Of a stretch of DNA of 64,000 bases, positions 1-64,000 are shown piece by piece. The notes beneath the pieces were generated by a model. That model was not told the DNA's origin, did no database searches, and saw nothing but the letters and a program-made list of their open reading frames with translations. The DNA lies in IMG/VR virus record IMGVR_UViG_3300046694_000619. The stretch is one strand, 5' to 3'. Position 1 is the stretch's first letter; each line of letters begins with the position of its first letter. The position numbers and the translations under genes are program-made. This DNA comes from a virus. Its lineage: Duplodnaviria; Caudoviricetes.

Positions 1-639
1 CAGGCGCATTGCGCCATCGAACTGCGGCGTGTGACCGGCGAACACCCGGTCGATGCCCGCGACACCTGACGTGTCGTTTTGCGTCGTGCGCACGCGGCCC
101 CACAGGGCGCTCTTAATCGTGTGACGGTCGCCGGCTTCGATGTTCGCGATGAACGTCTGCCAGTCCATGCCGATGGGCACTTCTGCGTGGATGATGCCGA
201 CCGAGCCGCGCACGGTATTCAACTCCATCACGATAGGTAGACGAGCAAACGCATCCAGGATGGCGGCCTGCTGCTCCGGCGGGGTTGAGAGCCACCAGGC
301 CATGCCATTTCGCGCGACATTGTGGCGAAGCGCGTCCAGGTCCAGCGAACCGGCGGCATACAGGTCGAGCACCATCTGCTCGTGATTGCCGAGAGTGGCA
401 AAAAACCACGGCTGGCCAAGCAGAGCGAGCGCCTCTGCCGAATAGTCACCGCGGTCAACCAGGTCACCGACCGAAAACAGGCGGTCTGCGGCCGGGTCGA
501 AATTCACGGCGTCGAGCCCGCGCGCGATAGGATTTCGCACACCGTGCCGGTCACCGATAATGAAATCGCGGCCCTTGCCTTGGCCCACGTGAACGACTGC
601 CGGTGCTGGTGTTGAGGGTTTGCGCCACGTTTGCAGCAT
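1..639 (-). CDS. Ser/Thr protein phosphatase (calcineurin-like metallophosphoesterase, PphA/lambda NinI type), runs off the window edge
   Basis: Not in the ORF track. Manual translation from ATG at 639 gives MLQTWRKP...IIGDRHG...SVGDLVDRG...LGNHEQM...HAEVP...FAGHTP, containing the GDxHG, GDxVDRG, GNHE and GHT motifs. Confidence 0.9.
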   Translation of the reverse strand, partial: MLQTWRKPSTPAPAVVHVGQGKGRDFIIGDRHGVRNPIARGLDAVNFDPAADRLFSVGDLVDRGDYSAEALALLGQPWFFATLGNHEQMVLDLYAAGSLDLDALRHNVARNGMAWWLSTPPEQQAAILDAFARLPIVMELNTVRGSVGIIHAEVPIGMDWQTFIANIEAGDRHTIKSALWGRVRTTQNDTSGVAGIDRVFAGHTPQFDGAMRL

Positions 640-744
640 GGGAGCTCCTTCTTTAATCGTGAAAGCGTTGGACGCCGCCCTGATGAGCGTCTGCGATAGT
701 TCGCCGAGTCGTGCCCTGGCTGCCGTCAACACGGATGGGGATAC

Positions 745-1167
745 TCAGTTCGTGGCCGCTGCGGCCTGCGTCGCTCTCGCGAGCGCGCGCGAAAGCCAAC
801 GGATGCGGTCTTTCACGGCCGTCATGTACACGATGGGCATAAAAGCAGTGCCCGCCATGAGCTTGTCCACCGGAGGGCGGCGGTCGTAGTTCAGGAACGC
901 CTCGTTCGCGAGTTCGTCGTCGCTCAACTGGCCCAGCGTGAGTGCGGCGCGTTCGCGCTCGTAGAGCGTGCCATGTGGGTCGGGCTCACCATCGGCAAGC
1001 CAGCGAAGGCCCGGGGTCCCCTCAAGCGTTTCGTGTGCACCGTCTTCACCGGGCAACCCGAGGTACTCACGCAGTACCGCGCGCACGTGGTCCGGCTGCA
1101 TCCCGGAATCTGTGCAGGCAGCCAGGAATGCACCGATATGCTTGCGTGCGTCTTCGATGGTTTTCAT
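745..1167 (-). CDS. hypothetical protein
   Basis: 140-aa ORF in a co-oriented gene string. Confidence 0.65.
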   Translation of the reverse strand: MKTIEDARKHIGAFLAACTDSGMQPDHVRAVLREYLGLPGEDGAHETLEGTPGLRWLADGEPDPHGTLYERERAALTLGQLSDDELANEAFLNYDRRPPVDKLMAGTAFMPIVYMTAVKDRIRWLSRALARATQAAAATN

Positions 1168-1179
1168 TCGAATTGCGCC

Positions 1180-1398
1180 TTAGCTGAACGAGACGGTGAA
1201 TGGCGCGTGCTTGACCACGACGAACCACCAGCCCGCGAGGAGGAGGAGCCCGAGGGCAATCACGAAGAGCTTCTTCTTCAGCGAATTCGGCACGCCGCCG
1301 ATGCTGTACTGACCCAGGTTGAAAGCGGCGAGCCCGAGCCACGTCATGGACAGCGAAAAGAAGACTGCGACAACAAAAAGCCAGCCGATGACTGCCAC
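1180..1398 (-). CDS. small membrane protein (2 TM)
   Basis: 72 aa with two hydrophobic segments, tightly packed with neighbours. Confidence 0.65.
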   Translation of the reverse strand: MAVIGWLFVVAVFFSLSMTWLGLAAFNLGQYSIGGVPNSLKKKLFVIALGLLLLAGWWFVVVKHAPFTVSFS

Positions 1399-1399
1399 G

Positions 1400-1768
1400 T
1401 TAAGCCTCCTCGGGCACGACTTCGACCTGCATGGTGTTCGCGTCCTCGAGCTTCACCCAGAAGCGCACCTGACGTTTCGTGGCCTTCGAGAAGGAGTATG
1501 TTTTCGCAAGTGCACTTACACCCTTGATGCGGAAGCTGATGCTATCGAAGTCGCTCATGCCGTGCTTGATGAAGTAACGGTCGATGATGAGTTCGGTGCC
1601 CGGCGGGAGCGTCGCGTGGGACGGTTGCGGGTCGTAGCTGATTTCCCGCGGGTCACCCAGCAGCGTCATCAGCGTTGCGTTTCTCCGCTCGTTAAAGAGC
1701 CGGAAATTCCACGGTTGGGTCAGCCTGAGGCGCGTGCCGAGCGCGGGCACGAACAGTTTGATGGACAT
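1400..1768 (-). CDS. hypothetical protein
   Basis: Start revised to MSIKLF with a GGAG RBS and an upstream TGGTATAAT extended -10. Confidence 0.65.
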   Translation of the reverse strand: MSIKLFVPALGTRLRLTQPWNFRLFNERRNATLMTLLGDPREISYDPQPSHATLPPGTELIIDRYFIKHGMSDFDSISFRIKGVSALAKTYSFSKATKRQVRFWVKLEDANTMQVEVVPEEA

Positions 1769-1892
1769 TCGGAAAGCTCCTTGAATTAACGTCATTATAC
1801 CATGAAATAACGTATAACGCAAAACGCTCCCCAATGACAAAAGGCGCGAAGCCTCGTGGGCCTCGCGCCTTTCTTGCAGCAGCAGCGGGGGA

Positions 1893-2645
1893 TTACTTGC
1901 CGGTCAGGCGGCGCAGACGGTCGGCGGCCGACTCGGCCACCGGCGTTGCCGTGCCGGCGGCGATGCGGCGAGCTTCTTCGACTGCGTTCGAGCGGTCAAT
2001 CGGCTTCTGGCCGATGTCCGCCTGGATGGCCGTAGCGTCGGCTGCGACTTGCAGCTTTTCGGCCTTGCGGTTCAGCGCGCCCAGTGCGGTCGAGGTCGAG
2101 CCGGTGCCGCTCTGGAGGTCACGCAGTTCCTGCTGGTTCTGCAGGCGCATGTTTTCGCGGTCCTGATTCGCCTGGGCTTGCGCGATGGCGCGCAGTGCCT
2201 TCTGGGCGTTCGCTTCGAACTCGTTCAGCTTCTTCTCGATGCTGTTCACGATGCCTTGCACCGTGTCGACCAGTTCCTTCGCGTCGGCGACGTCCTGCTG
2301 CGCGGCCGGCAGGCGGGCCTTCATGTCTTCGAGGTTGTTCGCGAACTCGTTGAGCGTCTGCTCGTCGATTTCCTTCGCGTCGAACTTCGCAATCAGGATT
2401 TCCGCGGCCTTCGTGTCTTGCGTAATCTGCGCTTCGAGCTTGTCGGCATTGGCTTTCACGCCGTTGTATTCGTTGCGAGCCGAGGCCAGCTTCGTTGCCG
2501 CGTCGTGCAGTTTCTGTTTCAGGTTGTCGCGGTCGACTTCGGTGGCCGTCTCGGGGTCGAACGAGACGAGTGCCTGCGCGACGGTGTCACCGAATGCACC
2601 GATTTGCTTGACGATAAGTGCTGCGGAGAGCTTCCAGCCGGACAT
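1893..2645 (-). CDS. PspA/IM30-like coiled-coil protein
   Basis: Long amphipathic coiled coil ending AADRLRRL; adjacent to a DUF2491-like gene as in yjfJ-yjfK arrangements. Confidence 0.65.
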   Translation of the reverse strand: MSGWKLSAALIVKQIGAFGDTVAQALVSFDPETATEVDRDNLKQKLHDAATKLASARNEYNGVKANADKLEAQITQDTKAAEILIAKFDAKEIDEQTLNEFANNLEDMKARLPAAQQDVADAKELVDTVQGIVNSIEKKLNEFEANAQKALRAIAQAQANQDRENMRLQNQQELRDLQSGTGSTSTALGALNRKAEKLQVAADATAIQADIGQKPIDRSNAVEEARRIAAGTATPVAESAADRLRRLTGK

Positions 2646-2751
2646 GTAGATTCCTTTTGCGTGTGGTTCGGAGTGGAGTCGGCGCGGCGCGCCGCTCCAG
2701 GAATTAGGGGTGCAACAAAGCGTTTAGTATAACACAAAACGCTACCTGAAG

Positions 2752-3540
2752 TTAGAGGACTTTCACCTTCAATGGTTCCAGCGTGAGCCCGACGAGGAAA
2801 TCGACATGCACCGCGGGCTCGCGACTGCCGTCGACCGAATCGACGATTTCGAACGAAATCAGCAGGTTTTCGCGATTGCCGTCCGGCAGAATCCGGACAT
2901 AGGGCATGAAATGCATCTTCTGATGCATGCCTTTCATGCCGGTCGGGTCATCCAGCCGGTTTTCGACCGCCGTGTACGGGTGGACGTATTCACTGGCCAC
3001 CGGCGTATCGCGCTGATAGTCGAGCGATTCGGCCTCGCCGAGCAGCTTGGCAGTCTTCTCGGGCGTGAACCCCGCTAGCGCGAGCATGTCGTCGCCCAGG
3101 TTGTACCAGCTGTCGCCCAGTCCGTAGCCCTGGCCCAGATACGGTTCCTGTTCTTCAGCTGTAGTCGGCACGAGGCGGAAGAGTTGCTGGTAGTAGGTCG
3201 CCTCGGCCGGCTGGCCGTTTTTCATCAGCACCTGGAGGAACGACTGCCCCGCGTCCGTCTGGCGGTCACCCACGTCCGTGTACAGGCGGAAAATCTCCAG
3301 CGACGGGTCCGCATCCAGCCGCACGCGGCCGACCGCCTGCACCTGCATTTGCGCTGAGGCCGGAACCTTCAGCAGCGTGCCATCGAGGATGGCGAACGAC
3401 GCACGCGGCACTTCCAGAAGACTGCCAATCCGCGCGCCGTACGGCAGGCCGACGTCGACGCGAGGCAGGGCATTGTGGTTTTCCTGCGCCTGGTCTACGC
3501 GCTTTTCGATGATGCGCTTGCCGAGTTGGAAAATGGACAT
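2752..3540 (-). CDS. DUF2491 (YjfK-like) family protein
   Basis: GLPYGARIG...QVQAVGRVRL...IFRLYTD...FLQV...YQR pattern; start revised to MSIFQLG. Confidence 0.6.
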   Translation of the reverse strand: MSIFQLGKRIIEKRVDQAQENHNALPRVDVGLPYGARIGSLLEVPRASFAILDGTLLKVPASAQMQVQAVGRVRLDADPSLEIFRLYTDVGDRQTDAGQSFLQVLMKNGQPAEATYYQQLFRLVPTTAEEQEPYLGQGYGLGDSWYNLGDDMLALAGFTPEKTAKLLGEAESLDYQRDTPVASEYVHPYTAVENRLDDPTGMKGMHQKMHFMPYVRILPDGNRENLLISFEIVDSVDGSREPAVHVDFLVGLTLEPLKVKVL

Positions 3541-3551
3541 CGCGTGAATCC

Positions 3552-4553
3552 TTAGAGGGTGTAATTCGCTTTCGTTGCGGCCTTGGCCTTGTTGTCGCGC
3601 AGCACGAGCCACACGATGAGCCCGATGGCGCCAATCAGGAAGACAAACAGCAAAATCAGCGTGAACGACGTGTGGTGTTCCTTTTGGGCCTCAACCGCTT
3701 TCAGTTCGGCGGGGGTATGCGCAGCCGATGCGTAGGCGGCAGTCGGTGCCGGCGCCGTAGCAATAGCCGCGGGAGCGACGCTTGGCGCGACAGGCTGAAC
3801 GCTCGGTGCGTAGCCCGCCTGCGCCTGCGCTGCTTGCGCTTGTGCGGCCTGGGCCTGCATTTGCGCGGCCTGCGCCTGCATCTGGGCGGCCTGTGCCTGC
3901 TGCATCTGGGCATACTGATAGTCACGCTCGCGTTCGTCACGGCGGGCAGCTGCTCGACCGCTTTCGTACCAGAACGCGTTGGTGAGCAACGAGCTATGCG
4001 AGTCGTGGTATTGCGGCGTGCCTTGCTGCACGACGATGACCTGCGGCTGCTGCTGAGTGTGCGGCTGGTAGTTCGATGCGGTGGACTGCGCCATTACCGC
4101 CGGACCACGGCTCGAGGTGTCCTGTGTGACCTGCGGCGCGGCGGCCTTCTGCTTGGCCTGGTAGGCGTCGACGGCATCACGGTTAGCCGATGCGGAATAC
4201 ATGGCGCCGCCGAGCGCGCTTGCCGTGGCGACACCGGCAACCGCGGTGCCCGTTTTTGCCGCCGTGCTGAACCCCGACTTGGCCGGCGAGGGGGCAGCGG
4301 CCGGTGCAGCGGGGCGGGGCACAATCGTGGGCACGAACGTGGTGACGCGCGGCGTGTCTGCTTTCTTCGTGTTCGAGGAGCCAAAGCCCGAATAGCTACC
4401 GTAACTGGTCCGGGTATCCGACCGGGCGACGCTTGAAGTGCTCTTGCTTGACCCCGAGCTGCCACGGCTGAACCCGGAGGCAGCGTTAGCGAAAGGAGAT
4501 GCCAGCAGCGCCGCAGTAAGCGCCGCGACGATAAAGTGCGTTTTCTTGTTCAC
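3552..4553 (-). CDS. secreted/membrane-anchored low-complexity protein
   Basis: Signal peptide (ASPFANA), Ser/Ala/Gln-rich body, C-terminal TM helix; start revised to GTG 4553. Confidence 0.7.
   Translation of the reverse strand: MNKKTHFIVAALTAALLASPFANAASGFSRGSSGSSKSTSSVARSDTRTSYGSYSGFGSSNTKKADTPRVTTFVPTIVPRPAAPAAAPSPAKSGFSTAAKTGTAVAGVATASALGGAMYSASANRDAVDAYQAKQKAAAPQVTQDTSSRGPAVMAQSTASNYQPHTQQQPQVIVVQQGTPQYHDSHSSLLTNAFWYESGRAAARRDERERDYQYAQMQQAQAAQMQAQAAQMQAQAAQAQAAQAQAGYAPSVQPVAPSVAPAAIATAPAPTAAYASAAHTPAELKAVEAQKEHHTSFTLILLFVFLIGAIGLIVWLVLRDNKAKAATKANYTL
3820..3908 (-). repeat. imperfect 21-nt coding tandem repeat (QAQAAQM units)
   Basis: gcggcctgggcctgcatttgc / gcggcctgcgcctgcatctgg / gcggcctgtgcctgc on the + strand. 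Confidence 0.7.
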
Positions 4554-4848
4554 GAGAAGCCTCGATAGGGAGTTTTTGTAGTATACCACCGCAATGGCAT
4601 TTGTCAATGTCGCCAGGCGGATAGGGCCTATTTCGCAGCCAGCGGACTTTGGTTGGCGATAGATATACCAAAAAACATGAAATGCGCCGAGCCCTGCTGC
4701 TCAGTAGCCGCCGGCCACAGGCAACGCAATGGCCGACCTCACCGGGCGGTCTGGTTTCCTTATGCGAGGCAGGCGCCTTGCCATGTGCGCACGCACGCGA
4801 TAGGGCTGGGGATGTGCAACTGGTAAGGTCTTGAAAACCAGACGTCGC

Positions 4849-5340
4849 TTACGTCGGCCGACCTTCTTCGTTTTCCTGGATGCGTTCTGCTGCACAGCGC
4901 GCGACTTCCACCAGGTCGCCGACGAGATTCATCGGGTGGTCCTTGAGCCATGCGTTGATAGCTTCGTGGTCTTCCTCGGTTTTCGCGGCGACGTAGGCCT
5001 GCACGAGACGCGCATATTCCTGCCGCAGCCACAGTGGGTGGCGCTCGATGTCGAAGCTCGAGCGCTCATATAGCGGCAGGTCGCCAGATTTGCGCCTGGC
5101 CGAGCGCAGCGCCACGGCCATCCGGTCACACCAGAGCGCCATCTTCTCGCGCGCCGCCTCGACGGAGTCTGCCGTCAGTTCGGTCAGGCGAAACTCGCCC
5201 GTGACCTTGCCGGTGTCGGTGCTGACGTGCAGCGTGAGGTCCTGCTCAAGCATCGTACGCAGCCGGCCGACACTGTGCACGACGTTGTACGTCAACGATA
5301 CCCGGTTGTCCGCGTATTTGAGGTCCTTGAGCTCAAGCAT
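4849..5340 (-). CDS. hypothetical protein
   Basis: Start revised to MLELKD; it overlaps the stop of the upstream micro-ORF. Confidence 0.65.
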   Translation of the reverse strand: MLELKDLKYADNRVSLTYNVVHSVGRLRTMLEQDLTLHVSTDTGKVTGEFRLTELTADSVEAAREKMALWCDRMAVALRSARRKSGDLPLYERSSFDIERHPLWLRQEYARLVQAYVAAKTEEDHEAINAWLKDHPMNLVGDLVEVARCAAERIQENEEGRPT

Positions 5341-5425
5341 GGACGGCGCCGGCCTTCGCCAGTTGCTCGATGATGTGCGCAAAGCGTTGAGCTGCTGCAT
5401 CCAGGACGAAGTTCGTGTCGTTCAT
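5333..5425 (-). CDS. 30-aa micro-protein MNDTNFVLDAAAQRFAHIIEQLAKAGAVHA
   Basis: Strong AAAGGAG RBS; stop overlaps the next start (ATGCTTGA). Confidence 0.5.
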   Translation of the reverse strand: MNDTNFVLDAAAQRFAHIIEQLAKAGAVHA

Positions 5426-5461
5426 GGTGGTCTCCTTTGAGAATCGGTTTGTCGTATTCGG

Positions 5462-6067
5462 TTAGGCGGTGACTTCCACCGGGTAAGCTTCTTCAATCCG
5501 GGCGCCAAGCCGACGGACGCGCTCGAGCGGACTGCTGTGCAGCACCGACAGATGGACCCAGTCGGCCTCGTCCACTTCTTCGACCTGCGGCACCAGCGGC
5601 ACGCTCGACGACGCGGTCGCTACAAACGTGAAGTCGTGGTGGAAGTGCGCGCCTTCGCCCTTCTTCGGATTGGCCGGAATCCGGTGCGTGTCGATGTCGA
5701 TAGGAAGCATGGCGCTACCGACGCCGCGCCACTCCAGCGCTTCTGCGACAACACCCGTTTCCTCGAACAGCTCGCGCAGCGCGGACAGCCACAGTGAGAT
5801 GTCCATTTCGAAATGGCCACCCGAAGGCATCCAGTCTTTATAGGTGCCGTGATAGATAAGCAGGACCTTGCGCGTAACCGGGTCGAATACCACGATGCTC
5901 GTGGTGATGTGGCCGGCCATGGTCGAGCGTACGAGAATGTCGGTCTTGCCCAGCTCCAGCTGGTCGCGCAACTGAACCAGCCGCGCGGCATCCTCCGGGT
6001 AGCAGGCGAGGTAGGCGGTGAGAAGGTCGCGCGTCGCGCGTACGACAGCAGCCATGGTCGGGTTCAT
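5462..6067 (-). CDS. NUDIX hydrolase
   Basis: GGHFE...ALRELFEETG Nudix box; GHITTS and HHDFTF motifs. Confidence 0.9.
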   Translation of the reverse strand: MNPTMAAVVRATRDLLTAYLACYPEDAARLVQLRDQLELGKTDILVRSTMAGHITTSIVVFDPVTRKVLLIYHGTYKDWMPSGGHFEMDISLWLSALRELFEETGVVAEALEWRGVGSAMLPIDIDTHRIPANPKKGEGAHFHHDFTFVATASSSVPLVPQVEEVDEADWVHLSVLHSSPLERVRRLGARIEEAYPVEVTA

Positions 6068-6828
6068 TTGAGCTCAGCAATCGTCGTGGCGGGGTGGGTG
6101 GCGCTCGAGGGAGGCGCATCTTCCAGCATTGGCCTGAGGGCAGCAGTCCAGTCCTGTTCTTCCAGGTAGCCCAGTGAAAGCCGCGCGAATAGGGCTTTTT
6201 CCTTGAACCGGGCGTACTCGAGCGTGGACAGGCCTCGCAGGTGGTCGGTGGGCCAGCCGCTCATATCGAGTGCCAGCCGCTCCAGGCCGGTAACCTGCAT
6301 GCCAATCGCGCGCGCCTCCTTCAGCACGGCGAGCCAGCCGTCATGCACAGCCTTGATGATGTCCTTGAATTCGACGTCGCGGCCGAGCTGGCTAAGGTTC
6401 GACACAGCCCGGTTGTTCATCGTCCTGTAGAGGAGGGACGGCAGGGTCGGGATAAGCTCCGCCCAGTAATGCGCACCCTTCGAGTCGCCGAACTGTTTCA
6501 GGCTCTGATACACGCGGTCACCGAAGGCGCGCTCCCAGCCGGCCTTCAGGCGATGACGAGTGCGCCCGTACATCTGGCGCAGCTCGGCCGCGGCATCCGA
6601 AGATGGGAAGCGGCGCATGACCTGCTCCTCAATCCAGCGCTCCGGCGTGCCCGTAGCACCCAGCAGCTTGAACACGGCCTCTTCGCCGCTCCGGATGTGT
6701 TGAAGCTTGATGTAAAGCACAGCTTCATCGTGCTCAACGCCGCGAGCAATCTCTCTTTTTTCTACGTCCGGAGCGAGCCCGATGTGAAATTCTCGATAAA
6801 TACTGGTGTGCATGGCTGCAATTTTCAC
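6064..6828 (-). CDS. hypothetical protein
   Basis: 254-aa ORF coupled to the NUDIX gene (ATGA overlap). Confidence 0.65.
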   Translation of the reverse strand: MKIAAMHTSIYREFHIGLAPDVEKREIARGVEHDEAVLYIKLQHIRSGEEAVFKLLGATGTPERWIEEQVMRRFPSSDAAAELRQMYGRTRHRLKAGWERAFGDRVYQSLKQFGDSKGAHYWAELIPTLPSLLYRTMNNRAVSNLSQLGRDVEFKDIIKAVHDGWLAVLKEARAIGMQVTGLERLALDMSGWPTDHLRGLSTLEYARFKEKALFARLSLGYLEEQDWTAALRPMLEDAPPSSATHPATTIAELK

Positions 6829-6937
6829 AAGGAATTGCGTCTAGTATACCATGAAAACAGATTTTGCGGCAGTAGATTGCTTGACCTTAAAAAGCATTCG
6901 GGCACAATAGTCACGCCTATAACAAGGGAGAATTGAC

Positions 6938-7891
6938 GTGGCCCGAGCAGAAGTAGCGCATTTCACACAGAACAGCGACTTCTGGCCTGCCAACAGTCTG
7001 GCAGCCTGGCAAAGCGACCCCGAGAGAACCTTTCAGGATTGGCTCGCCCAGCAACGCTTCATCAGCACCCGGCAGTTTCGGGAGTCCTCGCAGGAAACCT
7101 ATGCGTCCATGTTCGCATGGTGGCTGTCGTCCCTTGCTGCCAAGGGGTTGAAGCTGCTCGAAGCGACGCCGGAGGATGCGACCGAGTTTTTTGGCTCGAG
7201 CGAGTTTGAACCGGTGTCGCGCCGACGGTATCTCCAGCTGCTCGACCGGGTCTACCAGCACCTGCGCAGCGAGAAGGTGGGGTGGGATGGGGAAAATCCG
7301 CTGAAGGTAGAACTGAGGAAGGAGCGGGAACTTGAGATTCCCCTACCTCCGGGACTGGAGGAAGAATCCCTCGCTCAAGTTATTGCGGTCCTGACCGATA
7401 TAACGGGATGGAAGGGTGCGCGCGACCGATGTGCGGCAGCGCTGCTCATGGGGGCCGGATTGCGGGCCAACGAATTGATTAACCTGCCTACGGACGGGGT
7501 GTCCGATGTTTTTCAGATTCACGTCAAACCGAATACTGTCCACCGCGAACACACCACCCTGATTTTGCCGGATGGTCCGTGGCGAGAATGGTATCAGGCA
7601 TGGCGGGCCGAGCGGCAGGACCTGGCAATCCCAGGTAACCTGCTGTGCCCAGCTACGCGAAAAGGCACGCCGTACTCCCCATCAGGGCTGTTTCGGCGGG
7701 TAAGCGCCTGGCTCAAGCCGCTGGGCGAATCGCTCCCACAAAATGGGCCCAACCTGCTGCGAAATTCGTTTGCGCGGATAGCGCTTACATGCGGCCGATA
7801 TACGCCTTCTGAAGTCCAGAATTTTTTGGGTCACGAAGAACTTCGTGCGACATCCCGACATATTGTCGCCGTCGAGCTTCTGTCCGAGTGA
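6938..7891 (+). CDS. tyrosine recombinase/integrase family protein with degenerate catalytic residues
   Basis: RDRCAAALLMGAGLRANE box I; PNLLRNSFA and LGHEELRATSRH box II (HxxR His and nucleophile Tyr replaced). Confidence 0.8.
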   Translation: MARAEVAHFTQNSDFWPANSLAAWQSDPERTFQDWLAQQRFISTRQFRESSQETYASMFAWWLSSLAAKGLKLLEATPEDATEFFGSSEFEPVSRRRYLQLLDRVYQHLRSEKVGWDGENPLKVELRKERELEIPLPPGLEEESLAQVIAVLTDITGWKGARDRCAAALLMGAGLRANELINLPTDGVSDVFQIHVKPNTVHREHTTLILPDGPWREWYQAWRAERQDLAIPGNLLCPATRKGTPYSPSGLFRRVSAWLKPLGESLPQNGPNLLRNSFARIALTCGRYTPSEVQNFLGHEELRATSRHIVAVELLSE

Positions 7892-7949
7892 CGAGCACCG
7901 GTGAATATGTTAGCTTACAACTATTTCAGTATATTTCTGCGTGTAGGGC

Positions 7950-9665
7950 ATGTTTAAGAATTCTGTGACCTTGCAACTGGCGCTTTTTCTGGCCGTTGTG
8001 GCCGCGATTACGGGCAGTTTGACCTTTTCGTACTCGGAGGCTATCCCCTACCTGCATAGCGAATTTCCATCAATAAGGCGAGTGCATGATGAGAGACCGT
8101 ATGTCATTGAAAGTATCGTCAGTCTTGTCTCCCTGATACTTTCGCTGTTTGCCATTTCGCAAATCAAGGCGGTCAAACAGGGATTTAAGAGCGGGTTCGG
8201 CGCATTTGACGCACTACATGGTGTACTGACTTCGGCTGAATTCAGTCTCGATTCGGGACTTTTCTTTATTGACGCCAACCGCAAGGTACTGTCTTCCACG
8301 CAATTGCCAATGCGCGTCGCGCAGGTGAAGTCAGTCGCCGACATGGTCGGCAAGCGCTATGAAGATGTTTTTCCGCCCAAGTTTTCCTGGCTACTCGAGG
8401 GGCTTGAGGCGAAATCACGCACTACGCGACAGCCGGCGGCCGTAGAAATTTCCGACTGGTCTCCGTACTGTCCCCATCCGATTGGCCCGGTGATTCTGAT
8501 GGCGATGCCGGCGTTTCGTGACGGCCAATATGTGGGACATACCATCATTTTTCGAAGCGCTACCGAAATCCGGCTTGCGGAAGAATCTGCCATACTGCAT
8601 CAGCAGAATTACGAGGTGCTGTTTGACAACCTGCAATGCGGTGTGGCAGTTTGCCGGCTCGCCGTGAGCGGTGATGGCGGCCCGGACGCCTACGTCGTCG
8701 AAGCGAATCCAGGTTTCAAACGCATGATGGATGGACTGCCCTTGCCGTACACGGAACCCTTTTCCGTCGCATGGCCGAGCTTTTCAATCCACGACAAGCT
8801 GCGCCAGGGCATTGCCCGGGTCACGTCTGGAGAGCAAAGCTACCAGTGTCAGATTTTTCTGCCGGAACTCGGCAAGCATTTCGACGTCACGCTCGCCGCG
8901 CTGTCTGCCGGACGCTTTCAACTCGTGTTCAGCGACCAGACTGACGTTCGCAGTCACGAGCAACAGGTGCTGACGCTCAACGACCGGATGCAGCGCAACC
9001 TTGCTCACCAGAGCAAATATCTCGCGAGCATGCTCGAGGATATTGACCACTTCCATATGGCCGCGGGTGACATAGTCGAGGCGCACCTCGACCAGCTGTC
9101 CAAGGCTGTGCCCAATCTCGCGCCGCCATGGGGCGAAGTTGTGGCGCAGTCGTGCACCGAGCTTTACCGGGTGCGCAGCCAGTTCGGCAAGTATCACACG
9201 GCGCGTAGCCTTCCGTACCAGGCCACGACGCTCGTCCAGCCGGCGGACATCGTCAAGCGGCTACTTGAGACGATAGAAAATCGTTACCCCGACATCCGGT
9301 TCCAGGTCGGTGCACTGCCCGCGGTGGTGGCGAGCCCGGAAGTGCTGACCAGCATTATCGAGCGTATTCTCGTGACGCTCGCGAGCCAGCGGCGAGAAGA
9401 GGCAGCCAGGATAGTGGTCGACGGGGCCAGCGGGTTCCTGACGACTGGCGTATGTGTGGAGGCGATGGGCATCGACTGCACGTCACTGTTCCTCGAGATT
9501 CCACCAGACACACAGCCCCTGGACTGGACGCTCACGAGCGACCTTGAGCTCGCCACTGTCCGTCGCATGGTGAACGAGCATGGCGGCGAGCTTCTTATCG
9601 GCCCGGCGGAGCAAGGTGAGGGGGTGCGAATAACCGTGACAGTCGGCTCTCCCGTGGCACACTGA
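7950..9665 (+). CDS. membrane PAS-domain sensor, degenerate histidine-kinase-like
   Basis: Two N-terminal TM helices, PAS-like segments (LFDNLQCGVAV, EANPGF), HATPase-like tail LELATVRRMVNEHGGEL...GEGVRITVTV; no clear H-box. Confidence 0.6.
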   Translation: MFKNSVTLQLALFLAVVAAITGSLTFSYSEAIPYLHSEFPSIRRVHDERPYVIESIVSLVSLILSLFAISQIKAVKQGFKSGFGAFDALHGVLTSAEFSLDSGLFFIDANRKVLSSTQLPMRVAQVKSVADMVGKRYEDVFPPKFSWLLEGLEAKSRTTRQPAAVEISDWSPYCPHPIGPVILMAMPAFRDGQYVGHTIIFRSATEIRLAEESAILHQQNYEVLFDNLQCGVAVCRLAVSGDGGPDAYVVEANPGFKRMMDGLPLPYTEPFSVAWPSFSIHDKLRQGIARVTSGEQSYQCQIFLPELGKHFDVTLAALSAGRFQLVFSDQTDVRSHEQQVLTLNDRMQRNLAHQSKYLASMLEDIDHFHMAAGDIVEAHLDQLSKAVPNLAPPWGEVVAQSCTELYRVRSQFGKYHTARSLPYQATTLVQPADIVKRLLETIENRYPDIRFQVGALPAVVASPEVLTSIIERILVTLASQRREEAARIVVDGASGFLTTGVCVEAMGIDCTSLFLEIPPDTQPLDWTLTSDLELATVRRMVNEHGGELLIGPAEQGEGVRITVTVGSPVAH

Positions 9666-9684
9666 AGAGTCGCGACCCACTACG

Positions 9685-9710
9685 AAGCGCCCAGCTTGGC
9701 TGGGCGTTTT
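9685..9710 (+). terminator. intrinsic terminator
   Basis: aagcgcccagc-ttg-gctgggcgtttt. Confidence 0.65.
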
Positions 9711-9753
9711 GCATTTTATGTGGTATAATGTCACCATCCAATCAACGAGTTAA

Positions 9754-11796
<2,043 letters not shown>

Positions 11797-11836
11797 AAGC
11801 GCCTACGCGCCGCCGAACCACATCTCGGGACCGACC

Positions 11837-12595
11837 ATGACACAGAAAAATACGGGCAAGAAGCACGAGGCTGCCGTTGACGCGTATCTCGCGAAGCTCA
11901 AGACCTTCCTGATGACGCCGGACCACGGCGACGGCAGCTGGCCGGACATCCCACGCGAAGAGCTGGATACGGGAAACGGGCTGGTCCACGAGATGATGGA
12001 ATTGAAGTGGGGGACGGACGTAGACCGCGATTCGCCGGTGCGCGTGCGCATCTGGGAGCGCCGACAGGTCCACCTGCTGTGCGACTGGGCCTACATCCAG
12101 AACCCACCGCGCGATGAAGAGACGGAACCGGCGGATGAGCGGCAAGCCCGGTTCCTCCGCAACATCCAGACGATTTCATCTGCGTCGGCCGCCTGCGCTG
12201 AAGAGCTTCGTCGCGTGCATCTCGAGATGGCGGACATTCACGCGCGAGAACTGCGCCGCAAGGCCGCATTCGACGTTCACGTGGTCGAGTACGCAGCTCC
12301 GCAGGACAATGCCTCCGGAAAGAAGCGTAGTTTCAAGGACGACGTCATCAGCGTTCACCCTACAGCCGAGGCAGCAGAGCAGTTCATCGTCGAGCAGGAG
12401 AAGCATGGCATGACCCTGACCCGGACAATCATCATGTCCGCGACGCCCGGCTATCAGGACAGCCCGACGGACAAGTTCGCAGAGTACCGCGCCAAGGTCA
12501 ATGCGCAGTTCGAGAAGGTGGTGCCCAGCTACGAGACGCGTCAGGCGCTGAACCTTCAGTTTGTGCGCACCGTGCGCAAGGCCGAAAATGGGTGA
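11837..12595 (+). CDS. hypothetical protein
   Basis: Start revised to MTQKNTG. Confidence 0.65.
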   Translation: MTQKNTGKKHEAAVDAYLAKLKTFLMTPDHGDGSWPDIPREELDTGNGLVHEMMELKWGTDVDRDSPVRVRIWERRQVHLLCDWAYIQNPPRDEETEPADERQARFLRNIQTISSASAACAEELRRVHLEMADIHARELRRKAAFDVHVVEYAAPQDNASGKKRSFKDDVISVHPTAEAAEQFIVEQEKHGMTLTRTIIMSATPGYQDSPTDKFAEYRAKVNAQFEKVVPSYETRQALNLQFVRTVRKAENG

Positions 12596-12836
12596 GGCAC
12601 GGCGGCGCGGAACCCGCGAACAGCGCGTAGCAACCGCGGAGCCGCGCGCGCCGCGCATGGGCGCTGATGCGCGTCGACGGGTGATGGCTGAGGCGTTGGC
12701 CCAGGGCCTAGTCAAAGGCATGGCCGAGGTGCTCACACCGATTTTTGGCCAAGGGTCGAACTCCGGTCTGACTGGCGGCGTTGAAACAGAAAACCCCGGC
12801 GCGGTGGCCGGGGGTGAGACGTCCGTGGACGGTTAA
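12588..12836 (+). CDS. small hypothetical protein (MGEARRRGT N-terminus)
   Basis: Overlaps the stop of the upstream gene. Confidence 0.5.
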   Translation: MGEARRRGTREQRVATAEPRAPRMGADARRRVMAEALAQGLVKGMAEVLTPIFGQGSNSGLTGGVETENPGAVAGGETSVDG

Positions 12837-13114
12837 GCCTTTCCTTCCGGGCTGTAGTAGAGACTCTCCCCACACTGGCCGCAGAAGTGTTCCCGCATAA
12901 AAGTTCGCTGCATAACGTTGCGAACCTGGATGCGGTCGTGTCCGCAGCTGTGGCAGGCGACGCGCGTTCCTTTGACAGCGGCCGGGTAGGTCGCGCGATA
13001 CCACTGATAGTTTTTCGCACGCATACGCTTCATGCGCTTTACGTTCGCCGTCACAATGACGACTGCGACGACTACGATAAACAGTGGTATGGCCAAAGCA
13101 AAGAGTGTGTCCAT
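12833..13114 (-). CDS. membrane-anchored Zn-ribbon protein
   Basis: N-terminal TM, CHSC and CGQC pairs. Confidence 0.65.
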   Translation of the reverse strand: MDTLFALAIPLFIVVVAVVIVTANVKRMKRMRAKNYQWYRATYPAAVKGTRVACHSCGHDRIQVRNVMQRTFMREHFCGQCGESLYYSPEGKA

Positions 13115-13327
13115 CTGAAAAGCTCCTGATTAACGGTGATTTCCTTTTCGGCCTGAGCGGCCTGAGAGGCTAGGCATTTGCCTGGTTGCCCGATTTGTAT
13201 AGCGTGTCGTGCGCTGGACGCTACCGTTGCGCGCAGCCCCTGGCTGTCCTGCACAAAGTAACGAAGTAGGCGGGTCGGTTTTCCCTATACGAGTTGAGTC
13301 ATCAACTTTAAGAGGGAGGACATAGCG

Positions 13328-15508
13328 ATGGAAATGCAAGCAGACCTGTTGGGTGAGCAGACTTTTGCGGCCGTACACCCAATCACGTTGTTTTCGCGGA
13401 AGAAGTCGGAGTTTCAGCCGGTTGTTTTGGCAGAAGCGCCGGCCGACATCCTGGGCATGCCTGAAGGGGAGCTGGACGAGAAGATTGCCAAAGCGATGGC
13501 CGTGATGAAATGGGCCATGCAGCGCTGGGAAATCTGCTACAGCTATTCCGGCGGCAAGGACAGTTCTACCGTCCTGTCGATGGCACTCGCGGCCGCGGCG
13601 CAGTTGAAGGCCGAGGGTCGCGAGGTGAAGCGCTTTCTCGTGCTCAATTCGGACACGAAGGTGGAGAACCCGGAAGTCAAGGGCGTCGCCACTCTCGAGC
13701 TGGAGCGGGTACGGGAGTGGATTGCGCGGCACGAGCTGCCGGGCGCGGTTGAGGTGACGAAGCCGAACGTGCTCGCCGAATGGGCGGTGCACATCATCGG
13801 CGGCCAGACACTCATCAGCACCCCGGTGACGAACCGCAACTGCACGACTGACCTGAAGACCGTGCCGCTGAATCGGGCTCGAATCCGCTTCTTCGGGGTC
13901 AACAAGGTCGCGCAGGGCAAATTCTCGGTCGGTATGACGGGTGTTCGCTACAGCGAGAGTGCCGAGCGCGCCGCCAACATGGCCAAGCGCGCGGAGTCGC
14001 CCACGCAACTCGTGCAGACCAATGTCGAGCAGGACGTGTATCTCGCGCCTATCGCCAACTGGTCGACCGACGACGTGATGGAGTACATCGGTCTCGCCGT
14101 CAACGACCTGTTGCCGCTCGACATCTACACCGACATGAAGGACGTCTGGCGCATCTACAAGGATGCCGAGGGCGAGTGTACGGTGGGGCGCGGCGACAAG
14201 CCGAGCGATGCGTGCGGCGCGCGCCACGGTTGCTATGTCTGCAACATGGTCCAGGAAGACAAGAGCATGCTGTCGTTTCTCATGCAGGAGCAGTATGCCT
14301 ACATGGAACCGCTGTCGCGCTTTCGTGAGTACCTGAGCAACACGCTGTTCGACATGAGCAAGCGTGCGTGGATGGGCCGCAGCATCACCGATGGCTACAT
14401 CCAGTTCGCACCAGGTTCGTACGCACCCGCGTACACCCAGGACCTGTTGCGGTTTGCGCTGACCATCGACCGGAATGAGCAACTGAAGGCCGCGGAGCTG
14501 GGCGTTGAGCCCCGCTTCCAGATTGTTGGCCCTGAAGCGCTCATTGCAATCGACGCAATCTGGAGTCTCCAAGGATATGCCCGTCCGTATACTGCGTTGT
14601 TCATTTACAACGACGTGTTTGAGAAGGGGCTGAGCTTCGAGATTCCGAAGGTGCCGAAAGCCGAGAAGTGCCCGATGCCGGCGCCGCGCTACATTCCCGT
14701 GAAGGACTGGGATGAGTCGGCAATGGATGTCTACACGGGGCTGCGCAGTTCGCTTCACGAGATGCACGGTGAAGCGGCTTGTGGCGCTACGCGGGAAATC
14801 AACAGCAAGGGCGGCGTGCGGACGGTCATGGACATCGGCACCTCGGACCTCTTTGAGGTTCACGAGGAGTCGGTGGCCATGATTCTCGGGTTCGAACTGG
14901 AGCGGCTGGTCCAGCGCTATCACGATTCGGCTCGAGCGGGCGGTGTGCCTCTGTCGGGAGAGAGCTACAAGTTCTATCTCCAGTATGGGGTCATCAGCCT
15001 GGCGAAGTCGCAGGTCAGCGAGGCCGACCGTATTTTGCGTCGTTCATCCTGGCGCGAACGGCATGGTCTCGCAGGCTACAACTTCGATGTGGCGCGCGCT
15101 CTCTCGATGTCAGTCGAGAAGCCTGAGCCCCTGGTCGAACCGAGCCCGGATGTTATGCGGGCCCAGCGAGACCGGGCGGATGCGGCGGCGCGTGCAGCTG
15201 CGCGCGCGGCCGTGCGTCACCGGACGTTGTCACTGGATGAGCTGTATCGCCAGTGGTCCCCGGATGTGCCGTGGCGTCAGTTGATGAGGATGGGGCTTCC
15301 GAGCAGCAGGCTGTTGTCGCATTGCCTGCACAAGAAAGACCCGGCGTACAGCAACCGACGCCTGAAGGGATGGGCGATTCATCACTTCGTTCGTCTCGGC
15401 CCGCTGGTGGACTTCCTGAAGGCCAATCCTGACATCGCCGAGAAGGTCAAAGAACATCGCAGCTCGCGTCGTCGTAAGGGCTCGCAGATGTTGCTGTTTG
15501 CGGCATAA
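13328..15508 (+). CDS. PAPS-reductase/DndC-like PP-loop protein
   Basis: SYSGGKDSS PP-loop, SDTKVENP, RNCTTDLK, GVRYSESAER, PIANWSTDDV, ARHGCYVC. Confidence 0.85.
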   Translation: MEMQADLLGEQTFAAVHPITLFSRKKSEFQPVVLAEAPADILGMPEGELDEKIAKAMAVMKWAMQRWEICYSYSGGKDSSTVLSMALAAAAQLKAEGREVKRFLVLNSDTKVENPEVKGVATLELERVREWIARHELPGAVEVTKPNVLAEWAVHIIGGQTLISTPVTNRNCTTDLKTVPLNRARIRFFGVNKVAQGKFSVGMTGVRYSESAERAANMAKRAESPTQLVQTNVEQDVYLAPIANWSTDDVMEYIGLAVNDLLPLDIYTDMKDVWRIYKDAEGECTVGRGDKPSDACGARHGCYVCNMVQEDKSMLSFLMQEQYAYMEPLSRFREYLSNTLFDMSKRAWMGRSITDGYIQFAPGSYAPAYTQDLLRFALTIDRNEQLKAAELGVEPRFQIVGPEALIAIDAIWSLQGYARPYTALFIYNDVFEKGLSFEIPKVPKAEKCPMPAPRYIPVKDWDESAMDVYTGLRSSLHEMHGEAACGATREINSKGGVRTVMDIGTSDLFEVHEESVAMILGFELERLVQRYHDSARAGGVPLSGESYKFYLQYGVISLAKSQVSEADRILRRSSWRERHGLAGYNFDVARALSMSVEKPEPLVEPSPDVMRAQRDRADAAARAAARAAVRHRTLSLDELYRQWSPDVPWRQLMRMGLPSSRLLSHCLHKKDPAYSNRRLKGWAIHHFVRLGPLVDFLKANPDIAEKVKEHRSSRRRKGSQMLLFAA

Positions 15509-15619
15509 CCTCCACGCCACGGGATTTCTCCGTGGCGTTTTTTTCATCCTCGGGCTGAAGATTTCCAAGCCTCCCGGTTGGCTATACGGACTGTGTGGTC
15601 AACTAACCTGGAGGTCAAT

Positions 15620-15901
15620 ATGTCGCGTTCCGCAATTCAAAGCCTGCCGTCCCTGGATGTTTCCGCAAAGCCAATCAAGGTATTTCACGCTATAACCGAT
15701 GTCGAGATGCAGTTCGACGCAACGGTAAGCGCTGAATATGCCGTCGCATTCGCCTATTGCGAGGAGAATAACCGACTCTCCGAGCTGTACGCACACCGTG
15801 ACGACGCACGGCTCCCGGCGATGTATGCCAAGCTTCCCATGATGCGCGGCAAGCAGTCGGTGGGCTGCGGCGACTGGATGGCAGCCTGTCCGCTGCACTG
15901 A
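15620..15901 (+). CDS. hypothetical protein
   Basis: GGAGG RBS, start MSRSAIQ. Confidence 0.6.
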   Translation: MSRSAIQSLPSLDVSAKPIKVFHAITDVEMQFDATVSAEYAVAFAYCEENNRLSELYAHRDDARLPAMYAKLPMMRGKQSVGCGDWMAACPLH

Positions 15902-15926
15902 TTCTTAACACAAGGAGGGTTTCACC

Positions 15927-16166
15927 ATGAAAACGTACGTGGTCACCGCAGACGACATCGAGAACGTTCTGAGCCAGTATTCACTGCGCGTCGCCGACAC
16001 GCAGGGCAAATCGTTCGCAACGATGGCCGCCGAACTGGTCGACGAACTGGACCTGACCACTGTCGAGGCTGCTGCTTCGACCGGGGATACGAAAGACGCT
16101 CAGGGCCAGGCCGTATTCAAGGCGCTACACCAGCTGCTCGTCAAGGAAGGCGTCCTGGAGTTTTAA
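15927..16166 (+). CDS. hypothetical protein
   Basis: AAGGAGG RBS; followed by a hairpin terminator. Confidence 0.65.
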   Translation: MKTYVVTADDIENVLSQYSLRVADTQGKSFATMAAELVDELDLTTVEAAASTGDTKDAQGQAVFKALHQLLVKEGVLEF

Positions 16167-16355
16167 TCAGGCTGATTCGCCGACCCACTCAACGCCATGC
16201 TTTTTGCATGGCGTTTTTCATCCCGAAACATCGCTTTGCGGCGCGCACCGTGTTTCTACGAAATGCGCCTTTAATGCCTGCCTGTTTAAGGAATTAGTAA
16301 AAGCTCGCCGTGATACTGTGTCGGTCGTCGTTTTAAGTGGGCCTGAGCTTCCGCA

Positions 16356-17504
16356 ATGTCTATAAACCTCACAAAGATTGGCGTTTTTTTCGATGGCAGC
16401 TTCTTTCACGGCGTGTCGTCCTACTATTTGAACCAACACCCGCGTCGCTCGCGCATCGCGCTGAGTGGTATTCGCGATTACGCAGCGCATCACATTGCGC
16501 TCGAAGAGGGCGTTCAGCCGCGGCATTGCCGGATTGTCGAGTCGCACTTTTTTGCGGGCCGGATGAACTCTTATGAAGCTCGCGAGCGTGACGGCACACT
16601 TTTTCGCGACCGGGTGTGGGATGAGATTCTCCAGAAGGAGGATGTCACTGCTCACTATATGCCCATGGGATTGCGCGGCGAGAAAGGCATTGACGTGTCT
16701 CTTGCGCTGGAATGCTATGAGTTGGTGACGCTTAAAGGCCTCGATGTCGTCGTGCTCGTGACCGGCGACGGTGACTTTGTACCGCTCGTGCGCAAACTCA
16801 ATGCGCTTGGCGTCCGGGTAATGGTTTTTGGCTGCACATATTCATTCCTCGACAATGCAGGCCGGGAACGTGGCGCCACGGTCTCTCGCTATCTGCTCAA
16901 TGAGGCGACATACCCCGTGCTATTGCACGAGCTCATAGACGGCTACGCAACGCTGCCTGATGCCGAGCGCGCGCTCATCGACGGCCTTTTCCTGAAGAAA
17001 GCGGCAGAGTCGGAAGAGGCATCCGAACTGGCCGCTACCCCGGCCGCCGAAGCGCCAGCCGCAGCCGTGCCAGCTCCCCAACCGGTGCCTGAGGCCTCTT
17101 TCGTACAAGTTGAGACACGGCCGGTGGCTCCAGCAGCACCCGACGTACATCCGCCGGCCATACGCCTGTCCGCCCGAGCAAGACAACCTGTTGTCGACGC
17201 AGGGCCGCCCGCGTCACGCGATTCGCTCGAACGGCTGGCTAAATCAGGATTCGCCAACGGCGCCGGGTCGAAAGAGCCGCCGGCGCGGGACCGGCGTATA
17301 ACCGGTCGTGTGATACGTGTACTCGATGGCTATGGCTTCATTCAGTCCGACGTCACGGATGAAACGCCGTTCTTTCACCATTCCGAAGTGGCGAAACGCG
17401 GCTTCGACCATATTCAGCCTGGCACACCCGTGAGCTTCATTGAGACACAAGGCGACCGGGGAAAGGTCGCGAAGAGTGTCCAACTGCTTGACGAGGCCGC
17501 CTGA
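16356..17504 (+). CDS. NYN (LabA/DUF88, PIN-like) nuclease domain fused to a C-terminal cold-shock domain
   Basis: VFFDGSF, EKGIDVSLA, LVTGDGDFVPLV; C-terminal GYGFIQ...FFHHSEV...V.F. Confidence 0.88.
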   Translation: MSINLTKIGVFFDGSFFHGVSSYYLNQHPRRSRIALSGIRDYAAHHIALEEGVQPRHCRIVESHFFAGRMNSYEARERDGTLFRDRVWDEILQKEDVTAHYMPMGLRGEKGIDVSLALECYELVTLKGLDVVVLVTGDGDFVPLVRKLNALGVRVMVFGCTYSFLDNAGRERGATVSRYLLNEATYPVLLHELIDGYATLPDAERALIDGLFLKKAAESEEASELAATPAAEAPAAAVPAPQPVPEASFVQVETRPVAPAAPDVHPPAIRLSARARQPVVDAGPPASRDSLERLAKSGFANGAGSKEPPARDRRITGRVIRVLDGYGFIQSDVTDETPFFHHSEVAKRGFDHIQPGTPVSFIETQGDRGKVAKSVQLLDEAA

Positions 17505-17575
17505 TGCCCCCCCGGAAGGCTCAGCGAGCTATACCTCGTAGCAGCATGTGCGGTCTAACCAACGAGGAAAAGGCT

Positions 17576-17812
17576 ATGAGCCAGAAGAAGCTGAAGCAGG
17601 TCATCGCGGTTATCACGTTCGAGGACAACGGCGACAATATCCTGGGGTTGAGCGACGCCGCAACATGGCTGGACGGCAAGCTGCGCTCCTCCGGTACTGC
17701 GGTCGAAACGCTCGAAGTGACGACATTCACAACCGCGGCGCACGCGGCGCAAGCCGAGACCGAGCGCTCCGGCGACTTTGCGCTCGACGCAGAACGCCTG
17801 CTCGGGCACTGA
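17576..17812 (+). CDS. hypothetical protein
   Basis: Start revised to MSQKKLK. Confidence 0.6.
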   Translation: MSQKKLKQVIAVITFEDNGDNILGLSDAATWLDGKLRSSGTAVETLEVTTFTTAAHAAQAETERSGDFALDAERLLGH

Positions 17813-17879
17813 ACGTTACAGGAAAGTCCACACCTCTGAGCCACGGATACGCTCCGTGGCTTTTTTACGTCTGCTGCGC

Positions 17880-18125
17880 TCAGAAATCGAAGTTCGGCTT
17901 ACCCGGCTTCGCCTTCCACGCCAGATGGACCCAGCCCGCCGGCACATAGTGGCTCATGCCGGCTGCATCAAGAATCCGGTGACCGCCACTCTCGCTTACC
18001 GCGAGATGCGTGGGAGCGTCGATACGTACCTTCACCACGCCGCCTTTGGCCGAAACAGGAAACGTGTACTCGCGAAACTGTTCGCTCGTGAGGTCATTGA
18101 ACTTGTGAGCAGACTTGTTTTTCAT
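17880..18125 (-). CDS. hypothetical protein
   Basis: Start revised to MKNKSAHKF; upstream TCGACA-17-TATACT promoter. Confidence 0.6.
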   Translation of the reverse strand: MKNKSAHKFNDLTSEQFREYTFPVSAKGGVVKVRIDAPTHLAVSESGGHRILDAAGMSHYVPAGWVHLAWKAKPGKPNFDF

Positions 18126-18420
18126 CGTGTTTGACAGGGTGTGCGTGCGGTCGCGACGCGAGGAATTCAAGGAAGTCGCAGGTTTAGGCTTCCCGGTCAC
18201 AAGTATATCGTAAAAAGGCGTGTTGTCGAGTTTGAGCCTATCAAGGTCGGGCAGCCAGGGAGTGAGTTGTGCTGCCACGCACTTGCTACCTTCAGGTAAT
18301 GGCGTCAGGTGCACGCTCACATCGGGCGGGCTGGTGAGCCTTAGTCGTTTGTTGTGTTTTACGTAAAATGTGCTATAATGCTAGTTAATTATTCAATTTC
18401 TGCCTTCCGAGGAAACGCCC

Positions 18421-19677
18421 ATGTTCTTCCACATCATGCTGGAAATCTTCGAACTGCTGCCGGTGCTGCTCATCATCTGCACAGCAGTCAACTTCCTGCT
18501 GCGCCTGCTCACGAAGGCCGCGCAACCGATGCGCGACTACACCTACCAGCCGAAGGTCAGCGTGCTCGTGCCGGTCTACAACGAGGGCGAGAACATTCTC
18601 AACACACTCAACAGCATCATCAACGCCGACTGGCCTCGCGACAAGCTGGAAATCATCGCGTATGACGACTTCAGCAAGGACGAGTCGATGATGTACGTGC
18701 AGCAGATTGCGGACGCGCATCCGGGCCTGGTTCGGGTCGGCCGCAACCCGGTGAACTCGGGTAAGCACCTGACCGTGCTGAACGCATCCAAGCACGCTAC
18801 GGGCGAGATTTTCATCGTCATCGACAGCGACTGCATCTTCCACAAGGACGTTATCAAGGAACTCGTGGCGTGCTTCGGCGATGAACGTGTCGGTGCGGTC
18901 GGCGGCGCGGTGGGCATCACCAACGTGAACGACAACATCTACACGATGGCGCAGGCCGTGACCTACTTCCGCAGCTTCCAGTTGGGCAAGCTCACGCAGA
19001 TTCTACAGGGTGGCGTCAGCTGCATCAGCGGGTGCCTGTTCTCGGTGCGCGCCTCCGTCTATCGCGACATCGAGGACGACATCAAGAATCTGAACTTCCT
19101 GGGTGTCAAGGTCCGCGCCGGCGAAGACCGGTACATGACGCACACCATCATGCTGCGCGGCTGGCGTACCCTCATTAACCCGAACGCTATCTGCTGGACG
19201 TCGGTGCCCAACAAGTTCGACGTGCTGTTCAAGCAGCAACTTCGCTGGTCGCGCTCGGCGCTGCGTGATGCGATGTGGACGCTGGTGACGCTGCGCAAGA
19301 ACTTCGAAGTCGTGGGTGTCAACCGGACCCTGACGTGGCTCATGCCTTATGTGCTGGCCATCCTCGTGACTTTCTTCGCACTGAGCTGCGTAAAGGTCTA
19401 TGGCCCCGGCGTGTTCTGGAAGGGCGCCTGCTTCGGCCTGATTTACGGTGCCGTGACCTCCATCATGTCCGCGTTGGCCTACAACTACTATGCGCCGCGC
19501 CTGATGCCGGGCTCGAAGAAAATCAGTACCGTACTGGCGGTGGGTCTGTTCCAGGCCTGGGGCCTGATTTCTCTGATGCTGCACTTCATGGCACTGTTTT
19601 CGTTCGACCAGGACGCATGGGGCACGCGGGAGAAGGTAGCGACGCCCGAGCAGGAAGGTGCCACTTCTGCCAATTGA
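18421..19677 (+). CDS. processive GT2 glycosyltransferase, NodC/class I hyaluronan-synthase-like
   Basis: PVYNE, DDFSKD, GKH, DSD, CISGC, GEDRYMT, QQLRWSRS, plus N- and C-terminal TM helices. Confidence 0.9.
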   Translation: MFFHIMLEIFELLPVLLIICTAVNFLLRLLTKAAQPMRDYTYQPKVSVLVPVYNEGENILNTLNSIINADWPRDKLEIIAYDDFSKDESMMYVQQIADAHPGLVRVGRNPVNSGKHLTVLNASKHATGEIFIVIDSDCIFHKDVIKELVACFGDERVGAVGGAVGITNVNDNIYTMAQAVTYFRSFQLGKLTQILQGGVSCISGCLFSVRASVYRDIEDDIKNLNFLGVKVRAGEDRYMTHTIMLRGWRTLINPNAICWTSVPNKFDVLFKQQLRWSRSALRDAMWTLVTLRKNFEVVGVNRTLTWLMPYVLAILVTFFALSCVKVYGPGVFWKGACFGLIYGAVTSIMSALAYNYYAPRLMPGSKKISTVLAVGLFQAWGLISLMLHFMALFSFDQDAWGTREKVATPEQEGATSAN

Positions 19678-19789
19678 AAAACGGGCTGTTAACTTACGCG
19701 TTATTTGCGATAAAGAACCTTTCTGTGGTATAATGCTACTCATCAGTTAAGGTTCAGCCGTTTCCACAACACTATTTGCCGAGAAAATC

Positions 19790-20899
19790 ATGAATACCCG
19801 TATCGCTTCTGCTGGTGGCTTTTTTGCCCGTTTTCAGATGTCAAATTATCAGAGCGGTCTGCTGAAGAGCTATCGCTGGTTCGCCGTCATCATCCTGACC
19901 ACCATCCTCGTGTGTGCGGCGGGCTACGGTATCTCGATGCTCACGTTCGTGGTCAACTCGAGCTGGGTCGCGCCGGTTATCCTGAGCAAGTCCGACCCTC
20001 ACGTCGCGCAGCTCGCAGCCCAGGTGTTCCAGGCCAAACAGAACTACGACCAGATGAAGGGCGAACTGGATAGCGCGGAACAGGCGCGCAACCTGCTGCA
20101 AACCCAGAAAGACTGGCTCTCGGGCATCATCGCCCGCTACGAGCACTCGCTGGGCGACGAGCAGAACGCCAATGCGCAGTTTAACGGCCAGCTGCAAAAG
20201 CTGGTCTCTGAGCGCAAGGCAATCAATGCCCGCTCGGCGCAACTGGTGGCGGCGAACCGTCAGGTGTCGGACGGCATCGACCAGTCGCTCAAGGCCGGTC
20301 TGGTGACTGCGGTGACGGCAACGCAGGCTCGGGCAGGGCTGGTGTCGGCCGAGCAGGCATTGGCGGACAGCAAGGTGGCCGTGGCGACGATTGACAACCA
20401 GATTTCACAGCTGACGCGGGGCGTGCAGTCCCTCGGCGGTGGCAATAGCTCGCCGGAAGCCATGCAAAGCCTCGCCCAGGTCAGTATCCTTAAGCAGGAA
20501 CTGAATGAAACGAACCTGAAGCTCGTGCAACTGAATGCCGACGTGAAGGTTAAGACCAAGGAAGCTATCGAACTGGAGTCGATGCTCAACGGCCTCAAGG
20601 CCAGCCCGTACTACATGGCAGCCTACGGCGACAAGGACATCCGTCGCTTCGCGTTCGTGCCGTACGACAACGAAGAATCTGCACATATCGGCGCTCCGGT
20701 GTACTCGTGCAAGGCTGAAATCGTGCTGTGCTTCAAGGTGGGCCGTGTGAAGGCGATTACGAAGGACGAAGAACACGCACAACACCCGCTGTTCAGCACG
20801 CAACTGCGCGGCGTCCTGGTTGAACTGGACCTCGACGACAGCAAGGCAGCCAAGGACCAGGTTCTGTTCGTCGGTCACAGCCCCTTCTACATCCTCTGA
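19790..20899 (+). CDS. membrane-fusion-protein-like periplasmic adaptor
   Basis: Single N-terminal TM, long coiled coil, beta-rich C-terminus. Confidence 0.6.
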   Translation: MNTRIASAGGFFARFQMSNYQSGLLKSYRWFAVIILTTILVCAAGYGISMLTFVVNSSWVAPVILSKSDPHVAQLAAQVFQAKQNYDQMKGELDSAEQARNLLQTQKDWLSGIIARYEHSLGDEQNANAQFNGQLQKLVSERKAINARSAQLVAANRQVSDGIDQSLKAGLVTAVTATQARAGLVSAEQALADSKVAVATIDNQISQLTRGVQSLGGGNSSPEAMQSLAQVSILKQELNETNLKLVQLNADVKVKTKEAIELESMLNGLKASPYYMAAYGDKDIRRFAFVPYDNEESAHIGAPVYSCKAEIVLCFKVGRVKAITKDEEHAQHPLFSTQLRGVLVELDLDDSKAAKDQVLFVGHSPFYIL

Positions 20900-21091
20900 T
20901 TCTCCAAAGCCGGCCGGGGCCAACGCTCTGGCCGGTTTGTCTTTTTGGCCTATCGAAACAACAGGCCAAACGTATAACATAAAACACGTTTCAAGCACGC
21001 AAATGCGTTGCTGTGCAAGCTGTTTTCTGTTATAATGAAGTCATTAGTAGTTCATCACGAATAACATTAAACGCCGATACGAGGTAGGACC

Positions 21092-22159
21092 ATGCAACCC
21101 AAGTACAAGACGCTCGCCGTCGCAGTGGCGCTCGCTGCCCTCTCGACCTCCAGTTTTGCCGATGAATCCGACGCCTTCTGCAATCTGACGCAGGCTCAGG
21201 CGGAAGTGCAGAAGCAGTTGCTGGGCTCGGCTCGGATGTTTGCTACGACCGGCAACCCTGCAACGGGCAACAGCAGCACGGTTACAGTGGGCTTCAGCAA
21301 GTCCCTGTCGAAGCAGCTGCAGGCCAAGACGACGGGTGAACTGGCGGATGCAACCTGCGACTCGTATCGCGCGGACCGTAAGCTCGCAGAGCAGGCGCAA
21401 AACGTCGAGCAGCGCGGCAACCTCCATGCGTTCGAGGCGATGGAGCCTCTGCTGCGTCAGGCGCTCGATACAGCAAGCGCCAACGTGGCAACGGAAGAAG
21501 CCAAGCTGCGCGCCCATACGGCGACGCTTGCCGACGTCAAGGCGGCCTATGACGCTCGTGACGTGGTGCGCAGCCTCCTGACGGCGCTCCAGCAAACCCG
21601 CAGCCGCATTGCAAACCAGTTGCCCGAAGCCGAAGTGCCGCTCGGCGGCCTGGTGCATGACGCAATCACGGCGCACGCTGCCGTGGCGAGCGAAACTGCC
21701 CATCTGGCCGCACAGTCGGCGTGGGATGTCTCCATCGCGGCCGGCGCACAGACGGACCCAAGGAATGGCGGGACAACCAAGCCGTTTGTCGGCCTCACGG
21801 TCACGTACAGCTTCGGCGCGGGCGCTGCGAATCGCGCGGCGAACACGGTGGCCGGGCTGTCCGAGAAGTATGAAAACGAACAACGCGATGGTCCGCTGCA
21901 GCAGTACATCCGGGCCAAGGAAACGGCGCACGGCCTGATTCAGGCGGAAGAGGGCGTCCTCCAGGGGCTGTATGAGCGCAAGACGCTGGCCGACAACACG
22001 GTCGACCGGCTGAAGGGTATCCAGACCGATGATGCGCAGCGCGCACTGCGTCAGGCGAACCTGGAGCAACTCGGCGTCCAGGCTCAAATCGCCGGTTCCG
22101 AAGCGCGGCTGGACTATCTGCGGCTCTGGATTGCTCGTAACGCGGACCCGCGAGGCTGA
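21092..22159 (+). CDS. secreted coiled-coil protein, putative TolC-like outer-membrane channel
   Basis: Signal peptide (SSFA-D); two repeats of beta-hairpin (STVTVGFSKSL; PFVGLTVTYSF) followed by long helices. Confidence 0.5.
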   Translation: MQPKYKTLAVAVALAALSTSSFADESDAFCNLTQAQAEVQKQLLGSARMFATTGNPATGNSSTVTVGFSKSLSKQLQAKTTGELADATCDSYRADRKLAEQAQNVEQRGNLHAFEAMEPLLRQALDTASANVATEEAKLRAHTATLADVKAAYDARDVVRSLLTALQQTRSRIANQLPEAEVPLGGLVHDAITAHAAVASETAHLAAQSAWDVSIAAGAQTDPRNGGTTKPFVGLTVTYSFGAGAANRAANTVAGLSEKYENEQRDGPLQQYIRAKETAHGLIQAEEGVLQGLYERKTLADNTVDRLKGIQTDDAQRALRQANLEQLGVQAQIAGSEARLDYLRLWIARNADPRG

Positions 22160-22374
22160 CCTGAAGCCTGTCGACTAGCCAGGCGCCAGTGCGAGTTCAC
22201 GTATTGCGCATTTAACGATATACCATAGTAATTAGGCCTTCTTTCTGTTCCTGTTATGTTTGTTTTGTGCTATAATGGGAACCATGCACTGATTAGTTCT
22301 ACTTGCCGGTAGCAGTGCTCGAAAACCACATCATTGCCAGCGCAGCTGGTACAAATTCTACGGGACGTTAGAAA

Positions 22375-23673
22375 ATGAACAAGACTTCGCAAATCGCTAT
22401 CATCGGCCTCGGTTATGTCGGCGCACCGCTCGCGCTGGAGCTGGCCAAGCACAACAACGTTATCGGTTTCGACATCAACGTCGAACGCGTCACGGAACTG
22501 AGCCAGGGGCACGACCGTACTCGCGAAATGGCGAGCGACGAGCTCATGGGCCTGCTCGCAGACAAGCGCCTGATGCTGACGGCCGACGTCGAGAACCTGC
22601 GCGAAGCTGACATTTTCATCGTGACCGTCCCGACTCCGGTGAGCGATGCGAACGTGCCCGACATGGGCTGCGTGCTGGCGGCCACCCGCACGGTCGGCCA
22701 GGTGATGAAGAAGGGCGCCATCGTCGTCTACGAAAGCACGGTCTACCCTGGTGCGACGGAGGACGAATGCCTGCCGGTCCTGAAAAAGGTCTCGGGCTAC
22801 GAATACCCGCAAGAATTTGCAATCGGCTACTCGCCGGAGCGTATCAATCCGGGTGACCAGGTGCACCGCCTGACGAACACGACCAAGATTGTCTCGGGCG
22901 ACCGTCCGGAAGTGCTCGAAACCCTGGCTGCCCTGTACGGCTCGATTACGAACATCCACCGCGCGCCGGCCATCAAGGTCGCAGAAAGCGCGAAGGTGCT
23001 CGAAAACGTGCAGCGTGACGTCAATATCGCGCTCATGAACGAGGCGTACCAGATTTTCAATCACTGCGGCGTGGATACGCACGACGTGCTGGCGGCAGCG
23101 GGCACGAAGTGGAACTTCTTGAAGTTCGAACCGGGTCTGGTGGGCGGCCACTGCATTTCGGTGGACCCGCACTACCTGAGCCACAAGGCCGCAACCGAAG
23201 GCTTCCAGGCCAAGCTCATCATGGCTTCGCGTGCAACGAACGACGCAATGCCCGCGTTCATCGTCGACCAGCTGGTCAAGAAGATGGTCAAGACGGTCGG
23301 GCTGAACCGCGACACGGTCGTGACCGTGCTCGGCGCGACATTCAAGGAAAACGTGCCGGACGTGCGCAACTCGAAGGTCGCGGACATCTGCGAAGAACTC
23401 GGCAAGTACGGTGTGAAGGTGCAGGTCGTTGACCCGCTGGCCAACCAGACCGAGGTCGAGCACGAGCTGGGGCTGACGATGGTTTCGCTGGCAGATGCGC
23501 AAGCGAACCCGGCCGACGCGGTGATTCTCGCTGTGCCGCATCAGGACTTCATCGCCGACGGCGGCTGGTCGCTCATGGAAAGCCTCGCCAAGCCGGAACT
23601 GGCGCTGGTGATGGACTTCAAGGCGAAGCTGAACGCCGAAAACGCTCCGGCTCACCTGCACGTCTGCCGCTAA
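22375..23673 (+). CDS. nucleotide-sugar 6-dehydrogenase (WbpO/TviB-like UDP-HexNAc dehydrogenase)
   Basis: GLGYVG, VPTP, YESTVYPG, YSPERINPG, GGHCISVDP, FKENVPDVRNS. Confidence 0.93.
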   Translation: MNKTSQIAIIGLGYVGAPLALELAKHNNVIGFDINVERVTELSQGHDRTREMASDELMGLLADKRLMLTADVENLREADIFIVTVPTPVSDANVPDMGCVLAATRTVGQVMKKGAIVVYESTVYPGATEDECLPVLKKVSGYEYPQEFAIGYSPERINPGDQVHRLTNTTKIVSGDRPEVLETLAALYGSITNIHRAPAIKVAESAKVLENVQRDVNIALMNEAYQIFNHCGVDTHDVLAAAGTKWNFLKFEPGLVGGHCISVDPHYLSHKAATEGFQAKLIMASRATNDAMPAFIVDQLVKKMVKTVGLNRDTVVTVLGATFKENVPDVRNSKVADICEELGKYGVKVQVVDPLANQTEVEHELGLTMVSLADAQANPADAVILAVPHQDFIADGGWSLMESLAKPELALVMDFKAKLNAENAPAHLHVCR

Positions 23674-23815
23674 TCGCGCAGCCACAACCCCTTTCTATCG
23701 GCAGCTGGAGTGTCCCCTCCGGCATTTTATAGCCCGGCCAAGTGCCGGGCTTTTTTTGCGAACATGAAAAAAGCCGCAGCGAACTGCGGCTCGAGAGGTT
23801 TGAGACGGGTAGTGC

Positions 23816-24112
23816 TTAGACCGGCAAGGCATTCTCGACGGGGGAATCCTCAACGAGCCAGCCGGGAAGACCAGCACGCATGCAGGCAGCCGCGGACGCG
23901 CCACTTGGGCCATCGTCAGGCACCACTTCTACCAGTTTGACGTCGGCGGGGGCAGGAGTCGACCAGGTCTCCATGTAGTCACGCGCGTCAGCTTCGGAAG
24001 GGAAGGTGACTGCCGAGGGCTGACCCGCAGCATCCAGGTTCGTCCAGAAGCCCAGACCGAAACACTCACCCAGGAACACGCCATTCTCTTTGCTATAAAT
24101 GACCACAGCCAT
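23816..24112 (-). CDS. hypothetical protein
   Basis: 98-aa ORF with GGAG RBS. Confidence 0.6.
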   Translation of the reverse strand: MAVVIYSKENGVFLGECFGLGFWTNLDAAGQPSAVTFPSEADARDYMETWSTPAPADVKLVEVVPDDGPSGASAAACMRAGLPGWLVEDSPVENALPV

Positions 24113-24227
24113 TGCATTTCTCCAGTTTTGTCCACGAATTTTACAAGGTACTCACGCAGTATAGGGTTCGCCTGGCGCAAACCCGGGCACCCAGAGAAAG
24201 TGTTCGCATCATCCGCTTGACCGGCGA

Positions 24228-24260
24228 CTATACTTAGATGTAAAATGCGATTAACGATTA
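24228..24260 (+). promoter_or_regulatory. -10 element plus candidate NrtR operator (prs-like gene)
   Basis: ctatacttagatgtaaaatgcgattaacgatta; contains the reverse complement of TAATCGTTAATCGCA. Confidence 0.6.
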
Positions 24261-24286
24261 ACAATCAACCAACAAAAACCATCACC

Positions 24287-25165
24287 ATGAACCACATTGC
24301 ACTGCACTCGTTCACCGCCGAAGGCGACATGACCAGCTACCCGGACATCCAGTTCATGTCGTTCCCGGGTGGCGAGCGCCACGCCCGTCTGCCGGTTGAC
24401 GACATCCTGCTCGCAGGCCCGGTGTCCTTCTGGAGCATCGAAGCGCGCGTATACACGCCGGCTGACATCATGGACCTGATGCTCGTCACGGACGCACTGC
24501 GCCGGGTGATTCCCGCAGGCAGCATACTGAAGCTCGTGATGCCCTACGTGCCGTACGCCCGCCAGGACCGTGTGGCCGTGGACGGCGAGCCGCTCTCGAT
24601 TGCGGTCTTCTGCAACCTCATCAATGCCCTGGCCTTCGACCAGGTCGAAATCTGGGACCCGCACAGCGACGTGACGCCCGCGCTCATCAAGAATGTGCGC
24701 ATCCGTCCGACGCGCGACCTGATGTTTGCTGCGTTCGGCATGAAGGGCGGGGCAAGCCTGCTGCGCGACTGCGCGTTCGTCGCCCCCGACGCTGGCGCCC
24801 GCAAGCGTGTCTCGACGCTCGCCAAGATGTTCAACACCGACGTTGTGTTCGCCGACAAGAAGCGCGACCCGGTAACGGGCAAGCTCTCGGGCGCGCAGGT
24901 ACAGGGCGATGTGCCCGCGAAGCCGCTGCTCGTGGTCGATGACATCTGTGACGGTGGCGGCACCTTCATTGAACTGGCCCGCGTGCTGCGCGAAAAGACG
25001 GACCAGCCGCTGTACCTCTATGTCACGCACGGCCTGTTCACGAAAGGCCTGGAGCCGCTCAAGGCCGCCTACGCTGGCGTGTTCTCGGCGAACTGCCGTG
25101 ATGCAGAAATCGCGAGCCAGCTCGGGATTTTCGAATCGGCTGAACTCGAAGGCGTGAGTTCCTGA
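24287..25165 (+). CDS. ribose-phosphate pyrophosphokinase family protein (Prs-like, candidate ADPR-PP synthetase)
   Basis: FPGGE, PYVPYARQDR, DPHS, APDAGA, VVDDICDGGGTF, YVTHGLF; start revised to MNHIAL. Confidence 0.92.
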   Translation: MNHIALHSFTAEGDMTSYPDIQFMSFPGGERHARLPVDDILLAGPVSFWSIEARVYTPADIMDLMLVTDALRRVIPAGSILKLVMPYVPYARQDRVAVDGEPLSIAVFCNLINALAFDQVEIWDPHSDVTPALIKNVRIRPTRDLMFAAFGMKGGASLLRDCAFVAPDAGARKRVSTLAKMFNTDVVFADKKRDPVTGKLSGAQVQGDVPAKPLLVVDDICDGGGTFIELARVLREKTDQPLYLYVTHGLFTKGLEPLKAAYAGVFSANCRDAEIASQLGIFESAELEGVSS

Positions 25166-25236
25166 CCAAAAGTCTTTGACAAAATCGCATAGTATGAAAT
25201 ACGATTTTCGACTTCACAAGTCACCCAATCATTAGC

Positions 25237-26163
25237 ATGCCCGAATCGGTGTTGTCCGGCCCCAGCTACGTTTACGCACTCTGTGACCCGCGCAAGCCAC
25301 TTGATGACGCGAGAGGGTTGCCTTACGAGCCGTTCTACATTGGGAAAGGTTCTGAGCGGCGAGTGTTTGCTCACTTTCGGAACGGAGTCTACCAGAACAC
25401 ATACAACCCTCATAAGACGAGGAAGTTGAAGCGAATCCGAGCAGAGTGTGGTCGAGATGCCTTGATAGTGTTTATTCGTGACGGCCTGACCGACGCTGCA
25501 GCATATGAACTGGAGGCTGTCCTCGTCGGCCAATGGGGCCGTCTGAACGATGGTACTGGCGTATTAACAAACGTGACAGCGGGCGGCACTGTTTTGAGCG
25601 AAAAGGCGTACGCGCCCGAAGTTATTCGAAAAGTTGCAGCGAGCCGGAAGGGAATACCGCTGACTGAGCAGCATAAGGAAAGCATCCGACGAAGGGCTAT
25701 CGGTCGTCGGCCTTCTGATGAGACGAAAGAGAAGATTCGCATGGCGCGCCTGACGCGCGCGGTACCGGTCTCCGACGAGACGCGGGAGAAATTGCGAGTG
25801 GTGCATTCGGGCAAGCCTAAGCCTGTGGGCTTCGGGCAACGAGTGAGTGAAGCAAAGCAAGGCAAGCCCAGGCCCGACAACGTAGGCAGGCTGAGTAAGC
25901 CGGTTTCGATGTATGGTGTCGATGGTTTGCTCCTTGCGACATATCCGAGTGCTCGCATTGCGTGGGATGTTACTGGCGTCGACTACAAGGCTATCAGTGC
26001 TTGTTGTACCGGAGCTCAAAAAACCTGCTGGAAGGCCGACAAGTTGGTCACCTTCAGATTCGGGGCGGCGGACGAAATTGAACAATTGAAATTGGCCAGC
26101 CGGGGTCGCCATGTTTGCCGGGCTCCAAGAATTGTCTCAAAGAAGAGGCTGGAGCCACTTTAG
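25237..26163 (+). CDS. free-standing GIY-YIG homing-endonuclease-like protein with NUMOD3-like repeats
   Basis: YVYALCDPR...FYIGKG..R; SDETKEKIR and SDETREKLR repeats; NUMOD1-like C-terminus; AT-richer codons. Confidence 0.8.
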   Translation: MPESVLSGPSYVYALCDPRKPLDDARGLPYEPFYIGKGSERRVFAHFRNGVYQNTYNPHKTRKLKRIRAECGRDALIVFIRDGLTDAAAYELEAVLVGQWGRLNDGTGVLTNVTAGGTVLSEKAYAPEVIRKVAASRKGIPLTEQHKESIRRRAIGRRPSDETKEKIRMARLTRAVPVSDETREKLRVVHSGKPKPVGFGQRVSEAKQGKPRPDNVGRLSKPVSMYGVDGLLLATYPSARIAWDVTGVDYKAISACCTGAQKTCWKADKLVTFRFGAADEIEQLKLASRGRHVCRAPRIVSKKRLEPL

Positions 26164-26277
26164 AGATTGAGCCCTAGCCGCCAAGGCTAGCTGTCCCGCA
26201 TAACGCACGGCCGCAACCTTCGAATTGCGACGCAGAAGTCAAATGCACAAAACTGTTTGACATAGAAAGCTTTTGTG

Positions 26278-26304
26278 CTATACTTAATCGTAAGTCGCAA
26301 CTAA
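26278..26304 (+). promoter_or_regulatory. sigma70-like promoter -10 plus candidate NrtR operator (nadV-like gene)
   Basis: TTGACA upstream, TGTGCTATACT, then taatcgtaagtcgcaactaa. Confidence 0.7.
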
Positions 26305-26342
26305 CACCTAATACCGCGTAAAACTCAAGAAGGATTTTAACC

Positions 26343-28064
26343 ATGAATGCACCGCACGCACCCGCCGCAATCCCCGCCGCCCTCAAGAACGGCACCATCC
26401 CCATGAATCTCGCGGATTTTTATAAAACCGGGCACCCTGGCATGTACCCGACGGAAACGAAGACGCTGGTGGCAACGTTCACGCCGCGCGGCGACAAGTA
26501 CGCGCCGGTGCGCAACTCGCCGTTCTACGACAAAAAGGTGGTGTGGCACGGCCTGAAGGGCTTCATCAAGGAGTTCCTCATCGACAAGTTCAACGCCGAC
26601 TTCTTCACGATGTCGAAGGAGCAGGCGGTCCGCAAGTTCAAGCGCCGCGTGGACTCGGCCCTGGGCGCGGGCAAGGTCGCGATGACGCAAATCGGAAAGC
26701 TGCACGACCTGGGCTATCTGCCGCTGGAAATCCGTTCGCTGCCCGAGGGCAGTCGTGTGTATATCAAAGTTCCTCCGGTGGTCTTTATCAATACAAATGA
26801 TGCCTTTGCTTGGGTCTCGACCTACTTCGAAACCCTTTTCAGCACGGAAATGTGGAAGCCTTCGACGGTCGCCACCATCGCATTCGAATTCCGCAAAATT
26901 CTCACGTATTTCGCCAAGCTGACGGGCTCGCCGCTGGACTTCGTCAGCTGGCAGGGCCACGACTTCTCGATGCGCGGCATGAGCGGCGTACACGACGCAG
27001 CACGCAGCGGCAGCGGCCACCTGCTTTCGTTCTGGGGCACGGATACCATTCCGGCCATCGACTACATCGAAGACTACTACGGCGCCGACTCAGACGCGGA
27101 GCTCATCGGCGGCTCGGTGCCGGCGACCGAACACAGCGTCATGACGCTGCGCATCCTGCTCGTCACGCAACGCCTGCAGCGCGACCCGGCGAATGCGGGT
27201 ATGGACGGAAAGGCACTGCGCAAGATGGCCGAATTTGAGGTCGTCCGTGAACTCATCGCCGACCTGGTCCCCACGGGCATCATCAGCATCGTAGCGGACA
27301 GCTTCGACTACTGGAACGTCATCACGGACATCCTGCCGCGCCTGAAGGACGTTATCAAGGCACGCAAGCCGGACGAGCTGGGCAATGCCAAGGTCGTCGC
27401 GCGTCCGGATAGTGGCGACCCGGTCAAGATTCTGACGGGCTACCTCAACAAGGAACTGGTCTGCGATGCTGCGGGTACGCCGGTGTTCAGCGAAGGCCGC
27501 TACACGGCGCTGGACGGCACGCGTATCACCGAAGCAGAGCGCAAGGGTTCGGTGGCATGCCTGTGGGATTCGTTCGGCGGCACCATCACGAGCACCGGCC
27601 ACAAGCTGCTCGACCCGCACATCGGCCTCATCTACGGCGACTCGATTACGCTGGACCGCGCAATCGCCATCCTGTCGCGCCTGGCTGCCAATGGTTTCGC
27701 CTCGGGCAACGTCGTGTTCGGCATCGGCTCATTTACGTACCAGATGCTGTCGCGGGACTCGTTCGCCTGGGCAATGAAGGCGCAATACGCAGAAGTCGGC
27801 GACGAAGTTGTCGAAATCTACAAGGACCCGGCAACGGACGACGGCACCAAGAAGTCGGCGGTCGGTCTGCTGCGTGTCGAGAAGGAAGGTGATGACTTCG
27901 TGCTCTACGACCGTCAGACGCGCGAACAGTTCGACCAGGGCGAACTGAAGCCGGTCTTCCGCAACAGCCAGCTGCTCGTCGATGAAAAGTGGGCTGTCAT
28001 CCGCGAACGTCTGCTGTCCTCGTGGGTCTGCCCGGAACCGGGTACCGTCCAGTTCGCAGTCTGA
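26343..28064 (+). CDS. nadV: nicotinamide phosphoribosyltransferase family protein (NadV/NAMPT-like, candidate Namat)
   Basis: DFYKTGH, HDFSMRG, GTDT, VPATEHSV, SIVADSFD, RPDSGDP, IYGDSIT, FGIGS, KDPATD. Confidence 0.93.
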   Translation: MNAPHAPAAIPAALKNGTIPMNLADFYKTGHPGMYPTETKTLVATFTPRGDKYAPVRNSPFYDKKVVWHGLKGFIKEFLIDKFNADFFTMSKEQAVRKFKRRVDSALGAGKVAMTQIGKLHDLGYLPLEIRSLPEGSRVYIKVPPVVFINTNDAFAWVSTYFETLFSTEMWKPSTVATIAFEFRKILTYFAKLTGSPLDFVSWQGHDFSMRGMSGVHDAARSGSGHLLSFWGTDTIPAIDYIEDYYGADSDAELIGGSVPATEHSVMTLRILLVTQRLQRDPANAGMDGKALRKMAEFEVVRELIADLVPTGIISIVADSFDYWNVITDILPRLKDVIKARKPDELGNAKVVARPDSGDPVKILTGYLNKELVCDAAGTPVFSEGRYTALDGTRITEAERKGSVACLWDSFGGTITSTGHKLLDPHIGLIYGDSITLDRAIAILSRLAANGFASGNVVFGIGSFTYQMLSRDSFAWAMKAQYAEVGDEVVEIYKDPATDDGTKKSAVGLLRVEKEGDDFVLYDRQTREQFDQGELKPVFRNSQLLVDEKWAVIRERLLSSWVCPEPGTVQFAV

Positions 28065-28070
28065 GCGGCG

Positions 28071-28097
28071 AGCCCCCGCCCAGCGGGGGTTTTCTTT
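28071..28097 (+). terminator. intrinsic terminator
   Basis: cccccgc-cca-gcggggg-ttttcttt. Confidence 0.75.
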
Positions 28098-28127
28098 GCG
28101 CAATAACTCACGGCACGAGCCATGTCG

Positions 28128-28152
28128 CAATCGTTAATCGCAATTTACGACA
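28128..28152 (+). promoter_or_regulatory. two overlapping candidate NrtR operators (autoregulation)
   Basis: caatcgttaatcgcaatttacgaca upstream of nrtR. Confidence 0.6.
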
Positions 28153-28192
28153 AAGTATGATATACTGTGTAAACAGTATTCGAGAGGTCTCC

Positions 28193-28867
28193 ATGCAATA
28201 CGAACGCCCAGATTTGTTTGTCGACATCGCCTTGCTGACGATGATTGACGGTCGCCTGAAGGTCGCGTTGTATCCGCGCGAGAAGGCGCCGGACGCGGGT
28301 ATGTGGTGTCTGGTGGGCGGGCAAATCCACACGAACGAAGACGCGGACATCCGCGCGGCCGCGCTGCGCACACTGCGCGCCAAGCTTGATTTCGAGCCGC
28401 GATACATCGAGCAGGTGTCCACGGAAGGCAATGCGCTGCGTGACCCGCGCCGCTGGTCTGCCACCGTCGTGCACCTGGCGGTGAATTCGCCAGACGTGCT
28501 GTGGGACCTGGTTGACCGCCGCGGCATGCAGCTCTTTGACCTCGAGGACGACGGGGCTCACCTGCCCGAGAACATGGCGCTGGACCACCGCAAGCTCCTC
28601 ATGATGGCGGTCGAGCGGCTGCGCAACAAGGCCGCGTATTCGACGATTGTGGCGCACTTCCTGCCCGAAGAATTCTCGCTGCCGGATTTGTTGTCCGTTT
28701 ACGAGTCGGTGCGGCAGAAGCCGTGTAACGCGGCGAATTTCCGGACGAAAATCATGAAGGAAGACGTGCTCGAAGAATCGCCGACCACGTTGTTCAGCGG
28801 AGGACGGCCGGCTACGGGCTACCGGCTCAAGGAAAACATCGCCTATTTCAACCGCGAACTGTACTGA
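28193..28867 (+). CDS. nrtR: NrtR-family regulator (degenerate Nudix + winged HTH)
   Basis: Nudix box lacking Glu residues (AALRTLRAK), RDPR, DH, FSLPDL..VYE, NFR, GRPA; adjacent to NAD genes. Confidence 0.88.
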   Translation: MQYERPDLFVDIALLTMIDGRLKVALYPREKAPDAGMWCLVGGQIHTNEDADIRAAALRTLRAKLDFEPRYIEQVSTEGNALRDPRRWSATVVHLAVNSPDVLWDLVDRRGMQLFDLEDDGAHLPENMALDHRKLLMMAVERLRNKAAYSTIVAHFLPEEFSLPDLLSVYESVRQKPCNAANFRTKIMKEDVLEESPTTLFSGGRPATGYRLKENIAYFNRELY

Positions 28868-28884
28868 CCACCCGGGTTGCTACC

Positions 28885-29109
28885 ATGAACCAGGACCAGG
28901 CGCAGCGCGACAGGCCCCTCCCGCCGAGCTATTGGGCAATCCTGGCGACCATTCGCCAGACGCCGCGATACCGGTTTGTGGCCAGTGAGTACCGGCTCGC
29001 AGAGCGAATGACGAAGGCGGGCATGCTGGAGCGCAAGGACGACCGGCGCTACGCAGTCACCCAGTACGGACAACGCTGCTATAGCGCCAACAAGGTGCTG
29101 GCGGCCTGA
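28885..29109 (+). CDS. small hypothetical protein (wHTH-like)
   Basis: 74-aa ORF in operon. Confidence 0.5.
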   Translation: MNQDQAQRDRPLPPSYWAILATIRQTPRYRFVASEYRLAERMTKAGMLERKDDRRYAVTQYGQRCYSANKVLAA

Positions 29110-29145
29110 AGAGCGGTCAACGACCGCGGATACATCGAAAGGACA

Positions 29146-30180
29146 ATGATGAAAAAAGAAACACTCGATACCGCTATCCGGGTCGGCCAGATGCTCAAGC
29201 TGATGGCGCCCCTGGCCGCGGCCAGCAAGGCGTTCAGCAAGCGCCTGTCGAAGCTGCGCTCGGGGCTGGATGAACAGCTCGTGCTGTGCCTGCTCGCCGG
29301 CGAGTCGGCGCAGGGCATCCTCGCGCCAGGCGTCATCGCCGAGCTCGACAAGGCGCTTCGCGACTCGATGGTGGAACGGCTCAACGTCAAGGGACTGCTC
29401 GATAACAGCGGGCTCTCGCATCACGTAGCGTTCAACGCCGCGCGAAAGGACCGGGTTTCCGACGTCTACCAGGTGCTCGCCCCCGCGGAAGCGGTGTCCT
29501 ACGAAACGACTCAGCACCTGAAGGTGGACCAGGCCGAGCGTTCGAAAATCATTCGTGATTTCACGAGTGCGGTTCACAACTCCAACTGGCTCAGCACACT
29601 CATGCACGTCGGTATGACCGCCGGCGTCGCTACGACGCAGAGCGCAAGTCTGGCGCGTAAGCACAGCAGCGAACAGGGGCGTGACCTCCTGATGACGAAG
29701 CTGCTCCGGCTGTGCCCGACATACGTCGAAGCCGTCGCTCCGGCTCGCAAGCGCTCGACCAAGGCGGCCACGGCGGCCACGCGCTCGAGCCGCCCGCCGG
29801 CCGTCGCGGCTGCGGGGCTGTACGTGACGCAGGTCGTGATGTCTGCAGAGGCCCTGCTCAAGCAGCCCGACATCGCAGCGCTCGCCGATACGTCGTTCCT
29901 GAGCTCCGAGAATCAGAGTCTTGCGACGCTGCTCGAAAAAGCGTCAAAGCCGGTCGTGGTGGGTGAGGGCGAAACACCCGATACGGTGGCGCAGCGCATC
30001 GTTGACGAGCTGCTGGTGGGCCTCGTCGCGCGCAACAAGGCCATCGCCGCTGAAAAGCAGGCGGTGCGCCAGCGGGCACAGGACGCCGCGAAGGCGACCG
30101 CGCTTGACGCGCTAAAGCAGCTCAATCCGAAGGTGCTCAAGCTGCTCAAGGACAATCCGGACCTGCTGAAGAACGTTTAA
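29146..30180 (+). CDS. hypothetical helical protein
   Basis: 344-aa ORF with AAAGGA RBS. Confidence 0.7.
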   Translation: MMKKETLDTAIRVGQMLKLMAPLAAASKAFSKRLSKLRSGLDEQLVLCLLAGESAQGILAPGVIAELDKALRDSMVERLNVKGLLDNSGLSHHVAFNAARKDRVSDVYQVLAPAEAVSYETTQHLKVDQAERSKIIRDFTSAVHNSNWLSTLMHVGMTAGVATTQSASLARKHSSEQGRDLLMTKLLRLCPTYVEAVAPARKRSTKAATAATRSSRPPAVAAAGLYVTQVVMSAEALLKQPDIAALADTSFLSSENQSLATLLEKASKPVVVGEGETPDTVAQRIVDELLVGLVARNKAIAAEKQAVRQRAQDAAKATALDALKQLNPKVLKLLKDNPDLLKNV

Positions 30181-30211
30181 GCCAGGTAGGCCGGCAAGAA
30201 AAACGGGGTAT

Positions 30212-30655
30212 GTGATGACAACTACTATTCAAGTGAGTGCCGCGCAGCAGCGCATTGTCGACCGCTTCATTGAAGCGCAGGGTAGCAAGCCGTTTCGCCG
30301 GCAGGATGTCGCCGACGCGCTCTATCCGCACATTAGACCGCGCCTCATGGGTAATGCGCGGGCACTCGCTGACAAGGTGATGCAGCAGCTGCAGCGCGAG
30401 CGACGCCTGGTCAAGGCAGGTCACGTGCACTGGAGTCTGGTTGTGCCGACCTCGCGCACGCTCAAGGGCGGCCGGGTGGTTCCCGAGCACAAGGAAGCGC
30501 AGCAGCTGACGCTTTCGACGCACTGCCCGCAAAAGTGGGTGGCTGTCGACCTCGAAACGGGTGACGTGTGGGCGGGAAGTGACGAAGGCTGGAAGCGCGC
30601 AGCTGGCACTGTAGCCGGCGAAGTGACCCAGATACTCTCGAAAGCAGCGACATGA
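30212..30655 (+). CDS. hypothetical protein
   Basis: 147-aa ORF, coupled to the next gene. Confidence 0.6.
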   Translation: MMTTTIQVSAAQQRIVDRFIEAQGSKPFRRQDVADALYPHIRPRLMGNARALADKVMQQLQRERRLVKAGHVHWSLVVPTSRTLKGGRVVPEHKEAQQLTLSTHCPQKWVAVDLETGDVWAGSDEGWKRAAGTVAGEVTQILSKAAT

Positions 30656-30984
30656 CACAGGATTCCAGGAAATTTCCAGCCGTACGCCGCTTTGTCGAGA
30701 CGTACGCCCATACGAAGGGCCTCGATTACGAGGCCTACTATCGGGAGCTCCTGGAGCGGACGCGCGCGCACCTCGAACAGGAACTGACCCGGCTCAAGCA
30801 AGGTGAGCTGTTTCGCAAGGAGACCCAGTTCCTCGTCGCCGAGAAAACGGTCCCTCCTGAGGTCGCATTGAGCGCCTATCGCGTTGTCAGCGAATTGCGG
30901 GACGAGGGGTATGCCGCCGACGTTCTTGCAGACTCGTCCTACGTAACGGGGCAACGCCTCTGGCTATCCATCCGGCTCTTCTGA
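30652..30984 (+). CDS. hypothetical protein
   Basis: ATGA overlap. Confidence 0.6.
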   Translation: MTQDSRKFPAVRRFVETYAHTKGLDYEAYYRELLERTRAHLEQELTRLKQGELFRKETQFLVAEKTVPPEVALSAYRVVSELRDEGYAADVLADSSYVTGQRLWLSIRLF

Positions 30985-31003
30985 GTCACTCGTTGAGGTC
31001 TGG

Positions 31004-31435
31004 TTGATGCAGCACATCCGTTTTCTTCCCCGCGTGGTGGCCGCCGCCTACCGGCCGGCGCCCGGTTCGGTGCTCATCTCCATTCATGACGTCAGCGAAC
31101 CGCCGTTGACCCCGCGAAATGGCTGGGACGCGACGCTTGTGCAGCGTTTCCATGACACGGACGGCGAGCAGATGGGGCTGGAGGTGTTCAGCGAAGCGCA
31201 GGCGCGCGAACTTCTGGCGTTCGTCGCGCGCCACGCAGACTGCACCGAGCTCGTTGTGCACTGTTCGCTTGGCCAGAGCCGTTCCGCCGCGGTGGCGCTC
31301 TACCTGTCCGAAAAGTATGGCGTGCCTTGCTTCAAGGAACAGGTCCGCGTGACCTGGGAGAACTGGCGCATCTACAACCGGTTAGTCTATCGGCGACTGC
31401 ACAACGCAGACTTCGGCGGCTCGCCAGGCGCCTGA
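31004..31435 (+). CDS. protein-tyrosine/dual-specificity phosphatase family protein
   Basis: VHCSLGQSRS (CX5R), FHD acid loop. Confidence 0.85.
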   Translation: MMQHIRFLPRVVAAAYRPAPGSVLISIHDVSEPPLTPRNGWDATLVQRFHDTDGEQMGLEVFSEAQARELLAFVARHADCTELVVHCSLGQSRSAAVALYLSEKYGVPCFKEQVRVTWENWRIYNRLVYRRLHNADFGGSPGA

Positions 31436-31459
31436 ACGGCTCCAGCGCGCGGCCGTTCA

Positions 31460-32590
31460 TCAGCGACGCGCCATGGTTCGCTCCATCGTTCGTTCAGCGT
31501 CTGCGGCCTTGTCGGTCGAGGTTTTCGGCGGCGCGGTCGCGCTTTTCCGGTCATCCGCCAACGACAAAATCGTTTCCTTGTCGTAAGTGAACACTTCAGG
31601 CTGGTGCGGCGAGGCGGAGACGGCGTGCCCGCTCTGGCCCGCCTTCATGGAGGCCTCATTGCCGCTGTAGGTGGCGTTGACCCAGTTGGCAATCGACTGC
31701 GCCTGATACTGGGCGGCGCCGTGGTCCTGGGCCCATTTCTGCACGTTGAGCGTCGAAAACTTCAGCGCGGCATGGTGCACTGCATCGGCGCGTGCGCCCT
31801 GGCTTTCGGCTCGGCTCGCCAGCGTATTCACCAGCTTTTTGCCCGACTCCGACTTCAGGTAGTCACCGAGCCACTTCAATCCGCGCGTCGAATCGTGGAT
31901 GTCCACGCTCCGTCCGTTCTGCGCGAGGCCTTCGGCTCTGTGTTCCCGTAAAGAGTCGGCCACTGCGCTGCCTTTCCCGGCTCCGTCTTTCGCCGCGATG
32001 CTGAGAACCGCAAAACTGTCGCCATAGGCCTCATGGACCAGCCCGTGAAGTGCTGCGACAGCCATGTGCTTCGATTCCTGCCCCGTCGCGGTCCGGACTG
32101 CGTCAAGGACGTTATCGGGAATGGAGCGCTCCCAGCCATTGACCGCGTGGCCATCAGTCGGGTCGGGCTTGAAGTCGCGAGCGCCATTAGGTTGCACATC
32201 GAGCCGGCTGAGATTGGCGTGTCCTTCCTCGTGCACGGTCAGAACCGCCATCGCAGTCTCGGCGTCGAAGCCCTTCAGCGAGGCGCTCGTCAGCTCTTTC
32301 GCCGACAGGGTCACCACGCCACTATCCAGGTCCGTATGACTGCGCTTGCCGTTGGGCAGTGCGATGTCGTCCATCGCTTCCAGCACAGGCGAAGGAGGAG
32401 CGCCGGCCGCGCTTCGTTCCTTGAGCGTATCCTTCACCAGCTGGATTTTCTCCTGTATCGACGCAGAACTATCGTCGGCCGGGACGACAACAAACTCTTT
32501 GGGGTTGTTTGATAGAGCGGTGTCACTGTACCGGGTTGCAACCTGCGCAATGCGGGTGACGATGTCGGCGGTGGAGGCTACGTAAGGCAT
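31460..32590 (-). CDS. HExxH zincin-like protein with a basic C-terminal tail
   Basis: VHEEGH...HEAYGD; C-terminus ERTMERTMARR. Confidence 0.6.
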   Translation of the reverse strand: MPYVASTADIVTRIAQVATRYSDTALSNNPKEFVVVPADDSSASIQEKIQLVKDTLKERSAAGAPPSPVLEAMDDIALPNGKRSHTDLDSGVVTLSAKELTSASLKGFDAETAMAVLTVHEEGHANLSRLDVQPNGARDFKPDPTDGHAVNGWERSIPDNVLDAVRTATGQESKHMAVAALHGLVHEAYGDSFAVLSIAAKDGAGKGSAVADSLREHRAEGLAQNGRSVDIHDSTRGLKWLGDYLKSESGKKLVNTLASRAESQGARADAVHHAALKFSTLNVQKWAQDHGAAQYQAQSIANWVNATYSGNEASMKAGQSGHAVSASPHQPEVFTYDKETILSLADDRKSATAPPKTSTDKAADAERTMERTMARR

Positions 32591-32701
32591 TGATGGGATT
32601 AAACCATTGAGTTATCCCGTATAGGTAGCGCGCGCTCACGCCGGCCGGTATCTGGCGTGGCCTATACCGGTCAGATACCCAACTGAACAGAGGACAATTC
32701 A

Positions 32702-32989
32702 ATGGCTCACACCAAGGTGAAACGCGACGCGCACGGGCTCTATGTGCGCACGGACGGAAATCTGTATCGGCCAGTCAGGACAGTCCACTCGTATCCGCTC
32801 AGCCTCGCCGCCAATTCGCGCGACGACGGCACCAGTGCCTACGTGGAGGGCAGCCAGGTACAGGCTCGGCATCTCAGCGGCACGCCATTCTGTGTCGTGA
32901 AGGATGGTGCTGGCGCCGAAGAGCACTGGCACAGCCATGGCATGTATCTGGGCGTGACGTCCACCGCCTGCTGGCACCCTGTGACGTAA
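32702..32989 (+). CDS. hypothetical protein
   Basis: GAGGA RBS; CTATAC motif upstream; terminator downstream. Confidence 0.6.
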   Translation: MAHTKVKRDAHGLYVRTDGNLYRPVRTVHSYPLSLAANSRDDGTSAYVEGSQVQARHLSGTPFCVVKDGAGAEEHWHSHGMYLGVTSTACWHPVT

Positions 32990-33146
32990 CCGCCTGACCA
33001 AGCAGTCTCCAGCCGGTCCTCGACAGAGCGACCGGCTTTTTTACACCATGCCCGAGCGGTCCAGACGTAGACTTATTGCTTTTTCACGCTATACTAAAGG
33101 CGCAGCAACCGGCTGCGCTTGTGCTTTCTGCGTGAGACAAATTGCG

Positions 33147-34118
33147 ATGAGTTCACTGGCTATCGGGTCGTCGATGACCCTGTTCGATGTTTCTGAAGTT
33201 GAGAAGGCAATGGCGGACCTGGGTGACGGCCCGCAGGCCTCGTCCGATTCACTGCGCCGCGTCTACAAGAAGATGCTCACCCGCGGTCCCGACCGCTTCG
33301 TTACCAAGCCGGCGAGCGCCGCGCCGCTAGCGCAGGTCATGGAGACCTGCCCAAACTTCCGCGGTGTGCTGGAAGACCTCACCAATCACATCGAGCTGGC
33401 GACCGTGAACAAGCGCGGGCTCAAGCTGATTCCTATCATCCTTGCGGGCGACCCAGGAGTCGGAAAAACGCATTTCGCAAAGCAGCTCGCCGGCGCGCTG
33501 GGACTCTCCTTCCAGTTTCTCTCGATGGGCACCATGAGCGCTGGCTGGGTTCTGGGCGGCTCCGCGCCAACCTGGCAGGGCGCGCGCCACGGCAAGATTG
33601 CCGCAACGCTCATCGAAGGCGAATTCGGCAATCCCCTCTACGTGCTCGACGAATTGGACAAGACGGGCGGCGATAGCCGGTATGACCCGTTTGGCGCGCT
33701 GCTGCAGTTGCTCGAGCGCGATACCGCGCAGCACTTCAAGGACGAGTATCTGGACGTCGCCATGGACGCGTCGGCCATCGTCTGGGTGGCGACGGCCAAC
33801 GACCCGTCGCTCATTCCGCAGTACATCCTCTCGCGCATGACCGTCTACGACGTGCCCGCGCCCACTGAGGATGAGGCGTTCTTCATCGCGCAGCGCATCT
33901 ACGACAATCTGCGTGCAGACCTCGACTGGGCATTCGAGCCTGACCTGCCGGCCGAGCTTCACGACCTGTTCTCGGAAATTGCACCGCGCGACATGCGCAA
34001 AAAGCTGACCGACGCGATGGCGAGTGCCGTGCACGCGAAACGCACCCGCTTGCGGCCGGACGACATCAGGGCGACGCACGCGAAGCAGGCGCGCAGCATA
34101 GGATTCATGAGCGCCTGA
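33147..34118 (+). CDS. AAA+ ATPase, Lon-like ATPase module without protease domain
   Basis: GDPGVGKT Walker A, VLDELDK Walker B, DPFGALLQLLE, FKDEYL, ATAN. Confidence 0.88.
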   Translation: MSSLAIGSSMTLFDVSEVEKAMADLGDGPQASSDSLRRVYKKMLTRGPDRFVTKPASAAPLAQVMETCPNFRGVLEDLTNHIELATVNKRGLKLIPIILAGDPGVGKTHFAKQLAGALGLSFQFLSMGTMSAGWVLGGSAPTWQGARHGKIAATLIEGEFGNPLYVLDELDKTGGDSRYDPFGALLQLLERDTAQHFKDEYLDVAMDASAIVWVATANDPSLIPQYILSRMTVYDVPAPTEDEAFFIAQRIYDNLRADLDWAFEPDLPAELHDLFSEIAPRDMRKKLTDAMASAVHAKRTRLRPDDIRATHAKQARSIGFMSA

Positions 34119-34187
34119 CCGAGACGCCTAGGCGCAAAGAGGTCGCCTGGCTACAATCCCGGAGGTCCAATCCTCCGGAGTTGCGTC

Positions 34188-34853
34188 GTGGAAAAGAAAA
34201 TCATCGTTGATTCGCGGGAAAGTCGCAGCGGCCTGAGCGAGCTGCTGCGCTCGCGGGGCATCACGGTGCAGAGCGAAGAGCTCGAGTGCGCCGACTACAT
34301 CCTTGCGGATGGGCTGGCGGTCGAGCGCAAGACCGCCGTTGATTTCGTTGCCTCGATTCTCGACAAACGAATTTTCAGCCAGATAGAAATCTGCAAGCGG
34401 ACCTTCGCGAAGGTCGTGGTGGTTGTGGAAGGAAACCCGTACAAGACACGGTCGGCCATCACACCGGCGGCCATCACCGGCGCGCTGTCGTGGCTCATCG
34501 TCATTGAATCGGTGTCGGTGATTCGGACGGAGAACGTCGAGGAGACGGCTGACGCCCTGCAGGTCCTCCAGAGGCACGCGATAGACGGCCTTGGGTATGA
34601 GATTGCACTCCAGGGTGCGAAACCCAAGGACCGCTTCCCGCAGGCGCAGCTGCTCGTGGAGTCGCTGCCGGGTATCGGACCGGGTGCGGCCAAGAAGCTG
34701 CTCGCGCACTTCGGCTCGGCCGGCGCTGTGGTCAACGCCACGCCGGAAGAACTGAAAAAGGTGCCCGGCATTGGTCCGAAGACCATCGCGTCAATCCGCG
34801 AAGTCATTGAATTCGACACGCGACCGCATCTGGCCAAAGTCGGTGAACTCTGA
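34188..34853 (+). CDS. ERCC4/XPF-family nuclease with HhH2 domain
   Basis: IIVDSRE, ADY, VERKT..DF..SI.D.R, tandem LPGIGP/VPGIGP HhH. Confidence 0.9.
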   Translation: MEKKIIVDSRESRSGLSELLRSRGITVQSEELECADYILADGLAVERKTAVDFVASILDKRIFSQIEICKRTFAKVVVVVEGNPYKTRSAITPAAITGALSWLIVIESVSVIRTENVEETADALQVLQRHAIDGLGYEIALQGAKPKDRFPQAQLLVESLPGIGPGAAKKLLAHFGSAGAVVNATPEELKKVPGIGPKTIASIREVIEFDTRPHLAKVGEL

Positions 34854-34957
34854 TAATTGATATGAATGCATGATTAATGCTATACTATGCTCATGAAACG
34901 TAAAACTTCATCCATGCAGGAGGGCTTTCCCTAGTGACCATTCACTAGGAGCCTCAA

Positions 34958-35527
34958 TTGCATCAAATCCCCGAGTATCAAACCGCTGTCACCCTGTTTT
35001 CCCGTGACGGCGAAGTCCAGGTGTACCGGACGATGAAGGAAGCGCTCAAGGCGCTCGGCACTCGCTGGATTGCCGCCAACGTTGGCGCGCACTTCCGGGT
35101 GTTCGACCACAATGCGCGCCACTTTGACACCGACCGACGCACCTGGGTGAGTGAGCCGCAGTACGTCGAGCGCAATTACATCATGCGCAATGACGCTGGC
35201 GAGGTGGTGACCGCTGCGGACTTCTATCCGCTGGCCGAACGCCGTCGCTGGCGCGGCTGGTATCGCTGGGGCCGCGCGCTCGAGAACTGGAACGGCGTTG
35301 GTCCGGTCCCGTGCATCGGTCGCCCGCGCGGTGGCCACTATTACCGCCGGCCGGAAACCATGATGGAGCGTCGTCAAGCCGCCATGGTGCTGAAGGAAGA
35401 GGGCGAAGTGGCGCCGCGCGGCAAGCGCAGCCTCAAGCACCTGCCCAACGCCTGGGACGACTACCGCGTGGCGGCGCGTGACGAACGCGGCTGGAAGCGC
35501 CATCGTCGCACCCAGTACCGTGGCTGA
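34958..35527 (+). CDS. hypothetical basic protein
   Basis: 189-aa ORF, AGGAG RBS, LPNAWDD...WKRHRRTQY tail. Confidence 0.65.
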   Translation: MHQIPEYQTAVTLFSRDGEVQVYRTMKEALKALGTRWIAANVGAHFRVFDHNARHFDTDRRTWVSEPQYVERNYIMRNDAGEVVTAADFYPLAERRRWRGWYRWGRALENWNGVGPVPCIGRPRGGHYYRRPETMMERRQAAMVLKEEGEVAPRGKRSLKHLPNAWDDYRVAARDERGWKRHRRTQYRG

Positions 35528-35529
35528 AC

Positions 35530-35564
35530 AAAAAAGGCCGGCAAGCATCGCTTGCCGGCCTTTT
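35530..35564. terminator. bidirectional intrinsic terminator
   Basis: aaaaaa-ggccggcaagc-atc-gcttgccggcc-tttt. Confidence 0.8.
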
Positions 35565-35650
35565 CCTTTTGGGCCACCGCTCTCTTTGCGTGACTCATAC
35601 GTTAATTCATAGTATACTGTTGGCTCTTTTTCAACTTCAAGAGCGCCGCA

Positions 35651-35848
35651 ATGGTTGACACTAGCGAGCAGCGAATCCTCGAAAACGGGCACGAGTTCGT
35701 GACCGGCAAGGCGGTCGGTTTCCGGTCGGGGAGCGTTCTGCACGACAAGCATGTCTGCCTGAATTGCGGTGTTGTGCGCCGCATCGACGGCAAGAACAGC
35801 CAGTGCAAAGGCAAGGTGCACGTCACGACGCGCGGCACCACCCGATAG
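35651..35848 (+). CDS. small Cys/His-rich protein
   Basis: 65 aa, H..CLNC...C. Confidence 0.5.
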   Translation: MVDTSEQRILENGHEFVTGKAVGFRSGSVLHDKHVCLNCGVVRRIDGKNSQCKGKVHVTTRGTTR

Positions 35849-35868
35849 CCGGCTCTTCAGGACATACC

Positions 35869-36387
35869 ATGACTGCAACTGCTGCAAAACTTCCCGCAAA
35901 GCCTCTCGTTACGCCGCTGCGCGCATATTTCTTCGTTACCCTCATGCTGGTGCTGGTGGTCACGGCACCATTCACAGTCGGCGTAGGCGTGGGGCGGCTG
36001 TGCGATGCGATTAACAGTTGGGACGCGGCAAACAGGGCGTGGGCAATTGCTTCGCCGCTCGCAAGCTGGCTCGTGACAGGCGGTCTCGGTTTCCTCGGAG
36101 CCAGCTATGTGCTGGCACTGTGCCTGAACGAAAAGGTCGTATTCAAGACTGTACGCAGGGGAACCGCGGCTATTCTAGGCGTGGTGCTTATCGGCGTGGT
36201 GCTGGAATATCTGTTCACTTGCCTGCCGGCTATGGAAGCGCTGTACGACGCATTCGGTGCTGCTGGCGGAACCCCTGTCTGGCTGAACGGTATCGCCAGT
36301 TTTGTTGTGGTGGCCTTTGCCAATATCTTGCATGTTGCTGTCGTGGTGGGTATTCTCGCCGCGTTTGCCTGCGCTGATTTCAGCTAA
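35869..36387 (+). CDS. multi-pass membrane protein
   Basis: 4 hydrophobic segments; start revised to MTATAAK. Confidence 0.65.
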   Translation: MTATAAKLPAKPLVTPLRAYFFVTLMLVLVVTAPFTVGVGVGRLCDAINSWDAANRAWAIASPLASWLVTGGLGFLGASYVLALCLNEKVVFKTVRRGTAAILGVVLIGVVLEYLFTCLPAMEALYDAFGAAGGTPVWLNGIASFVVVAFANILHVAVVVGILAAFACADFS

Positions 36388-36401
36388 GTTCAGGGACCCA
36401 T

Positions 36402-36944
36402 ATGACCTGGCTTTCACCCATTCCGCTTGCACTCGTTCCGACTACGGATAGCGAGTCCTTTGCCGCGATGAAAGCCGGTGAGACAGGCCTGCCGCTCGCC
36501 CCGCACCCCGGTGCGTTCGGAGTGAAGCGCAAGTACCACACGCACGAAGGCGTTGACCTTTACGCGCCTGAGGGTACCGTCGTGTTCGCAGTCGAGACGG
36601 GTACGGTCGTGGCGGTCAAGCCATTCACCGGGCCGCACGCTGGGCCGACGCTTGCGCACTGGCTGGACACGTGGGCGGTCTTCGTCGAGGGTCCGTCGGG
36701 CGTCGTGGTGTACGGCGAAATCAAGCCCTGGTGCGAAGTCGGCGCGCAAGTCGACGCCGGGATGCCGCTGGGCCACGTCATCCCGGTGCTTCGCAAGGAC
36801 AAAGGCCGGCCGCGCGCGATGCTGCACATCGAGCTGCGCGAACCCGGCAACACCGTCGACATCGAGTGGCTCGACGAGCACCACCCCGCTGGCCTGCTCG
36901 ACCCCACACCCTTCCTGCTGGCGAGCGTTCCCCGGAGCGCATAG
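36402..36944 (+). CDS. M23 family metallopeptidase
   Basis: HEGVD, AVETGTVV, LHIE, DPTPFL. Confidence 0.85.
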   Translation: MTWLSPIPLALVPTTDSESFAAMKAGETGLPLAPHPGAFGVKRKYHTHEGVDLYAPEGTVVFAVETGTVVAVKPFTGPHAGPTLAHWLDTWAVFVEGPSGVVVYGEIKPWCEVGAQVDAGMPLGHVIPVLRKDKGRPRAMLHIELREPGNTVDIEWLDEHHPAGLLDPTPFLLASVPRSA

Positions 36945-36997
36945 CGCTCTATACCTAGTAGGCATTTTTGATTTGACACCTACTGGAGAGGCCACAC

Positions 36998-37330
36998 ATG
37001 AAAGACCGCCATACCGAAGGACCTTGGGAAGTATTCATTGCTGACGACGGAGGCGAGTGGACAGGCTGGCCCCTGTCCATCGAAGCAGCCAATGAGGTCG
37101 ACAAAACTGTCGTCCGCCCTGGTGGCTTCTATCCGTACACGTGGGACGCATCGGTAAGCCAGACAGAAGCCGTGGCGAACGCCCATCTGATGGCCGCGTC
37201 GCCCGACATGCTGACAGCACTTCGCGCGGCATTGCCAGCTCTCGAGCTGGCGGCCAAGGCTGGAGACGCCGCAGCAATCGACGCGCTCGCGCTGACTCGC
37301 GCCGCCATCGACAAAGCAATCAAACACTGA
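36998..37330 (+). CDS. phage-type hypothetical protein
   Basis: HTEGPW...ANAHLMAASPDML..AL pattern typical of small phage ORFs. Confidence 0.7.
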   Translation: MKDRHTEGPWEVFIADDGGEWTGWPLSIEAANEVDKTVVRPGGFYPYTWDASVSQTEAVANAHLMAASPDMLTALRAALPALELAAKAGDAAAIDALALTRAAIDKAIKH

Positions 37331-37352
37331 CCCGCAGAAGGAGCGAACCGTC

Positions 37353-37661
37353 ATGGATTTACGTCAACTGTGGGAGCAGGACCTGGTGTTTGGCTTCAGC
37401 CGGCTGCTCGAAATTCATGAGCTCGGGCTGACCGCGGACAACACCGACTTCGTCTATGTCGACGGCGAAGAAGGGGACTTCGGCACCATCCGTTACAAGG
37501 ATGCCTCCGGCCAGGTCGTGGTTATCCGCGAAATCGAAGGCGGAGATGTGGAAAGCCTCGAGCTGACCGACTACGGTCGGCCAATCGTGGCAAAAGTGAT
37601 GTTGGACATCTTCAAGCAGAGCCTCGCCGAAAAGCTGCAGGTGCCGCTGGATTCGCTGTAA
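37353..37661 (+). CDS. acidic hypothetical protein
   Basis: AAGGAG RBS. Confidence 0.6.
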   Translation: MDLRQLWEQDLVFGFSRLLEIHELGLTADNTDFVYVDGEEGDFGTIRYKDASGQVVVIREIEGGDVESLELTDYGRPIVAKVMLDIFKQSLAEKLQVPLDSL

Positions 37662-37765
37662 CCCTCCGCTGCACGATTCTCTCAAGCCCCGCGCGTCATG
37701 CCGGGGCTTTTTCATGCCCGAACTCTATACGGAGACAGGCCACAACACTTTTTAAGGAGATTACC

Positions 37766-38932
37766 GTGCCCGATTTGAATCAATTCCTCTCGCTGTCGGA
37801 CCTGCAACCGTTCTTCGATAACGCCAAGCCCGACGACACCGTTACCGACGCCTGGCGCACGCAGAATTCCAAGAACCTCAAGCTCATCGTGGTACCGCCG
37901 CTGATGTCGTTTTTCAAGGCGCTGAAGGCCGAGGGTCGTATGGCCTCCATCCCGAACGGTGAGGGCTATTCCACGCGGTTCTGGAATGCCTGGAATAACG
38001 TCGCGGGGCTAGACCTCGCCACCGCCGAGCAAGCCGATGCGGATGAAAAGCTGACAAGGCTGGCAGACAAGTTCGCAAGCTACATCACTTTCCGCATAGT
38101 CAGGCCGTATGAGCGCGTCCTGAAGGCTGAGGGTGCTACCGCGGCCGCTGCGTTCGACAAAAGTGTCGCATTCGTCGACATTGTGGGTACATTCAGCAAG
38201 GGCAGCTATGAGCCCTATGAGTTCTCGCACGAAACCTGCCAGAACACCGGGTTGCCGCTCTCTCTGGGCTTTACGGAGTGGGTGCCGCAAGGCTGCTATA
38301 TCGACTCGGAGAAAGGCGGCTTTGTCCCGATTGCCCCCGCAGCGCCGGCGACCCTGCAGGAAACCGTTGTGGAACTGAAAACGGGAAATCTGCTCTGCTC
38401 GGACTGGTTCCGGATTAAGGAATTCACGGACGCCACGAAGGAGAAGTACATCTCGCTGGAGTCACGCCAGGGCATCGAGGAGAGCGCCCGCTACCTCGCT
38501 CAGCAGTTTGGCGTGGTCAGCGTGTATGTCGGCAATACGAGCCCGGACGTGTTTCAGGATGGTAACCAGCTCATCATCGGTCACCACTACGAAGATGACG
38601 GCGATATTCCGGCACGGTTTTCGAAGGTAGGCAGCGTTTGCACGGACCTGTGGGCAGCCTCTTTCGTCGAGTATGAAACCCTCGTCGAGATGGTCGGCCG
38701 CACGCTTCCCGATACGGCAAAAGACGTGGTCGACACGTATCTTGCCGAACGTGTAGTCGCCCGGCATACACATCGGATTACGGTGGAACCAGGCACCTAC
38801 TACCTGTATCACTTCGGTGACTTTCAGGACTTCCCGGAAATGGCAAAGAAGGCAGGCATCGAGCTCGATACCGGCGTCATCGAGCCATTCTTTGTGCTGA
38901 CTCGCACCCGGCTATTGCAGCCGAGCGCCTAA
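37766..38932 (+). CDS. hypothetical protein
   Basis: 388-aa ORF, TAAGGAG RBS. Confidence 0.75.
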   Translation: MPDLNQFLSLSDLQPFFDNAKPDDTVTDAWRTQNSKNLKLIVVPPLMSFFKALKAEGRMASIPNGEGYSTRFWNAWNNVAGLDLATAEQADADEKLTRLADKFASYITFRIVRPYERVLKAEGATAAAAFDKSVAFVDIVGTFSKGSYEPYEFSHETCQNTGLPLSLGFTEWVPQGCYIDSEKGGFVPIAPAAPATLQETVVELKTGNLLCSDWFRIKEFTDATKEKYISLESRQGIEESARYLAQQFGVVSVYVGNTSPDVFQDGNQLIIGHHYEDDGDIPARFSKVGSVCTDLWAASFVEYETLVEMVGRTLPDTAKDVVDTYLAERVVARHTHRITVEPGTYYLYHFGDFQDFPEMAKKAGIELDTGVIEPFFVLTRTRLLQPSA

Positions 38933-39064
38933 AAGTTGTTCCCTCAAAAGAGCCTTTTCTAAAGGCTCTTTTTCTATTGCACCGCGATTTCCCATGCTGC
39001 GCGCCGCGAGTGATGGCACCTGCTTCGACCTATACGGAGCAGGGCAAACCATCGGAGAAGCGCA

Positions 39065-39313
39065 ATGGAGGTGAACCGTATCACCAAGAAGCTTGATACG
39101 TCGGCAGTCGAGCCGGTCGGACCATCAGCAAACATGCAGAGCTTCTCGGACTTTCTGTCCGGGTATCTCCCGCCGGAGCTGCGTGGCATCAAGTCGGAGC
39201 GGGCGAGCGTGCAGCGCAAACCCACCCAGCAACAAGAGTCGGTCGTGCGGCCGCAGTCCCTGGCTGCCGATGAACCGTACCGTCCGGGCGCATTGCTCAA
39301 CATCGAAGCATGA
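39065..39313 (+). CDS. hypothetical protein
   Basis: 82 aa, coupled to the next gene. Confidence 0.5.
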   Translation: MEVNRITKKLDTSAVEPVGPSANMQSFSDFLSGYLPPELRGIKSERASVQRKPTQQQESVVRPQSLAADEPYRPGALLNIEA

Positions 39314-39909
39314 GGAGACAAATCATGAAGAGTTCCAAATCGACGTGTGAGATGTATCGTATCAGCGCCAACGGCGAGTATGCGACGGTCTGCCTGAGTG
39401 ATTGGTCCCGCGATGTGGTGGGCCATCCGTCAGAACAGCGGTACGGCGGCGAGATTCTGGTGCATTCGAGCTTCGGGGTCTTCTGCCATCAATGGAGTAA
39501 CTGCGGCTTGCCGTTCAAGGCGTTTCTGCTCGAAATCGAATTCGAGAGCTTCATGTCGAAGTGCCTGGGCAATGATTTCTTGCAGTTTGATGGACGCGCA
39601 TCGGTGGACCGGGTGAAGAAGGCGATTCTGGAGACCCGTCACGCAGAAGGCCTATCCGCCGAGGAAGCGCGCGAGCTCTGGGATGATGTCAGCTTCGCAA
39701 GCGATACGGCCGAGGGCTCTGAGCCCGCGTTCTATGTCGCGTTAGAAGACATCTGCTCCGAAGAAAACATTGGTTCGACATCTGAGTTTGTCGTGCGCAA
39801 ACCGAGCAGCCAGGCCCAGAGCTTCTGGAACGAACTGTGGCCGCATTTCTTGGCCATGCTCGAGGCAGAGTTCAACTCGAAGACTGAAACAGCCGTTCAA
39901 GCTGCTTGA
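39310..39909 (+). CDS. hypothetical protein
   Basis: 199-aa ORF. Confidence 0.65.
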   Translation: MRRQIMKSSKSTCEMYRISANGEYATVCLSDWSRDVVGHPSEQRYGGEILVHSSFGVFCHQWSNCGLPFKAFLLEIEFESFMSKCLGNDFLQFDGRASVDRVKKAILETRHAEGLSAEEARELWDDVSFASDTAEGSEPAFYVALEDICSEENIGSTSEFVVRKPSSQAQSFWNELWPHFLAMLEAEFNSKTETAVQAA

Positions 39910-39996
39910 CGCTGTTCTCCTGGCCCCGACTTGTTCGGGGCTTTTCTTTTTGTCGCGGCTATACCCAACATCGAATGTTTCAACCAGAACCGCATC

Positions 39997-40476
39997 GTGA
40001 AAATCCTACCCATATTCTTGATTGCTGCAGCATTTAATTGCCACGTCGCATTCGGCGCCGTTTCCAACACGACGAAAACTCATTGCACCAAAGATGAGAC
40101 GACGCTGTTCAGTTGTCGGATTGGCCAGAAGATAGTTAGCGTTTGTGCGGTGGGCAAACAACTGCGCCCTCAATACCGTTTTGGAAAGCTTGGGCATCCG
40201 CTCGAGCTACAGTATCCGGTGGACATTGCTAGTTCGGAACGCATTTCTATCGAGGAGCAGACTGATTCATTCCCTCGAGCGCATTATTCCGAGTGGTCGA
40301 TTGAATTCGCAAACGGTGGCTTCAGCTACACAGTCCAGGCTTTAGAATCAAGAGCGGCTGCTGATTTAGGTTCTTCTTATATTGAGATTTCCAGCAGGCC
40401 AGGCCAACTGGAGTGTGCGAGAGGTAGTGAGATGGTCAATGAGGCTGCATTGCATCAACTCGCGAAGCCTTTTTGA
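39997..40476 (+). CDS. secreted Cys-containing protein
   Basis: Signal peptide, C...LFSC..K.VSVC...YRFG pattern; AT-richer. Confidence 0.6.
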   Translation: MKILPIFLIAAAFNCHVAFGAVSNTTKTHCTKDETTLFSCRIGQKIVSVCAVGKQLRPQYRFGKLGHPLELQYPVDIASSERISIEEQTDSFPRAHYSEWSIEFANGGFSYTVQALESRAAADLGSSYIEISSRPGQLECARGSEMVNEAALHQLAKPF

Positions 40477-40501
40477 CTAATCGACGCGACCTCATCGCCG
40501 G

Positions 40502-40882
40502 TCACGCGGTCACGATTTCGTGACCTTGGCAGAGCGCTTCCTTGCCGTCCTCATACACGTACACGTACCACTCCGGCCAGTCGGGCGCGGTGACAACCTT
40601 GAGCCCCGGGCCAAGGTCTTCGCCGGCTTCCGCGCGCGCAATGAGGCTAGGCAGCGTGCGCATCTTTGCGCTGAACAGCGTCAGAAAGTGGAGCACGCCG
40701 TCCCGCTCGACCGCCCAGTCAAAGGAGTCGAGCAGCGTGCGTCCAGGCACGGCCATTCCGTCGAACTCGGAAGCGGGCAGGCCTTCTGCATCAAAAAGCT
40801 CAGGATTTGATTCCCAAAGCGCCTCGAGCACCGGGCGGTGCAGACGAAACGCATAGCTCGACGCGTTTATCAGAACTTTCAT
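40502..40882 (-). CDS. hypothetical protein
   Basis: Start revised to MKVLIN with AAGGAAG RBS. Confidence 0.6.
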   Translation of the reverse strand: MKVLINASSYAFRLHRPVLEALWESNPELFDAEGLPASEFDGMAVPGRTLLDSFDWAVERDGVLHFLTLFSAKMRTLPSLIARAEAGEDLGPGLKVVTAPDWPEWYVYVYEDGKEALCQGHEIVTA

Positions 40883-40899
40883 TGAACTTCCTTTCTTGT

Positions 40900-42150
40900 T
40901 CAGGCCGCGACGGCAACAGGCCTCACCGACGATTTGCGACAAGGCACAATCGTGTCGCGTGTTGGTCCCCACGAGCAAAACGCAACGGGCAACACCCGGT
41001 GGCTGGCCATGAAGACCAGTTCGTCCGGCGAGACTACGTGCGTTTCGGCATCCAGTCGCACGCGCGCCGCCGCGCCAACCTGGTCCAGACATGTCACAGC
41101 CGTCTGTGCGGTGATGTCGATGCGCGCGCCGAACGCTTCGGCTAGGTCAGACCCGATGGCAACTGCAAGCTGGTCCAGGTCCAGGTCGGCGAAGCGCAGG
41201 GACCCTTGGTACTCGTTCGGTTGATTCGTGAGGTCGACAACGCCTTCATAGGGCCGACCAGGCAACTCGTTTGCCAGCGGCCCGGCACCATGCCGCGTTA
41301 GGTACGCGCGGGTCACGTAGGTGACATCCAAGGCCTCGATGCCGGCTTCGCTTGCTACGTCGAGAACGTTGCGAAGCCCCGTGTTCGACCGGGTCACATA
41401 GGGGAATGCACCCTGATGCTGGTCGAGCAGCAGCCCCTGCGCGCCTTCGAACACGACATTGTCCGAGAGCAGGATAGGCGCCGCGGCACCCGACAACAAC
41501 GTGACATCACCCAGGAATTCCTGCGCGGCCTCGATAAAGGCGTCCACCAGCACGTCCGTTGTGCACAGCTTATGATGCTTGCCAAAATCCGGCAGCCCCA
41601 GTTCCTTGATGCGGACGGGCAGGTGGAAATCGCGAATCTCGATGAGTTTTGCGCGCAACGCGTCAACGTCTTGCAGGTCACCAGCCGTCAGCGCAAACGT
41701 GCCGGCTTCCATGCGCCCGATGGTCTCGCCAAAACCCATGCCGCAGCTGCCGTGTCGCTTCGCACCGCGAAAATCCTCGACGAGCTGGTTCACCAGCATG
41801 TCGAAGAAGGTGGTCACTGGCGCGCGCTCGTCCACGTAGAGCGTCGTAAGCTTGCCGAGGAGAGGCAGGAGTTTCGCGCGCTCCTTGAGATAAAGCATGG
41901 GATTGACCGCAAAGTGCCGCGACAGGTACGTCTTCGCGCCCGCGAACGTGCCGGCGCCGAAATGGCTGAAAGCATGTCGCGTGCCGTCCGGCGTGGTGAC
42001 GGTGTGACTCGCCTGGCAGCCACCGTTGAAACGCACGACGAGGCTGTTATCGCTCTGTGACGCGAAGTAATCGGTCATGAGACCCTTTCCTTCATCCCCG
42101 TAGTTCGCGCCGATGACCACTTTTGCCGAGCGCTTGCGAAGCTGTGTCAT
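40900..42150 (-). CDS. adenylosuccinate-synthetase-like protein (divergent PurA family)
   Basis: GANYGDEGKG, RFNGGCQASHT, VFEGAQGLLLD, PYVTRSN, RAYLTRHGAGP, TCLD. Confidence 0.9.
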   Translation of the reverse strand: MTQLRKRSAKVVIGANYGDEGKGLMTDYFASQSDNSLVVRFNGGCQASHTVTTPDGTRHAFSHFGAGTFAGAKTYLSRHFAVNPMLYLKERAKLLPLLGKLTTLYVDERAPVTTFFDMLVNQLVEDFRGAKRHGSCGMGFGETIGRMEAGTFALTAGDLQDVDALRAKLIEIRDFHLPVRIKELGLPDFGKHHKLCTTDVLVDAFIEAAQEFLGDVTLLSGAAAPILLSDNVVFEGAQGLLLDQHQGAFPYVTRSNTGLRNVLDVASEAGIEALDVTYVTRAYLTRHGAGPLANELPGRPYEGVVDLTNQPNEYQGSLRFADLDLDQLAVAIGSDLAEAFGARIDITAQTAVTCLDQVGAAARVRLDAETHVVSPDELVFMASHRVLPVAFCSWGPTRDTIVPCRKSSVRPVAVAA

Positions 42151-42163
42151 GCTGGGTCTCCAG

Positions 42164-42454
42164 TTACAGAATTTCGCAGCCGTATTTCTGGCGGAACTGG
42201 ATAGCCAGCTCCTGAAATTCGGGCATATTGCCCATATTGGTTTTCACTTCAGCGAGTAACCCGGGCCGACCGTACGGAAGGTCGGCGTGCAACTCGAAGC
42301 AGAATCCTTCTGCCGGTGTTGGGTATTCGCTGTAAAGCTCGGCTGAAATGCCCTTGTCCAGCGCACCTCGCACCTGGCGAATTATGTTGGCCGCCCACGG
42401 CTTCCACTCTTCGGCGTCGCGTGGCCCAGCTCCCACCTTGTCATTCGTGTCCAT
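42164..42454 (-). CDS. hypothetical protein
   Basis: Start revised to MDTNDK. Confidence 0.55.
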   Translation of the reverse strand: MDTNDKVGAGPRDAEEWKPWAANIIRQVRGALDKGISAELYSEYPTPAEGFCFELHADLPYGRPGLLAEVKTNMGNMPEFQELAIQFRQKYGCEIL

Positions 42455-42483
42455 CACTCGCTCCACTTCGAATTTTGGTGCGC

Positions 42484-42954
42484 TTAATCTGCGTAAGCGA
42501 TGATTCCGACTTCCCAAAATGCCTCGACGCCGAAATCCTTCTTCAACATGTCGACGAATTCACCGTATTCGCGCTGGGCCTTTTCGAGCATCGCCGTGCC
42601 GTCAAGGGAAGAAAAGAGCACCGGCTTGAACCCGTCTTCCGTGTCCTGCTCGAGCGTGAGGCCGTGCTCGTTGTGGTTCGGCAGCCAGATGTCGCCCTTC
42701 GGATGATTCTTTCCATATTCCGGGCAGTGCATGAAGTCCTCCCACGGGCCGGTGAGCTTGTGGATGGGAAACGGCTTCACCACTTCCGTGGGCACGTCCC
42801 GCTCAAGCACGGTACCGCCGCAGTTTCCGCAAAACTTCGCGGGCTTGCTGACCGCCGGCGCGTTGCAGTTGTTCGAGCAGCTGCGCTCAGACTTGGTCCC
42901 CTTCACGGGTGAAGGGGGAATGACCAGGTATGGGCCGATGAAAAACGACGTCAT
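42484..42954 (-). CDS. Zn-ribbon hypothetical protein
   Basis: CSNNC and FCGNCG. Confidence 0.65.
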   Translation of the reverse strand: MTSFFIGPYLVIPPSPVKGTKSERSCSNNCNAPAVSKPAKFCGNCGGTVLERDVPTEVVKPFPIHKLTGPWEDFMHCPEYGKNHPKGDIWLPNHNEHGLTLEQDTEDGFKPVLFSSLDGTAMLEKAQREYGEFVDMLKKDFGVEAFWEVGIIAYAD

Positions 42955-42968
42955 AAAAATCCTGTTGA

Positions 42969-45242
42969 TTAAGCGAGGTAGTCAGCGATGAGCACTTCTG
43001 CGTCGTAGGCCGTGACCACTTTCTGGTCAGCCTTCACCGGCACGATGGCGGTCGGCAGCTTGCTTGTGAAAACGATGTCCGCTTCCAGCGCGGTGGCCAC
43101 CCGCTCGCCACGCGCGTTGACGTGGTCAGCGAGCAGGGCGCCTAGCGTCGGTCGAACCGGATTGACGATGCCGCGCGCCATCTGCGTCGTCAGGATGGTC
43201 GCCGTCTCCACAGCATTGAAGCCGCTGCAGCGTGCCGGCAGCACCAGGTCCGCCCATACGAACTGACGTCGCGCGATGTCCACATAGCCAACCAGGATGC
43301 GCTCGCCTGCCGCCGTCAGGTCGACCTTCTGGCGCACGGTGCGTGCGTCATAGATGGCGCCGCTCTGTTCGTCGACGCGCGACATCCAGCCCAGATACGC
43401 TTCGGGCATATCGCCGAAGTTCTGCTTGGTGTACGAAAATGCGACCAGCGCGATGTACGCGGCGTCAACAGGGAGTTTGCGGAAGTCGATGTCGATGAAC
43501 TCGCACGCGCCCTCCGGCGCCGACGTAATGTCGCCGCTGTGCGTCATGCCTTCCGCGCGCAACTGCGTGAAGCTGCAGTGCGTCACATAGTTGAAGCTTT
43601 CGTCGAGCACCGAGCAGGACAGGTCCAGGTCGGTACGGCCGATGGAGTAGGGCTCGCCACTCTTATCGAGGCCTTGCTCATTCCACCACAGGAACGCGCG
43701 CATGATGGAATCGGGGCCCAGGTCGATACGCGAGCCGCGACCTACCGTCAGCAGCGACTTCTGCGCGGTACGCTGCGCAAACGGAACGCTGATGCCGTCC
43801 AGTGCAGGGTCGATATACACCTTGCCCATCGCCGGCAGCTTGGCGAAGCGCGCCGCCAGCACGTCGGACACCGTTTTGACGACGAATTCGTTGGCGCTCT
43901 CGGTCAGCCGCGGCGAACCGTTCTGCGGCACCCACATGCGGGCAGCGCCGCCCTTCGGCGAGAACGCGCGCACACCATCCTGGTCCACCGCCATGCGGTG
44001 ACGCAGTTGCACGAGGACCGGCGTCGAGACCTTGTCGGCCACAGTTGCGAAGGCCTTGAGCACCGCTTCCTTGTTCGCGCCCGTCGCCTTGCGTACGGTT
44101 TCATGCAGCTTGCGAGCGAACACACCCGGACGCTGCACGAGAAGGTCGATGGCAGCCAGGGTGTTGCGCGATGCAAGGCGCGATTCCACCGTACCGGCCC
44201 AGCTCACGGGCATGTCGTTCTTGCGCAGCGCCGTGAAGTGCTCGTAGGCACGCTTGAAGCGGGCTTGATACTCGCCCGGATGCAGCGCTTCCCCCAGGCG
44301 TACCCATTGCTCGCGTCGCTGGAACATCTCCGAGCGCACCGACTCAGCGCTGAGGCTGTCGAGGAGGCCCAGCAACAGGCGGCGCAGGCCACGAGAGACC
44401 TTGCCAAAGCGCGGCGGCTTGGACAGCGTCAGGTCTGCATCCTTGAGGTTGGCCGCGCCGACAGCGGCGGCCAGGCGCAGCACGTCGGTTGGTGTCTGGA
44501 AGAAGCGCGCGAACTCAGCGGCTTCGAACGTCGCCGGCGTGTGCGTCAGCAGCCAGCCGCCGACCAGCGCGCGGTGTTCTTTTTGCGGGATGGTTGCCTG
44601 TTCCTTGAGCATTTCGAGCAGGCGGCCAGGATAGACTTCGCTGAAATACGAGAGCAGCTCGAGCGTCACTTCCTTGTTGGCCACCGACATCGAGGCATTG
44701 CCGTTGATAAGGCGCAGCAACTGGTCATAGACGGCCGTGCGCGGTGCAAGCGCCAGGGTGGTCGGCTTCATGTGCTCGAGCATCTTGAGCGCCGGTCGCT
44801 TTGACGCCGTGTACCGAGGCAGCACACGCACCCCCATCCAGTCGCCACGATAGTGCGCCCAGGCGTTAGAGAGCAATTCCGCGTCGGAAGCTTCGAGCAC
44901 CTGTTCCGGAAAATCCGGGTACATCGGGGAATACACGCGATGCGCGCCCAGAGCGTGGCTCAGGATGTGTACGAGGTTGGTGTGGACGTGAACGAGGTCG
45001 ACTTCGGGCATCCACGACAGCGTCAGGATAGCGTCCTGGCCGTAGACGAAGCCGAGATACTCGAGAGTCAGCTCGCTGTGAAGAGCGCGGTCCATGCTGG
45101 GACCGGGATTGCCGAGTGCGCTTTCGCGCTGCGAAGCAGCGTCAACGGCGGGCAGTGCCAGCTTGCCGTTGCGAACGAGAGCCGCGAGAATGTTGAATTC
45201 ACGGGTGTTAACTCGAAATCCTGCGTCAGCGAGCGTGAGCAT
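42969..45242 (-). CDS. large helical protein with C-terminal TerD-like domain
   Basis: RPGVFARKL helical region; RTDLDLS...HSGDITSAPEGACEFIDID TerD-like motif; start revised to MLTLAD with GAGGA RBS. Confidence 0.75.
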   Translation of the reverse strand: MLTLADAGFRVNTREFNILAALVRNGKLALPAVDAASQRESALGNPGPSMDRALHSELTLEYLGFVYGQDAILTLSWMPEVDLVHVHTNLVHILSHALGAHRVYSPMYPDFPEQVLEASDAELLSNAWAHYRGDWMGVRVLPRYTASKRPALKMLEHMKPTTLALAPRTAVYDQLLRLINGNASMSVANKEVTLELLSYFSEVYPGRLLEMLKEQATIPQKEHRALVGGWLLTHTPATFEAAEFARFFQTPTDVLRLAAAVGAANLKDADLTLSKPPRFGKVSRGLRRLLLGLLDSLSAESVRSEMFQRREQWVRLGEALHPGEYQARFKRAYEHFTALRKNDMPVSWAGTVESRLASRNTLAAIDLLVQRPGVFARKLHETVRKATGANKEAVLKAFATVADKVSTPVLVQLRHRMAVDQDGVRAFSPKGGAARMWVPQNGSPRLTESANEFVVKTVSDVLAARFAKLPAMGKVYIDPALDGISVPFAQRTAQKSLLTVGRGSRIDLGPDSIMRAFLWWNEQGLDKSGEPYSIGRTDLDLSCSVLDESFNYVTHCSFTQLRAEGMTHSGDITSAPEGACEFIDIDFRKLPVDAAYIALVAFSYTKQNFGDMPEAYLGWMSRVDEQSGAIYDARTVRQKVDLTAAGERILVGYVDIARRQFVWADLVLPARCSGFNAVETATILTTQMARGIVNPVRPTLGALLADHVNARGERVATALEADIVFTSKLPTAIVPVKADQKVVTAYDAEVLIADYLA

Positions 45243-45254
45243 GTATGTCCTCGG

Positions 45255-45445
45255 ATAGCGTATAAATAACGAACAGGCTACCCGCAGGAAAGCAATACGG
45301 GATGCCGTCTGGCATCCCGTATCACCACTTCTGGAGCAGGAGAGCAGCGCCGCTAGTTTCCAATGTGAGTTGAGTAGAAGGAAGCCGCGCAATAGCCTGC
45401 AAAACCTGTCAGCTGCCGAATACTTTCGTTCAACAACCGACTTGA
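45255..45445 (-). ncRNA. candidate structured 5' leader RNA of the TerD-like gene
   Basis: About 200-nt untranslated leader with a 12-bp hairpin (45295-45322) and an enclosing inverted repeat CAGGCTA/TAGCCTG. Confidence 0.5.
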
Positions 45446-45451
45446 GAGCAC

Positions 45452-45480
45452 AGTATATACCGATAACGCGCTCGCGTCAA
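45452..45480 (-). promoter_or_regulatory. sigma70 promoter
   Basis: TTGACG-17 nt-TATACT on the minus strand. Confidence 0.75.
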
Positions 45481-45498
45481 CCGCGATTTTAGTATATC

Positions 45499-46404
45499 TC
45501 AGAATCGCGTCAATGCCGTTCCTGCGGCGCGTCCCGGCTGCAGCGCATTCAGTCCGCGTGCGACGACCATCGACGTGCTGCCCGACCACGACTTCACCGT
45601 GGCGTCGACACTGGTGCCTTCGATAACCTGAATGGTCGACACGATGAGCTCAGCCATCTTCGTGTGGTCCGACAGCGGCAGTGCGCGCTCGCCGAGCAGT
45701 GCCTTCCAGTTCGCCTTGACTGACGAATCGCACGAGTTGCTTTCTTCGACGAGCAGATGGAAGACGTGATAGCTGCGGCTGGCCATGGTCAGCAGCTCTT
45801 CCGAAGTCAGGTCGCGCTCGATGTCGTCACCAAACACACGCTGGACCTGCGCGCGAGTGAGCACGTTGTGCGGATTCTCGTCGCCGACCGTGAAAAGATA
45901 GCCCTTCTTCTTGCGCTTTTCGAAACAGTCGATGGACGTATGACGCGCGGCGAAGTACCACGGCAGGTGGTAGCTCTCGCCGCCGTTGCCCCCGCCATGG
46001 CCTTCCAGCCAGATTTGCGACAGCTGCGTAGCGATGCGGATGTCGGCCTCGAACTGCGTCACCTGCAGCGGCGCCTTGTCCGAGTACGCGTCACCTACAC
46101 CCATGCACGCGATATGCGGGTCGGCGACCGGCTTGCGCGCAATCAGTTCTTCGACGAGGACGCCCATACCCGTTCTCACCAGGACGTCCGCGAGTTTGCC
46201 CATTGAACCCGTTACGTCGCCAGCGACGATGATGGCAGTCGAATTCGGATTGGCCGCTGAGTCGCGCGATTCACGCATCGCGACACCGTGCGGATTGAGG
46301 TCCGGGTGCATGTGGTTTTGGCTGAACACCTGTGCGGTCGACTTCGTGCTTGTGCTCGACGAGAACGAATCCCAGTCGGTGGAACTCCAGTTGCTTGAAC
46401 CCAT
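45499..46404 (-). CDS. von Willebrand factor A (vWA) domain protein
   Basis: MIDAS DVTGSM, GGGNGGESY, FTVGDE. Confidence 0.85.
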   Translation of the reverse strand: MGSSNWSSTDWDSFSSSTSTKSTAQVFSQNHMHPDLNPHGVAMRESRDSAANPNSTAIIVAGDVTGSMGKLADVLVRTGMGVLVEELIARKPVADPHIACMGVGDAYSDKAPLQVTQFEADIRIATQLSQIWLEGHGGGNGGESYHLPWYFAARHTSIDCFEKRKKKGYLFTVGDENPHNVLTRAQVQRVFGDDIERDLTSEELLTMASRSYHVFHLLVEESNSCDSSVKANWKALLGERALPLSDHTKMAELIVSTIQVIEGTSVDATVKSWSGSTSMVVARGLNALQPGRAAGTALTRF

Positions 46405-46452
46405 GATTTACTCCTGTGCGTTGTGCGGTTAGTGCGTTGTTTTGCTGTTTGT

Positions 46453-46878
46453 TTAAGCTTCCGTCTTCCGGGATGTATCGCCAGCGAGCCGGCGCAGCGA
46501 CTGCTCGAAGTGACAGAGCCACTTGAATTTGTCGGACACCCACGAAAAGCTTTGGTTGGCGTCGCTCTGCGCCCGGTTAATCCATGACCCGTACTCAGTC
46601 GTGCCGGGTTGCGGCAACTGCAGCGGGATGTGCTGTGCGGCGCTCCAGCACCCGCGCATTGAATACGCAGAGAACGAGGCGCGCTCGTATCGCTTGCCGT
46701 ATTCGCCCGTCATGTAGGCGTCGAAGTCGGCGGCGGCCGGTTCATCCTTCGGCGCCAACGCCGTGTTCACGATGCGCGAGATGCGGTCACGCAGCTGCTG
46801 TGTGTCGCGGTACTGAACCGCCGTGTCGCGCAACTCGTTCACGAGCGCGGTGATTTCGTGGTCTTTGAGGTCTTTCAC
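46453..46878 (-). CDS. hypothetical protein
   Basis: 141 aa, GTGA overlap with the upstream gene. Confidence 0.55.
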   Translation of the reverse strand: MKDLKDHEITALVNELRDTAVQYRDTQQLRDRISRIVNTALAPKDEPAAADFDAYMTGEYGKRYERASFSAYSMRGCWSAAQHIPLQLPQPGTTEYGSWINRAQSDANQSFSWVSDKFKWLCHFEQSLRRLAGDTSRKTEA

Positions 46879-47945
46879 AGCGCAATTCCTTGTCGCGGGT
46901 CGTACAGCCTGTCATGGGACAGGTCCATCGGGACGAACTTGCGCGGGCCGAACGCCTCGATGAGAACGCGCGACTGCCAGTCCTTGTAAGTGGCCACCGC
47001 GCTCTGATGCGTGCTCAGCTGAAGCCAGTCGACCAGGGCGGCCGGAACAGACGCGTCCTTGGCCAGCCGAACACCGGTTGAGTCGCCGAGCAGCTCACGC
47101 CCGAGCGCCTGAATCATTTCCATGTCCGTGCGGGTGTCGCCGACCTTCTTCTGGAGCACGGCTGGCGGCGCGCACAGCATCATTCGTTGCGAGGCCGCCT
47201 TCATCGGAGCGCCCAGCGGCGTGGCAAACCACCAGCCACCAAAGAGGTGAGCGGTGTGCTCCTCCGGCGAAATGAAGACCGTGTCCGGGCCGATAGCGTT
47301 GTGCGAGACCTTGCCTTGAATCTCGAGGTAGCAGGCGATGTTCAGCAAGCGGCTGAGGACCCACGCGACATGCGCGGCAGGCATCTTTCCCTTGTAGAAC
47401 TCGAGCACGTCCTGAAGGAGCATCTCCTTGGCCGTTTTCTTGAGGACCAGCATGGCGCCGGTCGCCGTTTCGACCTTCTTCACCACTTCCGGGAAGTAGC
47501 GCGAGAACTCCTTGCGCATCGGGTCGTTGGCGTAGGACAGGCGCGCGATGCTGCGTTGCGCGTCGTCGAGCAGGTCCAGGTTGTCGGTGGAGATGTCGAA
47601 CGCCACTACGGTGCGGCCGACGTACATCGTTCCAACCTCGAGCGCCACCTTGCGTGAGAAGCGCAGCTCAAACTGCGTTCCGTCCGTGCCGCGGATGGCG
47701 AGCAGTCCCGGTGTCTCCCACGTGCCTTCGGCGGCCTTGCGCTTGGCCGCTTTGTTCAGCTTCTTGAGCCGGTCGAACACGTCCCATCCGCGTGGACCGG
47801 AGCCGTGGTCAGGATGCCACCTCATGAAAAGCTTGCGAGCTTCCTTCTCCGCCGCCGCCGCGCTCGAAAACAGACGCTCGGGCGCATCTTCAGGGATGGC
47901 CAGGATTTCGTCAGCAGTGAGGGCGGTTTGGTCGGCTTCGGTCAT
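46875..47945 (-). CDS. J-domain (HPD) fused to a degenerate protein-kinase-like domain
   Basis: KLFMRWHPDHG; HVAWVLSRLL..ACYL, HNAIGPDTVFI (catalytic-loop-like), LFGGW in place of DFG. Confidence 0.75.
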   Translation of the reverse strand: MTEADQTALTADEILAIPEDAPERLFSSAAAAEKEARKLFMRWHPDHGSGPRGWDVFDRLKKLNKAAKRKAAEGTWETPGLLAIRGTDGTQFELRFSRKVALEVGTMYVGRTVVAFDISTDNLDLLDDAQRSIARLSYANDPMRKEFSRYFPEVVKKVETATGAMLVLKKTAKEMLLQDVLEFYKGKMPAAHVAWVLSRLLNIACYLEIQGKVSHNAIGPDTVFISPEEHTAHLFGGWWFATPLGAPMKAASQRMMLCAPPAVLQKKVGDTRTDMEMIQALGRELLGDSTGVRLAKDASVPAALVDWLQLSTHQSAVATYKDWQSRVLIEAFGPRKFVPMDLSHDRLYDPRQGIAL

Positions 47946-47958
47946 GTCCAGTTAGTTC

Positions 47959-47985
47959 TTAGTTGCGATTTACGAATAAGTATAG
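47959..47985 (-). promoter_or_regulatory. -10 element plus candidate NrtR operator (J-kinase/vWA operon)
   Basis: Minus strand ctatacttattcgtaaatcgcaactaa, 25/27 identical to 26278-26304. Confidence 0.7.
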
Positions 47986-48105
47986 GTGAGCCATTGGGTG
48001 GAATGCAAGACCTTTCGTTCCTCCGGAATACCGGATGTCAAATCGAGCGCATGGTTGGCCAAATACGTAAATAACAGTATACTATATAACGATGGAGAGA
48101 AGCGA

Positions 48106-48606
48106 ATGTTTGAACCAATGGCGGCCGCGACTCGCGCGATTCAGTTGGCGCGCGCCGGCACACCCCTATATTTCGAAGATGGACCAGTCGGAGACATCGA
48201 ACGCGATGCGCTCGCCGAAGGTCTGCCGCTTTGGCTCGAGGCCAAGGCAGGGCATCTGTATCTCGCTGCAAATGCTTCGTGGCCCGGCCTGTTCAAACTC
48301 GGATGCACCCGTCGGAGCATTGCGTCACGCATGCGTAGCTTGAGCGGCGCCGGAGTTCCGACACCATGGGTGGCGGCACATACCTGGACTGTGCACGACG
48401 CCCATGGGCTGGAAGCGCTGGTGCATCGGGAGTGCGAGCAGTGGCGCGTCGAAAAGGAACTGTTTCATGCGCCGGTGACAACTCTAATTGCGACTGTTGA
48501 TTCAGTTGTCGCTCGAGAACGCGAAGCCCTCACAAAAGAGCTGTCGTTATACCTTCCTCAGAAATTCATGGGGAGCCTGCAGCCGCTTACGGATGAGCAA
48601 ATATAG
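48106..48606 (+). CDS. T5orf172-domain (GIY-YIG-like) protein
   Basis: GHLYLAAN..WPGLFKLGCT.R....RMRSL...GVPTPW...LEALVH. Confidence 0.8.
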   Translation: MFEPMAAATRAIQLARAGTPLYFEDGPVGDIERDALAEGLPLWLEAKAGHLYLAANASWPGLFKLGCTRRSIASRMRSLSGAGVPTPWVAAHTWTVHDAHGLEALVHRECEQWRVEKELFHAPVTTLIATVDSVVAREREALTKELSLYLPQKFMGSLQPLTDEQI

Positions 48607-48611
48607 CCGAT

Positions 48612-49100
48612 ATGAACAAGTCGATGTTTTGGCCGCCCCTGGTGATGTTGGCCATTATGGCCGCGATTTTTGCCTTTGCTGAATGGCATCCGACATATCG
48701 GGTGCCACCTGCGGAAAACTTAAAAACAGTGCAGGGTGTGCTGTCGCAGAAGTTGGGAAACTGTGGCCGCGGCGGGGGCTGTATGCAATATTTTGTGGTG
48801 GAGCCTGACGGAGGTCAGCTCACGTTTCGATGCAATTTCCGCTTGTGCGTCAGCTCAGATATAGACGCCTATTTCGGAAAGAATGTTCGTGCCACCGTGG
48901 ATGTGAAACATCCGGACCGTCTTGTTAAGCTATCCGGCGCTACTGACAACCGTGATATTTTCTCGTACGCCGACGCGGAGAAAGTGTATTCCGACAACAA
49001 GGTCGGGACTCGGTGGTTAAACATCAGCCTTATCTCGCTGTTGCTTTTGCTCTTGACTCTGCCGCCGAAGCGGCTGCCCAGAAGAGTTAGCCGACGGTGA
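48612..49100 (+). CDS. membrane protein
   Basis: N- and C-terminal TM helices; AT-richer. Confidence 0.6.
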   Translation: MNKSMFWPPLVMLAIMAAIFAFAEWHPTYRVPPAENLKTVQGVLSQKLGNCGRGGGCMQYFVVEPDGGQLTFRCNFRLCVSSDIDAYFGKNVRATVDVKHPDRLVKLSGATDNRDIFSYADAEKVYSDNKVGTRWLNISLISLLLLLLTLPPKRLPRRVSRR

Positions 49101-49158
49101 TTAGCCATTGAAAAAGCCCAGCAAACTGCCGGGCTTTTGAGGGTACTGATAGGCTAAA

Positions 49159-49809
49159 TCAGTTGAGTACTGTATGCGCCAGAACCATTGCAGCGGGGGC
49201 CGCAAGCTTCACACCGAAAATCCCGAGCATGCCACCAGAAACGGTCTCCATCTTTCTACGCTGGGTTGCATAGAACTGCATCACGAGCTTGGTCGTGAAT
49301 ACTGCCACGATACCGCTACGCATACCGGCGCTTACGATTGCGACGCCGACAACGCGGCAGATAGCTTCACGAAGGTCGGGCGAAGAGGACGCGGAACCGA
49401 TGAATAAAGTTGAAAAAAATAGTATCGCTTGGGCATTGAAAGCACCCGCAGTGAAGCCCAGCCGGTAGGCTAGGCTCAACGAGAGGTTGCCGGACGTTTT
49501 CTTGGCTTCCTGCGGCAGTTGAACCGCTTTCTGCTTAAGAACGAGACGCAGACCGCTATAGATGAACCACATCCCACCGAAGAGCGAAATCGCTTTTACG
49601 AGCAGAACGTTTTGCGATACCAGGGCAGCGAGCCCAGCGGTTGCCATCGCGGCGAACATGGTGTCGGCACTGGCCAGTCCGAGTGCGATGAAGAGGCCAG
49701 AACGGCGGCCGTGGGACATCGCGTTCGAGACGGTGAGCACAAAAGATGCGCCCGGCGTCATCACGTTTACTGCGAACAAACCAAGCATCACAAAAAATGC
49801 AAACGACAT
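49159..49809 (-). CDS. LysE/RhtB family translocator
   Basis: TPGASF...GRRSG..ALG, multiple TM helices. Confidence 0.88.
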   Translation of the reverse strand: MSFAFFVMLGLFAVNVMTPGASFVLTVSNAMSHGRRSGLFIALGLASADTMFAAMATAGLAALVSQNVLLVKAISLFGGMWFIYSGLRLVLKQKAVQLPQEAKKTSGNLSLSLAYRLGFTAGAFNAQAILFFSTLFIGSASSSPDLREAICRVVGVAIVSAGMRSGIVAVFTTKLVMQFYATQRRKMETVSGGMLGIFGVKLAAPAAMVLAHTVLN

Positions 49810-50049
49810 TGCTGTATTTCCTTATCCAGATATTTGGCCACATAGCCGAGTTGTGTCAAATCGACATATCGGTATAGGCCGAGACCCGCGCCCAGATTGG
49901 GTCTCCAGGCAATACGCGCGGAAAAGTCGGAAAGTCAGGAGTGGGCGGCCGCGGTCACTCGCACGGCCCCACCGGTTCGGACAGGTTTCCGGGTATGCGC
50001 CGACGGATTGCTCCTATACGACTACAGGAAATAACAACAGGAGCATTCC

Positions 50050-51813
50050 ATGAACAATTTAAATTCGACCAACATGCACGCACTCACGCTTCAGGCGCAC
50101 TTTGATTACAGTTACGTGCCGCGCACGGGAGACAACGCTGAAGGCGCCGATGTCACGGTGGCCTTCGCGACGGACTTCAACACGGCCGGCGAAAAGCTCA
50201 CGAAGCGTAAAGCAGGACCTCGCTATATCGGTATTCCCTTCGGGATTGATGTTTCCGAGGCGGCGGCGCGGCTTGTGGCGTTCATTGTCGGACGCAATGG
50301 CAGCACGCTGAACGTGGCGGGCAACGGCATCTACACGCTCACGGAGCACGGTGTCAATCAGGAGCGGGCCAATGCGTGGGTGCACAGCGTTCTCGCGGCG
50401 GTATCGCGAGGCGTGAAGCTCACGCTCGTTCGCTCAGGCGGGCAGACGGGCATCGACCAGGCTGGCCTGGTGGCGGCCCTCGCGCTTGGCATTCCTGCAC
50501 TGGGCTACTACCCGGCGCGCTTTCGTCGACGCAACGCGCAAGGCACGGAAGTGACGGCTACAGCCGCCGCGATTCGTGCCGAGCTCGAGGTGCAGGCTGA
50601 CGCGCTGAAGAAGAGCAAAGGCTGGGACTTTCACCAGGACGGGTCGCTGCCGACCGAACTCGAGAAGCAGGTCTTCGTGTTCGGCTCTAACCTGGCCGGA
50701 CGTCACGGCAAGGGTGCTGCGGCTGTCGCCAAGGAGCAGTTTGGCGCGCAGCCGGGTGTTGGTCCGGGGCGTCAGGGTCAAAGCTACGGCATCCCCACAA
50801 AGGATGGTCGGCCGCTGCCGGGAATGGAGCGTCCATCGTTCAACGACCCGAAGCAGACCCTCTCCCTGGCTGCCATCAAGCCCTTCGTCGACGATTTCAT
50901 CGAGTATGCGAAAGCACATCCCGATGAGCAGTTCTTCGTCACGCGTGTCGGTTGCGGTCTGGCCGGCTACGAAGACAAGGAGGTCGCGCCGATGTTCGCC
51001 GCGGCACCTTCGAACTGCAGCTTTCCGGAAGACTGGAAGCCGTGGCTCTCGGAGGCTCAGGACGCGCCGAAGGTCGCGCAAGCCATCAACATCTGGAGCG
51101 GTGCTTCGGGGTTGGGCGGCGCGCTGACCAACATGTCGGAGCGGGCGCGGGAGAAGGGCGGCATCAAGCACTCGTATCCCGTGAAGGTCAATGGTGTGAC
51201 TTACCCTGATTCCGAGGCGGCCTATCAGGCGCTGAAGGCTCCGGGTGAGGACGATTACAACGACGGCCTGATGATTGACCTCATCGCGCTGAAGTTCGTC
51301 CAGAACACCAAGCTGTATGACCTCGTGACGAAAAACGGTGGTGTGGCATGGCTGGAAAAATGCAGTCATTTCACGCAGGCTAAATCGGAGCGGTTCCAGG
51401 CCTGGGAAGGTCAGGGACACGGGTCCCGGTTCATCCGGAACCTGATTCACGGCTACGTGAAGGCAAAGACCGGCCGCGGTCCCGTTACCCGGGTCGTGCA
51501 TGTGAAGGAGGCTCCGTTTGACGTCTATATTGGGCGCCAGATGGGTTCGGACTACCCGCACTCCCCGTGGCATAACCCGCACAAGGTCGACAGCTCTCGC
51601 TCGCGCAATACGGCCGTCGCAGACTTCGCCGAAGACTTTTCGGGCAACCAGGAGTTACAGGCTGACGTGTACCTGCTTAAGGGCAAAACCCTGGGCTGCT
51701 GGTGCAAGGACCGCTCTGATGTCAACCGGCTATGTCACGGCGATGTGCTTGCCGCGCGCGCAGACGGGCGAGAATGGGTCGCTCCGCAAGAAGCTCAAGG
51801 CTGTCTGTTCTGA
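50050..51813 (+). CDS. four-domain fusion: SLOG-like + Macro-like + NADAR-like + DUF4326
   Basis: LNVAGN/RSGGQTGIDQAGL; VFVFGSNLAGRHGKGAA...TRVGCGLAG; YPDSEAAYQA...KF; DVYIGR..WHNP...LKGKTLGCWC..CHGDVL. Confidence 0.75.
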   Translation: MNNLNSTNMHALTLQAHFDYSYVPRTGDNAEGADVTVAFATDFNTAGEKLTKRKAGPRYIGIPFGIDVSEAAARLVAFIVGRNGSTLNVAGNGIYTLTEHGVNQERANAWVHSVLAAVSRGVKLTLVRSGGQTGIDQAGLVAALALGIPALGYYPARFRRRNAQGTEVTATAAAIRAELEVQADALKKSKGWDFHQDGSLPTELEKQVFVFGSNLAGRHGKGAAAVAKEQFGAQPGVGPGRQGQSYGIPTKDGRPLPGMERPSFNDPKQTLSLAAIKPFVDDFIEYAKAHPDEQFFVTRVGCGLAGYEDKEVAPMFAAAPSNCSFPEDWKPWLSEAQDAPKVAQAINIWSGASGLGGALTNMSERAREKGGIKHSYPVKVNGVTYPDSEAAYQALKAPGEDDYNDGLMIDLIALKFVQNTKLYDLVTKNGGVAWLEKCSHFTQAKSERFQAWEGQGHGSRFIRNLIHGYVKAKTGRGPVTRVVHVKEAPFDVYIGRQMGSDYPHSPWHNPHKVDSSRSRNTAVADFAEDFSGNQELQADVYLLKGKTLGCWCKDRSDVNRLCHGDVLAARADGREWVAPQEAQGCLF

Positions 51814-51947
51814 TTTAACCCGAGCTCACGCTCTCTCAAGCCCTCTGCTACCCAGCGGAGGGCTTTTTCATTTGTAACAGCACCCCCTCCGTAGTTGCGT
51901 AACGACCAGTTCATGGTATATTAATTCATCATCAATGAAGGAATGCC

Positions 51948-52427
51948 ATGGAACTGTCGTCGCCCATCGACGCGGTAGCCAGTGCGGTGCATCACGCCGC
52001 GCACCTGGGTTTGCCGGACGTCCAGTATCTCACACGCGATTTCGACGCCGCCCGTAACTGGACCGCGGCGCAGCTCGCTGAAGCAACACGAAACAACACC
52101 TATCCGCAGAAAAAGACGGCCCGTCGCCCGGCTGTGCACGAATGCGAAGTGCACGCGATGTTCGCCCAGACCTGGGGCTCCACGGCCCTGGGCTTCGGTG
52201 GTATCGGCGGCGCGGCCATGACACCGGCCTACACCGTGATTATCCGCGGTCCTGATGGCCATCTAGCCGTCTACTTTGGCACGCGGCTCGCGTATGTCGT
52301 CGACTGGAACACGCAAACCGATGCGCAGCGCAAGGCGTTCGATGAAGACCTGGCCAAACGCTGGGTGGTCAACGTCATAGAAGCCGCCAGCCGCTATGGG
52401 GCGGTCGAGGTGCGCCGCCGTGGCTGA
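51948..52427 (+). CDS. hypothetical protein
   Basis: FAQTWGSTALGFGGIGG Gly-rich motif. Confidence 0.65.
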   Translation: MELSSPIDAVASAVHHAAHLGLPDVQYLTRDFDAARNWTAAQLAEATRNNTYPQKKTARRPAVHECEVHAMFAQTWGSTALGFGGIGGAAMTPAYTVIIRGPDGHLAVYFGTRLAYVVDWNTQTDAQRKAFDEDLAKRWVVNVIEAASRYGAVEVRRRG

Positions 52428-52722
52428 GCTGCCGCTTGTCATCTGCGTAGCGCCGGATGCCGACGCTGCCGCGGTAGCAGCAATGCTGGCTGAGCGCTTC
52501 AAGGACGTGGCGCGCGTACAGGTCGTGACGCACATCGCCGAGATTCCCGCGGACCTCCGCGCGCAGTCGGATGTTTTTCCGACTCTGCCGTCGGACGTGT
52601 TCGAACTCGTGCCTCAGTGGCCACAGGACTGTCCGGAACTCGTAACGCTCGAGCGACCGGCCACAACCGCGGGCTACGGTCCGCCGCGCCGCGGCAGGAA
52701 GGGCAAGCCGCTGCGCTGGTAA
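52420..52722 (+). CDS. hypothetical protein
   Basis: GTG start overlapping the upstream stop. Confidence 0.5.
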   Translation: MAELPLVICVAPDADAAAVAAMLAERFKDVARVQVVTHIAEIPADLRAQSDVFPTLPSDVFELVPQWPQDCPELVTLERPATTAGYGPPRRGRKGKPLRW

Positions 52723-52776
52723 CGGCACCGAAGAGCATTTTTTCATATACCAGTTTCAACCCCCTCAAGAACAACC

Positions 52777-53259
52777 GTGATTGACTTCAACTCGATAAGT
52801 GACCGGCACCACGCCTGGGTCGAGCGCATGGGCTGGCACAACAAGACTGTGCTGGAGAGCCTTTCGCTCATTGCCTCCGAAATCGGAGAAGCCGCCGGCG
52901 AATGCCTCGGCGTAATCAATGTCTCGAAGTTCGGCGAAGAGCTGGCCGACATCATCCTGCGCTGCACGGACCTCGCCAAGACCGAGGGCGTGAACCTCAG
53001 CGTCGAGGTCGCCAAGGCCCGCTTCGAATGGGTGGGGCTCACGGCGCTCGAGCGCCTTTCCGAGGTTCTCGTCGACTACGCCAAATGGAGCAACACCGCG
53101 CGCAAGCCACAGCTTGGCCCGGACTTCGGTGAAGCCATGGGCCGCGTAGTCGCGCGCGTCATCGACATCGCCGAGACCTACGGCATCGACCTGCACAAAG
53201 AAGTGCAACTCAAGTTGGCAAAGAACGAAGTAAACGGCACGCGTGGCCGCCCCATCTGA
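52777..53259 (+). CDS. MazG-like nucleotide pyrophosphohydrolase
   Basis: LIASEIGEA...EELADIILR; second degenerate repeat ending GIDL..EVQLKLAKN. Confidence 0.8.
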   Translation: MIDFNSISDRHHAWVERMGWHNKTVLESLSLIASEIGEAAGECLGVINVSKFGEELADIILRCTDLAKTEGVNLSVEVAKARFEWVGLTALERLSEVLVDYAKWSNTARKPQLGPDFGEAMGRVVARVIDIAETYGIDLHKEVQLKLAKNEVNGTRGRPI

Positions 53260-53270
53260 AGGAGTCTCAC

Positions 53271-53921
53271 ATGCAAAAAGTAGTTGGATTGGTGGGCCTT
53301 CGCGGCTCGGGCAAGGACACGGCTGCCGGGTTTCTTGTCGCGCAGGGCTGGCATCGCATCGCGTTCGCAGATGCCCTCTACCTCGAAGTCGCCAACACGT
53401 TCGGCGTAACGCTCGAGTTTCTGTCGCGCCGGGAAACGAAGGAAACGCCGCTGCCAGAGCTGGCGCTTGTGAACTGCAAGGACCAGCTCTTCATCGCGGT
53501 CATGCTGTCGATTGCAGGCCTGCGCCTTGGCCACGACACCCGCAAAATTACGGCCTTCCTGCGCAAGCCGCGTAGCCCGCGGCAAATCATGCAGTACTGG
53601 GGCACGGAGTACCGTCGCCAGACATTGCGCGACGATTACTGGCGCGCGCAGGTCGCAGACTTCATTCACGCCCATCCGACGTGGAACTTCGTCATCACCG
53701 ACGTGCGCTTCCCGGACGAGGGTAAGCTGGTCGAAGGCGAGCTCAAGGGCGAGCTTGGCCGTATCAACCGCCCGGAGCTACCCGGCTCGAACGACAAGGC
53801 GCTGATGCACTCGTCCGAAGTCGCCATGCTCTCGTACCCCATCAAGAAGGAATTCACCAACGAAGAGGGCGTCGCGGGACTGGCCCGCTTCCGCCGCGAA
53901 GTGCTTCGCGCCTTCCACTAA
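53271..53921 (+). CDS. deoxynucleoside monophosphate kinase (phage type)
   Basis: GLRGSGKDT, FADAL, PRQIMQYWGTE, VITDVRFPDE, HSSE. Confidence 0.9.
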   Translation: MQKVVGLVGLRGSGKDTAAGFLVAQGWHRIAFADALYLEVANTFGVTLEFLSRRETKETPLPELALVNCKDQLFIAVMLSIAGLRLGHDTRKITAFLRKPRSPRQIMQYWGTEYRRQTLRDDYWRAQVADFIHAHPTWNFVITDVRFPDEGKLVEGELKGELGRINRPELPGSNDKALMHSSEVAMLSYPIKKEFTNEEGVAGLARFRREVLRAFH

Positions 53922-54032
53922 CGCAGGTTCCCGAGCCCACCCGCGCGGTGGGCTTCTTTTTGATGTAAGCAAGTTGTCACTTACGGGCCTAATCAGTATA
54001 CTAAGCCTTACAGCACTACCCTTGGTCCATCC

Positions 54033-54440
54033 ATGTTCAACCTCAATCAACCGAATACCGGCAGGCCGGCGCACATCTCAGGCGCGAACCAGTCATCCCA
54101 GTTTCTACAGGCCGCAAAGGCCTTGCCGTGCTGGCGCACCATGCCTTACCGGTCCGTCGAAGTGTCGTTCCCGGAAGGCAGTTGCTTCCAGCTGCGCGCC
54201 TCGGACCTTGCCATCAAAGCCACCAGCCGCATCCTGATTCCCGGCGGCGAGCCCATGATGCATCTCCTGGTGCAGGTGGTACCCCTGCTACGCGAGCGCC
54301 CCGAGTTCCTCATCGAAGTCGCATCCGGGCTGAGCTGGCCGGAGCTGTGCGAGCTGGCCTGCGATGCATTCTGGCGCTCCCCTTGCACCGTGCTGGCACA
54401 GCAGTTCGGCAGGAAAGCGAAGCTTAGCCTGCACGCTTGA
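54033..54440 (+). CDS. hypothetical protein
   Basis: 135-aa ORF. Confidence 0.45.
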   Translation: MFNLNQPNTGRPAHISGANQSSQFLQAAKALPCWRTMPYRSVEVSFPEGSCFQLRASDLAIKATSRILIPGGEPMMHLLVQVVPLLRERPEFLIEVASGLSWPELCELACDAFWRSPCTVLAQQFGRKAKLSLHA

Positions 54441-54458
54441 CACGTATTGCAAGAACGC

Positions 54459-54487
54459 TTGACAGTTAACTATTAAATCCATATAAT
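54459..54487 (+). promoter_or_regulatory. perfect consensus sigma70 promoter
   Basis: TTGACA (54459-64), 17-nt spacer, TATAAT (54482-87). Confidence 0.85.
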
Positions 54488-54493
54488 GTGAAA

Positions 54494-54617
54494 CATGAAT
54501 TCGGTAAGTTAACTGGTTTTCCTCCGTGGTCGGCAACGACTAGGTCAACAGGATTGAGCAGGGTGCTCTCCTTGCGACTTTCGCCCGATGAGTGTTGAGC
54601 TCATCGGGCTTTTTTTT
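54494..54617 (+). ncRNA. candidate small RNA (about 125 nt)
   Basis: Lies between a consensus promoter and a 10-bp-stem U8 terminator; no meaningful ORF; internal hairpins. Confidence 0.65.
54583..54617 (+). terminator. intrinsic terminator
   Basis: gcccgatgag-tgttgag-ctcatcgggc-tttttttt. Confidence 0.85.
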
Positions 54618-54619
54618 GC

Positions 54620-54907
54620 CTAGACCGCCTTGCCGTTCTTCACCTTTGCCTTGAATGCGCTGCCCGCGGTGAACTTCGGCGCCGTCGAGGCTGGAATCAC
54701 CAAAGCCTCGCCGCTGTTGGGATTGCGCCCGGTGCGCGCGGCGCGACTCGTGCGCGAAAACGCACCGAACCCCACGACGTTGACCTGCCCGCCGGCGGCG
54801 ACCGTGTCGCTGATGGACTCGAACACTGCGTCGACGACTGCCGCGACGACCTTGGTGGATTGACCGGTCTTCTCCGCGACCTGCACGACCAATTCAGATT
54901 TGTGCAT
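54620..54907 (-). CDS. HU family DNA-binding protein
   Basis: MHKSELV...GFGAF...RAARTGRNP..GE...IPA...PKF.AG. Confidence 0.95.
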   Translation of the reverse strand: MHKSELVVQVAEKTGQSTKVVAAVVDAVFESISDTVAAGGQVNVVGFGAFSRTSRAARTGRNPNSGEALVIPASTAPKFTAGSAFKAKVKNGKAV

Positions 54908-55028
54908 GAAAATCTCCTTGCATCACTCGGACTGTTAACGATGTTAGTCGTTGACGCATATGTATCACGAGACCACGCGCTATACAAGAATGCAGTGGTT
55001 TTCGCTGCTTCTACGAGAGGAAACAGTT

Positions 55029-55154
55029 ATGTTCAATGATGATTACGGTGTGGATGTGAACGCTTTCGTTGCAACGCTCGACCGCCGTGAAGCGGCCCAA
55101 GCAGCGTTCGAGGATGCGGACACCGACAATAATCACGAAGACGACGACGAATAA
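55029..55154 (+). CDS. 41-aa acidic micro-protein
   Basis: GAGG RBS, CTATAC motif upstream, terminator downstream. Confidence 0.5.
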   Translation: MFNDDYGVDVNAFVATLDRREAAQAAFEDADTDNNHEDDDE

Positions 55155-55222
55155 CGTCTCCAGTCGCCAAACTCTCCCAGAACCCTCCCGATTTTCGGAG
55201 GGTTCTTTTTTTTGTCCGTGCG

Positions 55223-55672
55223 TCAGACGTTGAACCGTTCTCGGCAGGCCTGGACCGCTGTCACAGCCTCATCCGGAAGGCCGGCTGGCAGCTTGGCCAC
55301 CCGTGCCGAGAACGCCGCCAGCGACCGCGGAGCACAGCCCTCTTCGAGCAGCGCCGCGAATCCTGCGCTTTCGCCATGCAGGTGCAGCTCGTCAAAGTTG
55401 CCATCGGAGTCCAGCTCGAACCACGCCAGGTCTACAAGGGTGCACTCGAGCGCGCGACATACGGCTTCCGCGTAGTCCAGCGCGCCATTGGTAACGCTGA
55501 CACCCGGGTTTTGCGGGTGGTCGGCCAGCAGACACCAGCCCAGGCCACCGCTACGAGCGATGACAGCCGTCACGCCTGGTCGCCCGCTGTGCGCGCCGTC
55601 GAGTCGCACGTTGTGCCGTATCGGCGCCGCAATGTTTTGTCGCAAAAAGTGCTGTATCGAAACTGTCGGCAT
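55223..55672 (-). CDS. hypothetical protein
   Basis: AAGGAGG RBS; NPGVSVTN motif. Confidence 0.65.
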   Translation of the reverse strand: MPTVSIQHFLRQNIAAPIRHNVRLDGAHSGRPGVTAVIARSGGLGWCLLADHPQNPGVSVTNGALDYAEAVCRALECTLVDLAWFELDSDGNFDELHLHGESAGFAALLEEGCAPRSLAAFSARVAKLPAGLPDEAVTAVQACRERFNV

Positions 55673-55817
55673 GGAGCCCTCCTTAACGGAAAGTCTATCA
55701 CGATGGTGGGCCAGTTGAGCCTATACAAAGAGCAGGCAATATATATCGTGAAATGCGCGTTTACATAGATGGCAGTCGCTGTCGATGTCTGCACGCGCGA
55801 AAAATACGGAGTGAATC

Positions 55818-56639
55818 ATGGAAAACGCAGAACGTGTTGAGAAAGTCACCACCCCCGACTGGTACGACCTGCTGGTGGATGCTGTGCACGAGCCGGGTCA
55901 ACTGGCGGCGGCACATCAGTTTTTCCATCAATACAGTCTGGCCAATCGCTGGCTGGCGAGCACGCAGCTCCGCGCTGCCGGCTTGCCGCTGATTCCCATC
56001 AATACCTTCAAAGGCTGGCTCAACGCCAAGCGTCCGGTACAGAAGGGGCAGAAGGCTAGCATCGCTCTCATCATGCCGGTGCCCATTCGGGCCAAGAAGG
56101 ACGAGGACGACGGTGATGAGAAGGGCAAGGGCGCGGTGAAGTTTACCAAGTTCATGCTCCGCAGCAACTGGTTCCACCTTAACCAGACCGCCGGCGAGGA
56201 GTACAAGCCGGAAGAAGTCACACGTGGCGACTGGAATCTGGCGTCGGCTTACGATTTCCTGGAAATCAAGGAGTCGCCGTTCGAGTTCACGAGCGTTTCG
56301 GACATGCGTCTGGGCTGGGCGAAGGGGAAGGAAATCGCAGTATCCCCGCTCGAAGTCCATCAAACGTATGGCCGTCTGCGGGAAATGGCGCGCGTTCTTC
56401 TCGGCCATACCGCGGAGGAGCCTGCCAAGTCGGTTCCGCAGGAGCAGGCAATGCGAGACATCGAGGCTGACACCGCAGCATACCTGTGCGCGGCGACTCT
56501 CGGTATCTCGGGTCTGGAAGAAGCTCGCTCGCGCCTGCAGGTGAATCTCGCCGACGGCGCCAAGCTTCGTATTCCGGACAAGTGCGCACATCGTGCGTTC
56601 TCGGCCGCGGACAAGCTCATCAACGCCGGCTACTGCTGA
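55818..56639 (+). CDS. ArdC-like ssDNA-binding/antirestriction protein with a degenerate metalloprotease motif
   Basis: FHQYSLANRWL, TFKGW....R.V.KG.K N-domain; LREMARVLLGH where HExxH is expected; DIEADTAAY. Confidence 0.75.
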   Translation: MENAERVEKVTTPDWYDLLVDAVHEPGQLAAAHQFFHQYSLANRWLASTQLRAAGLPLIPINTFKGWLNAKRPVQKGQKASIALIMPVPIRAKKDEDDGDEKGKGAVKFTKFMLRSNWFHLNQTAGEEYKPEEVTRGDWNLASAYDFLEIKESPFEFTSVSDMRLGWAKGKEIAVSPLEVHQTYGRLREMARVLLGHTAEEPAKSVPQEQAMRDIEADTAAYLCAATLGISGLEEARSRLQVNLADGAKLRIPDKCAHRAFSAADKLINAGYC

Positions 56640-56711
56640 TAGGTCCATCAAAGCAATCCACTCGACAACCCGATTCGTTCGGGTTGTTTTTTGAATACAC
56701 GGAGATGACCT

Positions 56712-57157
56712 ATGAATGAAGGAATCAATTTCGGCTCAGGCGAGGGTGCATTCGACGCAGATGAGGCATCGTTCTGCCGCGCCGCGCCGCGGCGCGTGAG
56801 CTGCGTGAGGTGCTAGCGCAGCCCAAGTCGTCACAGTTCACCCGCGCACGCTATCCGAAGGAGCCGCTCTATGCGTTGCATCAAAACGCATTGATGGTTG
56901 ACGGTATGTCCCCTTCCGGGCGGAAGGAACTTGCGATTGGCCGATTCGCGCATGCGAAGAAGGCCAGCGTTGGCGAACAAATCACCTGTCCTGGCTGCGG
57001 CACGCTGCAGACGAAGTCGAGCTATCAGCACGTTTTCTGCAAGGACAAGGTGAAGGGCCGCTCGACCTGCAAGGACTTCATCAACAACTGGCTCGACCCG
57101 GTCCGACTCGCGCGCACGCTCGAGAGGCTGGAGCGGGAAGAACGCAAAGCAGCCTAA
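56712..57157 (+). pseudogene. possibly frameshifted Zn-ribbon protein gene (or a short ORF plus the 56810-57157 ORF)
   Basis: GGAG RBS before ATG 56712; removing one of three GCCGC copies (56776-56790) fuses the two frames. Confidence 0.4.
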
Positions 57158-57162
57158 AGGAG

Positions 57163-57423
57163 ATGACCATGAAAGGTATCACGGGCTTTCGCCTGAGGCC
57201 GCTATCGCGCGCGCTTGCACCGGTGGCGCCGCATGACTGGCGGACCTGTACCCAGGCCGAGTGTGAGGTTTGCGACGCGCTGGTGCGTGACGGCACGGTC
57301 ATCAGTTGCGATGGATGCGGGAATCCGGGCCACACCGACGCACCCGGCGGCTGGGTTCGCGCCGAAGACGGTCAGATTTTCTGTGAACCGTGTGCTGTAG
57401 AGCTGGAGGTTGTGGCTACCTGA
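57163..57423 (+). CDS. small Cys-rich Zn-finger protein
   Basis: CEVC, CDGC, H, CEPC. Confidence 0.55.
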   Translation: MTMKGITGFRLRPLSRALAPVAPHDWRTCTQAECEVCDALVRDGTVISCDGCGNPGHTDAPGGWVRAEDGQIFCEPCAVELEVVAT

Positions 57424-57510
57424 GAGGGAGCGTCGCAAGACGCGTTTTGGATAGTCAGACAGCATCATTTAACCACTGCGGCACGCCGCATCGCTACGTA
57501 GGAAGCTCAC

Positions 57511-57780
57511 ATGACCACAACCGTTTACATCGTTCCCGCCATGACGGACCAGGCTGGCCAGTGCCGTATCGTATCTCGCGAAGGCGAGTTCGATTCGGCT
57601 CGCGACGACTACCGTCTGAATCCCGACGCCTGGAAGGAAATCGGCATCATGAATTCGCGCGGCAAGCTCGTCTGCCTCGAGGCGGGAAACCTCGACATCG
57701 TTGACGAGCTCAAGGCCAGCGAACCCCTGATGGCCGGATTGGTGTTCGAGGTAGAAGACGTTCAAGCGCTCGTCGCTTGA
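57511..57780 (+). CDS. hypothetical protein
   Basis: 89 aa, AGGA RBS. Confidence 0.6.
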   Translation: MTTTVYIVPAMTDQAGQCRIVSREGEFDSARDDYRLNPDAWKEIGIMNSRGKLVCLEAGNLDIVDELKASEPLMAGLVFEVEDVQALVA

Positions 57781-58049
57781 TTTGCAGTCGAACTCCGGGC
57801 CGTCTTTGACGGCCTTTTTTTCGAGATTAGAAATTTCAACGGTACTCGGCGTCAGCACATCTTTTTGATGAAACACGCCTACAGAGCCTTGATGATTTTA
57901 AAACGTCGCAAATAGCACAGTCAAAAGCACGCCTGATTTCATAGTCATTTCCTAAACGCTCACATTTGGGTATCCACAAATGCCGATTTTGCCGTCGCCA
58001 GCCGTTCTATACGAATTAGGTCAAATTGGTTTTGAGTGAGAAGGCAAAC

Positions 58050-58589
58050 ATGAAAGAGCGAAAAACTGCAAGTCGTGCTGAGTTTGAGCTTTTGGCCGAC
58101 ATGCTGACAGACCTGGCGAAAGCTGAGTATCTGTCTTGTGTTGAGCTGATGCCCAAGCTTGTGGTGATGGGGCTGGACCCGTTGGTTTCGGGGCAACCCG
58201 GATACCGTTTTGGACAGGTTCCCATTGCGGAGTTGATGACGAGCACCGCCGGTATTCCCGGGGAGGTTGTCATCGCGGCGCTCATCGAGCGGCTGGCCCA
58301 GGACCCGGAAATACTGGTCGTGGGACATGTCGCCGAAGCGTGGCGCGCGCAATACACGAAGGAAGCCCGAGAGAAGCTGGGCCCCGTCGTGAATCCGGAA
58401 GATGCGCCGAATCGGGAAGAGGTGCTGCTGTTGAATCTGCATTCGACCAGCTGCACCGCGCTGATGACGTGCAAGCTGGTTCGGGAGGGCCTTACGACCT
58501 TGGTTCAGAAGGGCGATTTGCTTTTCCATCCACGGCCAACTGACGGTCATCTGGGCCGGTACACTAACACGACAGGAGAAAACACATGA
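58050..58589 (+). CDS. hypothetical protein
   Basis: Start revised to MKERKT. Confidence 0.6.
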   Translation: MKERKTASRAEFELLADMLTDLAKAEYLSCVELMPKLVVMGLDPLVSGQPGYRFGQVPIAELMTSTAGIPGEVVIAALIERLAQDPEILVVGHVAEAWRAQYTKEAREKLGPVVNPEDAPNREEVLLLNLHSTSCTALMTCKLVREGLTTLVQKGDLLFHPRPTDGHLGRYTNTTGENT

Positions 58590-58840
58590 AGGAACGGGAA
58601 GAGCTGATGTTCGGGTGCGACCCGAAAGCCATGATGGTTGAGCTTGAGCAACATATCAAGCGCAACGGTCTTGGCATGGTGCTCACGAGCATGTTGAGTG
58701 ATGTTCAGGAAATGCTCGAAATGCGCCGCGGCGAAGATGCTCGCAAGGCTTTGAACCGCATCAAGTACATCATCGGGGAGCAGGTGCCCAGCGTACGCGA
58801 TGTGCAAGATGCCGAAGAAGCAGGGCCGCCCGCAGCTTGA
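58586..58840 (+). CDS. hypothetical protein
   Basis: AGGAG RBS, overlap with the upstream stop. Confidence 0.6.
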   Translation: MKEREELMFGCDPKAMMVELEQHIKRNGLGMVLTSMLSDVQEMLEMRRGEDARKALNRIKYIIGEQVPSVRDVQDAEEAGPPAA

Positions 58841-58864
58841 AGTTGGATAGTTCGCAGTAACTCG

Positions 58865-58891
58865 AAAAGCCACTCTTATGAGTGGCTTTTT
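58865..58891. terminator. bidirectional intrinsic terminator
   Basis: aaaagccactc-ttat-gagtggcttttt between convergent genes. Confidence 0.8.
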
Positions 58892-58963
58892 CATTGTCGG
58901 GTGTCGCGCGCCCCGCATAAAAATGGCCGCTCGGAAAGAGCAGCCATTGAGGGGTGAGGCGTA

Positions 58964-59347
58964 TCAGTAGATGTAGCCTTCGTACGTGTCGACGATGTCG
59001 ACCATGTTTGCCTTCGCGTACTCGTGAGCCTCGTCGACTTCATCGAATCGCCGGCCGGGAGCGAACATCGCGCGGTCGTTGTCGTAGCTGCCCGAGGTAA
59101 CGCGCATCGTTCCATCCTTGAAGTACGATTCCGTGGCATGACGCTTCGCCTCGTCGAGCACGGCCGGCGGCACAGCTTCGTAATAGCCGTACTCCTGGCT
59201 ATCGAAGGGGAGGTCAATCCAGTCCCACACGGCCTTGTTGACCAGTGTGACCTGGATGTCACCGCCGCCTTCCAGCACGACCAGATACAACTGCTCGCGC
59301 GGGGCTGCGATGTCTTGCTGGGCTGCTTCTTGAATTACTGCGGACAT
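58964..59347 (-). CDS. acidic hypothetical protein
   Basis: 127 aa, GAGGA RBS. Confidence 0.65.
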   Translation of the reverse strand: MSAVIQEAAQQDIAAPREQLYLVVLEGGGDIQVTLVNKAVWDWIDLPFDSQEYGYYEAVPPAVLDEAKRHATESYFKDGTMRVTSGSYDNDRAMFAPGRRFDEVDEAHEYAKANMVDIVDTYEGYIY

Positions 59348-59497
59348 GATGCTTTCCTCGGATGTGTTGTGCGCATTAGGCTGGCGCCTGGCGCGCGATT
59401 GAAGTGTGTTGCCTGCCTCGGAGTATAGAAATCAGCGTGTTCGGACCGCGCGCGCAAAAAGAAAACGCCGACACGGAGGTCGGCGCAGAGGTGATGC

Positions 59498-60103
59498 TTA
59501 AATATCTTGAAGTACCTTCTTTTCGTGCATGACGAAGTCCGCGTATCCCTTGGCATTGCCGGAATACCGGACCAGCGCCGGCTCTTCGTCTCCGTTCGTC
59601 TCCTTGATGTACTGCTCAAGAATCTGAGCACCCACGCGGATGTTGACGTGCGGGTCGAAGAGCGATTCCTTGTTGCCGAGCTTTTCGGCGTGCTCGCGCC
59701 GAACCACCTGCATCAGGCCTTCAGCACCGTAGCCGCTGACCACCTTGCGACGCAGGCTGCTCTCTTTTTGAATGACCGCAAGGATGAGCTCAGGCTCGAC
59801 ACCGGGGTGCCGGGCAGCTTCGCGCCAGGCCAGGTTCACATACTGATTTGCTTCATCCTTCGGTACCTTGTACTTCGAGGCAAGGTACTGCGTGATGTTG
59901 CGCTTTCGTTCCGCCACGCTCTTCATCGGCTTGTCCACCGGGCACGCCGCCGCGGGTAGCTCCTCGATGATGAAGGGCTCAAATGCCGGCGGCCGGGGTT
60001 GAACCACTCGAACCAGCGCCCATACCAGCAGGCCTGCAAGAACGAACCCGGAAACTGCTAGAAACAACTGACCACGACCACTACGAGTTGAAAAAGTCAT
60101 CAT
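59498..60103 (-). CDS. SLT-family lytic transglycosylase
   Basis: AVIQKESS, GAEGLMQV, NIRVGAQIL, N-terminal TM; start revised using the AGGAGG RBS. Confidence 0.9.
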   Translation of the reverse strand: MMTFSTRSGRGQLFLAVSGFVLAGLLVWALVRVVQPRPPAFEPFIIEELPAAACPVDKPMKSVAERKRNITQYLASKYKVPKDEANQYVNLAWREAARHPGVEPELILAVIQKESSLRRKVVSGYGAEGLMQVVRREHAEKLGNKESLFDPHVNIRVGAQILEQYIKETNGDEEPALVRYSGNAKGYADFVMHEKKVLQDI

Positions 60104-60213
60104 TTGTCCTCCTGCATCCGTATAGGTAACAACGGGAGGAGGGTGTGGCACTAGCAAATATTGCGTATTTTATGCTATAATCACAAAATACGATTATCCA
60201 GACGAAGTCAAAA

Positions 60214-60711
60214 ATGAAACACATCGAAGCAGGAAAAAACTATCTGTTCACCAAGTCCGGCAATGAAGTGCGCACGATTGCGCCGACGACGCGCTACCGT
60301 GGCCAGGCCATGTGGGAAGTGGAGCGTGTGAGCGGCCAGAGCGCTGGCAAGCGCATGGATGTGCCCGAGCGTGCGCTTGAGCCTGTCGCGAACAACAACC
60401 ATGTGCTGTTCCTGAACACACCCGAAGGCAATGCGTGTCTCGTGCTGGCGCGGCAAGGACGCTCTTACATGGTGCGGTCATTCGCCGTTCAGGACCGCGA
60501 TGAGCTCTGCCTGGCGTTTGCGCCGCAGGTGCCGGGGTTCGAGAATCTGGACACCGGTTCGTCCGTGGCGCAGCGATTCAAGCTGTCGACCATGGTTCGC
60601 TACGGCGACGTCGTGCTTACCAACACCGTGATGCGCGCCGATTCTATCGAGGACCTGGAGCAAACCTTGAAGCGAGCTCAGGTGCGCGTCTTCAACCACC
60701 AGGATTTCTAA
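60214..60711 (+). CDS. hypothetical protein
   Basis: 165 aa after a TGCTATAAT promoter. Confidence 0.65.
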   Translation: MKHIEAGKNYLFTKSGNEVRTIAPTTRYRGQAMWEVERVSGQSAGKRMDVPERALEPVANNNHVLFLNTPEGNACLVLARQGRSYMVRSFAVQDRDELCLAFAPQVPGFENLDTGSSVAQRFKLSTMVRYGDVVLTNTVMRADSIEDLEQTLKRAQVRVFNHQDF

Positions 60712-60826
60712 GCCAGTTCGCGGATACGTACCTGTGACCGACGTCACAGGTCGAGCAGCCATAGAATCGCTATACCCGAGAGTCATCCAGCCAGCCAACC
60801 GCGTTCACCCGCCAACGTCAGACTAA

Positions 60827-61276
60827 TTGCAAATGCCCGTAGTCGTATACATCCTGCCCTACATTTTCCTTACCGTGTACTGGTACGACTCGAATGCGCC
60901 TTGGTACGTGGACACCTACCTTGCGGGCATCAATATGACGGCGATGGTCGCGTTCTTCGTCGACAAGCAGCGGGCCGTCAACGGCGAATGGCGCATCCCT
61001 GAAGTCAGACTGCACCTGTTGACCCTCGCAGGCGGTGTGCTCGGCAGCGGTGCCGGAATGGTGCTGGCCCATCACAAGATTCGCAAGCTGTCTTTTCACG
61101 CCATGTACTTCGTGGGCGTCGTGACGTTTTGCCTGATTGCGAGCGCCCTGGCACCCTCAGCCTCGAAAGCAGGCGCCAACGCAGTGACGCCGGCTACGTC
61201 GGCGAGAAACTCCGGCACTTCGCACCAAGCACATCCGCATGCCCGGCACCACGTCGCGGGGCAGCACGCTTCCTGA
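60827..61276 (+). CDS. DUF1294 family membrane protein
   Basis: DKQRA..GEWRIPE..LHLL..AGG..G...HKIRK. Confidence 0.85.
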   Translation: MQMPVVVYILPYIFLTVYWYDSNAPWYVDTYLAGINMTAMVAFFVDKQRAVNGEWRIPEVRLHLLTLAGGVLGSGAGMVLAHHKIRKLSFHAMYFVGVVTFCLIASALAPSASKAGANAVTPATSARNSGTSHQAHPHARHHVAGQHAS

Positions 61277-61359
61277 GTCCAGCAGCACGCAACGGCATTT
61301 TGTTGCGGCATCGCGCAATTATCGCTATACTAGGGTAATCCCTAAGTATTCAGATAATC

Positions 61360-61545
61360 GTGAAGACTCTAACCAACGCACTGACCGGGCTCCTGTCCCG
61401 GATTTTCGACTCCCTGATGGACGCCGAACGCCGGCGTCGCGACGCCTATCTTGCGCGGGCGACTGACCTCGCAGACCTCGAGCGGCGTATTCGTGAGCTG
61501 AGCTCCGAGCAGGGCCAATCCTCTTTTTACCTCGCAAGGGCTTAA
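61360..61545 (+). CDS. DUF3563-like small protein
   Basis: ERRRRDAYLARATDLADLERRIREL. Confidence 0.7.
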   Translation: MKTLTNALTGLLSRIFDSLMDAERRRRDAYLARATDLADLERRIRELSSEQGQSSFYLARA

Positions 61546-61547
61546 TC

Positions 61548-61754
61548 ATGGGCATCATCGCTTTTTTGCTTGCGCGCTTCATGCCGCGCGCTCAGTTTCA
61601 ACCGAACGACCGGGTCAACCTGGTCGAACATGGCAACGTCGCTCGCTACGATGGCGTCGTGATTGCCGACACGCCGCAGGGCGTGCTGGTCGAGTGGCCC
61701 AAGGGCGGCTCACGCCTGAGCGCCCCGGGCGAGCTGGTCCGGCTCGTGGCATGA
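61548..61754 (+). CDS. small SH3/KOW-like hypothetical protein
   Basis: 68 aa, FQPNDRV...GVV...VLVEW. Confidence 0.5.
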   Translation: MGIIAFLLARFMPRAQFQPNDRVNLVEHGNVARYDGVVIADTPQGVLVEWPKGGSRLSAPGELVRLVA

Positions 61755-61918
61755 CAACCGAGCGCTCCAGTATTTGTTAACAAAGCCCGCCTCCCGCGGG
61801 CTTTGTTGTATTTGTCAAGGCGGAACTGTTAACTTAACGCGATTTTTCTGGTGTCAAGTGGAAAATGATGATATACGTTCGTCCGAGGTTCTCATAACCA
61901 CAGGAGTTAACAACCCCG

Positions 61919-62314
61919 ATGAGCACCAACACCATTTTTCAAAAACTCGGTCTTGTTGTCGTGAGCGAGGACAAGGGCGTCTACCAACTGCGGCCGCTCG
62001 AGGAACATGGCGACCGGAAAAGCGATTTGGTGGGACTGCTGTTCTCCGCAACCCCGCTCGACAAGCAGCCGGCCCATATTCAGCTGTTCCTGCAGGAAAG
62101 CTCGGCTGAAGTGCCGGCCGCGCGCATCGTCTACCACTGGCAAACGCTGGACGCCCGGCGCTTCGCCGAATCTGGACTCGAGCCGCGTGAACTGGAGGTA
62201 TCGGCGGACCGCATTCCCGAACGCGCCAACGTGAAGAATTTCACTCGCCCCGACGGCGTGCGCATGCGCCACGCGGTGACGCTGACCACAGGAGAGGTTG
62301 TTTGCTACAACTGA
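61919..62314 (+). CDS. hypothetical protein
   Basis: 131 aa, overlaps the start of the ADP-ribosylglycohydrolase gene. Confidence 0.6.
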   Translation: MSTNTIFQKLGLVVVSEDKGVYQLRPLEEHGDRKSDLVGLLFSATPLDKQPAHIQLFLQESSAEVPAARIVYHWQTLDARRFAESGLEPRELEVSADRIPERANVKNFTRPDGVRMRHAVTLTTGEVVCYN

Positions 62315-63213
62315 TTTCGAAGCTCGCGCCTCCCTGGAGCGGCGCCGTCACCGCCGCGCTCGTCGGCGATGCTTTTGGTGTTCCTCACGAATTCAAGCAG
62401 CCCAAAGCCATTCCGCCCGCGCATGAGTTGGCGATGGTGATGCCTGCGGCCTATCCGAAGACTTACGCCAGCGTGCCGTACGGCATCTGGTCGGACGATG
62501 GCAGCCAAACGATGGCTCTGCTCGACGCGTTGCTCGCGAGGAACGGGCTTTACAGCGCTGACCTGTTCGGCCGCAACATGCTGGCCTGGCTACACGAGGC
62601 AAAGTATCAGCCCGGCGGCCGGGTCTTCGATTGCGGGAACCAGACGCTTGATGCGCTGACGCAGCTCGAGCGCGGTCTTCCGGTCGAATTCGACGAGTCG
62701 CGGTGCGGCAATGGCAGCCTGATGCGCGTGCTGCCTGTCGCAGCGCTGCCAGATTCGCTTGGCATCAATCCGGTTGATGCCCTCCGTTTCGCAATGGAGC
62801 AGTCTGCGCTGACGCACCCGCAGGCGCTCGCGCGCGTGAGCTGCGCGTTGTACGTCCAACTCGCCTGGCTCGCGCAGCCCGGCAGCCGGGGACTCCGCGC
62901 GCGAATGCCGGAAGCTGCGAGAGCACTCAAGGAATCGGGCGTGCTGACGGCGCGCGACCAGACCGCGCTGTCCACCATCCTTGCGTTCGGCGAGCAGCAG
63001 CCAACGAACTCGGGCTACGTCGTGGATAGCCTTTGGTCTGCGATTGATGCGGTCGACCACGCCAGCAGCCTGAGCGACGCGCTTTGTCGGGCGGTGAGTC
63101 TGGGTTCGGACACGGACACCGTCGCGTGCATCGCCGCTGGCCTGGCTGCCCTGGTGTTCGGATGGGATGAGACGGCGCACGGATGGCGCCGCCAGATGAC
63201 GATGCTGACGTAG
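62302..63213 (+). CDS. ADP-ribosylglycohydrolase (DraG/ARH family)
   Basis: GDAFG, WSDDG, GNGSLMR, SALTH, GSDTDTVACIAAGLA. Confidence 0.92.
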   Translation: MLQLISKLAPPWSGAVTAALVGDAFGVPHEFKQPKAIPPAHELAMVMPAAYPKTYASVPYGIWSDDGSQTMALLDALLARNGLYSADLFGRNMLAWLHEAKYQPGGRVFDCGNQTLDALTQLERGLPVEFDESRCGNGSLMRVLPVAALPDSLGINPVDALRFAMEQSALTHPQALARVSCALYVQLAWLAQPGSRGLRARMPEAARALKESGVLTARDQTALSTILAFGEQQPTNSGYVVDSLWSAIDAVDHASSLSDALCRAVSLGSDTDTVACIAAGLAALVFGWDETAHGWRRQMTMLT

Positions 63214-63360
63214 GCTTCGAAGCAGGCGGACGAGGGTGTCCGCCTCAGGCCCCCGGGGAACCTAGCCACATAAGAGCCGCAGAAATAAGCATTGCGAGCG
63301 GCATTCCTCGTCGCAGTTCGAGCAGCGACAACATGACGAAGGTAAGGAATCGCATAGGCC

Positions 63361-63990
63361 TTAGTCGCGGCGAAGCCGGTTAGGCACGATGGCCTGGTGC
63401 CTCCAGTGGTCGTCCGTCTGAACGTGGTCCTTGCGGACCCACTTGGCCATCGACTGTGCAAAATCCTCGAAGCGGAACCGGCCGGCCAGGCGCATAACAA
63501 GGCCTTCTTCCACCTCAGTGTCGAGCTCGCGCACGACCTGATGAATCACCTTCTCGTCAAAGATACCTCGCCACTTTACCGGCACCGGCTCAATATCGAG
63601 CAGCTGGAAGACTTCGATTGTGTTGTCCCAGTCAAGTGAGGTGTTCGTCTCGTCCCAGACAGAAAACCCTTCGAAGTAGCTCTTCAGGTCTGTGTACGCA
63701 ATCGAATGCAGCGCGTACAGGTTCTCGCCGCAGATGCGCCAGCCTTCCGGGATGTCATGGGCGAACTTAGCGTGCCACGCTGCCACCCAGTCGCGCGACG
63801 GATGATGGGCGCTGTCGACCGACTTGGCGTGGAAGCCATCCCGGTACAGGTTCGTGTTCTCGCCGTCGCGCTTTGACGTGATGACGACAGGCTTGCCCTC
63901 AAAGTGGCTTAGCGAGCGCAGCACCTTGTCCTGGCGTCCGATACCAGGCGAGAAGGGCATGTGAGGCGTAGTCGGGTACTTTTGTCTCAT
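63361..63990 (-). CDS. RNA ligase family nucleotidyltransferase
   Basis: KYPTTPHMPFSPG, KRDGEN (motif I), ICGENL, EGLVMR, AKWVR. Confidence 0.85.
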   Translation of the reverse strand: MRQKYPTTPHMPFSPGIGRQDKVLRSLSHFEGKPVVITSKRDGENTNLYRDGFHAKSVDSAHHPSRDWVAAWHAKFAHDIPEGWRICGENLYALHSIAYTDLKSYFEGFSVWDETNTSLDWDNTIEVFQLLDIEPVPVKWRGIFDEKVIHQVVRELDTEVEEGLVMRLAGRFRFEDFAQSMAKWVRKDHVQTDDHWRHQAIVPNRLRRD

Positions 63991-64000
63991 GGCAGGGTAC

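Follow-up and report, generated by a model that had tools for sequence, protein, structure and literature searches.

A candidate synthase–adaptor–channel cassette for exopolysaccharide synthesis and export

Four genes in the window (the whole 64,000-nucleotide stretch of DNA that was analyzed) probably encode a self-contained machine for synthase-dependent exopolysaccharide synthesis and export, built from a synthase, an adaptor, and a channel. Judging from sequence and predicted folds, we put the probability of this reading at roughly 0.7. The initial annotation had already proposed such tripartite export. Its synthase group, TolC fold, adaptor, and gene co-occurrence are borne out here, whereas the four-gene unit and hyaluronan as the product are not.

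In the proposed mechanism, a cytoplasmic TviB-like dehydrogenase would turn a UDP-N-acetylhexosamine into its uronic acid. A 418-aa GT2 in the inner membrane would then polymerize UDP-sugars and, as family knowledge of its relatives suggests, thread the nascent polymer through its membrane segments. Finally, a single-pass adaptor would enclose the synthase exit and dock its α-hairpin (~145 Å) on the ~100-Å α-barrel of a minimal, presumably trimeric TolC-fold channel. The folds, their dimensions, and the strict linkage of the genes all suggest an uninterrupted passage to the cell surface that would work without an ABC, RND, or MFS pump. Where the synthase has no periplasmic domain, the adaptor must have a long hairpin, as EmrA and HlyD do.

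Gene layout and expression signals

All four open reading frames (ORFs) lie on the plus strand, and their coordinates and the motifs first quoted for them (GEDRYMT and QQLRWSRSALRD in the GT2 translation) were verified in the window: the GT2 synthase (18421-19677, 418 aa), the adaptor-like protein (19790-20899, 369 aa), the predicted TolC-fold channel (21092-22159, 355 aa), and the dehydrogenase (22375-23673, 432 aa). Their third-position GC (0.76-0.85) matches what is expected for genuine genes of the replicon. Since homologs of all four proteins are known elsewhere and synteny is conserved, the cluster goes far beyond chance ORFs.

Wide intergenic gaps (112-215 bp) and a predicted terminator-like hairpin between the adaptor and channel genes (20907..20938, plus strand; 14-bp stem, 9 of its pairs GC, before a T-rich tail) leave co-transcription in the window unsupported. 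Each gene is preceded by its own consensus extended -10 element on the plus strand: TGTGCTATAATG at 18369..18380 (42 nt upstream of the GT2 start codon), TGTGGTATAATG at 19724..19735 (56 nt upstream of the adaptor gene), TCTGTTATAATG at 21026..21037 (56 nt upstream of the channel gene, with one mismatch to the motif), and TGTGCTATAATG again at 22266..22277 (99 nt upstream of the dehydrogenase gene). In the window, 5 elements of this motif class were counted where 0.33 would be expected, and none of 100 shuffles contained at least 5. The elements may well act as promoters and, with one ahead of every gene, they suggest that host sigma-70 drives strong expression, independent of the element’s CTATAC-type sites. 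Further terminator-like hairpins lie on either side. One (17838..17862, plus strand; 10-bp stem and T run in a pattern scan, a consensus match only) follows the ORF at 17504-17812 and would close the upstream unit. The other (23731..23751, plus strand; 8-bp stem with 7 GC pairs, then T7) would end the cassette, and sub-threshold Rfam sRNA matches at the same position are probably just this hairpin.

As claimed at the outset, nodAB, pgaAB, wzx/wzy, and ABC transporter genes found no match in Pfam and NCBIfam among the larger ORFs (and only these) of 7950-34118. At the locus itself, we found no regulator gene, no c-di-GMP module, and none of the TPR scaffold, β-barrel porin, or c-di-GMP response parts of classical synthase systems.

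The synthase

The GT2 had been placed in the group of hyaluronan synthases (HAS), chitin synthases, and NodC, and its DxD, GEDR, QQxRW, and WGTR signatures agree with its Pfam and PDB matches in supporting this. Pfam returned Glyco_tranf_2_3 (5.4e-31) and Chitin_synth_2 (4.2e-18). The best-aligned polymer synthase in the PDB is the chlorovirus hyaluronan synthase (1.4e-19), with aligned DSD, GDDR, and QQxRWS motifs and a similarity that spans only ~200 residues. Across 86 family members, conservation of DSD (DxD), GEDR, QQxRW..S..RD, and WGTR is 95% or higher. A cytoplasmic GT-A domain is predicted between a hydrophobic segment at the N-terminus (9-27) and three at the C-terminus (306-324, about 335-353, and 371-389), and no regulatory domain was detected in the 418 aa.

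Among the curated models, NodC scores best (130 bits), followed by PgaC (118 bits), both far under their cut-offs (550 for the NodC equivalog). NodC makes short oligomers, not a polymer, and its place as the best-scoring model weighs against the polymer-export reading.

We consider it unlikely that the cassette secretes short chitooligosaccharide-like oligosaccharides of the NodC type, maybe as rhizosphere signals aimed at plants or microbes, which the adaptor and channel would merely release. The NodC score, the NodC-like size with its 1+3 pattern of hydrophobic segments, and the origin of the material in rhizosphere metagenomes would fit such a role, and the same question has been posed for bacterial chitin-synthase homologs (PMC5122149). 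However, that score lies far below 550, with PgaC and HAS scoring alike, and neither nodA/nodB-type modifying genes nor a NodIJ-type transporter was found among the larger ORFs of 7950-34118. Processive extrusion also agrees better with the dedicated trans-envelope duct and with the conservation of the gating-loop motif WGTR, and the carriers are mostly free-living Acidobacteriota and some phages.

The adaptor and the channel

The second gene product, claimed to be MFP-like, resembles an EmrA/HlyD-type adaptor in its predicted shape. It combines an N-terminal membrane anchor (a single hydrophobic/TM segment, 33-51), an α-hairpin of ~100 residues per arm within ~200 residues of predicted helix, and a small C-terminal β domain with two invariant cysteines. 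In the AF2 model (pLDDT 76.5), the hairpin helix covers residues 70-168. Foldseek places the adaptor EmrA (4tko, E 5e-6) first among PDB entries and also lists MacA and EmrAB-TolC chains; in the ESM Atlas shape search, matches 4-10 are HlyD, CusB, and RND-adaptor clusters (TM 0.41-0.50). The protein matched no Pfam family and showed no sequence-level link to adaptor families. Its hairpin tip, L-x-A-G-L-(I/V)-T (167-173), has the highest conservation within the helical region; the canonical adaptor tip motif is R-x3-L-x6-S.

The third gene product is, as modeled, a minimal TolC-fold outer-membrane factor. The claim of a TolC-like protein at 21092-22159 had been made to depend on its fold, and the fold found is that of TolC. 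A cleavable-looking signal peptide precedes a twofold helix/strand-strand/long-helix repeat (H-S-S-long H-H, present twice), in the same order as TolC H2-S1-S2-H3-H4 / H6-S4-S5-H7-H8 and with the equatorial domain absent. No Pfam family matched. Against the duct reading, the monomer models align with solved structures at modest TM-scores only (0.35-0.48; rmsd 8-11 Å). The channel’s long helix spans residues 72-140; together with the adaptor’s hairpin helix, it was counted as geometry support for the duct.

It is quite unlikely that gene 2 encodes a co-polymerase or regulatory partner (Alg44, BcsB, PgaD, or Wzz-like), with the polymer crossing the periplasm freely and leaving through the channel as a simple porin. 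The missing sequence-level link and the inexact match to the canonical tip would allow it, and Alg44, from a system outside the TolC type, sets a precedent with its MFP-like periplasmic domain (PMC8892547). On the other hand, a TolC-fold protein opens solely to a periplasmic partner, and a 100-Å periplasmic tunnel would be useless to a free porin; the tip is the most conserved stretch of the helical region, gene 2 has one membrane segment against two in Wzz-type proteins, and EmrA, which heads its structural matches, is a genuine adaptor. That the GT2 glycosylates a lipid or other small acceptor for export by the adaptor and channel, as DevBCA-TolC exports heterocyst glycolipids, is highly improbable. 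Weak matches to HpnI (48 bits) and ceramide glucosyltransferase structures (1e-6) speak for it, but they are much weaker than those to HAS, NodC, and PgaC, the processive-synthase signatures QQxRW and WGTR are almost invariant, and no ABC or other energized pump to drive export of a detached glycolipid was found among the larger ORFs of 7950-34118.

The dehydrogenase and the polymer

Returning to the synthase–adaptor–channel machine, its dehydrogenase is, by sequence, a TviB/WbpO-like nucleotide-sugar 6-dehydrogenase of the UDP-HexNAc type. It carries three UDPG_MGDP_dh domains and the GLGYVG and GGHC motifs. TviB is the best model (8.5e-127; 423.5 bits), though the score stays below its equivalog cut-off (592). 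The NDP-sugar dehydrogenase subfamily model is passed (379 bits vs a cut-off of 189.8); UDP-glucose dehydrogenase models reach just 49.8 to 165.8 bits. Its PDB relatives are Cap5O and UDP-ManNAcA/GalNAcA dehydrogenases. Because the linked enzyme is of the UDP-HexNAc and not the UDP-glucose type, hyaluronan is not specifically indicated, and the polymer here probably contains N-acetylhexosamine and its uronic acid, a HexNAc/HexNAc-uronic acid composition being the more plausible one. As most family loci lack the dehydrogenase and two variants carry a GH16, the product may differ across the family.

Conservation and range

In the loci found via the adaptor, the GT2 adjoins the adaptor in 88 of 89 and the channel gene does so in all 85 that are not cut off, with no further gene family conserved around this three-gene core (89 loci). 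The linkage even survives changed gene order (Caballeronia L007 and the PGU19 plasmid). The family spans 190 species genomes and 501 channel-family clusters, its core loci being mostly from Acidobacteriota, with some from Burkholderiales and Verrucomicrobiota, and the core is also present in two phage genomes, of 111 kb and 322 kb, that are complete with terminal repeats. The proposed four-gene unit therefore holds for the GT2, adaptor, and channel but not for the dehydrogenase, which is optional and (HexNAc-type, in at least 4 gene orders) lies near the core in proteobacterial loci only; a GH16 glycanase accompanies the core in two variants. The core is an ancient, self-sufficient module. Many Acidobacteriota carry it on the chromosome; in Burkholderiales it travels on giant mobile elements and has gained the dehydrogenase and, in some versions, the GH16 glycanase.

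Comparison with known systems

A synthase feeding a TolC-type tripartite duct is a known concept. The general statement that Gram-negative synthase systems export through TPR and β-barrel proteins is thus incomplete if taken as the sole route, given the precedents of BgsAB-TolC (PMC13438883), XcsAB-TolC (PMC8892547, PMC12430437), and Shewanella Mxd (PMC3691769). New here are the different synthase class, the orphan adaptor and channel families, the channel gene inside the cassette, and the lack of a c-di-GMP module.

Sinorhizobium meliloti BgsAB requires TolC for mixed-linkage β-glucan production, and a synthase–adaptor–channel complex of BgsA-BgsB and TolC has been proposed (PMC13438883). BgsA is cellulose-synthase-like, with seven TM segments and a C-terminal c-di-GMP-binding domain, whereas the cassette has a HAS/NodC-like GT2. 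Bgs uses a housekeeping TolC encoded elsewhere, whereas the cassette brings its own minimal TolC-fold protein, and its adaptor and channel fall outside any Pfam family. For cyanobacterial cellulose secretion, the XcsA-XcsB(HlyD-like)-TolC model of Maeda et al. 2018 is related in later papers (PMC8892547, PMC12430437). In that account, Xcs resembles the cassette in replacing BcsB/BcsC by an efflux-pump-like adaptor and a TolC-like exporter, with the synthase in the pump’s place. It differs in that XcsA, homologous to BcsA, contains a PilZ domain, the TolC gene lies outside the Xcs operon, and an endoglucanase (XcsC) is included, whereas GH16 occurs only in some cassette variants; the model is described there as lacking experimental validation (PMC8892547 / PMC12430437). 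Shewanella oneidensis mxdABCD, required for matrix/biofilm formation, encodes the membrane GT2 MxdB and the efflux-pump-like MxdC (PMC3691769), a pairing that is, by description, like the cassette’s. It also has the c-di-GMP-linked MxdA and the uncharacterized MxdD, whereas no regulator gene was found in the cassette.

Class I HAS, especially that of chloroviruses (PDB 7sp7 and related), share with the GT2 the aligned DSD, G(D/E)DR, and QQxRWS motifs and the conserved WGTR, and the chlorovirus enzyme is likewise small and believed to carry out the translocation of its product itself. Virus-encoded HAS and chitin synthases also sit on large viruses or mobile elements with a nucleotide-sugar dehydrogenase; in the cassette, however, that enzyme appears to be of the UDP-HexNAc and not the UDP-glucose type, and Gram-negative outer-membrane export parts are added. 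In fungi and algal viruses, a CHS-like GT2 adjoins a UDP-GlcNAc 6-dehydrogenase in a conserved pair that is horizontally mobile via large viruses; the two may act together, with this dehydrogenase class supplying UDP-GlcNAcA to glycosyltransferases as a precursor (PMC4059230). Likened to the cassette by description, this pair is eukaryotic/viral, has no envelope-spanning export parts, and makes an uncharacterized product (PMC4059230). Finally, BcsABC (cellulose), PgaABCD (PNAG), Alg8/44/K/E (alginate), and Pel also couple synthesis with translocation through an inner-membrane processive GT2 (PgaC being the 118-bit match), but they use a TPR scaffold and a β-barrel porin and are usually c-di-GMP-responsive.

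Biological meaning

That the coat masks receptors, excludes phages, or evades immunity is speculation. Nonetheless, because complete phage genomes and giant mobile elements carry the cassette, a surface-remodeling role deserves testing. The core, whose genes stay together across ~190 bacterial species as well as in complete phage genomes, provides a compact test system for polysaccharide export via an efflux-pump-type duct.

The cassette and its expression signals

The most likely function of the cassette, at a probability of roughly 70%, is that of a tripartite, synthase-dependent machine that both makes and exports an exopolysaccharide. Its four open reading frames all lie on the + strand, exactly where the initial annotation had put them, and encode a GT2 synthase (18421-19677), a putative adaptor (19790-20899), a putative channel protein (21092-22159), and a dehydrogenase (DH, 22375-23673). 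The two motifs quoted in that annotation, GEDRYMT and QQLRWSRSALRD, are found in the translations, and the third-position GC values of 0.76-0.85 are typical for real genes of this replicon (~60% GC). The first three genes, hereafter the three-gene core or module, together amount to ~1,140 residues. A reading of the cassette as a defence system finds no support: none of the four proteins matched a known defence-system model in PADLOC.

The consensus extended -10 element TGTG(G/C)TATAATG occurs five times in the 64 kb against an expectation of 0.33 (0 of 100 shuffles reach five), and each of the four cassette genes is preceded by one of these copies at a distance of 42-99 nt. Terminator-like hairpins are present at both ends of the cassette, with another between genes 2 and 3. 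CTATAC, a second motif enriched in the window (25 copies versus 5.5 expected), is found upstream of no cassette gene, and an Rfam search of 17400-24400 gave no riboswitch, only sub-threshold sRNA matches over the terminator (23663-23757). From these signals we infer that the cassette genes are individually promoted and sigma-70-driven here, instead of being tightly packed as in Acidobacteria; at the Burkholderia ubonensis loci the extended -10 element is only partly retained. The fifth copy, TGTGGTATAATG at 9719-9730, lies 31 nt upstream of the gene for an NAD-dependent DNA ligase (9760-11796).

Just upstream of the cassette are genes for a 726-aa DndC/PAPS-reductase-like protein (13328-15508; DndC model in the 1e-40 range, below its cut-off) and an NYN nuclease-cold shock domain (CSD) fusion (16356-17504). 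Both occupy the same place in B. ubonensis, where a Thg1-like gene is inserted before the GT2. On the other side follow a Prs-like ribose-phosphate pyrophosphokinase (24245-25165; phrog_619, 1e-76) and an NAMPT-like phosphoribosyltransferase (26343-28064; phrog_448, 1.7e-178; PRK09198, 510 bits), separated by a GIY-YIG/NUMOD homing-endonuclease-like gene (25237-26163); in B. ubonensis the pair comes without the endonuclease and is followed by an NrtR-like regulator. The pair is reminiscent of the NAD+ reconstitution pathways with which phages counteract NAD-depleting defence. Further along, a divergent adenylosuccinate synthetase homolog (40900-42150; Pfam 5.9e-42) stands beside an 807-aa protein with a weak TerD match. 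The Prs-like/NAMPT-like pair, the ligase, and the homing endonuclease would suit a free phage genome or a prophage; against this stands an identical channel protein on contigs of up to 720 kb.

The GT2 synthase

The earlier label of a NodC/HAS-like GT2 proved correct in the Pfam and NCBIfam ranking, in the motifs aligned to hyaluronan synthase (HAS), and in the hydrophobic segments. The protein matches the Pfam GT2 families (best ~5e-31), among them Chitin_synth_2 (4.2e-18, residues 126-408), and its top NCBIfam models are NodC and PgaC. Both scores fall far below the equivalog cut-offs, with 130.1 versus 550 bits for NodC (TIGR04242) and 118 versus 422.3 bits for PgaC/IcaA (TIGR03937). The synthase forms a family separate from the two equivalogs, and since it belongs to neither, its product is not readable from homology.

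Among solved structures, the best polymer-synthase alignment is to the chlorovirus HAS (1.4e-19); a Pyrobaculum membrane GT2 structure scores slightly better, but over the N-terminal half only. In the printed alignment, the IDSD, CxSGxL, GEDR, and QQLRWSRS..RD stretches of the GT2 fall on the motifs of the chlorovirus enzyme. Conservation is 95% or higher for DSD, the GEDR..T block, QQxRW..S..RD, and the C-terminal WGTR alike across 86 family members drawn from related loci. The GT-A DxD is present as the invariant D135-S-D137, matching the IDSD of the chlorovirus HAS, while GEDR is found at 234-237, QQLRW at 272-276 (both aligning to HAS), and WGTR at 400-403. We take WGT(R/K) to be the gating-loop signature that is common to class I hyaluronan synthases and chitin synthases and defines the HAS/chitin synthase (CHS)/NodC group. 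Hydropathy gives one N-terminal and three C-terminal hydrophobic segments with the catalytic domain between them. As a lead only, the neighbours of the protein in a language-model atlas are bacterial clusters annotated as hyaluronan synthase or chitin-synthase-like.

The putative adaptor and channel

Gene 2 had been called MFP-like, a fold assignment for which we find moderate support. Its AlphaFold2 model (pLDDT 76.5) consists of a membrane helix (33-51 by hydropathy), a short strand (59-63), a helical hairpin (70-270), and a C-terminal beta domain of ~80 residues (strands at 287-361) with two invariant cysteines. One arm of the hairpin is a 99-residue helix (70-168), and the arm that leads back is a helix with one break. 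The protein thereby shows the layout of HlyD/EmrA/MacA/AcrA-type adaptors, that is, an inner-membrane anchor and a helical hairpin with beta segments on either side. In a structure search the top PDB match is EmrA (E 5e-6, 307 columns), with MacA and the EmrA chains of EmrAB-TolC lower in the list among many coiled-coil proteins. A shape search of the ESM Atlas returned three unnamed clusters and then, in rows 4-10, seven HlyD/CusB/RND-adaptor clusters, matched at TM 0.41-0.50 over residues ~50-369. With an alternative aligner, the list is dominated by coiled coils, so that the structural support is moderate; the identification of gene 2 as a periplasmic adaptor is moderately supported as well.

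At the sequence level, no Pfam adaptor family (HlyD, BSH, or beta-barrel) was found at E ≤1 in 24 adaptor members, and hhalign of the family returned no probability above 12% for 14 canonical HlyD_3 adaptors taken from three carrier genomes; a language-model match to an HlyD cluster scored only 0.75. Within the helical region, conservation peaks at the hairpin tip, L167-x-A-G-L-(I/V)-T173, which would fit a docking surface. The tip has no Arg, and its spacing is unlike that of R-x3-L-x6-S, the canonical adaptor tip motif for TolC binding. With predicted lengths of ~145 Å for the hairpin and ~100 Å for the alpha-barrel of the channel, the two would bridge the periplasm without a periplasmic pump domain, much as EmrA and HlyD bridge it for pumps that have no such domain. 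Complex prediction for the GT2 and the adaptor scored 0.01 against a mark of 0.32 and is uninformative either way.

For the channel, an alignment of 16 homologs shows a signal peptide, two invariant cysteines, and two glycine- and aromatic-rich alternating stretches with long helical stretches between them; the alternating stretches look as expected of membrane beta-strands. The AlphaFold2 model from this alignment (mean pLDDT 81.7) runs helix, strand, strand, 69-residue helix, helix in a twofold repeat. This is the helix/two-strand/long-helix repeat of the TolC/OprM family, with four barrel strands and ~100 Å of alpha-barrel per modelled protomer. The model thus suggests a TolC topology without the equatorial domain: where that domain would lie, between the repeats and at the C-terminus, it has just 7 linking residues (177-183) and a tail of 6; the mature protein counts ~332 aa, and TolC has ~430 structured residues. 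The earlier claim that 21092-22159 is TolC-like therefore withstood the comparison of topologies. Against solved structures the model gives an rmsd of ~8 Å and TM-scores of 0.35-0.48, values that we attribute to the monomeric modelling of a protein that would be curved within a presumed trimer and that remain a caveat.

Both partners are orphans in sequence. Pfam OEP (PF02321) matched none of the 16 channel members at E ≤1, PDB sequence searches with the channel and with the adaptor gave nothing meaningful, and Pfam searches with all members of both families returned coiled-coil noise alone, including a spurious ParM_N in one member. An exhaustive profile search with the channel collected 501 cluster representatives, mostly of ~350 aa. 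We consider the channel to be TolC-like at the level of the fold and the founder of a minimal sequence-orphan subfamily. A Wzz/Wza-type reading of the two partners was rejected: such a reading would call for two membrane segments in the adaptor, where there is a single one, and it is TolC, not Wza, that the channel matches.

Linkage and distribution in bacteria

Close homologs of the adaptor and the channel are found in Paraburkholderia, Caballeronia, and B. ubonensis. The B. ubonensis neighbourhood is syntenic with the window (NAD-ligase, DndC-like, NYN-CSD, GT2, adaptor, channel, DH, Prs-like, NAMPT-like), the proteins of the three-gene core being 44-53% identical to those of the window and the surrounding enzymes 61-92%. 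Compared with one B. ubonensis locus (L002), the three envelope proteins (18421-22159) are the most diverged of the block, and the DH (88%) and the NAMPT-like protein (92%) are the most conserved; the divergence could mean that surface-related parts evolve faster or that the module has been replaced. In a second B. ubonensis assembly (L003, 15664-20895), Phage_integrase and Integrase_2 genes with small ORFs directly follow the NAMPT-like gene, where L002 has the NrtR-like regulator and element genes instead, which looks like an insertion polymorphism within a giant element. Another Paraburkholderia has the three core genes on their own, flanked by a type I restriction gene and transposases.

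A scan with the adaptor alignment, using one genome per species, found relatives in 190 genomes. Eighty loci were kept: 74 from Acidobacteriota, 2 from Verrucomicrobiia, and 4 from Burkholderiales (Caballeronia, two Acidovorax, and Xylophilus). Cultured strains with the module include Granulicella, Acidovorax, Caballeronia, Paraburkholderia, and B. ubonensis. The GT2 gene adjoins the adaptor gene in 88 of 89 loci, and a profile search places the channel gene alongside in each of the 85 untruncated loci. Median gaps within the module are near zero, and the linkage is kept in rearranged loci, too. Clustering of all flanking ORFs from the 89 loci gave no further family conserved around the three genes; the most frequent extras are a sigma-54 activator, seen in 14 loci, and a histidine kinase, seen in 10. 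This strict linkage, together with the lack of any other conserved family, means that the conserved unit consists of three genes, not four. The four-gene unit first proposed thus stands for its core and falls for the DH, which accompanies the module in proteobacterial loci only and in several gene orders. In a subset of Acidobacteriota (L012, 3589-6565, and similar loci), the sigma-54-dependent activator and the histidine kinase lie 2-4 kb upstream of the module and are possible regulators of it.

Phage carriers

The adaptor scan of IMG/VR gave three records. Two are genomes rated 100% complete, with direct terminal repeats: one of 322,512 bp (G005), with a terminase large subunit (2.7e-117) and a major head protein (1.6e-100), and one of 111,514 bp (G006), with a terminase large subunit (6e-39) and a portal protein (8e-20). 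The third is a 36-kb fragment with a primase-helicase and an ATP-dependent ligase. The three core genes are complete and adjacent in the 111-kb phage, and the channel gene runs off the record end in the 322-kb phage. Given their terminal repeats and their terminase, portal, and head genes, bona fide tailed phages carry the module. In G005 and G006 it lies near an ATP-dependent ligase, a GTP cyclohydrolase I, a TnpB-like gene, and an RlaP-like gene. The loci analysed from these two have 47-51% GC, which makes Burkholderia and typical Acidobacteriota improbable as hosts. The phage record collection gave no match by whole-locus DNA search or channel protein search, and a GT2 protein search of it found distant PgaC-like genes only.

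Chloroviruses encode hyaluronan or chitin synthases together with precursor enzymes, and the phage-borne module resembles these sets. It also resembles the pair of a chitin-synthase-like protein and a UDP-GlcNAc dehydrogenase that is common to fungi and algal viruses (PMC4059230).

The dehydrogenase and the product

The DH has the three-domain UDPG/MGDP architecture in Pfam (N-terminal, central, and C-terminal), with the GxGxxG NAD site (GLGYVG) and the catalytic Cys (GGHC) in the translation. Its best NCBIfam model is TviB, at 423.5 bits and thus under the cut-off of 592 for the TviB/WbpO equivalog, a UDP-N-acetylglucosamine 6-dehydrogenase; UDP-ManNAc dehydrogenase models come next, and UDP-glucose types are much lower, with UDP-GlcNAc, UDP-GalNAc, and UDP-ManNAc as candidate substrates. 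The gene order GT2, adaptor, channel, DH is shared by the window, B. ubonensis, Acidovorax, and Xylophilus. Caballeronia has channel, DH, GT2, adaptor; the 1.44-Mb Paraburkholderia plasmid PGU19 has adaptor, channel, DH, GH16, GT2 behind an EAL gene; and a metagenomic locus has GH16, GT2, adaptor, channel, DH, with a DH closer to the UDP-ManNAc type. A DH of the HexNAc type has thus been linked to the module repeatedly, which is indirect evidence that the DH-bearing versions use a HexNAc-uronic acid donor.

Hyaluronan requires UDP-glucuronic acid, to which the linked DH gives no pointer. Of the two products named in the initial annotation, the HexNAcA-type polymer is hence the one favoured by the repeated linkage, and the hyaluronan-like one is not. 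That the element in the window makes a HexNAc/HexNAc-uronic acid polymer is nonetheless a tentative assignment, which we hold at less than even odds. The acidobacterial product may differ, as the accessories are absent there.

On plasmid p2 of Paraburkholderia sp. PGU19 (L104, 2943-11385), the genes run resolvase, EAL-domain protein, adaptor, channel, TviB-like DH, GH16, and GT2, and a GH16 gene also adjoins the module in the metagenomic locus L004. By analogy with BcsZ, the GH16 enzyme of these two variants may be the glycanase of the system; as a candidate partner it offers a hint about the linkage type.

Relation to known secretion systems

Ducts of the TolC type have been proposed for other synthases. 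For cyanobacterial cellulose, a route from the synthase XcsA through the HlyD-like adaptor XcsB to TolC was put forward (PMC8892547, PMC12430437), a model that is experimentally unvalidated, has TolC outside the operon, and leaves operon-organised cases as an open question (PMC12430437). In the rhizobial mixed-linkage glucan system (Bgs), a tolC mutation abolishes production (PMC13438883), and for Shewanella Mxd a TolC-type duct for the synthase is only implicit (PMC3691769). The same coupling is seen at the gene level here, with the GT2 linked to MFP-like and TolC-type genes in each of the 85 uncut loci. The cassette would thus fit tripartite secretion of the Bgs/Xcs/Mxd type, with a putative dependence on the channel.

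It differs from these systems in several respects. Its synthase is HAS/CHS/NodC-like, 418 aa long, and without PilZ or another c-di-GMP module; both of its partners are sequence orphans; it has its own dedicated minimal channel gene, whereas the TolC gene of Bgs and Xcs lies elsewhere; and it is mobile. Taken together, these differences make the cassette a distinct version of the known synthase-TolC concept. None of the c-di-GMP modules searched for (PilZ, the BgsA C-terminal domain, MxdA) is present in the four proteins, nor is there a conserved regulator gene beside the module. The sole signalling genes near modules are the EAL gene of the PGU19 plasmid variant and the sigma-54 activator/kinase pair of 10-14 acidobacterial loci. 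A TPR scaffold with a beta-barrel porin (BcsC, PgaA, AlgK/E, PelB) was found neither among the scanned neighbours in the window nor as a conserved neighbour of the module in the 89 loci. We found no description of the cassette in the literature.

Biological significance

The crossing of the periplasm and outer membrane by synthase-made polysaccharides is well described for the TPR-plus-porin route only, and the TolC-type route has to date been proposed on genetic grounds. With its small size, its own channel gene, no regulator or pump, and cultured carriers, the cassette is a practical choice for reconstitution and for cryo-EM of the synthase-adaptor-channel complex. It also defines two protein families outside Pfam, one of them a TolC fold stripped of its equatorial domain.

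The exported polymer could serve as biofilm matrix, as capsule, or to mask the surface on behalf of the mobile element. A more far-reaching picture, unlikely as a whole on present evidence, is that of an undescribed, widespread, minimal trans-envelope machine in which a synthase of HAS/NodC size takes the place of the pump beside two orphan partners, and which giant mobile elements and tailed phages, including the 322-kb jumbo phage, carry to coat the cell with an acidic, chitin-like HexNAc/HexNAc-uronic acid polymer. If true, it would be a bacterial counterpart of chlorovirus hyaluronan and chitin synthesis, acting in surface remodelling or in the exclusion of other phages and elements. The presence of the module in complete phages and in giant Burkholderiaceae elements prompts the idea that, with a portable secretion machine, mobile elements may alter the surface chemistry of their Gram-negative hosts.

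Follow-up and report, generated by a model that had tools for sequence, protein, structure and literature searches.

We found that a 16-base imperfect palindrome, GTWAAT-YGCR-ATTWAC, sits on the promoters of the NAD-rebuilding genes (prs-like and nadV-like), of nrtR, which encodes a sensor of the ADP-ribose-responsive NrtR family, and of a distant operon of unknown function encoding kinase-like, vWA-like and PurA-like proteins. The same motif and sensor gene accompany that operon in unrelated bacteria, so one sensor probably switches all of them. We put the probability of this reading at about 0.8. It rests on comparative genomics, as NrtR binding and induction by ADP-ribose were not assayed here.

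The starting point was a match of 25 of 27 nucleotides between 26278-26304 (+) and the minus strand of 47959-47985, within the 64,000-nucleotide stretch analysed (hereafter the window). This match is real. A 26-nt degenerate pattern with up to 3 mismatches hits only these two places, and 100 shuffles gave none. The match has two layers. Its first 9 bases (cTATACTta) are the usual -10 box of this element: TATACT occurs 27 times on the two strands of the window, mostly before genes. The informative part is the 16-bp palindrome, which starts exactly 5 nt after that -10 at the nadV-like gene, the kinase operon and the prs-like gene, and which lies over the -35 position at nrtR. Only 3 of the 27 TATACT boxes carry the motif at +5; it is therefore not a generic part of the promoter class. 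We rejected a recent duplication as the source of the match, because the upstream spacers differ and relatives keep the sites with independent substitutions.

The original prediction described the related sites as TYGY-N5-RCRA and counted two upstream of nrtR. These are better read as one 20-bp palindrome (GT-N12-AC) whose half-sites agree at 8 of 10 positions, so that nrtR has a single upstream site. A repeat search with 6-nt exact seeds reports no inverted repeat at the four sites, since the palindromes are imperfect. Counting the symmetry directly gave a mean of 5.0 of 8 self-complementary half positions compared to 2.1 for random sequence. The kinase sites are the least symmetric, with 4 of 8, and their 3′ part (TAAGAA) may be constrained as a ribosome-binding site instead. 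A second palindrome at 28163-28180, ATACTGT-gtaa-ACAGTAT over the nrtR -10, was considered as the real operator but was rejected because it is not kept as a palindrome in L070 and L072 (numbers with L denote loci of relatives). The features of the two loci are listed in the following table.

Features of the NAD locus and of the distant operon, with the observations that support them
Position	Strand	Feature	Observations
24240..24255	+	Operator before the prs/Adps-like gene (GTAAAATGCGATTAAC)	Starts 5 nt after TATACT 24229-24234; also overlaps an alternative -10, TAAAAT 24241-24246, paired with TTGACC 24217-24222; conserved in L001, L004, L070
24287..25165	+	Prs-like gene, candidate Adps of NARP1	Start taken at the conserved ATGAACCAC used in relatives (the ORF list begins at 24245, inside the operator); Pfam and PHROG 619; gene calls in relatives; PDB hits are Prs only, E 7e-19
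26257..26284	+	Promoter of the nadV/Namat-like gene	TTGACA, 16 nt, TATACT (11 of 12 consensus positions)
26290..26305	+	Operator before the nadV/Namat-like gene (GTAAGTCGCAACTAAC)	5 nt after the -10; conserved in L001, L004, L070, L074
26343..28064	+	NadV-family gene, probably Namat (nicotinamide ADP-ribose transferase of NARP1)	Best PDB hits are phage Namat 9W5W/9W5X, E 6e-126, against about 1e-41 for Nampt; entries identified in PMC12774641
28072..28093	+	Terminator-like hairpin with a T run after the Namat-like gene, separating it from the nrtR promoter	Read from the sequence; fold -21 kcal/mol; not flagged by the scan used for the promoters
28131..28150	+	Operator of nrtR, 20-bp palindrome with 16-bp core 28133-28148 (GTTAATCGCAATTTAC)	Over the -35 position, 12 nt upstream of TATACT 28161-28166; conserved in L001, L004, L070, L072, L074
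28193..28867	+	nrtR: Nudix-like domain plus NrtR winged-helix domain	Pfam PF21906, E 8e-13; PDB 3GZ5/3GZ6 Shewanella NrtR, E 4e-29 over the full length
47958..47973	-	Operator of the kinase operon (GTAAATCGCAACTAAG on the minus strand)	5 nt after the -10 TATACT 47979-47984; -35-like CTTGCA at 48004-48009
40502..47945	-	Target operon: J-domain/kinase-like 46875-47945, small ORF 46453-46878, vWA-like 45499-46404, TerD-like 807 aa 42969-45392, small ORFs 42164-42954, PurA-like 40900-42150, last small ORF ending at 40502	Same gene order in relatives; core kinase/vWA/PurA-like set in Massilia and Competibacter
18347..22216	+	Four weaker operator-like sites (18347, 19700, 21050, 22201) at or near the promoters of the GT2 synthase, two unknown genes and UDP-glucose dehydrogenase	12-17 bits; stronger at the same places in L001 (21.2, 17.1, 22.1 bits)

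Scanning with a weight matrix had been put forward in advance as a way to test the link. In the window there are four strong sites (22.5-26.3 bits; next best 14.4), all on promoters. We also built a matrix from the prs and nrtR sites only, which scores the nadV site at 18.8 bits and the kinase site at 17.2 bits. The best chance hit per 64 kb has a median of 12.8 and a 95th percentile of 17.4 bits. The kinase site alone is therefore borderline, and it is its fixed position and its conservation that make it significant. The scan covered the window and not the rest of the ~720-kb element. The weaker sites before the glycosyltransferase/UDP-glucose dehydrogenase cluster are a probable extension of the regulon.

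Next, we examined relatives, whose NrtR is 58-92% identical; the records behind L001, L066 and L069 were not searched further. They keep the sites at the prs, nadV and nrtR promoters, and the site at the kinase promoter is kept in 7 of 8 relatives examined while the promoter spacers have randomised. An alignment of the 8 relatives at the kinase promoter shows an invariant -35, an unconserved spacer and a near-invariant block from the -10 through the operator. The exception is L066, in which the kinase site is degraded to 8-10 bits although nrtR and its own site are intact on the same contig. The contig of L082 has an identical kinase operator although its kinase is only 65-67% identical. The element of L072/L073 has nrtR without adjacent prs/nadV, and the best hit in each of its two ~21-kb loci, which overlap and together span ~36 kb, is the nrtR promoter and the kinase promoter, respectively. 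A metagenome-wide search for the 22-nt -10-plus-operator pattern gave 9 hits, of which five are non-random, and all five lie before either a prs-like gene or the kinase gene.

The conservation of the whole block from the -10 to about +25, and not only of the palindrome, could suggest that the shared sequence is only a promoter module of the element, made of its private -10 and a favoured initial transcribed sequence, with no dedicated repressor and no regulatory link between the loci. We consider this unlikely. Besides the rarity of the motif among the TATACT boxes, the motif lies upstream of the -10 at nrtR and in the glycosyltransferase cluster, and it recurs in Massilia and Competibacter divergent loci with other promoter contexts. 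An action at the RNA level, as a shared 5′ leader for translation control or stability, is less likely still. At three promoters the motif would form the first ~16 nt of the transcript, and the kinase site abuts a possible Shine-Dalgarno sequence (TAAGAA). Nevertheless, the nrtR site and the sites before the first two glycosyltransferase-cluster genes (18347, 19700) lie upstream of the -10 and behind a terminator and so are not in those transcripts, and the motif is used in both orientations. The sequencing runs listed are all rhizosphere metagenome DNA with no RNA among them, so transcript starts and co-expression were not read. On this evidence the four sites are best explained as operators laid over core promoter elements.

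We then asked whether the association holds in distant bacteria. A search of genome contigs with the single kinase sequence found nothing, whereas a search with an alignment succeeded. In 36 of 61 distant loci holding a kinase homologue an NrtR homologue is adjacent, 29 of them divergent with a gap of 100-350 nt. These 29 loci (Massilia, Competibacteraceae, Methylobacteriaceae) were scanned with a matrix trained only on NAD-locus sites, and in 28 of 29 the best hit of the whole locus fell in the short nrtR-kinase intergenic region. In five Massilia genomes of 5.4-6.1 Mb the exact motif occurs once, at that region. Extra 1-mismatch hits in Massilia genomes lie in or at the ends of reading frames and are no more frequent than in the control. 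Five loci keep the motif without an adjacent nrtR, and each of these genomes has a 74-75% NrtR orthologue elsewhere, while five motif-less genomes have no close orthologue. This comparison is confounded by phylogeny, because all five positives are Competibacteraceae. Presence of the motif tracks presence of an orthologous NrtR in the genome.

The motif could also be the operator of a different DNA-binding protein of the element or host, with NrtR merely one of its targets. The departure of the motif from the usual GT-N7-AC core of NrtR sites and the weak kinase site of the L066 lineage, which keeps nrtR, leave room for this reading, and no binding, expression or effector data exist for this protein. 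We nonetheless regard it as improbable. The motif travels with NrtR orthologues across alpha-, beta- and gammaproteobacterial loci that otherwise share only the cassette, and no other regulator is conserved next to these sites in the loci read. The protein itself is a full-length NrtR, with a Nudix-like domain fused to the NrtR winged-helix domain, although the Nudix match is below the Pfam cut-off (19.6 against 21.1 bits).

The kinase-like, ~300-aa vWA-like and PurA-like genes lie in one operon with an NrtR-type operator in its promoter. The Massilia vWA-like protein is 56% identical, and PurA-like genes follow in Massilia and Competibacter. In the window nrtR is not adjacent to this operon but lies about 19 kb away, beside the NARP1-like genes, and the same is true in relatives L069/L070 and L066/L074. 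The operon of the window also carries the 807-aa TerD-like gene and small ORFs, and its operator is shared by at least four promoters. PADLOC gave no hit for any operon protein, and phrog_2971 found nothing in the 14 control genomes. A near-identity search of 24-30 kb against phage records and a tblastn search of the kinase against phages gave no match. NrtR gave only hits at 36% identity or less against phage records, and scans of viral contigs with NrtR or with the 22-nt pattern found nothing. In the literature searched, we found no paper that describes this cassette.

Taken together, comparative genomics supports the original prediction of one NrtR regulon that includes the operon at 40.5-47.9 kb. 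In this model, an NrtR dimer would bind the 16/20-bp palindrome, covering the transcription start region at the prs/Adps-like, nadV/Namat-like and kinase-operon promoters and the -35 at nrtR, and in each case RNA polymerase would be blocked. When NAD+ is cleaved and ADP-ribose accumulates, ADP-ribose would bind the Nudix-like domain and release NrtR. This would switch on together the NAD+-rebuilding pair (probably NARP1, whose substrate is ADP-ribose itself), nrtR, and the J-kinase-like/vWA/TerD-like/PurA-like operon 20 kb away, with the glycosyltransferase/UDP-glucose dehydrogenase cluster probably included. What our data establish is the motif, its fixed promoter positions, its conservation and its co-occurrence with NrtR orthologues across distant bacteria, whereas binding by NrtR, repression as the sign of regulation, and ADP-ribose as the effector are inferred from the family (PMC2330246). 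More tentatively, the operon may be an undescribed ADP-ribose-triggered pathway of the NAD+ conflict between mobile elements and bacterial immunity, co-induced with NARP1 by a single NrtR switch and old enough to exist as a self-contained nrtR-plus-operon cassette in several proteobacterial classes.

NrtR control of prs-nadV has been known since 2008, and that gene pair has since been recognised as the phage NAD+-rebuilding pathway NARP1. The locus described here puts an uncharacterised but widespread three-gene cassette under the same, presumably ADP-ribose-responsive, operator, which gives a concrete, testable handle on its function. It also gives a defined probable operator for a previously undescribed NrtR clade, and it shows how a regulon can stay wired after its regulator gene has moved 20 kb from its target.

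Phage NAD+ reconstitution pathway 1, composed of Adps and Namat (bioRxiv 10.1101/2024.02.11.579819; PMC12774641), likewise has an adjacent Prs-like and Nampt-like gene pair. The Nampt-like protein of the window matches the solved Namat far better than it matches Nampt, which places it in the Namat clade. For the Prs-like gene, adjacency to Namat is observed and 97% of Adps-clade genes have a Namat neighbour, but its PDB hits are Prs and no Adps sequence was available for comparison, which leaves its assignment to the Adps clade undecided. The prs-like/nadV-like pair is probably NARP1. In the passages of the preprint searched for NrtR, Nudix and Prs, NARP1 is a two-gene phage operon with no NrtR named. 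Here each gene has its own promoter and NrtR-type operator, and a homing endonuclease gene lies between them.

The closest regulatory parallel is found in the NrtR regulons of NAD metabolism, especially nrtR-prs-nadV of Shewanella oneidensis, Acinetobacter and Chromobacterium (Rodionov et al. 2008, PMC2330246). There, too, a Nudix-plus-winged-helix repressor gene lies next to a prs-nadV pair, with palindromic sites on the promoters including its own, and NrtR control relieved by ADP-ribose is established for Shewanella. Uncharacterised genes divergent from nrtR with a predicted NrtR site between them are likewise known, as in the Massilia and Competibacter loci found here; the identity of nrtX/nrtY was not compared with the kinase-like and vWA genes, nor was the Shewanella operator compared directly with ours. 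The operator described here has even symmetry (GT-N12-AC) and lacks the 21-bp GT-N7-AC core, which is typical of 12 of 18 NrtR groups and not universal, as the same study reports six groups with dissimilar motifs. Finally, the regulon of the window reaches a distant operon of unknown function and probably a polysaccharide-synthesis cluster, and it is carried on a giant extrachromosomal-type element from a rhizosphere metagenome.

The similarity between the two distant 27-mers is real: the sequences at 26278-26304 and on the minus strand of 47959-47985 read as the original prediction gave them and agree at 25 of 27 positions. A degenerate 26-mer allowing up to three mismatches finds only these two places, and none in 100 shuffles. 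The match has two layers. The first nine bases (cTATACTta) are the -10 box used throughout this element, TATACT occurring 27 times on the two strands of the window, mostly just before genes. The informative layer is a 16-bp imperfect palindrome, GTWAAT-YGCR-ATTWAC, which starts exactly 5 nt after the -10 at three promoters, those of the prs-like gene, the nadV-like gene and the kinase operon. A fourth copy lies 12 nt upstream of the nrtR -10, where a -35 would be, and extends to a 20-bp palindrome whose half-sites agree at 8 of 10 positions. The two pseudo-palindromes that had been proposed upstream of nrtR are the two halves of this single site. Only 3 of the 27 TATACT boxes carry the motif at +5, so it is not part of the generic promoter.

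A scan with a position weight matrix had been proposed in advance as a test of the shared operator. In the 64-kb window, the four sites score 22.5-26.3 bits and the next best hit scores 14.4. We also built a matrix from prs and nrtR sites only, with no nadV or kinase site in it. This matrix scores the nadV site at 18.8 and the kinase site at 17.2 bits, while the best chance hit per 64 kb has a median of 12.8 and a 95th percentile of 17.4. The kinase site alone is therefore borderline, and it is its fixed position and its conservation that carry the argument.

Hits ranked 5-8 in the window lie at or near the four consecutive promoters of a GT2 chitin/hyaluronan-synthase-like gene, two unknown genes and a UDP-glucose dehydrogenase gene. 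This cluster, which suggests polysaccharide synthesis, is immediately upstream of the NAD locus and is conserved in relatives. Each promoter region carries a weaker operator-like site preceded by TTAGT, as in the Massilia sites, and the same places score 17-22 bits in the relative L001. We regard these sites as probable weaker members of the regulon. No operator-like site was found before either of two further genes on the element, which encode an ADP-ribosylglycohydrolase-like protein and an NAD-dependent DNA ligase.

Coordinates of the operator sites and neighbouring features in the window and in two relatives
Feature	Location	Strand	Remarks
Palindrome before the prs-like gene	24240-24255
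Palindrome before the nadV-like gene	26290-26305
Palindrome before nrtR	28133-28148
Palindrome before the kinase operon	47958-47973	-
Weaker operator-like sites	18347, 19700, 21050, 22201		Ranks 5-8
GT2 synthase-like/unknown/UDP-glucose dehydrogenase cluster	18421-23673	+
GIY-YIG homing-endonuclease-like gene	25237-26163	+	Promoter-like site TTGACA 25176, 18 nt, TACGAT
Palindrome ATACTGT-gtaa-ACAGTAT	28163-28180		Over the nrtR -10 and start region
T5orf172/MUG113-type gene	48055-48606	+	Start probably at 48106; TATACT at 48078-48083
ADP-ribosylglycohydrolase-like gene	62302-63213	+
NAD-dependent DNA ligase gene	9760-11796	+
NYN-nuclease/cold-shock-domain fusion protein	16356-17504	+	Upstream of the cluster
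726-aa PAPS-reductase-like protein	13328-15508	+	Upstream of the cluster
Insert with two tyrosine-recombinase-type genes	L071:4425-9656		~5.5 kb, between the nadV-like gene and nrtR
nrtR without adjacent prs/nadV genes	L072:1-10684		Preceded by an integrase, an NAD-dependent ligase and unknown genes

The DNA occurs in rhizosphere metagenomes, and its NrtR protein is on record on a 720-kb contig. Relatives lie on contigs of about 580-640 kb, including Burkholderia ubonensis, B. multivorans and Paraburkholderia assemblies. Phage-type families occur nearby in relatives, but we do not assign the element to either giant phages or plasmids. We compared relatives with NrtR 58-92% identical and kinase 65-91% identical. 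The palindrome is kept at the prs, nadV and nrtR promoters in every one, at the same distance from the -10, while flanking bases differ. At the kinase promoter, an alignment of eight elements shows an invariant CTTGC, an unconserved 18-19-nt spacer and then a near-invariant block from the -10 through the operator. The contig of the relative L082 has an operator identical to that of the window although its kinase is only 65-67% identical. One lineage (L066/L074, two loci of a single 579-kb contig) is an exception: its nrtR and its nrtR site are intact, but the kinase site has decayed to 8-10 bits. Another element (L072/L073) has nrtR without prs/nadV beside it, while the kinase operon and its operator are kept. 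The best hit in each of its two ~21-kb loci, which overlap and together span ~36 kb, is the nrtR promoter and the kinase promoter, respectively. A metagenome-wide search for the 22-nt -10-plus-operator pattern returned nine hits, of which four are AT-rich chance matches and all five others lie before either a prs-like gene or the kinase gene.

The GIY-YIG homing-endonuclease-like gene, with its own promoter-like site, sits between the prs-like and nadV-like genes of the window, where the relatives L001, L004 and L070 have only a ~100-nt spacer; L074 shows the same short distance before the nadV-like gene. In one B. ubonensis-type relative (L071), the insert between the nadV-like gene and nrtR leaves the nrtR operator and promoter intact. 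The near-perfect palindrome over the nrtR -10 and start region is kept in L004 and near-perfect in L074, but it is weakened in L001 and becomes a direct repeat in L070 and L072. The T5orf172/MUG113-type gene is transcribed divergently from the kinase operon, and its own TATACT promoter has no operator.

Next, we investigated whether the motif accompanies nrtR and the kinase gene outside these elements. A scan of species genomes with a kinase alignment gave 61 distant loci, 23-45% identical, from Competibacteraceae, Massilia, Methylobacteriaceae and others. Using tblastn, we found an NrtR homologue, mostly 35-40% identical, directly next to the kinase gene in 36 of them; in 29 it is divergent, with a gap of 100-350 nt. 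A matrix trained only on the NAD-locus sites of the Burkholderia-type elements was then run over each whole locus of 4-21 kb. In 28 of the 29 divergent loci the top hit fell in the nrtR-kinase intergenic region. Scores there were mostly 13-25 bits (9.7 in the locus L051), against at most 16 elsewhere in the locus. Examples are GTTAGTTGCATTTTAC in Massilia and GTTATTTGCAAATTAC in Competibacter. The Competibacteraceae divergent loci (L005-L027) carry a second 16-bp palindrome of the same frame (such as GTTATTAATAAATAAC) close to the nrtR start, so they have two sites per intergenic region. In five Massilia genomes of 5.4-6.1 Mb the exact motif occurs once, at the nrtR-kinase intergenic region.

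Among loci with ample upstream sequence and no adjacent nrtR, five keep the motif before the kinase gene, and each of those genomes holds a 74-75% NrtR orthologue elsewhere. Twelve lack the motif, and of five such genomes tested none has a close orthologue (the best is 37%). This comparison is confounded by phylogeny, but it points the same way. The motif therefore travels with this NrtR clade, and the kinase operon is a regular partner of that clade. The original interpretation, in which a single NrtR regulon includes the distant kinase operon, is thus supported by comparative genomics.

The regulator is a full-length NrtR, with the PF21906 winged helix and a match to Shewanella NrtR 3GZ5/3GZ6 at E 4e-29. 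The nadV-like protein matches the solved phage Namat structures 9W5W/9W5X at E 6e-126, against about 1e-41 for Nampt. Adjacency of a Prs-like and a Namat gene is the signature of NARP1, which rebuilds NAD+ from ADP-ribose and nicotinamide. The pair is therefore probably Adps/Namat, although the Adps assignment is not proven here. The distant operon encodes a kinase-like protein (PHROG "kinase", with a DnaJ domain detected in homologues), a ~300-aa protein with a MIDAS-like DVTGSMG motif that is 56% identical to its Massilia counterpart, an 807-aa protein with a weak TerD match and a PurA-family enzyme. PADLOC has no model for any of these proteins. The chromosomal cassettes hold only the kinase-like, vWA-like and PurA-like genes.

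All four sites sit on core promoter elements, namely the start region in three cases and the -35 in nrtR. At the prs-like promoter the site also overlaps an alternative -10, TAAAAT, paired with a conserved TTGAC. This arrangement fits repression by occlusion. NrtR proteins of Shewanella and Synechocystis bind such sites and are released by ADP-ribose (PMC2330246). While the motif, its promoter positions, its conservation and its association with NrtR orthologues come directly from the sequence comparisons, binding, the sign of regulation and the effector are all inferred. Furthermore, the kinase sites are the least symmetric, and their 3′ TAAGAA may be a ribosome-binding site. In the likely logic, NAD+ cleavage would yield ADP-ribose, ADP-ribose would free NrtR, and the ADP-ribose-consuming NARP1 pair and the unknown operon would then be expressed together.

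The concept of NrtR acting with prs-nadV is not new. The spacing of the present motif (GT-N12-AC) differs from the usual GT-N7-AC core, although the 2008 study reports six NrtR groups with other motifs (PMC2330246). In the library searched, we found no paper that links NrtR to a kinase-like/vWA/PurA-like operon; the nrtX-nrtY genes of 2008 may be the same thing, but they were not compared here. Relative to these known systems, what is new is a defined operator for this NrtR clade, its sharing between NARP1-like genes and the cassette across 20 kb on a giant element, and the possible polysaccharide branch of the regulon.

Follow-up and report, generated by a model that had tools for sequence, protein, structure and literature searches.

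Described NAD+ reconstitution systems and the gene trio

Operons of prs, nadV and nrtR were described in 2008 in Acinetobacter and Shewanella; soNrtR has the structures 3GZ5, 3GZ6 and 3GZ8. The Shewanella NrtR binds the prs-nadV operators, and ADP-ribose (ADPR) releases it from the DNA (PMC2330246). NrtR operators are palindromes of about 21 bp with a GT-N7-AC core, located on the promoters of NAD genes, and some NrtR groups have divergent consensus sequences (Rodionov et al.). The phage pathway NARP1, described as a counter-defence, consists of the Adps and Namat enzymes of Bas63, SPbetaL1, FADO and ICP1 (10.1101/2024.02.11.579819; PMC12774641; PMC13586617), of which ICP1 Adps is a proven ADPR-PP synthase (PMC13586617). 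The rewired donor site of Adps comprises the PP loop, a shortened RF loop, and a catalytic hairpin with the equivalent of Lys185 (PMC13586617), and 97% of the Adps clade has a Namat homologue close by (Osterman et al. 2024 preprint, 10.1101/2024.02.11.579819). The published clamp helix reads GS-X-phi-X-phi-X-phi-TRD in Namat, versus GGGLLQxxxRD in Nampt, and the Namat clamp loop has Arg, or Lys/Tyr then a stacking residue, at positions 3-4. Namat enzymes retain PRPP-dependent Nampt activity in vitro. In the searchable NARP1 papers, we found no mention of an NrtR-type repressor or other regulation of the pathway.

The window analysed here is a 64,000-nucleotide stretch of DNA (IMG/VR record IMGVR_UViG_3300046694_000619), in which an ORF and homology check confirmed, at their predicted positions and all on the plus strand, a Prs-like gene (24287-25165, 292 aa), a NAMPT-like gene (26343-28064, 573 aa), and nrtR downstream of the pair (28193-28867, 224 aa). 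With reasonable probability, the locus is a NAD+ reconstitution module of the NARP1 type that is controlled by a repressor of the NrtR family and carried by a giant plasmid-like element. ADP-ribose-induced NARP1 is the best reading because the two enzymes have the clade positions and loops of Adps and Namat, and because a palindrome marks the promoters of adps, namat and nrtR; what the genes encode, the clades in which they fall, their diagnostic motifs, and the specificity and conservation of the operator are established directly. The arrangement is not new, since operons with an ADPR-released NrtR have been published: bacteria are already known to have operons of this type, and the locus adds a new, well-supported example to them rather than a system of its own. 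All three gene families are shared with those operons, the gene order is identical to that of Acinetobacter, and each gene of the A. baumannii trio is homologous to its counterpart here (35%, 49% and 33% identity). The differences are that the window belongs to a giant plasmid-like element rather than to a chromosome, and that adps and namat are each preceded by a promoter and an operator of their own, with a homing-endonuclease gene between them.

On its left border, the locus is delimited by converging terminator hairpins (23704-23792) that close the neighbouring units (fold of 23700-23800, -43.6 kcal/mol). The Adps promoter zone (24217-24246, plus strand) has TTGACC-N18-TAAAAT and a CTATACT box (24228-24234), in the same layout as in the relative L107; the Adps ORF could open at 24245, but the alignments of relatives begin at the ATG at 24287. 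Namat starts 1.18 kb downstream of Adps, the gap being a homing-endonuclease insertion: a GIY-YIG homing-endonuclease-like gene on the plus strand (25237-26163, 308 aa) with its own promoter (25176-25205) and a GC3 of 0.60 versus 0.81-0.83 in neighbouring genes, missing from the relatives L107, L001 and pM7012; the original prediction did not mention it. The Namat promoter (26257-26284, plus strand) is TTGACA-N16-TATACT, matching the consensus at 11 of 12 positions, with its -10 read as CTATACT, and an intrinsic terminator (28065-28100, plus strand; 10-bp GC stem, then a T-run; -22.1 kcal/mol) follows the gene.

The Adps-like and Namat-like enzymes

The product of 24287-25165, a Prs paralogue, is a candidate Adps-type ADP-ribose pyrophosphokinase, its ADPR-PP chemistry being predicted from clade and loops. 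It matches phrog_619 (1e-76), with weak Pfam PRPS matches, and is 38.6% identical to ICP1 Adps. In a small tree (15 rows, quick search), it groups with the Adps of ICP1, FADO and Felixounavirus (SH-aLRT 96), and canonical Prs is split off (99). Phage JN01 was used in place of Bas63 in the comparisons; both are Felixounaviruses. In alignment, the PP loop reads DDICDGGGTF versus DDM(I/V)DTxGTL in Prs, the RF loop is one residue shorter (GE-PLS) than that of Prs, and the catalytic hairpin KKRDPVTGKL fits KxRDxxTGxL, with the lysine kept at ICP1 position K185. The equivalents of R87, H121, D161, D212, D213 and D216 are all kept; F92, with which ICP1 Adps contacts adenine, is replaced by Ala here, at a position that is variable across Adps. 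Like most of its clade, the window gene has a Namat homologue in its immediate vicinity.

The product of 26343-28064 is likewise a candidate, as a Namat-type nicotinamide ADP-ribose transferase that would use ADPR-PP, judging from its clade and motifs. It matches PF04095 (6e-36) and phrog_448 (2e-178), and its closest solved structure is SPbetaL1 Namat (9w5w/9w5x, 424 bits), versus about 143 bits for human and Xanthomonas Nampt. By blastp, FADO (424 bits) and ICP1 (387 bits) score above KVP40 Nampt (168 bits) and bacterial Nampt (172-175 bits), the Namat clade spanning 361-424 bits versus 168-175 for KVP40 and bacterial Nampt; the protein falls in one clade with FADO and ICP1 Namat (support 100/100), with KVP40 and bacterial Nampt outside. 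The Nampt-like catalytic core, including the phospho-histidine, is present, with the motifs HDFSMRG, GTDT, ATEHS and RPDSGDP intact and the equivalents of F189, S190, R192, D215, A242, H245, R306, D308, G360 and D361 conserved in alignment to 9w5x. The clamp helix is GSFTYQMLSRD, with Phe, Tyr and Met at positions 3, 5 and 7 and Ser in place of the Thr, and the clamp loop PR-GDKY has Lys then Tyr, as in SNKY of FADO and SNKW of Felixounavirus. At position 7, an adenine contact that corresponds to Tyr396 of SPbetaL1, the window and pM7012 have Met, L001 has Val, and the closest relative, L107, has Tyr.

The prediction that the pair is of NARP1 type rather than classical Prs and Nampt is supported both by the published discriminating motifs and by phylogeny, which places both enzymes in the clades of proven NARP1 enzymes (ICP1, FADO); the deviation is the Met at clamp position 7. 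The locus resembles phage NARP1 in its Adps and Namat clades, its PP-loop, RF-loop and hairpin features, its selectivity-clamp features apart from the helix substitutions given above, the proximity of its genes, and the absence of an NMNAT gene nearby. It differs in not being phage-borne, in having a repressor of its own, from the NrtR family of ADP-ribose sensors, in having Met rather than Tyr or Phe at clamp position 7, and in the long form of its Namat (573 aa), with two inserts that are also found in phages RP12 and PcCB7V.

These enzymes might instead perform classical salvage, with the Prs paralogue providing the PRPP from which a NadV-type Nampt makes NMN, and an NMN adenylyltransferase elsewhere on the element or in the host (NadD/NadR, or PncC with NadD/NadE) completing NAD+. 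This is how the 2008 paper understood the prs-nadV-nrtR operons, taking as Prs and Nampt the enzymes that we read as Adps and Namat, and the in vitro Nampt activity kept by Namat and the non-aromatic residue at one adenine contact of the window Namat are compatible with it. Nevertheless, we regard classical salvage as unlikely: the Prs paralogue belongs to the Adps clade and has rewired donor loops, and hosts that bear the module also have a distinct Prs of the canonical kind, 63-65% identical to that of E. coli, and therefore have no obvious use for an extra source of PRPP.

The NadV of H. ducreyi plasmid pNAD1 (PDB 9ke8/9keo, 9ke8 being deposited as Nampt) bears on both sides of this question. 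Its broad clade is that of the window enzyme, to which it is 41% identical (377 bits), and it is a stand-alone enzyme, encoded on a 5.6-kb plasmid without an Adps-like gene beside it or an NrtR, which is a point for classical salvage; but it has lost both clamp elements (helix GAQTYQRNTRD, loop SNEQ), whereas the window enzyme keeps helix position 3 and the K-Y of the loop intact. NARP2, which consists of the NadV Nampt and NatV Nmnat of KVP40, resembles the module in restoring NAD+ from nicotinamide with a Nampt-family enzyme, but the window enzyme scores only 168 bits to KVP40 Nampt, belongs to another clade and does not have the GGGLLQ helix; furthermore, the window has an Adps-type partner and no NMNAT.

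The noted lack of an NMNAT stands for the window itself, where no match to PF01467 was found among approximately 90 ORFs scanned with Pfam; the window covers 64 kb of an element of at least 720 kb. The search of the replicon that had been proposed covered the window and pM7012, and neither has an NMNAT: the whole of pM7012 carries the module without any gene of the NMNAT family (the controls were positive in each of the 14 genomes), which also speaks against classical salvage.

NrtR and its putative operator palindrome

The true extent of nrtR is 28193-28867 (plus strand), preceded by the ribosome-binding site GAGAGG, and an identical protein exists in public data; the start at 27989 of a longer nrtR ORF is spurious, and the antisense ORF 28145-28657 is a shadow of nrtR (GC3 0.67 versus 0.80), homologues also favouring nrtR. 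The protein consists of a non-catalytic Nudix domain with a degenerate Nudix box, as in the 2008 operons, here without the REx2EE glutamates, and a C-terminal winged helix. It matches PF21906 (NrtR_WHD, 8e-13) and weakly a Nudix family, and among solved structures it is closest to Shewanella NrtR 3GZ5, with a match over the full length (E 4e-29). Querying IMG/VR with this NrtR gave no match.

The palindrome TARTYG-N7-CRAYTA, a consensus built in part from the window's own sites, has five matches in the window, where 0.66 would be expected; none of 100 shuffled versions had as many. O-adps (TAGATGTAAAATGCGATTA, 24235-24253; one mismatch) overlaps the -10/start site and has an extra CGATTA half-site (24255-24260); O-namat (TAATCGTAAGTCGCAACTA, 26285-26303; no mismatch) begins 1 nt past the -10; and O-nrtR (TAATCGCAATTTACGACAA, 28135-28153; one mismatch) ends 7 nt before the -10 TATACT (28161-28166) and has an extra AATCG half-site (28129-28133). 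A remote operator (47960-47978) lies directly after the CTATACT -10 of a cassette encoding J-pseudokinase, vWA and PurA-like proteins (40900-47945; first gene 46875-47945, minus strand), and a fifth, operator-like site (TAATCACAAAATACGATTA, 60178-60196) overlaps the TATAAT before a 165-aa gene of unknown function (60214-60711). The operator positions are conserved in L107 and in Achromobacter anxifer (L002), which has a near-identical 30-nt string upstream of both Adps and Namat. In the 582 kb of pM7012, the exact pattern occurs twice, both times inside the nrtR/adps gap (reversed-pattern control, 0), so that the tandem operators of the divergent prs/nrtR version of the 2008 operons are found there also. 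The predicted control by NrtR is supported by this specific putative operator on the promoters of adps, namat and nrtR, which recurs in the independent replicon pM7012.

By its position and co-occurrence, the palindrome is the putative site of this NrtR. N7-spaced palindromic operators on promoters are common to the window and the 2008 operons, but the letters (TARTYG/CRAYTA) differ, and the apparent regulon extends to the distant PurA-like/vWA cassette. The core, YG-N7-CR, is unlike the GT-N7-AC typical of NrtR, and Namat-type sites are conserved past the palindrome arms (CGTAAnTCGCAACTAAC), within the transcribed leader, as might be expected if the palindrome were the site of another regulator or a leader-RNA element, and the NrtR-like protein had other targets or another ligand. 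This is improbable: the motif accompanies nrtR in four diverged replicons; its N7 spacing is that of NrtR sites; its arms shift as NrtR diverges, to TAGTCG/CGACTA in pM7012, where NrtR is 39% identical; the two tandem sites between the divergent nrtR and prs genes parallel those of Shewanella, where gel shifts provided verification (PMC2330246); and the remaining CTATAC promoters of the window are without the motif.

Other descriptions of the motif were discarded. A 7-bp direct repeat, AATCG-NN-AATCG, was dropped for the N7-spaced palindrome after the pM7012 and L107 sites; a crude scan for TAATCG-N7-CGATTA with up to three mismatches gave 25 matches versus 14 in shuffles, which is noise level; and an 18-bp palindrome (28162-28179) is unique in the window but not conserved in L107.

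The carrier element and possible roles of the module

The phage setting assumed originally is not supported. No virion genes were seen, the syntenic relative is a contig of 572 kb, and the conjugative megaplasmid pM7012 has the module as well; the carrier, of at least 720 kb, looks plasmid-like and very large, with a host of Burkholderiales type, and not like a phage.

At low free ADP-ribose, an NrtR dimer would occupy the TARTYG-N7-CRAYTA operators; these overlap the core promoters of its own gene, of the two enzyme genes, and of one distant cassette or more. Cleavage of NAD+ to ADP-ribose and nicotinamide, possibly by a host NADase defence meeting the incoming element or by the element's own NAD-consuming enzymes, would then allow ADP-ribose to bind the degenerate Nudix domain and take NrtR off the DNA. 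Adps would convert ADP-ribose and ATP to ADPR-PP, from which Namat, with nicotinamide, would form NAD+ without an NMN adenylyltransferase, restoring the cofactor on which, for instance, the NAD-dependent DNA ligase encoded by the element relies.

Anti-defence is one role that such a module may have. A serious competitor, to which we give slightly less than an even chance, is housekeeping, in which the NARP1-type enzymes would recycle the ADP-ribose and nicotinamide that NAD-consuming enzymes of the element itself (ADP-ribosylglycohydrolase, macro/NADAR-type, sirtuin-like) set free, and would sustain NAD+ for the ligase. The window encodes an NAD-dependent ligase, and additionally a Nudix hydrolase and an ADP-ribosylglycohydrolase; NAD-dependent ligases are also encoded on pM7012 and adjoining the cluster in L002 and L108. 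Chromosomal copies of the trio occur in Acinetobacter, Achromobacter and Undibacterium, where counter-defence is not obvious, and the possibility was raised in the Osterman et al. preprint. On the other hand, conjugative plasmids do encounter NAD-depleting defences, a plasmid being a trigger of SPARSA (PMC12774641), and induction by ADP-ribose is compatible with either role.

ADP-ribose is both the first substrate of the NARP1 pathway and a product of NADase defences. If the reading of the locus as ADP-ribose-induced NARP1 is true, NARP1 gains a substrate-sensing switch, the operon family of 2008 is to be re-read as recycling ADP-ribose to NAD+, and conjugative megaplasmids, themselves triggers of NAD-depleting defences, carry the NARP1 pathway. 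More speculatively, and with considerable doubt, NrtR on giant conjugative elements may serve as an alarm for NAD+ cleavage, in which ADP-ribose from the recipient's NADase derepresses a dispersed regulon of counter-measures (NARP1, the cassette at 40900-47945 and the gene at 60214), which would be an inducible anti-defence programme on a plasmid, as opposed to a metabolic operon. The shared operator ties NARP1 to the uncharacterised PurA-like cassette and thereby offers a handle on the function of the latter.

Gene content and transcription units

The plus strand between 24.2 and 28.9 kb of the window carries four genes: a prs paralogue (24287-25165; phrog_619, 1e-76, with Pfam PRPS domains barely over threshold), a GIY-YIG homing-endonuclease-like gene (25237-26163), a Nampt-family gene (26343-28064; phrog_448, 2e-178), and a gene for a Nudix and winged-helix regulator, NrtR (28193-28867; PF21906 NrtR_WHD, 8e-13). 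The Prs-like, Nampt-like and NrtR genes of the original prediction are confirmed by these matches, and its statement that the window encodes no NMN adenylyltransferase also holds: there was no Pfam match to PF01467 among approximately 90 window ORFs, nor on the whole of pM7012, a complete 582-kb conjugative megaplasmid with the same module (positive controls 14/14). A regulator start at 27989 (the long ORF) was rejected because the 224-aa product from 28193 is identical in public assemblies, where this protein has 20 close relatives; the start at 28193 is preceded by a ribosome-binding site, GAGAGG. Hairpin terminators are located 5' of the locus and another is located 3' of the Nampt-like gene, which makes the regulator a separate transcription unit. 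The GIY-YIG gene, with a GC3 of 0.60 versus about 0.81-0.83 in its neighbours and with its own promoter (TTGACA-N18-TACGAT), is inserted between the stop codon of the prs paralogue and the promoter of the Nampt-like gene; it was not found at the module in pM7012, in the syntenic 572-kb relative L107, in Achromobacter anxifer (L002), or in a further module-bearing relative (L001).

Affinities of the two enzymes

Phylogeny, a check named in the original prediction, places both enzymes in NARP1-type clades, i.e., with Adps (which converts ADPR to ADPR-PP) and Namat (which joins ADPR-PP to nicotinamide, forming NAD+). The Prs paralogue, 38.6% identical to the Adps of phage ICP1, for which ADPR-PP synthesis and a structure have been published (PMC13586617), falls in the Adps clade with canonical Prs separate. 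Its PP loop is of the Adps type, its RF loop is shortened, and the catalytic hairpin is present; module-bearing bacteria retain a separate canonical Prs. The Nampt-like protein scores 424 bits with the SPbetaL1 Namat (9w5w/9w5x) versus approximately 143 bits with Nampt from human or Xanthomonas. With the Namat proteins of two phages in which NARP1 was shown experimentally, it scores 424 bits (FADO) and 387 bits (ICP1), versus 168-175 bits with bacterial Nampt and with the Nampt of KVP40, which belongs to the NARP2 pathway. It lies inside a 100/100 clade with every Adps-adjacent homologue, the Nampt group being outside, and all catalytic residues mapped on 9w5x are kept.

The published discriminator between Namat and Nampt is an adenine selectivity clamp made of a helix and a loop (PMC12774641). 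The clamp helix in the window reads GSFTYQMLSRD, compared with GSFTYQYNTRD in SPbetaL1 and GGGLLQxxxRD in Nampt, and the loop shares its Lys-Tyr pair with FADO. The sole deviation is Met at position 7, an adenine-contacting residue, which is also Met in pM7012 but Val in L001 and Tyr in L107, the closest relative. The NadV protein of Haemophilus ducreyi plasmid pNAD1 (L186, 3828-5315; the sequence of PDB 9ke8) is inside the Namat clade as a stand-alone gene with no adjacent Adps, and has lost both clamp elements (helix GAQTYQRNTRD; loop SNEQ), which supports the clamp, and not the clade alone, as the informative feature; judging from its sequence, this NadV may have been a Namat once and returned to being a Nampt when Adps was lost.

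NrtR and its putative operator

A full-length alignment matches the regulator to NrtR of Shewanella oneidensis (3GZ5, E 4e-29), a protein that occupies tandem sites ahead of prs-nadV and leaves the DNA when ADP-ribose is present (PMC2330246). In both proteins, the Nudix box is without the catalytic glutamates. The adps promoter and the region upstream of nrtR share an identical 13-mer, of which the namat promoter has a copy with two mismatches; comparison with relatives resolved it into the palindrome TARTYG-N7-CRAYTA, which with at most one mismatch occurs exactly five times in the window (0.66 expected; 0 of 100 shuffles reached five). At the module itself, one putative operator is on the adps promoter (24235-24253), the second lies one base 3' of the namat -10 (26285-26303), and the third is within the spacer/-35 zone of nrtR (28135-28153). 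The fourth (47960-47978) is again one base 3' of a -10, here the CTATACT that serves the first gene of a J-pseudokinase/vWA/TerD-like/PurA-like cassette (40900-47945, minus strand). The fifth (60178-60196; TAATCA-N7-CGATTA, the best palindromic copy) overlaps a TATAAT box before a plus-strand gene (60214-60711); the 165-aa product of this gene has no match in Pfam, and an SLT transglycosylase gene is its divergent neighbour. On the basis of the fourth site, the cassette is assigned to the putative NrtR regulon; the PurA-like gene was not found on pM7012.

CTATAC(T) boxes occur approximately 35 nt before many start codons (24228, 26278, 47985 on the minus strand, and about 22 other places in the window), and the operator follows only the NAD-linked ones; some 25 other promoters of the CTATAC type have unrelated sequence downstream. 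L107 has operator sites at matching positions, and in A. anxifer both enzyme genes are preceded by a promoter-operator string of 30 nt that is near-identical, the proteins being just ~50% identical. Because the consensus was derived in part from the window sites, pM7012 is an independent test: in all 582 kb the exact pattern is found just twice, both times within the 124-bp gap between nrtR and adps, with arms altered to TAGTCG/CGACTA and an NrtR that is 39% identical. The core letters of the window operator differ from the usual NrtR core, GT-N7-AC; the geometry is equal. Between the nrtR -10 and ribosome-binding site, there is also an 18-bp near-perfect palindrome, ATACTGTGTAAACAGTAT (28162-28179), which occurs nowhere else in the window and is not conserved in L107.

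Known operons and the host element

The original prediction proposed an inducible NARP1-type pathway under an ADP-ribose-sensing NrtR; on sequence evidence, its chemistry and control appear largely right, but it overstated the novelty. An Acinetobacter prs-nadV-nrtR operon was listed already in 2008 (PMC2330246), and the window has the same trio in the same order, with genes homologous one for one to those of Acinetobacter baumannii (L187, 2587-5804). The A. baumannii products include a Prs paralogue that is Adps-like and a NadV in which the Namat clamp signature is complete (GSFTYNYLTRD; loop SSRL). This "Nampt salvage" operon may itself encode NARP1. Bacterial copies of NARP1 were noted, and ADPR-dependent regulation mentioned in passing, in a preprint (Osterman, 10.1101/2024.02.11.579819), and a bacterial NARP1 was tested in the Namat structure paper (PMC12774641); none of the NARP1 papers that were searched mentions NrtR, save for one sentence in the introduction of the NARP3 paper. 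Overall, the locus is a well-documented new example of a known operon type, in which the homing-endonuclease insertion, the separate operator-bearing promoter of each enzyme gene, and the operator link to an uncharacterised cassette stand out.

The host element had been misread and resembles a very large plasmid rather than a phage: no virion-like genes were seen in the window, and the conjugative megaplasmid pM7012 bears the same module. Pfam matches in the window include an integrase, an ArdC-N domain, an SLT transglycosylase and HU. Contigs with the NrtR protein reach 720 kb, and relatives with 63-65% identity are encoded by contigs of Burkholderia ubonensis that measure about 590-640 kb. 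Other ADP-ribose-related genes of the window encode a Nudix hydrolase (5462-6067, minus strand; PF00293, 5e-11) and an ADP-ribosylglycohydrolase (62302-63213, plus strand; PF03747, 3e-45). An NAD-dependent DNA ligase accompanies the module in the window (9760-11796, plus strand), pM7012 (498678-500675), L002 (14383-16353) and another module-bearing replicon, L108 (3468-3644), being just a few kb away from it in L002 and L108, which offers one possible explanation of why the element would protect NAD+.

Follow-up and report, generated by a model that had tools for sequence, protein, structure and literature searches.

The analysed window, 64,000 nucleotides of a ~630 kb Burkholderia element, contains eight co-oriented open reading frames (A to H), which fill positions 47945 to 40502 on the minus strand (Table 1). 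All features that an earlier sequence-only reading had listed for these genes were recovered. Its claim that they form one system was not borne out: three of the eight (A, C and G) constitute a conserved, still uncharacterised module, for which no description was found in the searchable literature. In a PADLOC screen, none of the eight window proteins, A, C and G included, gave a match.

Table 1. Positions of the genes and regulatory features considered in the window.
Feature	Position	Strand	Basis
Likely gene A promoter (TTGCAT-18-TATACT), including the element-wide CTATAC motif	47979..48008	-	Sequence reading
NrtR-type operator, promoter-gene A interval	47959..47975	.	Exact match to TTAGTTGCNNTTTACGA
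A, J-domain + protein-kinase-fold pseudokinase (core)	46875..47945	-	356 aa; HPD, AlphaFold2, Foldseek
B, 141-aa protein, lineage-specific	46453..46878	-	N-terminal 40 residues match small phage families (phrog_20174, others)
C, vWA/MIDAS protein of unnamed family (core)	45499..46404	-	301 aa; MIDAS, model, Foldseek
Internal promoter (TTGACG-17-TATACT) and conserved structured leader of D	45243..45480	-	Promoter scan, alignment
D, 757-aa helical + TerD-like protein, SCO0854/MXAN_6230 family, inserted cassette (non-core)	42969..45242	-	NF041916, phrog_33734
E, 156-aa protein, possible zinc ribbon, lineage-specific	42484..42954	-	CxxxC...CxxC; Pfam DZR E = 0.063
F, about 96-117-aa protein, lineage-specific, start uncertain	42164..42517	-	No family match
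G, PurA-superfamily ligase with remodelled substrate pocket (core)	40900..42150	-	416 aa; PF00709 E = 5.9e-42
H, about 126-aa ORF, overlaps end of G	40502..40882	-	No family match
nrtR of the element, presumed trans-acting regulator	27989..28867	+	NrtR_WHD E = 7.8e-13 + NUDIX

The AlphaFold2 model of A (pLDDT 90.9) was matched best by a DnaJ-PKA chimera (4wb7, 8fe5) and by ordinary protein kinases in Foldseek, and its sequence matched phrog_3043 ('kinase'), with PF00226 recorded for some homologues. The HPD motif (W43 H44 P45 D46) is (nearly) invariant across 19 homologues and is also kept in the copies from Clostridium, Ruminococcus and mycobacteriophages, a range from Actinobacteria phages to Firmicutes. 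The catalytic loop of the window copy reads H-N-A-I-G-P-D-T, compared with H-R-D-L-K-P-x-N in kinases, and G-G-W stands at the position of D-F-G, so that this copy lacks both the DFG Asp and the catalytic Asp, Lys and Asn; this reading of the loop confirmed the previously described J-domain kinase fold without HRD and DFG aspartates. C carries a complete D-V-T-G-S MIDAS motif and gave no match in a Pfam profile search, and its structure model (pLDDT 90.1) was matched in Foldseek by integrin beta-I, SpaC and NorD vWA domains, in agreement with its earlier description as a MIDAS vWA protein. The protein matched phrog_2971 (E = 1.9e-49), and its homologues comprise 867 cluster representatives at E <= 1e-30. 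It is the most conserved of the three, being 40-60% identical to the window copy outside Burkholderia-type elements.

G was correctly recognised as a PurA homologue. It shares the fold family of PurA (EC 6.3.4.4; E. coli 1ADE and related) and matched phrog_1211 (E = 1.8e-58). Like PurA, it has the GDEGKG P-loop with the catalytic Asp and Lys (Asp13 and Lys16 equivalents), the catalytic His41, Gln224 of FEGAQG and the TRxGxGP motif. Unlike PurA, it stays far below all NCBIfam equivalog cut-offs, with 78-124 bits against the four full-length models (cut-offs 368-700). Asn38 is replaced by an invariant Gln, Thr128-Thr129 by Ser-Cys, Arg131 by Met and Arg143 by Phe, and TNxPNxYQGxLRF takes the place of the GATTGRxRR loop, with loss of the Thr301, Arg303 and Arg305 equivalents. 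From published structures, we take the lost positions to be the IMP 5'-phosphate and L-aspartate ligands of E. coli PurA, both of which G thus appears to lack. The guanine-specificity Asp (TKLD versus TCLDQ) was mapped by eye only; the HMMER alignments stop before it. Because the replacements of Asn38, Thr129, Arg143, Thr301, Arg303 and Arg305 are invariant or nearly so across phyla, the pocket suggests a new specificity rather than decay. A full-length canonical PurA was also present in all five host genomes checked (596-636 bits, versus 127-178 bits for G); in these genomes G is a second paralogue. It is always paired with the vWA protein.

The co-occurrence of J-kinase, vWA, PurA-like and NrtR genes, proposed earlier as a check, was strongly supported by 74 loci from GTDB species genomes of many phyla, of which 66 were informative for gene order and 63 were scored for nrtR. 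The order A-C-G was colinear in 65 of the 66, with loci in Competibacteraceae, Massilia, Clostridium, Ruminococcus, Lachnospiraceae, Obscuribacterales, Alphaproteobacteria, Geomonas and Kapaibacterium. Among the other neighbours, each gene family was seen at 12 of the 74 loci at most, and the most frequent ones were generic. The trio is patchy, with 2 of 300 sampled species carrying it in the phylum of Massilia sp. Leaf139. It is also present in phages: about 200 of the 218 records matching C are cluster-C mycobacteriophages, which carry all three genes (in TinyTim, gp259-261 correspond to kinase(HPD)-C-PurA-like). Vibrio phiKT1024-like and Rhizobium TM30-like jumbo phages have C and G only, without A, and these are adjoined by NADAR, NUDIX and PRTase genes.

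The remaining five genes behave differently. The ATG start of D at 45242 is backed by homologues of 752 and 761 aa. D matched phrog_33734 (E = 9.7e-67), NCBIfam RING_SCO0854 (NF041916; 365 bits over residues 396-770, cut-off 600) and Pfam TerD (19.1 bits, cut-off 25.3). Because the latter two scores lie below their cut-offs, the label 'TerD-like' is weak but plausible; the Ter-type framing of the locus, which depends on this inserted gene, was not supported. Two related elements share the proposed RNA leader of D (~240 nt), also upstream of D; a three-way alignment shows 74% mean column identity and a hairpin kept via compensatory changes. The term 'operon' is tentative for these genes, and an internal promoter precedes D. 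Among the loci L086, L087 and L088 and the 74 GTDB loci, D was detected in the related elements L086 and L087 and is thus restricted to close relatives of this element; its homologues in phages stand alone. B, E, F and H vary among related elements: just residues 1-75 of B are conserved in L086 (and none in L087), E has a homologue in L087 only, F in L086 only and H in none of the three. L088 and all 74 GTDB loci lack B, D, E, F and H, and in a related element with a 54% identical A, the order is A-C-G with no genes between. The cysteine pattern of the zinc ribbon previously assigned to E is present, but the Pfam DZR match reaches just the E-value given in Table 1. By this comparison of loci, the D cassette appears to be a lineage-specific local insertion between C and G.

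The operator upstream of A (TTAGTTGCGATTTACGA) shows 0 mismatches to a NrtR box consensus derived from Massilia nrtR/A intergenic regions. Five NrtR-type sites were found in the window (0.71 expected; at most three in any shuffle), including boxes before a nadV-like gene (26288-26304) and at the nrtR 5' end (28131-28150); the true nrtR start probably lies downstream of 28150. The box is common to gene A and the Prs-like/NAMPT-like locus of the element. Because it is shared with nadV and nrtR, the link to NAD breakdown drawn earlier is reasonable. The gene A promoter was assigned tentatively, since the consensus promoter scan did not pick it up. In bacteria, the nrtR/A intergenic regions hold conserved palindromic boxes, and a divergent nrtR lies within 500 bp of A in 39 of the 63 scored loci (no adjacent divergent nrtR in 24). 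The window copy of G follows the NrtR-controlled promoter at a distance of 3.4 kb, and a second promoter and a terminator-like hairpin lie in between, which makes its control by NrtR uncertain.

Besides PurA, three groups of known systems come close to the module. Phage PurZ of the 2-aminoadenine pathway is likewise a phage-carried PurA-family enzyme with altered substrate, and PHROG 1211 is so annotated. G differs in that it scores 50 bits against NF038379 (cut-off 300) and retains the Asp of the P-loop; at the loci examined, no gene of the DatZ, MazZ or DpoZ type adjoins it, its companions being the vWA protein and the J-pseudokinase. NrtR regulons and the NARP1, NARP2 and NARP3 pathways share with the module the divergent nrtR, the palindromic boxes, the box at a Prs-like/NAMPT-like locus and, for the phage C/G copies, the salvage-type neighbours named above. 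NrtR regulons include the unexplained targets nrtX-nrtY (Rodionov 2008; PMC2330246), and none of the published NARP enzymes (PMC13464706, abstract) is a PurA-type ligase, vWA protein or J-protein. MoxR-vWA systems (NorQ/NorD, CbbQ/CbbO) and TerY-P resemble the module in that a MIDAS vWA gene adjoins a coupler to an ATP-driven machine. However, the module has neither an AAA+ MoxR partner nor the PP2C phosphatase of the TerY-P vWA-kinase-phosphatase triad, and no PADLOC TerY-P match was obtained. Since its kinase is catalytically dead and fused to a J domain, any motor in the module would be Hsp70, in contrast to MoxR and TerY-P.

It is unlikely that the trio serves in anti-phage or anti-competitor defence, induced by NAD or ADP-ribose imbalance and used by phages for superinfection exclusion, with G making a toxic or signalling nucleotide or draining GTP and thereby aborting infection. 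The module is self-contained and patchy, with varying neighbourhoods, a T5orf172 / PDC-S57-like gene adjoins A in this element family, and a pairing of vWA and kinase occurs in the TerY-P defence system, as Gao and co-workers are said to have reported in 2020; yet the trio is fixed in ~200 lytic mycobacteriophages, and its neighbours elsewhere in phages are NAD/nucleotide salvage genes, not exclusion genes. Moreover, A, C and G have no PADLOC match and come with no nuclease, pore or NADase effector, and a metabolic repressor is the kind of control typically seen with salvage genes (Rodionov 2008; PMC2330246).

It is decidedly improbable that G is just another adenylosuccinate synthetase isozyme, induced by stress to raise the AMP/ATP supply for NAD re-synthesis, with C and A as folding helpers. 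The equivalog scores and the (near-)invariant replacement of six PurA positions argue against it despite the above-cut-off PF00709 match, the intact P-loop, His and Gln, and the presumed co-regulation with Prs-like and NAMPT-like genes via the common box, and one would not expect a folding helper (C) to exceed its enzyme in conservation. The sequence-only reading, in which all eight genes form a Ter-type conflict-response system, induced by NAD breakdown, that replenishes adenine nucleotides through re-amination of IMP/ITP from defence deaminases such as RADAR, has a similarly small chance of being right: the NrtR box upstream of A, the PurA catalytic residues of G, the tight packing or overlap of the genes and the retention of D between C and G in three related giant elements speak for it, but five of its genes are missing from L088 and 74/74 loci, D has its own promoter and leader and is solitary in phages, the TerD match falls short of the Pfam threshold, PADLOC recognises 0/8 proteins and the hosts already hold a canonical PurA. 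Re-amination by ordinary PurA chemistry is made less likely as written, because G appears to lack the residues that hold IMP 5'-phosphate and L-aspartate.

We therefore lean, at somewhat better than even probability, towards a composite locus, consisting of a mobile NrtR-controlled A-C-G module and a lineage-specific D cassette. The ancestor of the element family would have acquired D between C and G, together with its own promoter and structured leader; the variable small ORFs may have come along with it, and G would now be transcribed with D too. The self-contained, horizontally mobile A-C-G module is, as a best guess, an ADP-ribose-induced nucleotide ligase with chaperone-type partners. NrtR, as an ADP-ribose-sensing repressor, would hold the module off until NAD+ is broken down. 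G may then act as a PurA-type P-loop ligase, in which phosphoryl transfer activates the carbonyl oxygen of a base-like substrate prior to coupling of an amine; the substrate would not be plain IMP, and free L-aspartate is probably not the amine donor. C would be the obligate partner of G, as a subunit or adaptor. A is predicted to be a catalytically dead kinase scaffold whose J domain recruits host Hsp70 (DnaK), which may assemble, activate or recycle an A-C-G complex. Because A is dispensable in some phages (Vibrio, Rhizobium), the reaction cannot depend on the DnaK link. Under NAD-depletion stress, the module may salvage or repair nucleotides or NAD/ADP-ribose, a role that would explain its presence in bacteria, in this giant Burkholderia element and in large lytic phages alike.

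The interval of the minus strand occupied by ORFs A-H (see table) is filled by these eight genes, with short gaps or overlaps between them. The window belongs to a Burkholderia/Paraburkholderia replicon of very large size, and homologues of gene A were detected on 508-643 kb contigs of B. ubonensis, B. multivorans and Paraburkholderia. Among the eight proteins, Pfam recognised only G (PF00709, E = 5.9e-42), apart from weak matches to TerD in D and to a zinc ribbon in E. PHROGs matched A ('kinase'), B, C, D and G, so that these proteins have relatives in phages; a blastn comparison of the whole cluster with phages returned no match.

Coordinates of the features discussed, in the window and in the compared loci
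Feature	Sequence	Coordinates	Strand	Length
ORFs A-H	window	47945-40502	minus	
A, J-domain pseudokinase	window		minus	356 aa
B	window		minus	141 aa
C, vWA/MIDAS protein	window		minus	301 aa
D, SCO0854/TerD-like protein	window	ATG at 45242	minus	757 aa
E	window		minus	156 aa
F	window		minus	up to 117 aa
G, PurA-like ligase	window		minus	416 aa
H	window		minus	about 126 aa
Promoter and leader of D	window	45243-45480	minus	
NrtR-type box before A	window	47959-47975		
Box copy before NAMPT-like gene	window	26288		
Box copy at 5' end of nrtR	window	28131-28150		
Weak box copy (3 mismatches)	window	18348-18364	plus	
Glycosyltransferase-like ORF	window	18421		
Prs-like, GIY-YIG-like, NAMPT-like genes and nrtR	window	24245-28867		
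nrtR	window	27989-28867		
T5orf172 / MUG113 gene	window	47986-48606	plus	
YpsA SLOG/DUF4326 gene	window	50050-51813	plus	587 aa
YpsA SLOG/DUF4326 gene	L087, related giant element	7443-9254		
DUF4291 gene	L064, Lachnospiraceae locus	9384-9953		
D homologue	L003, Ruegeria phage RpAliso	3900-6056		
D homologue	L002, Rhodococcus phage Weasels2	6212-8290		

The sequence-only reading had treated all eight ORFs as a single system, of which the association of A, C and G stood, whereas the remaining genes fell away. The first three distant homologues of A (34-42% identical), located on a Massilia chromosome, a metagenome scaffold and a Logan contig, shared the order A, a 304-311-aa protein and a PurA-like gene, with a divergent NrtR gene upstream in the Massilia chromosome and the metagenome scaffold and none on the Logan contig. 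A scan of GTDB with one genome per species yielded 74 loci, which were scored by tblastn and counting. A, C and G were colinear in 65 of the 66 loci with enough downstream sequence, and nrtR was oriented divergently at a distance of ≤ 500 bp from A in 39/63 loci, whereas tblastn detected homologues of B, D, E, F and H in none of the 74. Clustering of the flanking ORFs over the same 74 loci did not reveal a further recurrent partner. The hosts comprise Gamma-, Beta- and Alphaproteobacteria, Clostridia, Obscuribacterales, Geomonas and one Kapaibacterium. Since C was present in only 2 of 300 sampled species within one phylum, the module is sparse and mobile. In Lachnospiraceae (L064, and also the loci L066 and L081), a DUF4291 gene separates A-C-G from an NrtR-like gene of the same orientation; it may represent a fourth module gene specific to this lineage.

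C was also matched by 218 phage records. In mycobacteriophages of cluster C, represented by TinyTim, the adjacent products gp259, gp260 and gp261 correspond to a protein annotated as Ser/Thr kinase and carrying an HPD motif, to C, and to a 'PurA-like adenylosuccinate synthetase', respectively. In Vibrio phiKT1024-like and Rhizobium TM30-like phages, C adjoins G, with NADAR, NUDIX and PRTase genes nearby; the genes upstream of C were unrelated to the A family when compared with hhalign, and A is absent there. Because C thus stands next to G without A in these phages, the minimal unit is C plus G, with A as a frequent third member.

G aligns with E. coli PurA along its first ~300 residues, and PF00709 matched it with 144.3 bits (cut-off 27), covering profile positions 1-288 of 416 only. 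The equivalents of the catalytic residues Asp13, Lys16, His41 and Gln224 (E. coli numbering) are kept in an alignment to 1ADE, in which the GDEGKG, xxSHT and FEGAQG motifs also align; all three are invariant among 20 members of the G family. Despite these shared catalytic residues, G scored far below every PurA equivalog cut-off of NCBIfam (123.7/402, 110.7/395.55, 90.9/700 and 90.5/445 bits; TIGR00184, NF002223 and others), and it likewise remained below the cut-off for PurZ (NF038379, 50.1 bits against 300). The differences lie in residues that we take, from published PurA structures, to be ligands of the IMP 5'-phosphate and of L-aspartate in the E. coli enzyme. In the alignment to 1ADE, the 5'-phosphate ligands Asn38, Thr129 and Arg143 are replaced by Gln, Cys and Phe, respectively; in addition, the Thr128-Thr129 pair reads Ser-Cys and Arg131 is changed to Met. 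The L-aspartate loop GATTGRxRR is absent, with loss of the equivalents of Thr301, Arg303 and Arg305. A profile alignment of the G family to 3HID placed N-x-Y-Q-G-(gap)-x-L-R opposite G-A-T-T-G-R-S-R-R, so that the aspartate loop of the solved PurA corresponds to a shorter loop in the family. The new pocket of G is predicted to be built from Arg58-His59, His133-Ser-Cys136, Glu142-Thr143, Arg146 and the TNxPNxYQGxLR loop. The Gln replacing Asn38 is invariant and the Ser-Cys pair invariant or nearly so, and since the replacement residues themselves are conserved in this way across phyla, the altered pocket is, as read from the alignments, a sign of new specificity rather than decay. The alternative that G is a plain PurA isozyme, which the intact catalytic residues would fit, is weaker in view of these replacements; a full-length canonical PurA was found beside G in 5/5 diverse host genomes checked.

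The description of A as a J-domain fused to a kinase fold without its catalytic residues was borne out. An AlphaFold2 model (pLDDT 90.9), compared with the PDB using Foldseek, matched a human DnaJ-PKA fusion best, with the N-terminal helices covered by the match, followed by ordinary protein kinases. The HPD tripeptide, placed after helix II of a J-domain fold, is conserved family-wide, including the Clostridium, Ruminococcus and mycobacteriophage copies. Pfam PF00226 did not match the window protein at E < 0.1 and is recorded for several of its homologues. The Asp of HRD, the Lys and Asn of the catalytic loop and the Asp of DFG, as expected of an active Ser/Thr kinase, are all lacking: the window protein reads H-N-A-I-G-P-D-T in the catalytic loop and G-G-W at the DFG position, and across the family both elements are degenerate, with the His as sole invariant residue, while the fold is still that of a kinase. 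The retained HPD, the kinase fold and the degenerate catalytic loop and DFG together identify A as a J-domain pseudokinase.

For C, the predicted structure (pLDDT 90.1) has a vWA fold, with integrin beta-I, SpaC and the vWA domain of NorD as Foldseek matches. Its MIDAS is complete (D63-x-T-G-S67, with an invariant G174-D175), which places it among the vWA/MIDAS proteins; the Pfam vWA model does not match it, and the family is without a Pfam model of its own. This family is large, with 867 cluster representatives at E ≤ 1e-30 and 89 Atlas clusters. Prediction of a complex of G and C, both supplied as alignments, gave a score of 0.15 (mark 0.32), which speaks neither for nor against binding.

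The related loci carry clade-specific palindromic boxes in their nrtR/A intergenic regions. With a consensus derived from the intergenic box of Massilia (Burkholderiales), the box in front of A showed 0 mismatches and was flanked by a TATACT -10 element on one side and the start of A on the other. Further copies precede the NAMPT-like gene and lie at the 5' end of the nrtR gene carried by the element itself, and the window contained 5 NrtR-type sites against 0.71 expected. As a shared, enriched NrtR-type motif, the proposed operator is real, and A, with this operator upstream and nrtR in the same replicon, would belong to an NrtR regulon. The segment with Prs-like, GIY-YIG-like and NAMPT-like (NAPRTase family) genes and nrtR carries the same operator type. 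The weak box copy, which precedes the glycosyltransferase-like ORF by ~60 nt, may be a chance occurrence.

D, of the SCO0854/MXAN_6230 family (NCBIfam), is located between C and G in three related giant elements, in which the small genes around it differ; in a fourth relative (A 54% identical), A-C-G is uninterrupted. Upstream of D, all three elements conserve a promoter-like site (TTGACG-17-TATACT) and a structured leader of ~190 nt, in which a long 16-bp hairpin, maintained by compensatory changes, is followed by ATTGCTTT. The leader, which had no match in Rfam, may act as an attenuator or in the manner of a riboswitch, and it travels with D rather than C, as it comes after an extra gene in one of the three elements. 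Given the separate promoter and leader of D, the uninterrupted relative and the absence from the 74 loci, we conclude that D, E and F are an insertion. G is now predicted to be transcribed with D as well, which may loosen NrtR control in this element. The framing of the cluster as an eight-gene Ter-type system, suggested by the TerD-like part of D, is weaker: TerD remained under the Pfam threshold (19.1 bits, cut-off 25.3), D lies outside the conserved module and, for TerY-P, the cluster has no phosphatase, a dead kinase and no PADLOC match. A split Ro60-like particle (TROVE plus vWA) of D and C, with the leader as Y RNA, was dropped, because Pfam found no TROVE in D and C belongs with G rather than D.

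D homologues in phages stand alone, often amid tRNA or nucleotide-metabolism genes; the best full-length match, MT835874, has unrelated neighbours (subtilase, DUF5052). In RpAliso and Weasels2, the homologues lie in or beside large tRNA arrays and adjoin a tRNA nucleotidyltransferase or RtcB, and in XacN1 a DUF4326 gene is found two genes downstream. The window itself encodes a protein with a circularly permuted YpsA SLOG domain and DUF4326, also present near the module in L087. Divergent from A is a T5orf172 / MUG113 gene (PADLOC PDC-S57, E = 1.9e-14), which holds the same position in the related giant elements L086 and L087; its true start is probably near 48106, since the annotated GTG start would overlap the promoter of A.

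Bacterial immunity and inter-bacterial toxins both use the depletion of NAD+ as a central weapon, and three phage counter-pathways to it are known, all of them recent finds. The evidence supports A-C-G as an NAD-stress-linked nucleotide ligase module. In this scheme, ADP-ribose would relieve NrtR repression, G would phosphorylate the carbonyl oxygen of a non-IMP substrate and couple it to an amine that is not free aspartate, C would act as partner of G, and A would bring DnaK to the complex. Tentatively, the trio could represent an undescribed route of nucleotide repair or NAD/ADP-ribose reconstitution, a fourth kind beside NARP1-3, in which a PurA-derived ligase performs a new phosphoryl-activated C-N coupling, Hsp70 switches the complex via the pseudokinase, and bacteria, CPR organisms, giant plasmids and ~200 phages thereby survive NAD-depleting attack. 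The substrate would be a nucleotide derived from NAD or ADP-ribose, another non-IMP nucleotide or, possibly, an amine on a protein, for instance at the N-terminus of the vWA partner, which is invariant. The view that the trio is itself a defence system is weaker than that of a ligase module; PADLOC matched none of the eight proteins A-H. A literature search retrieved no description of the A-C-G trio or of the SCO0854 family. According to PMC13464706, NARP3 consists of PnuC and NadR; it is unrelated to the trio. Rodionov 2008 (PMC2330246) lists nrtX-nrtY as unexplained NrtR targets, which might be related to the module.

Setting the true module apart from an unrelated inserted cassette directs experiments to three genes rather than eight. 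The module is worth testing for its predicted link to the same ADP-ribose sensor as the known NAD counter-pathways, for a gene order kept across several phyla and ~200 well-studied, easily engineered mycobacteriophages, and for a ligase that retains its catalytic machinery with both substrate pockets remodelled. If found, the reaction of G would probably be a new enzyme activity in the PurA superfamily, and the trio would provide a first case in bacteria of a J-domain pseudokinase working with a vWA protein.
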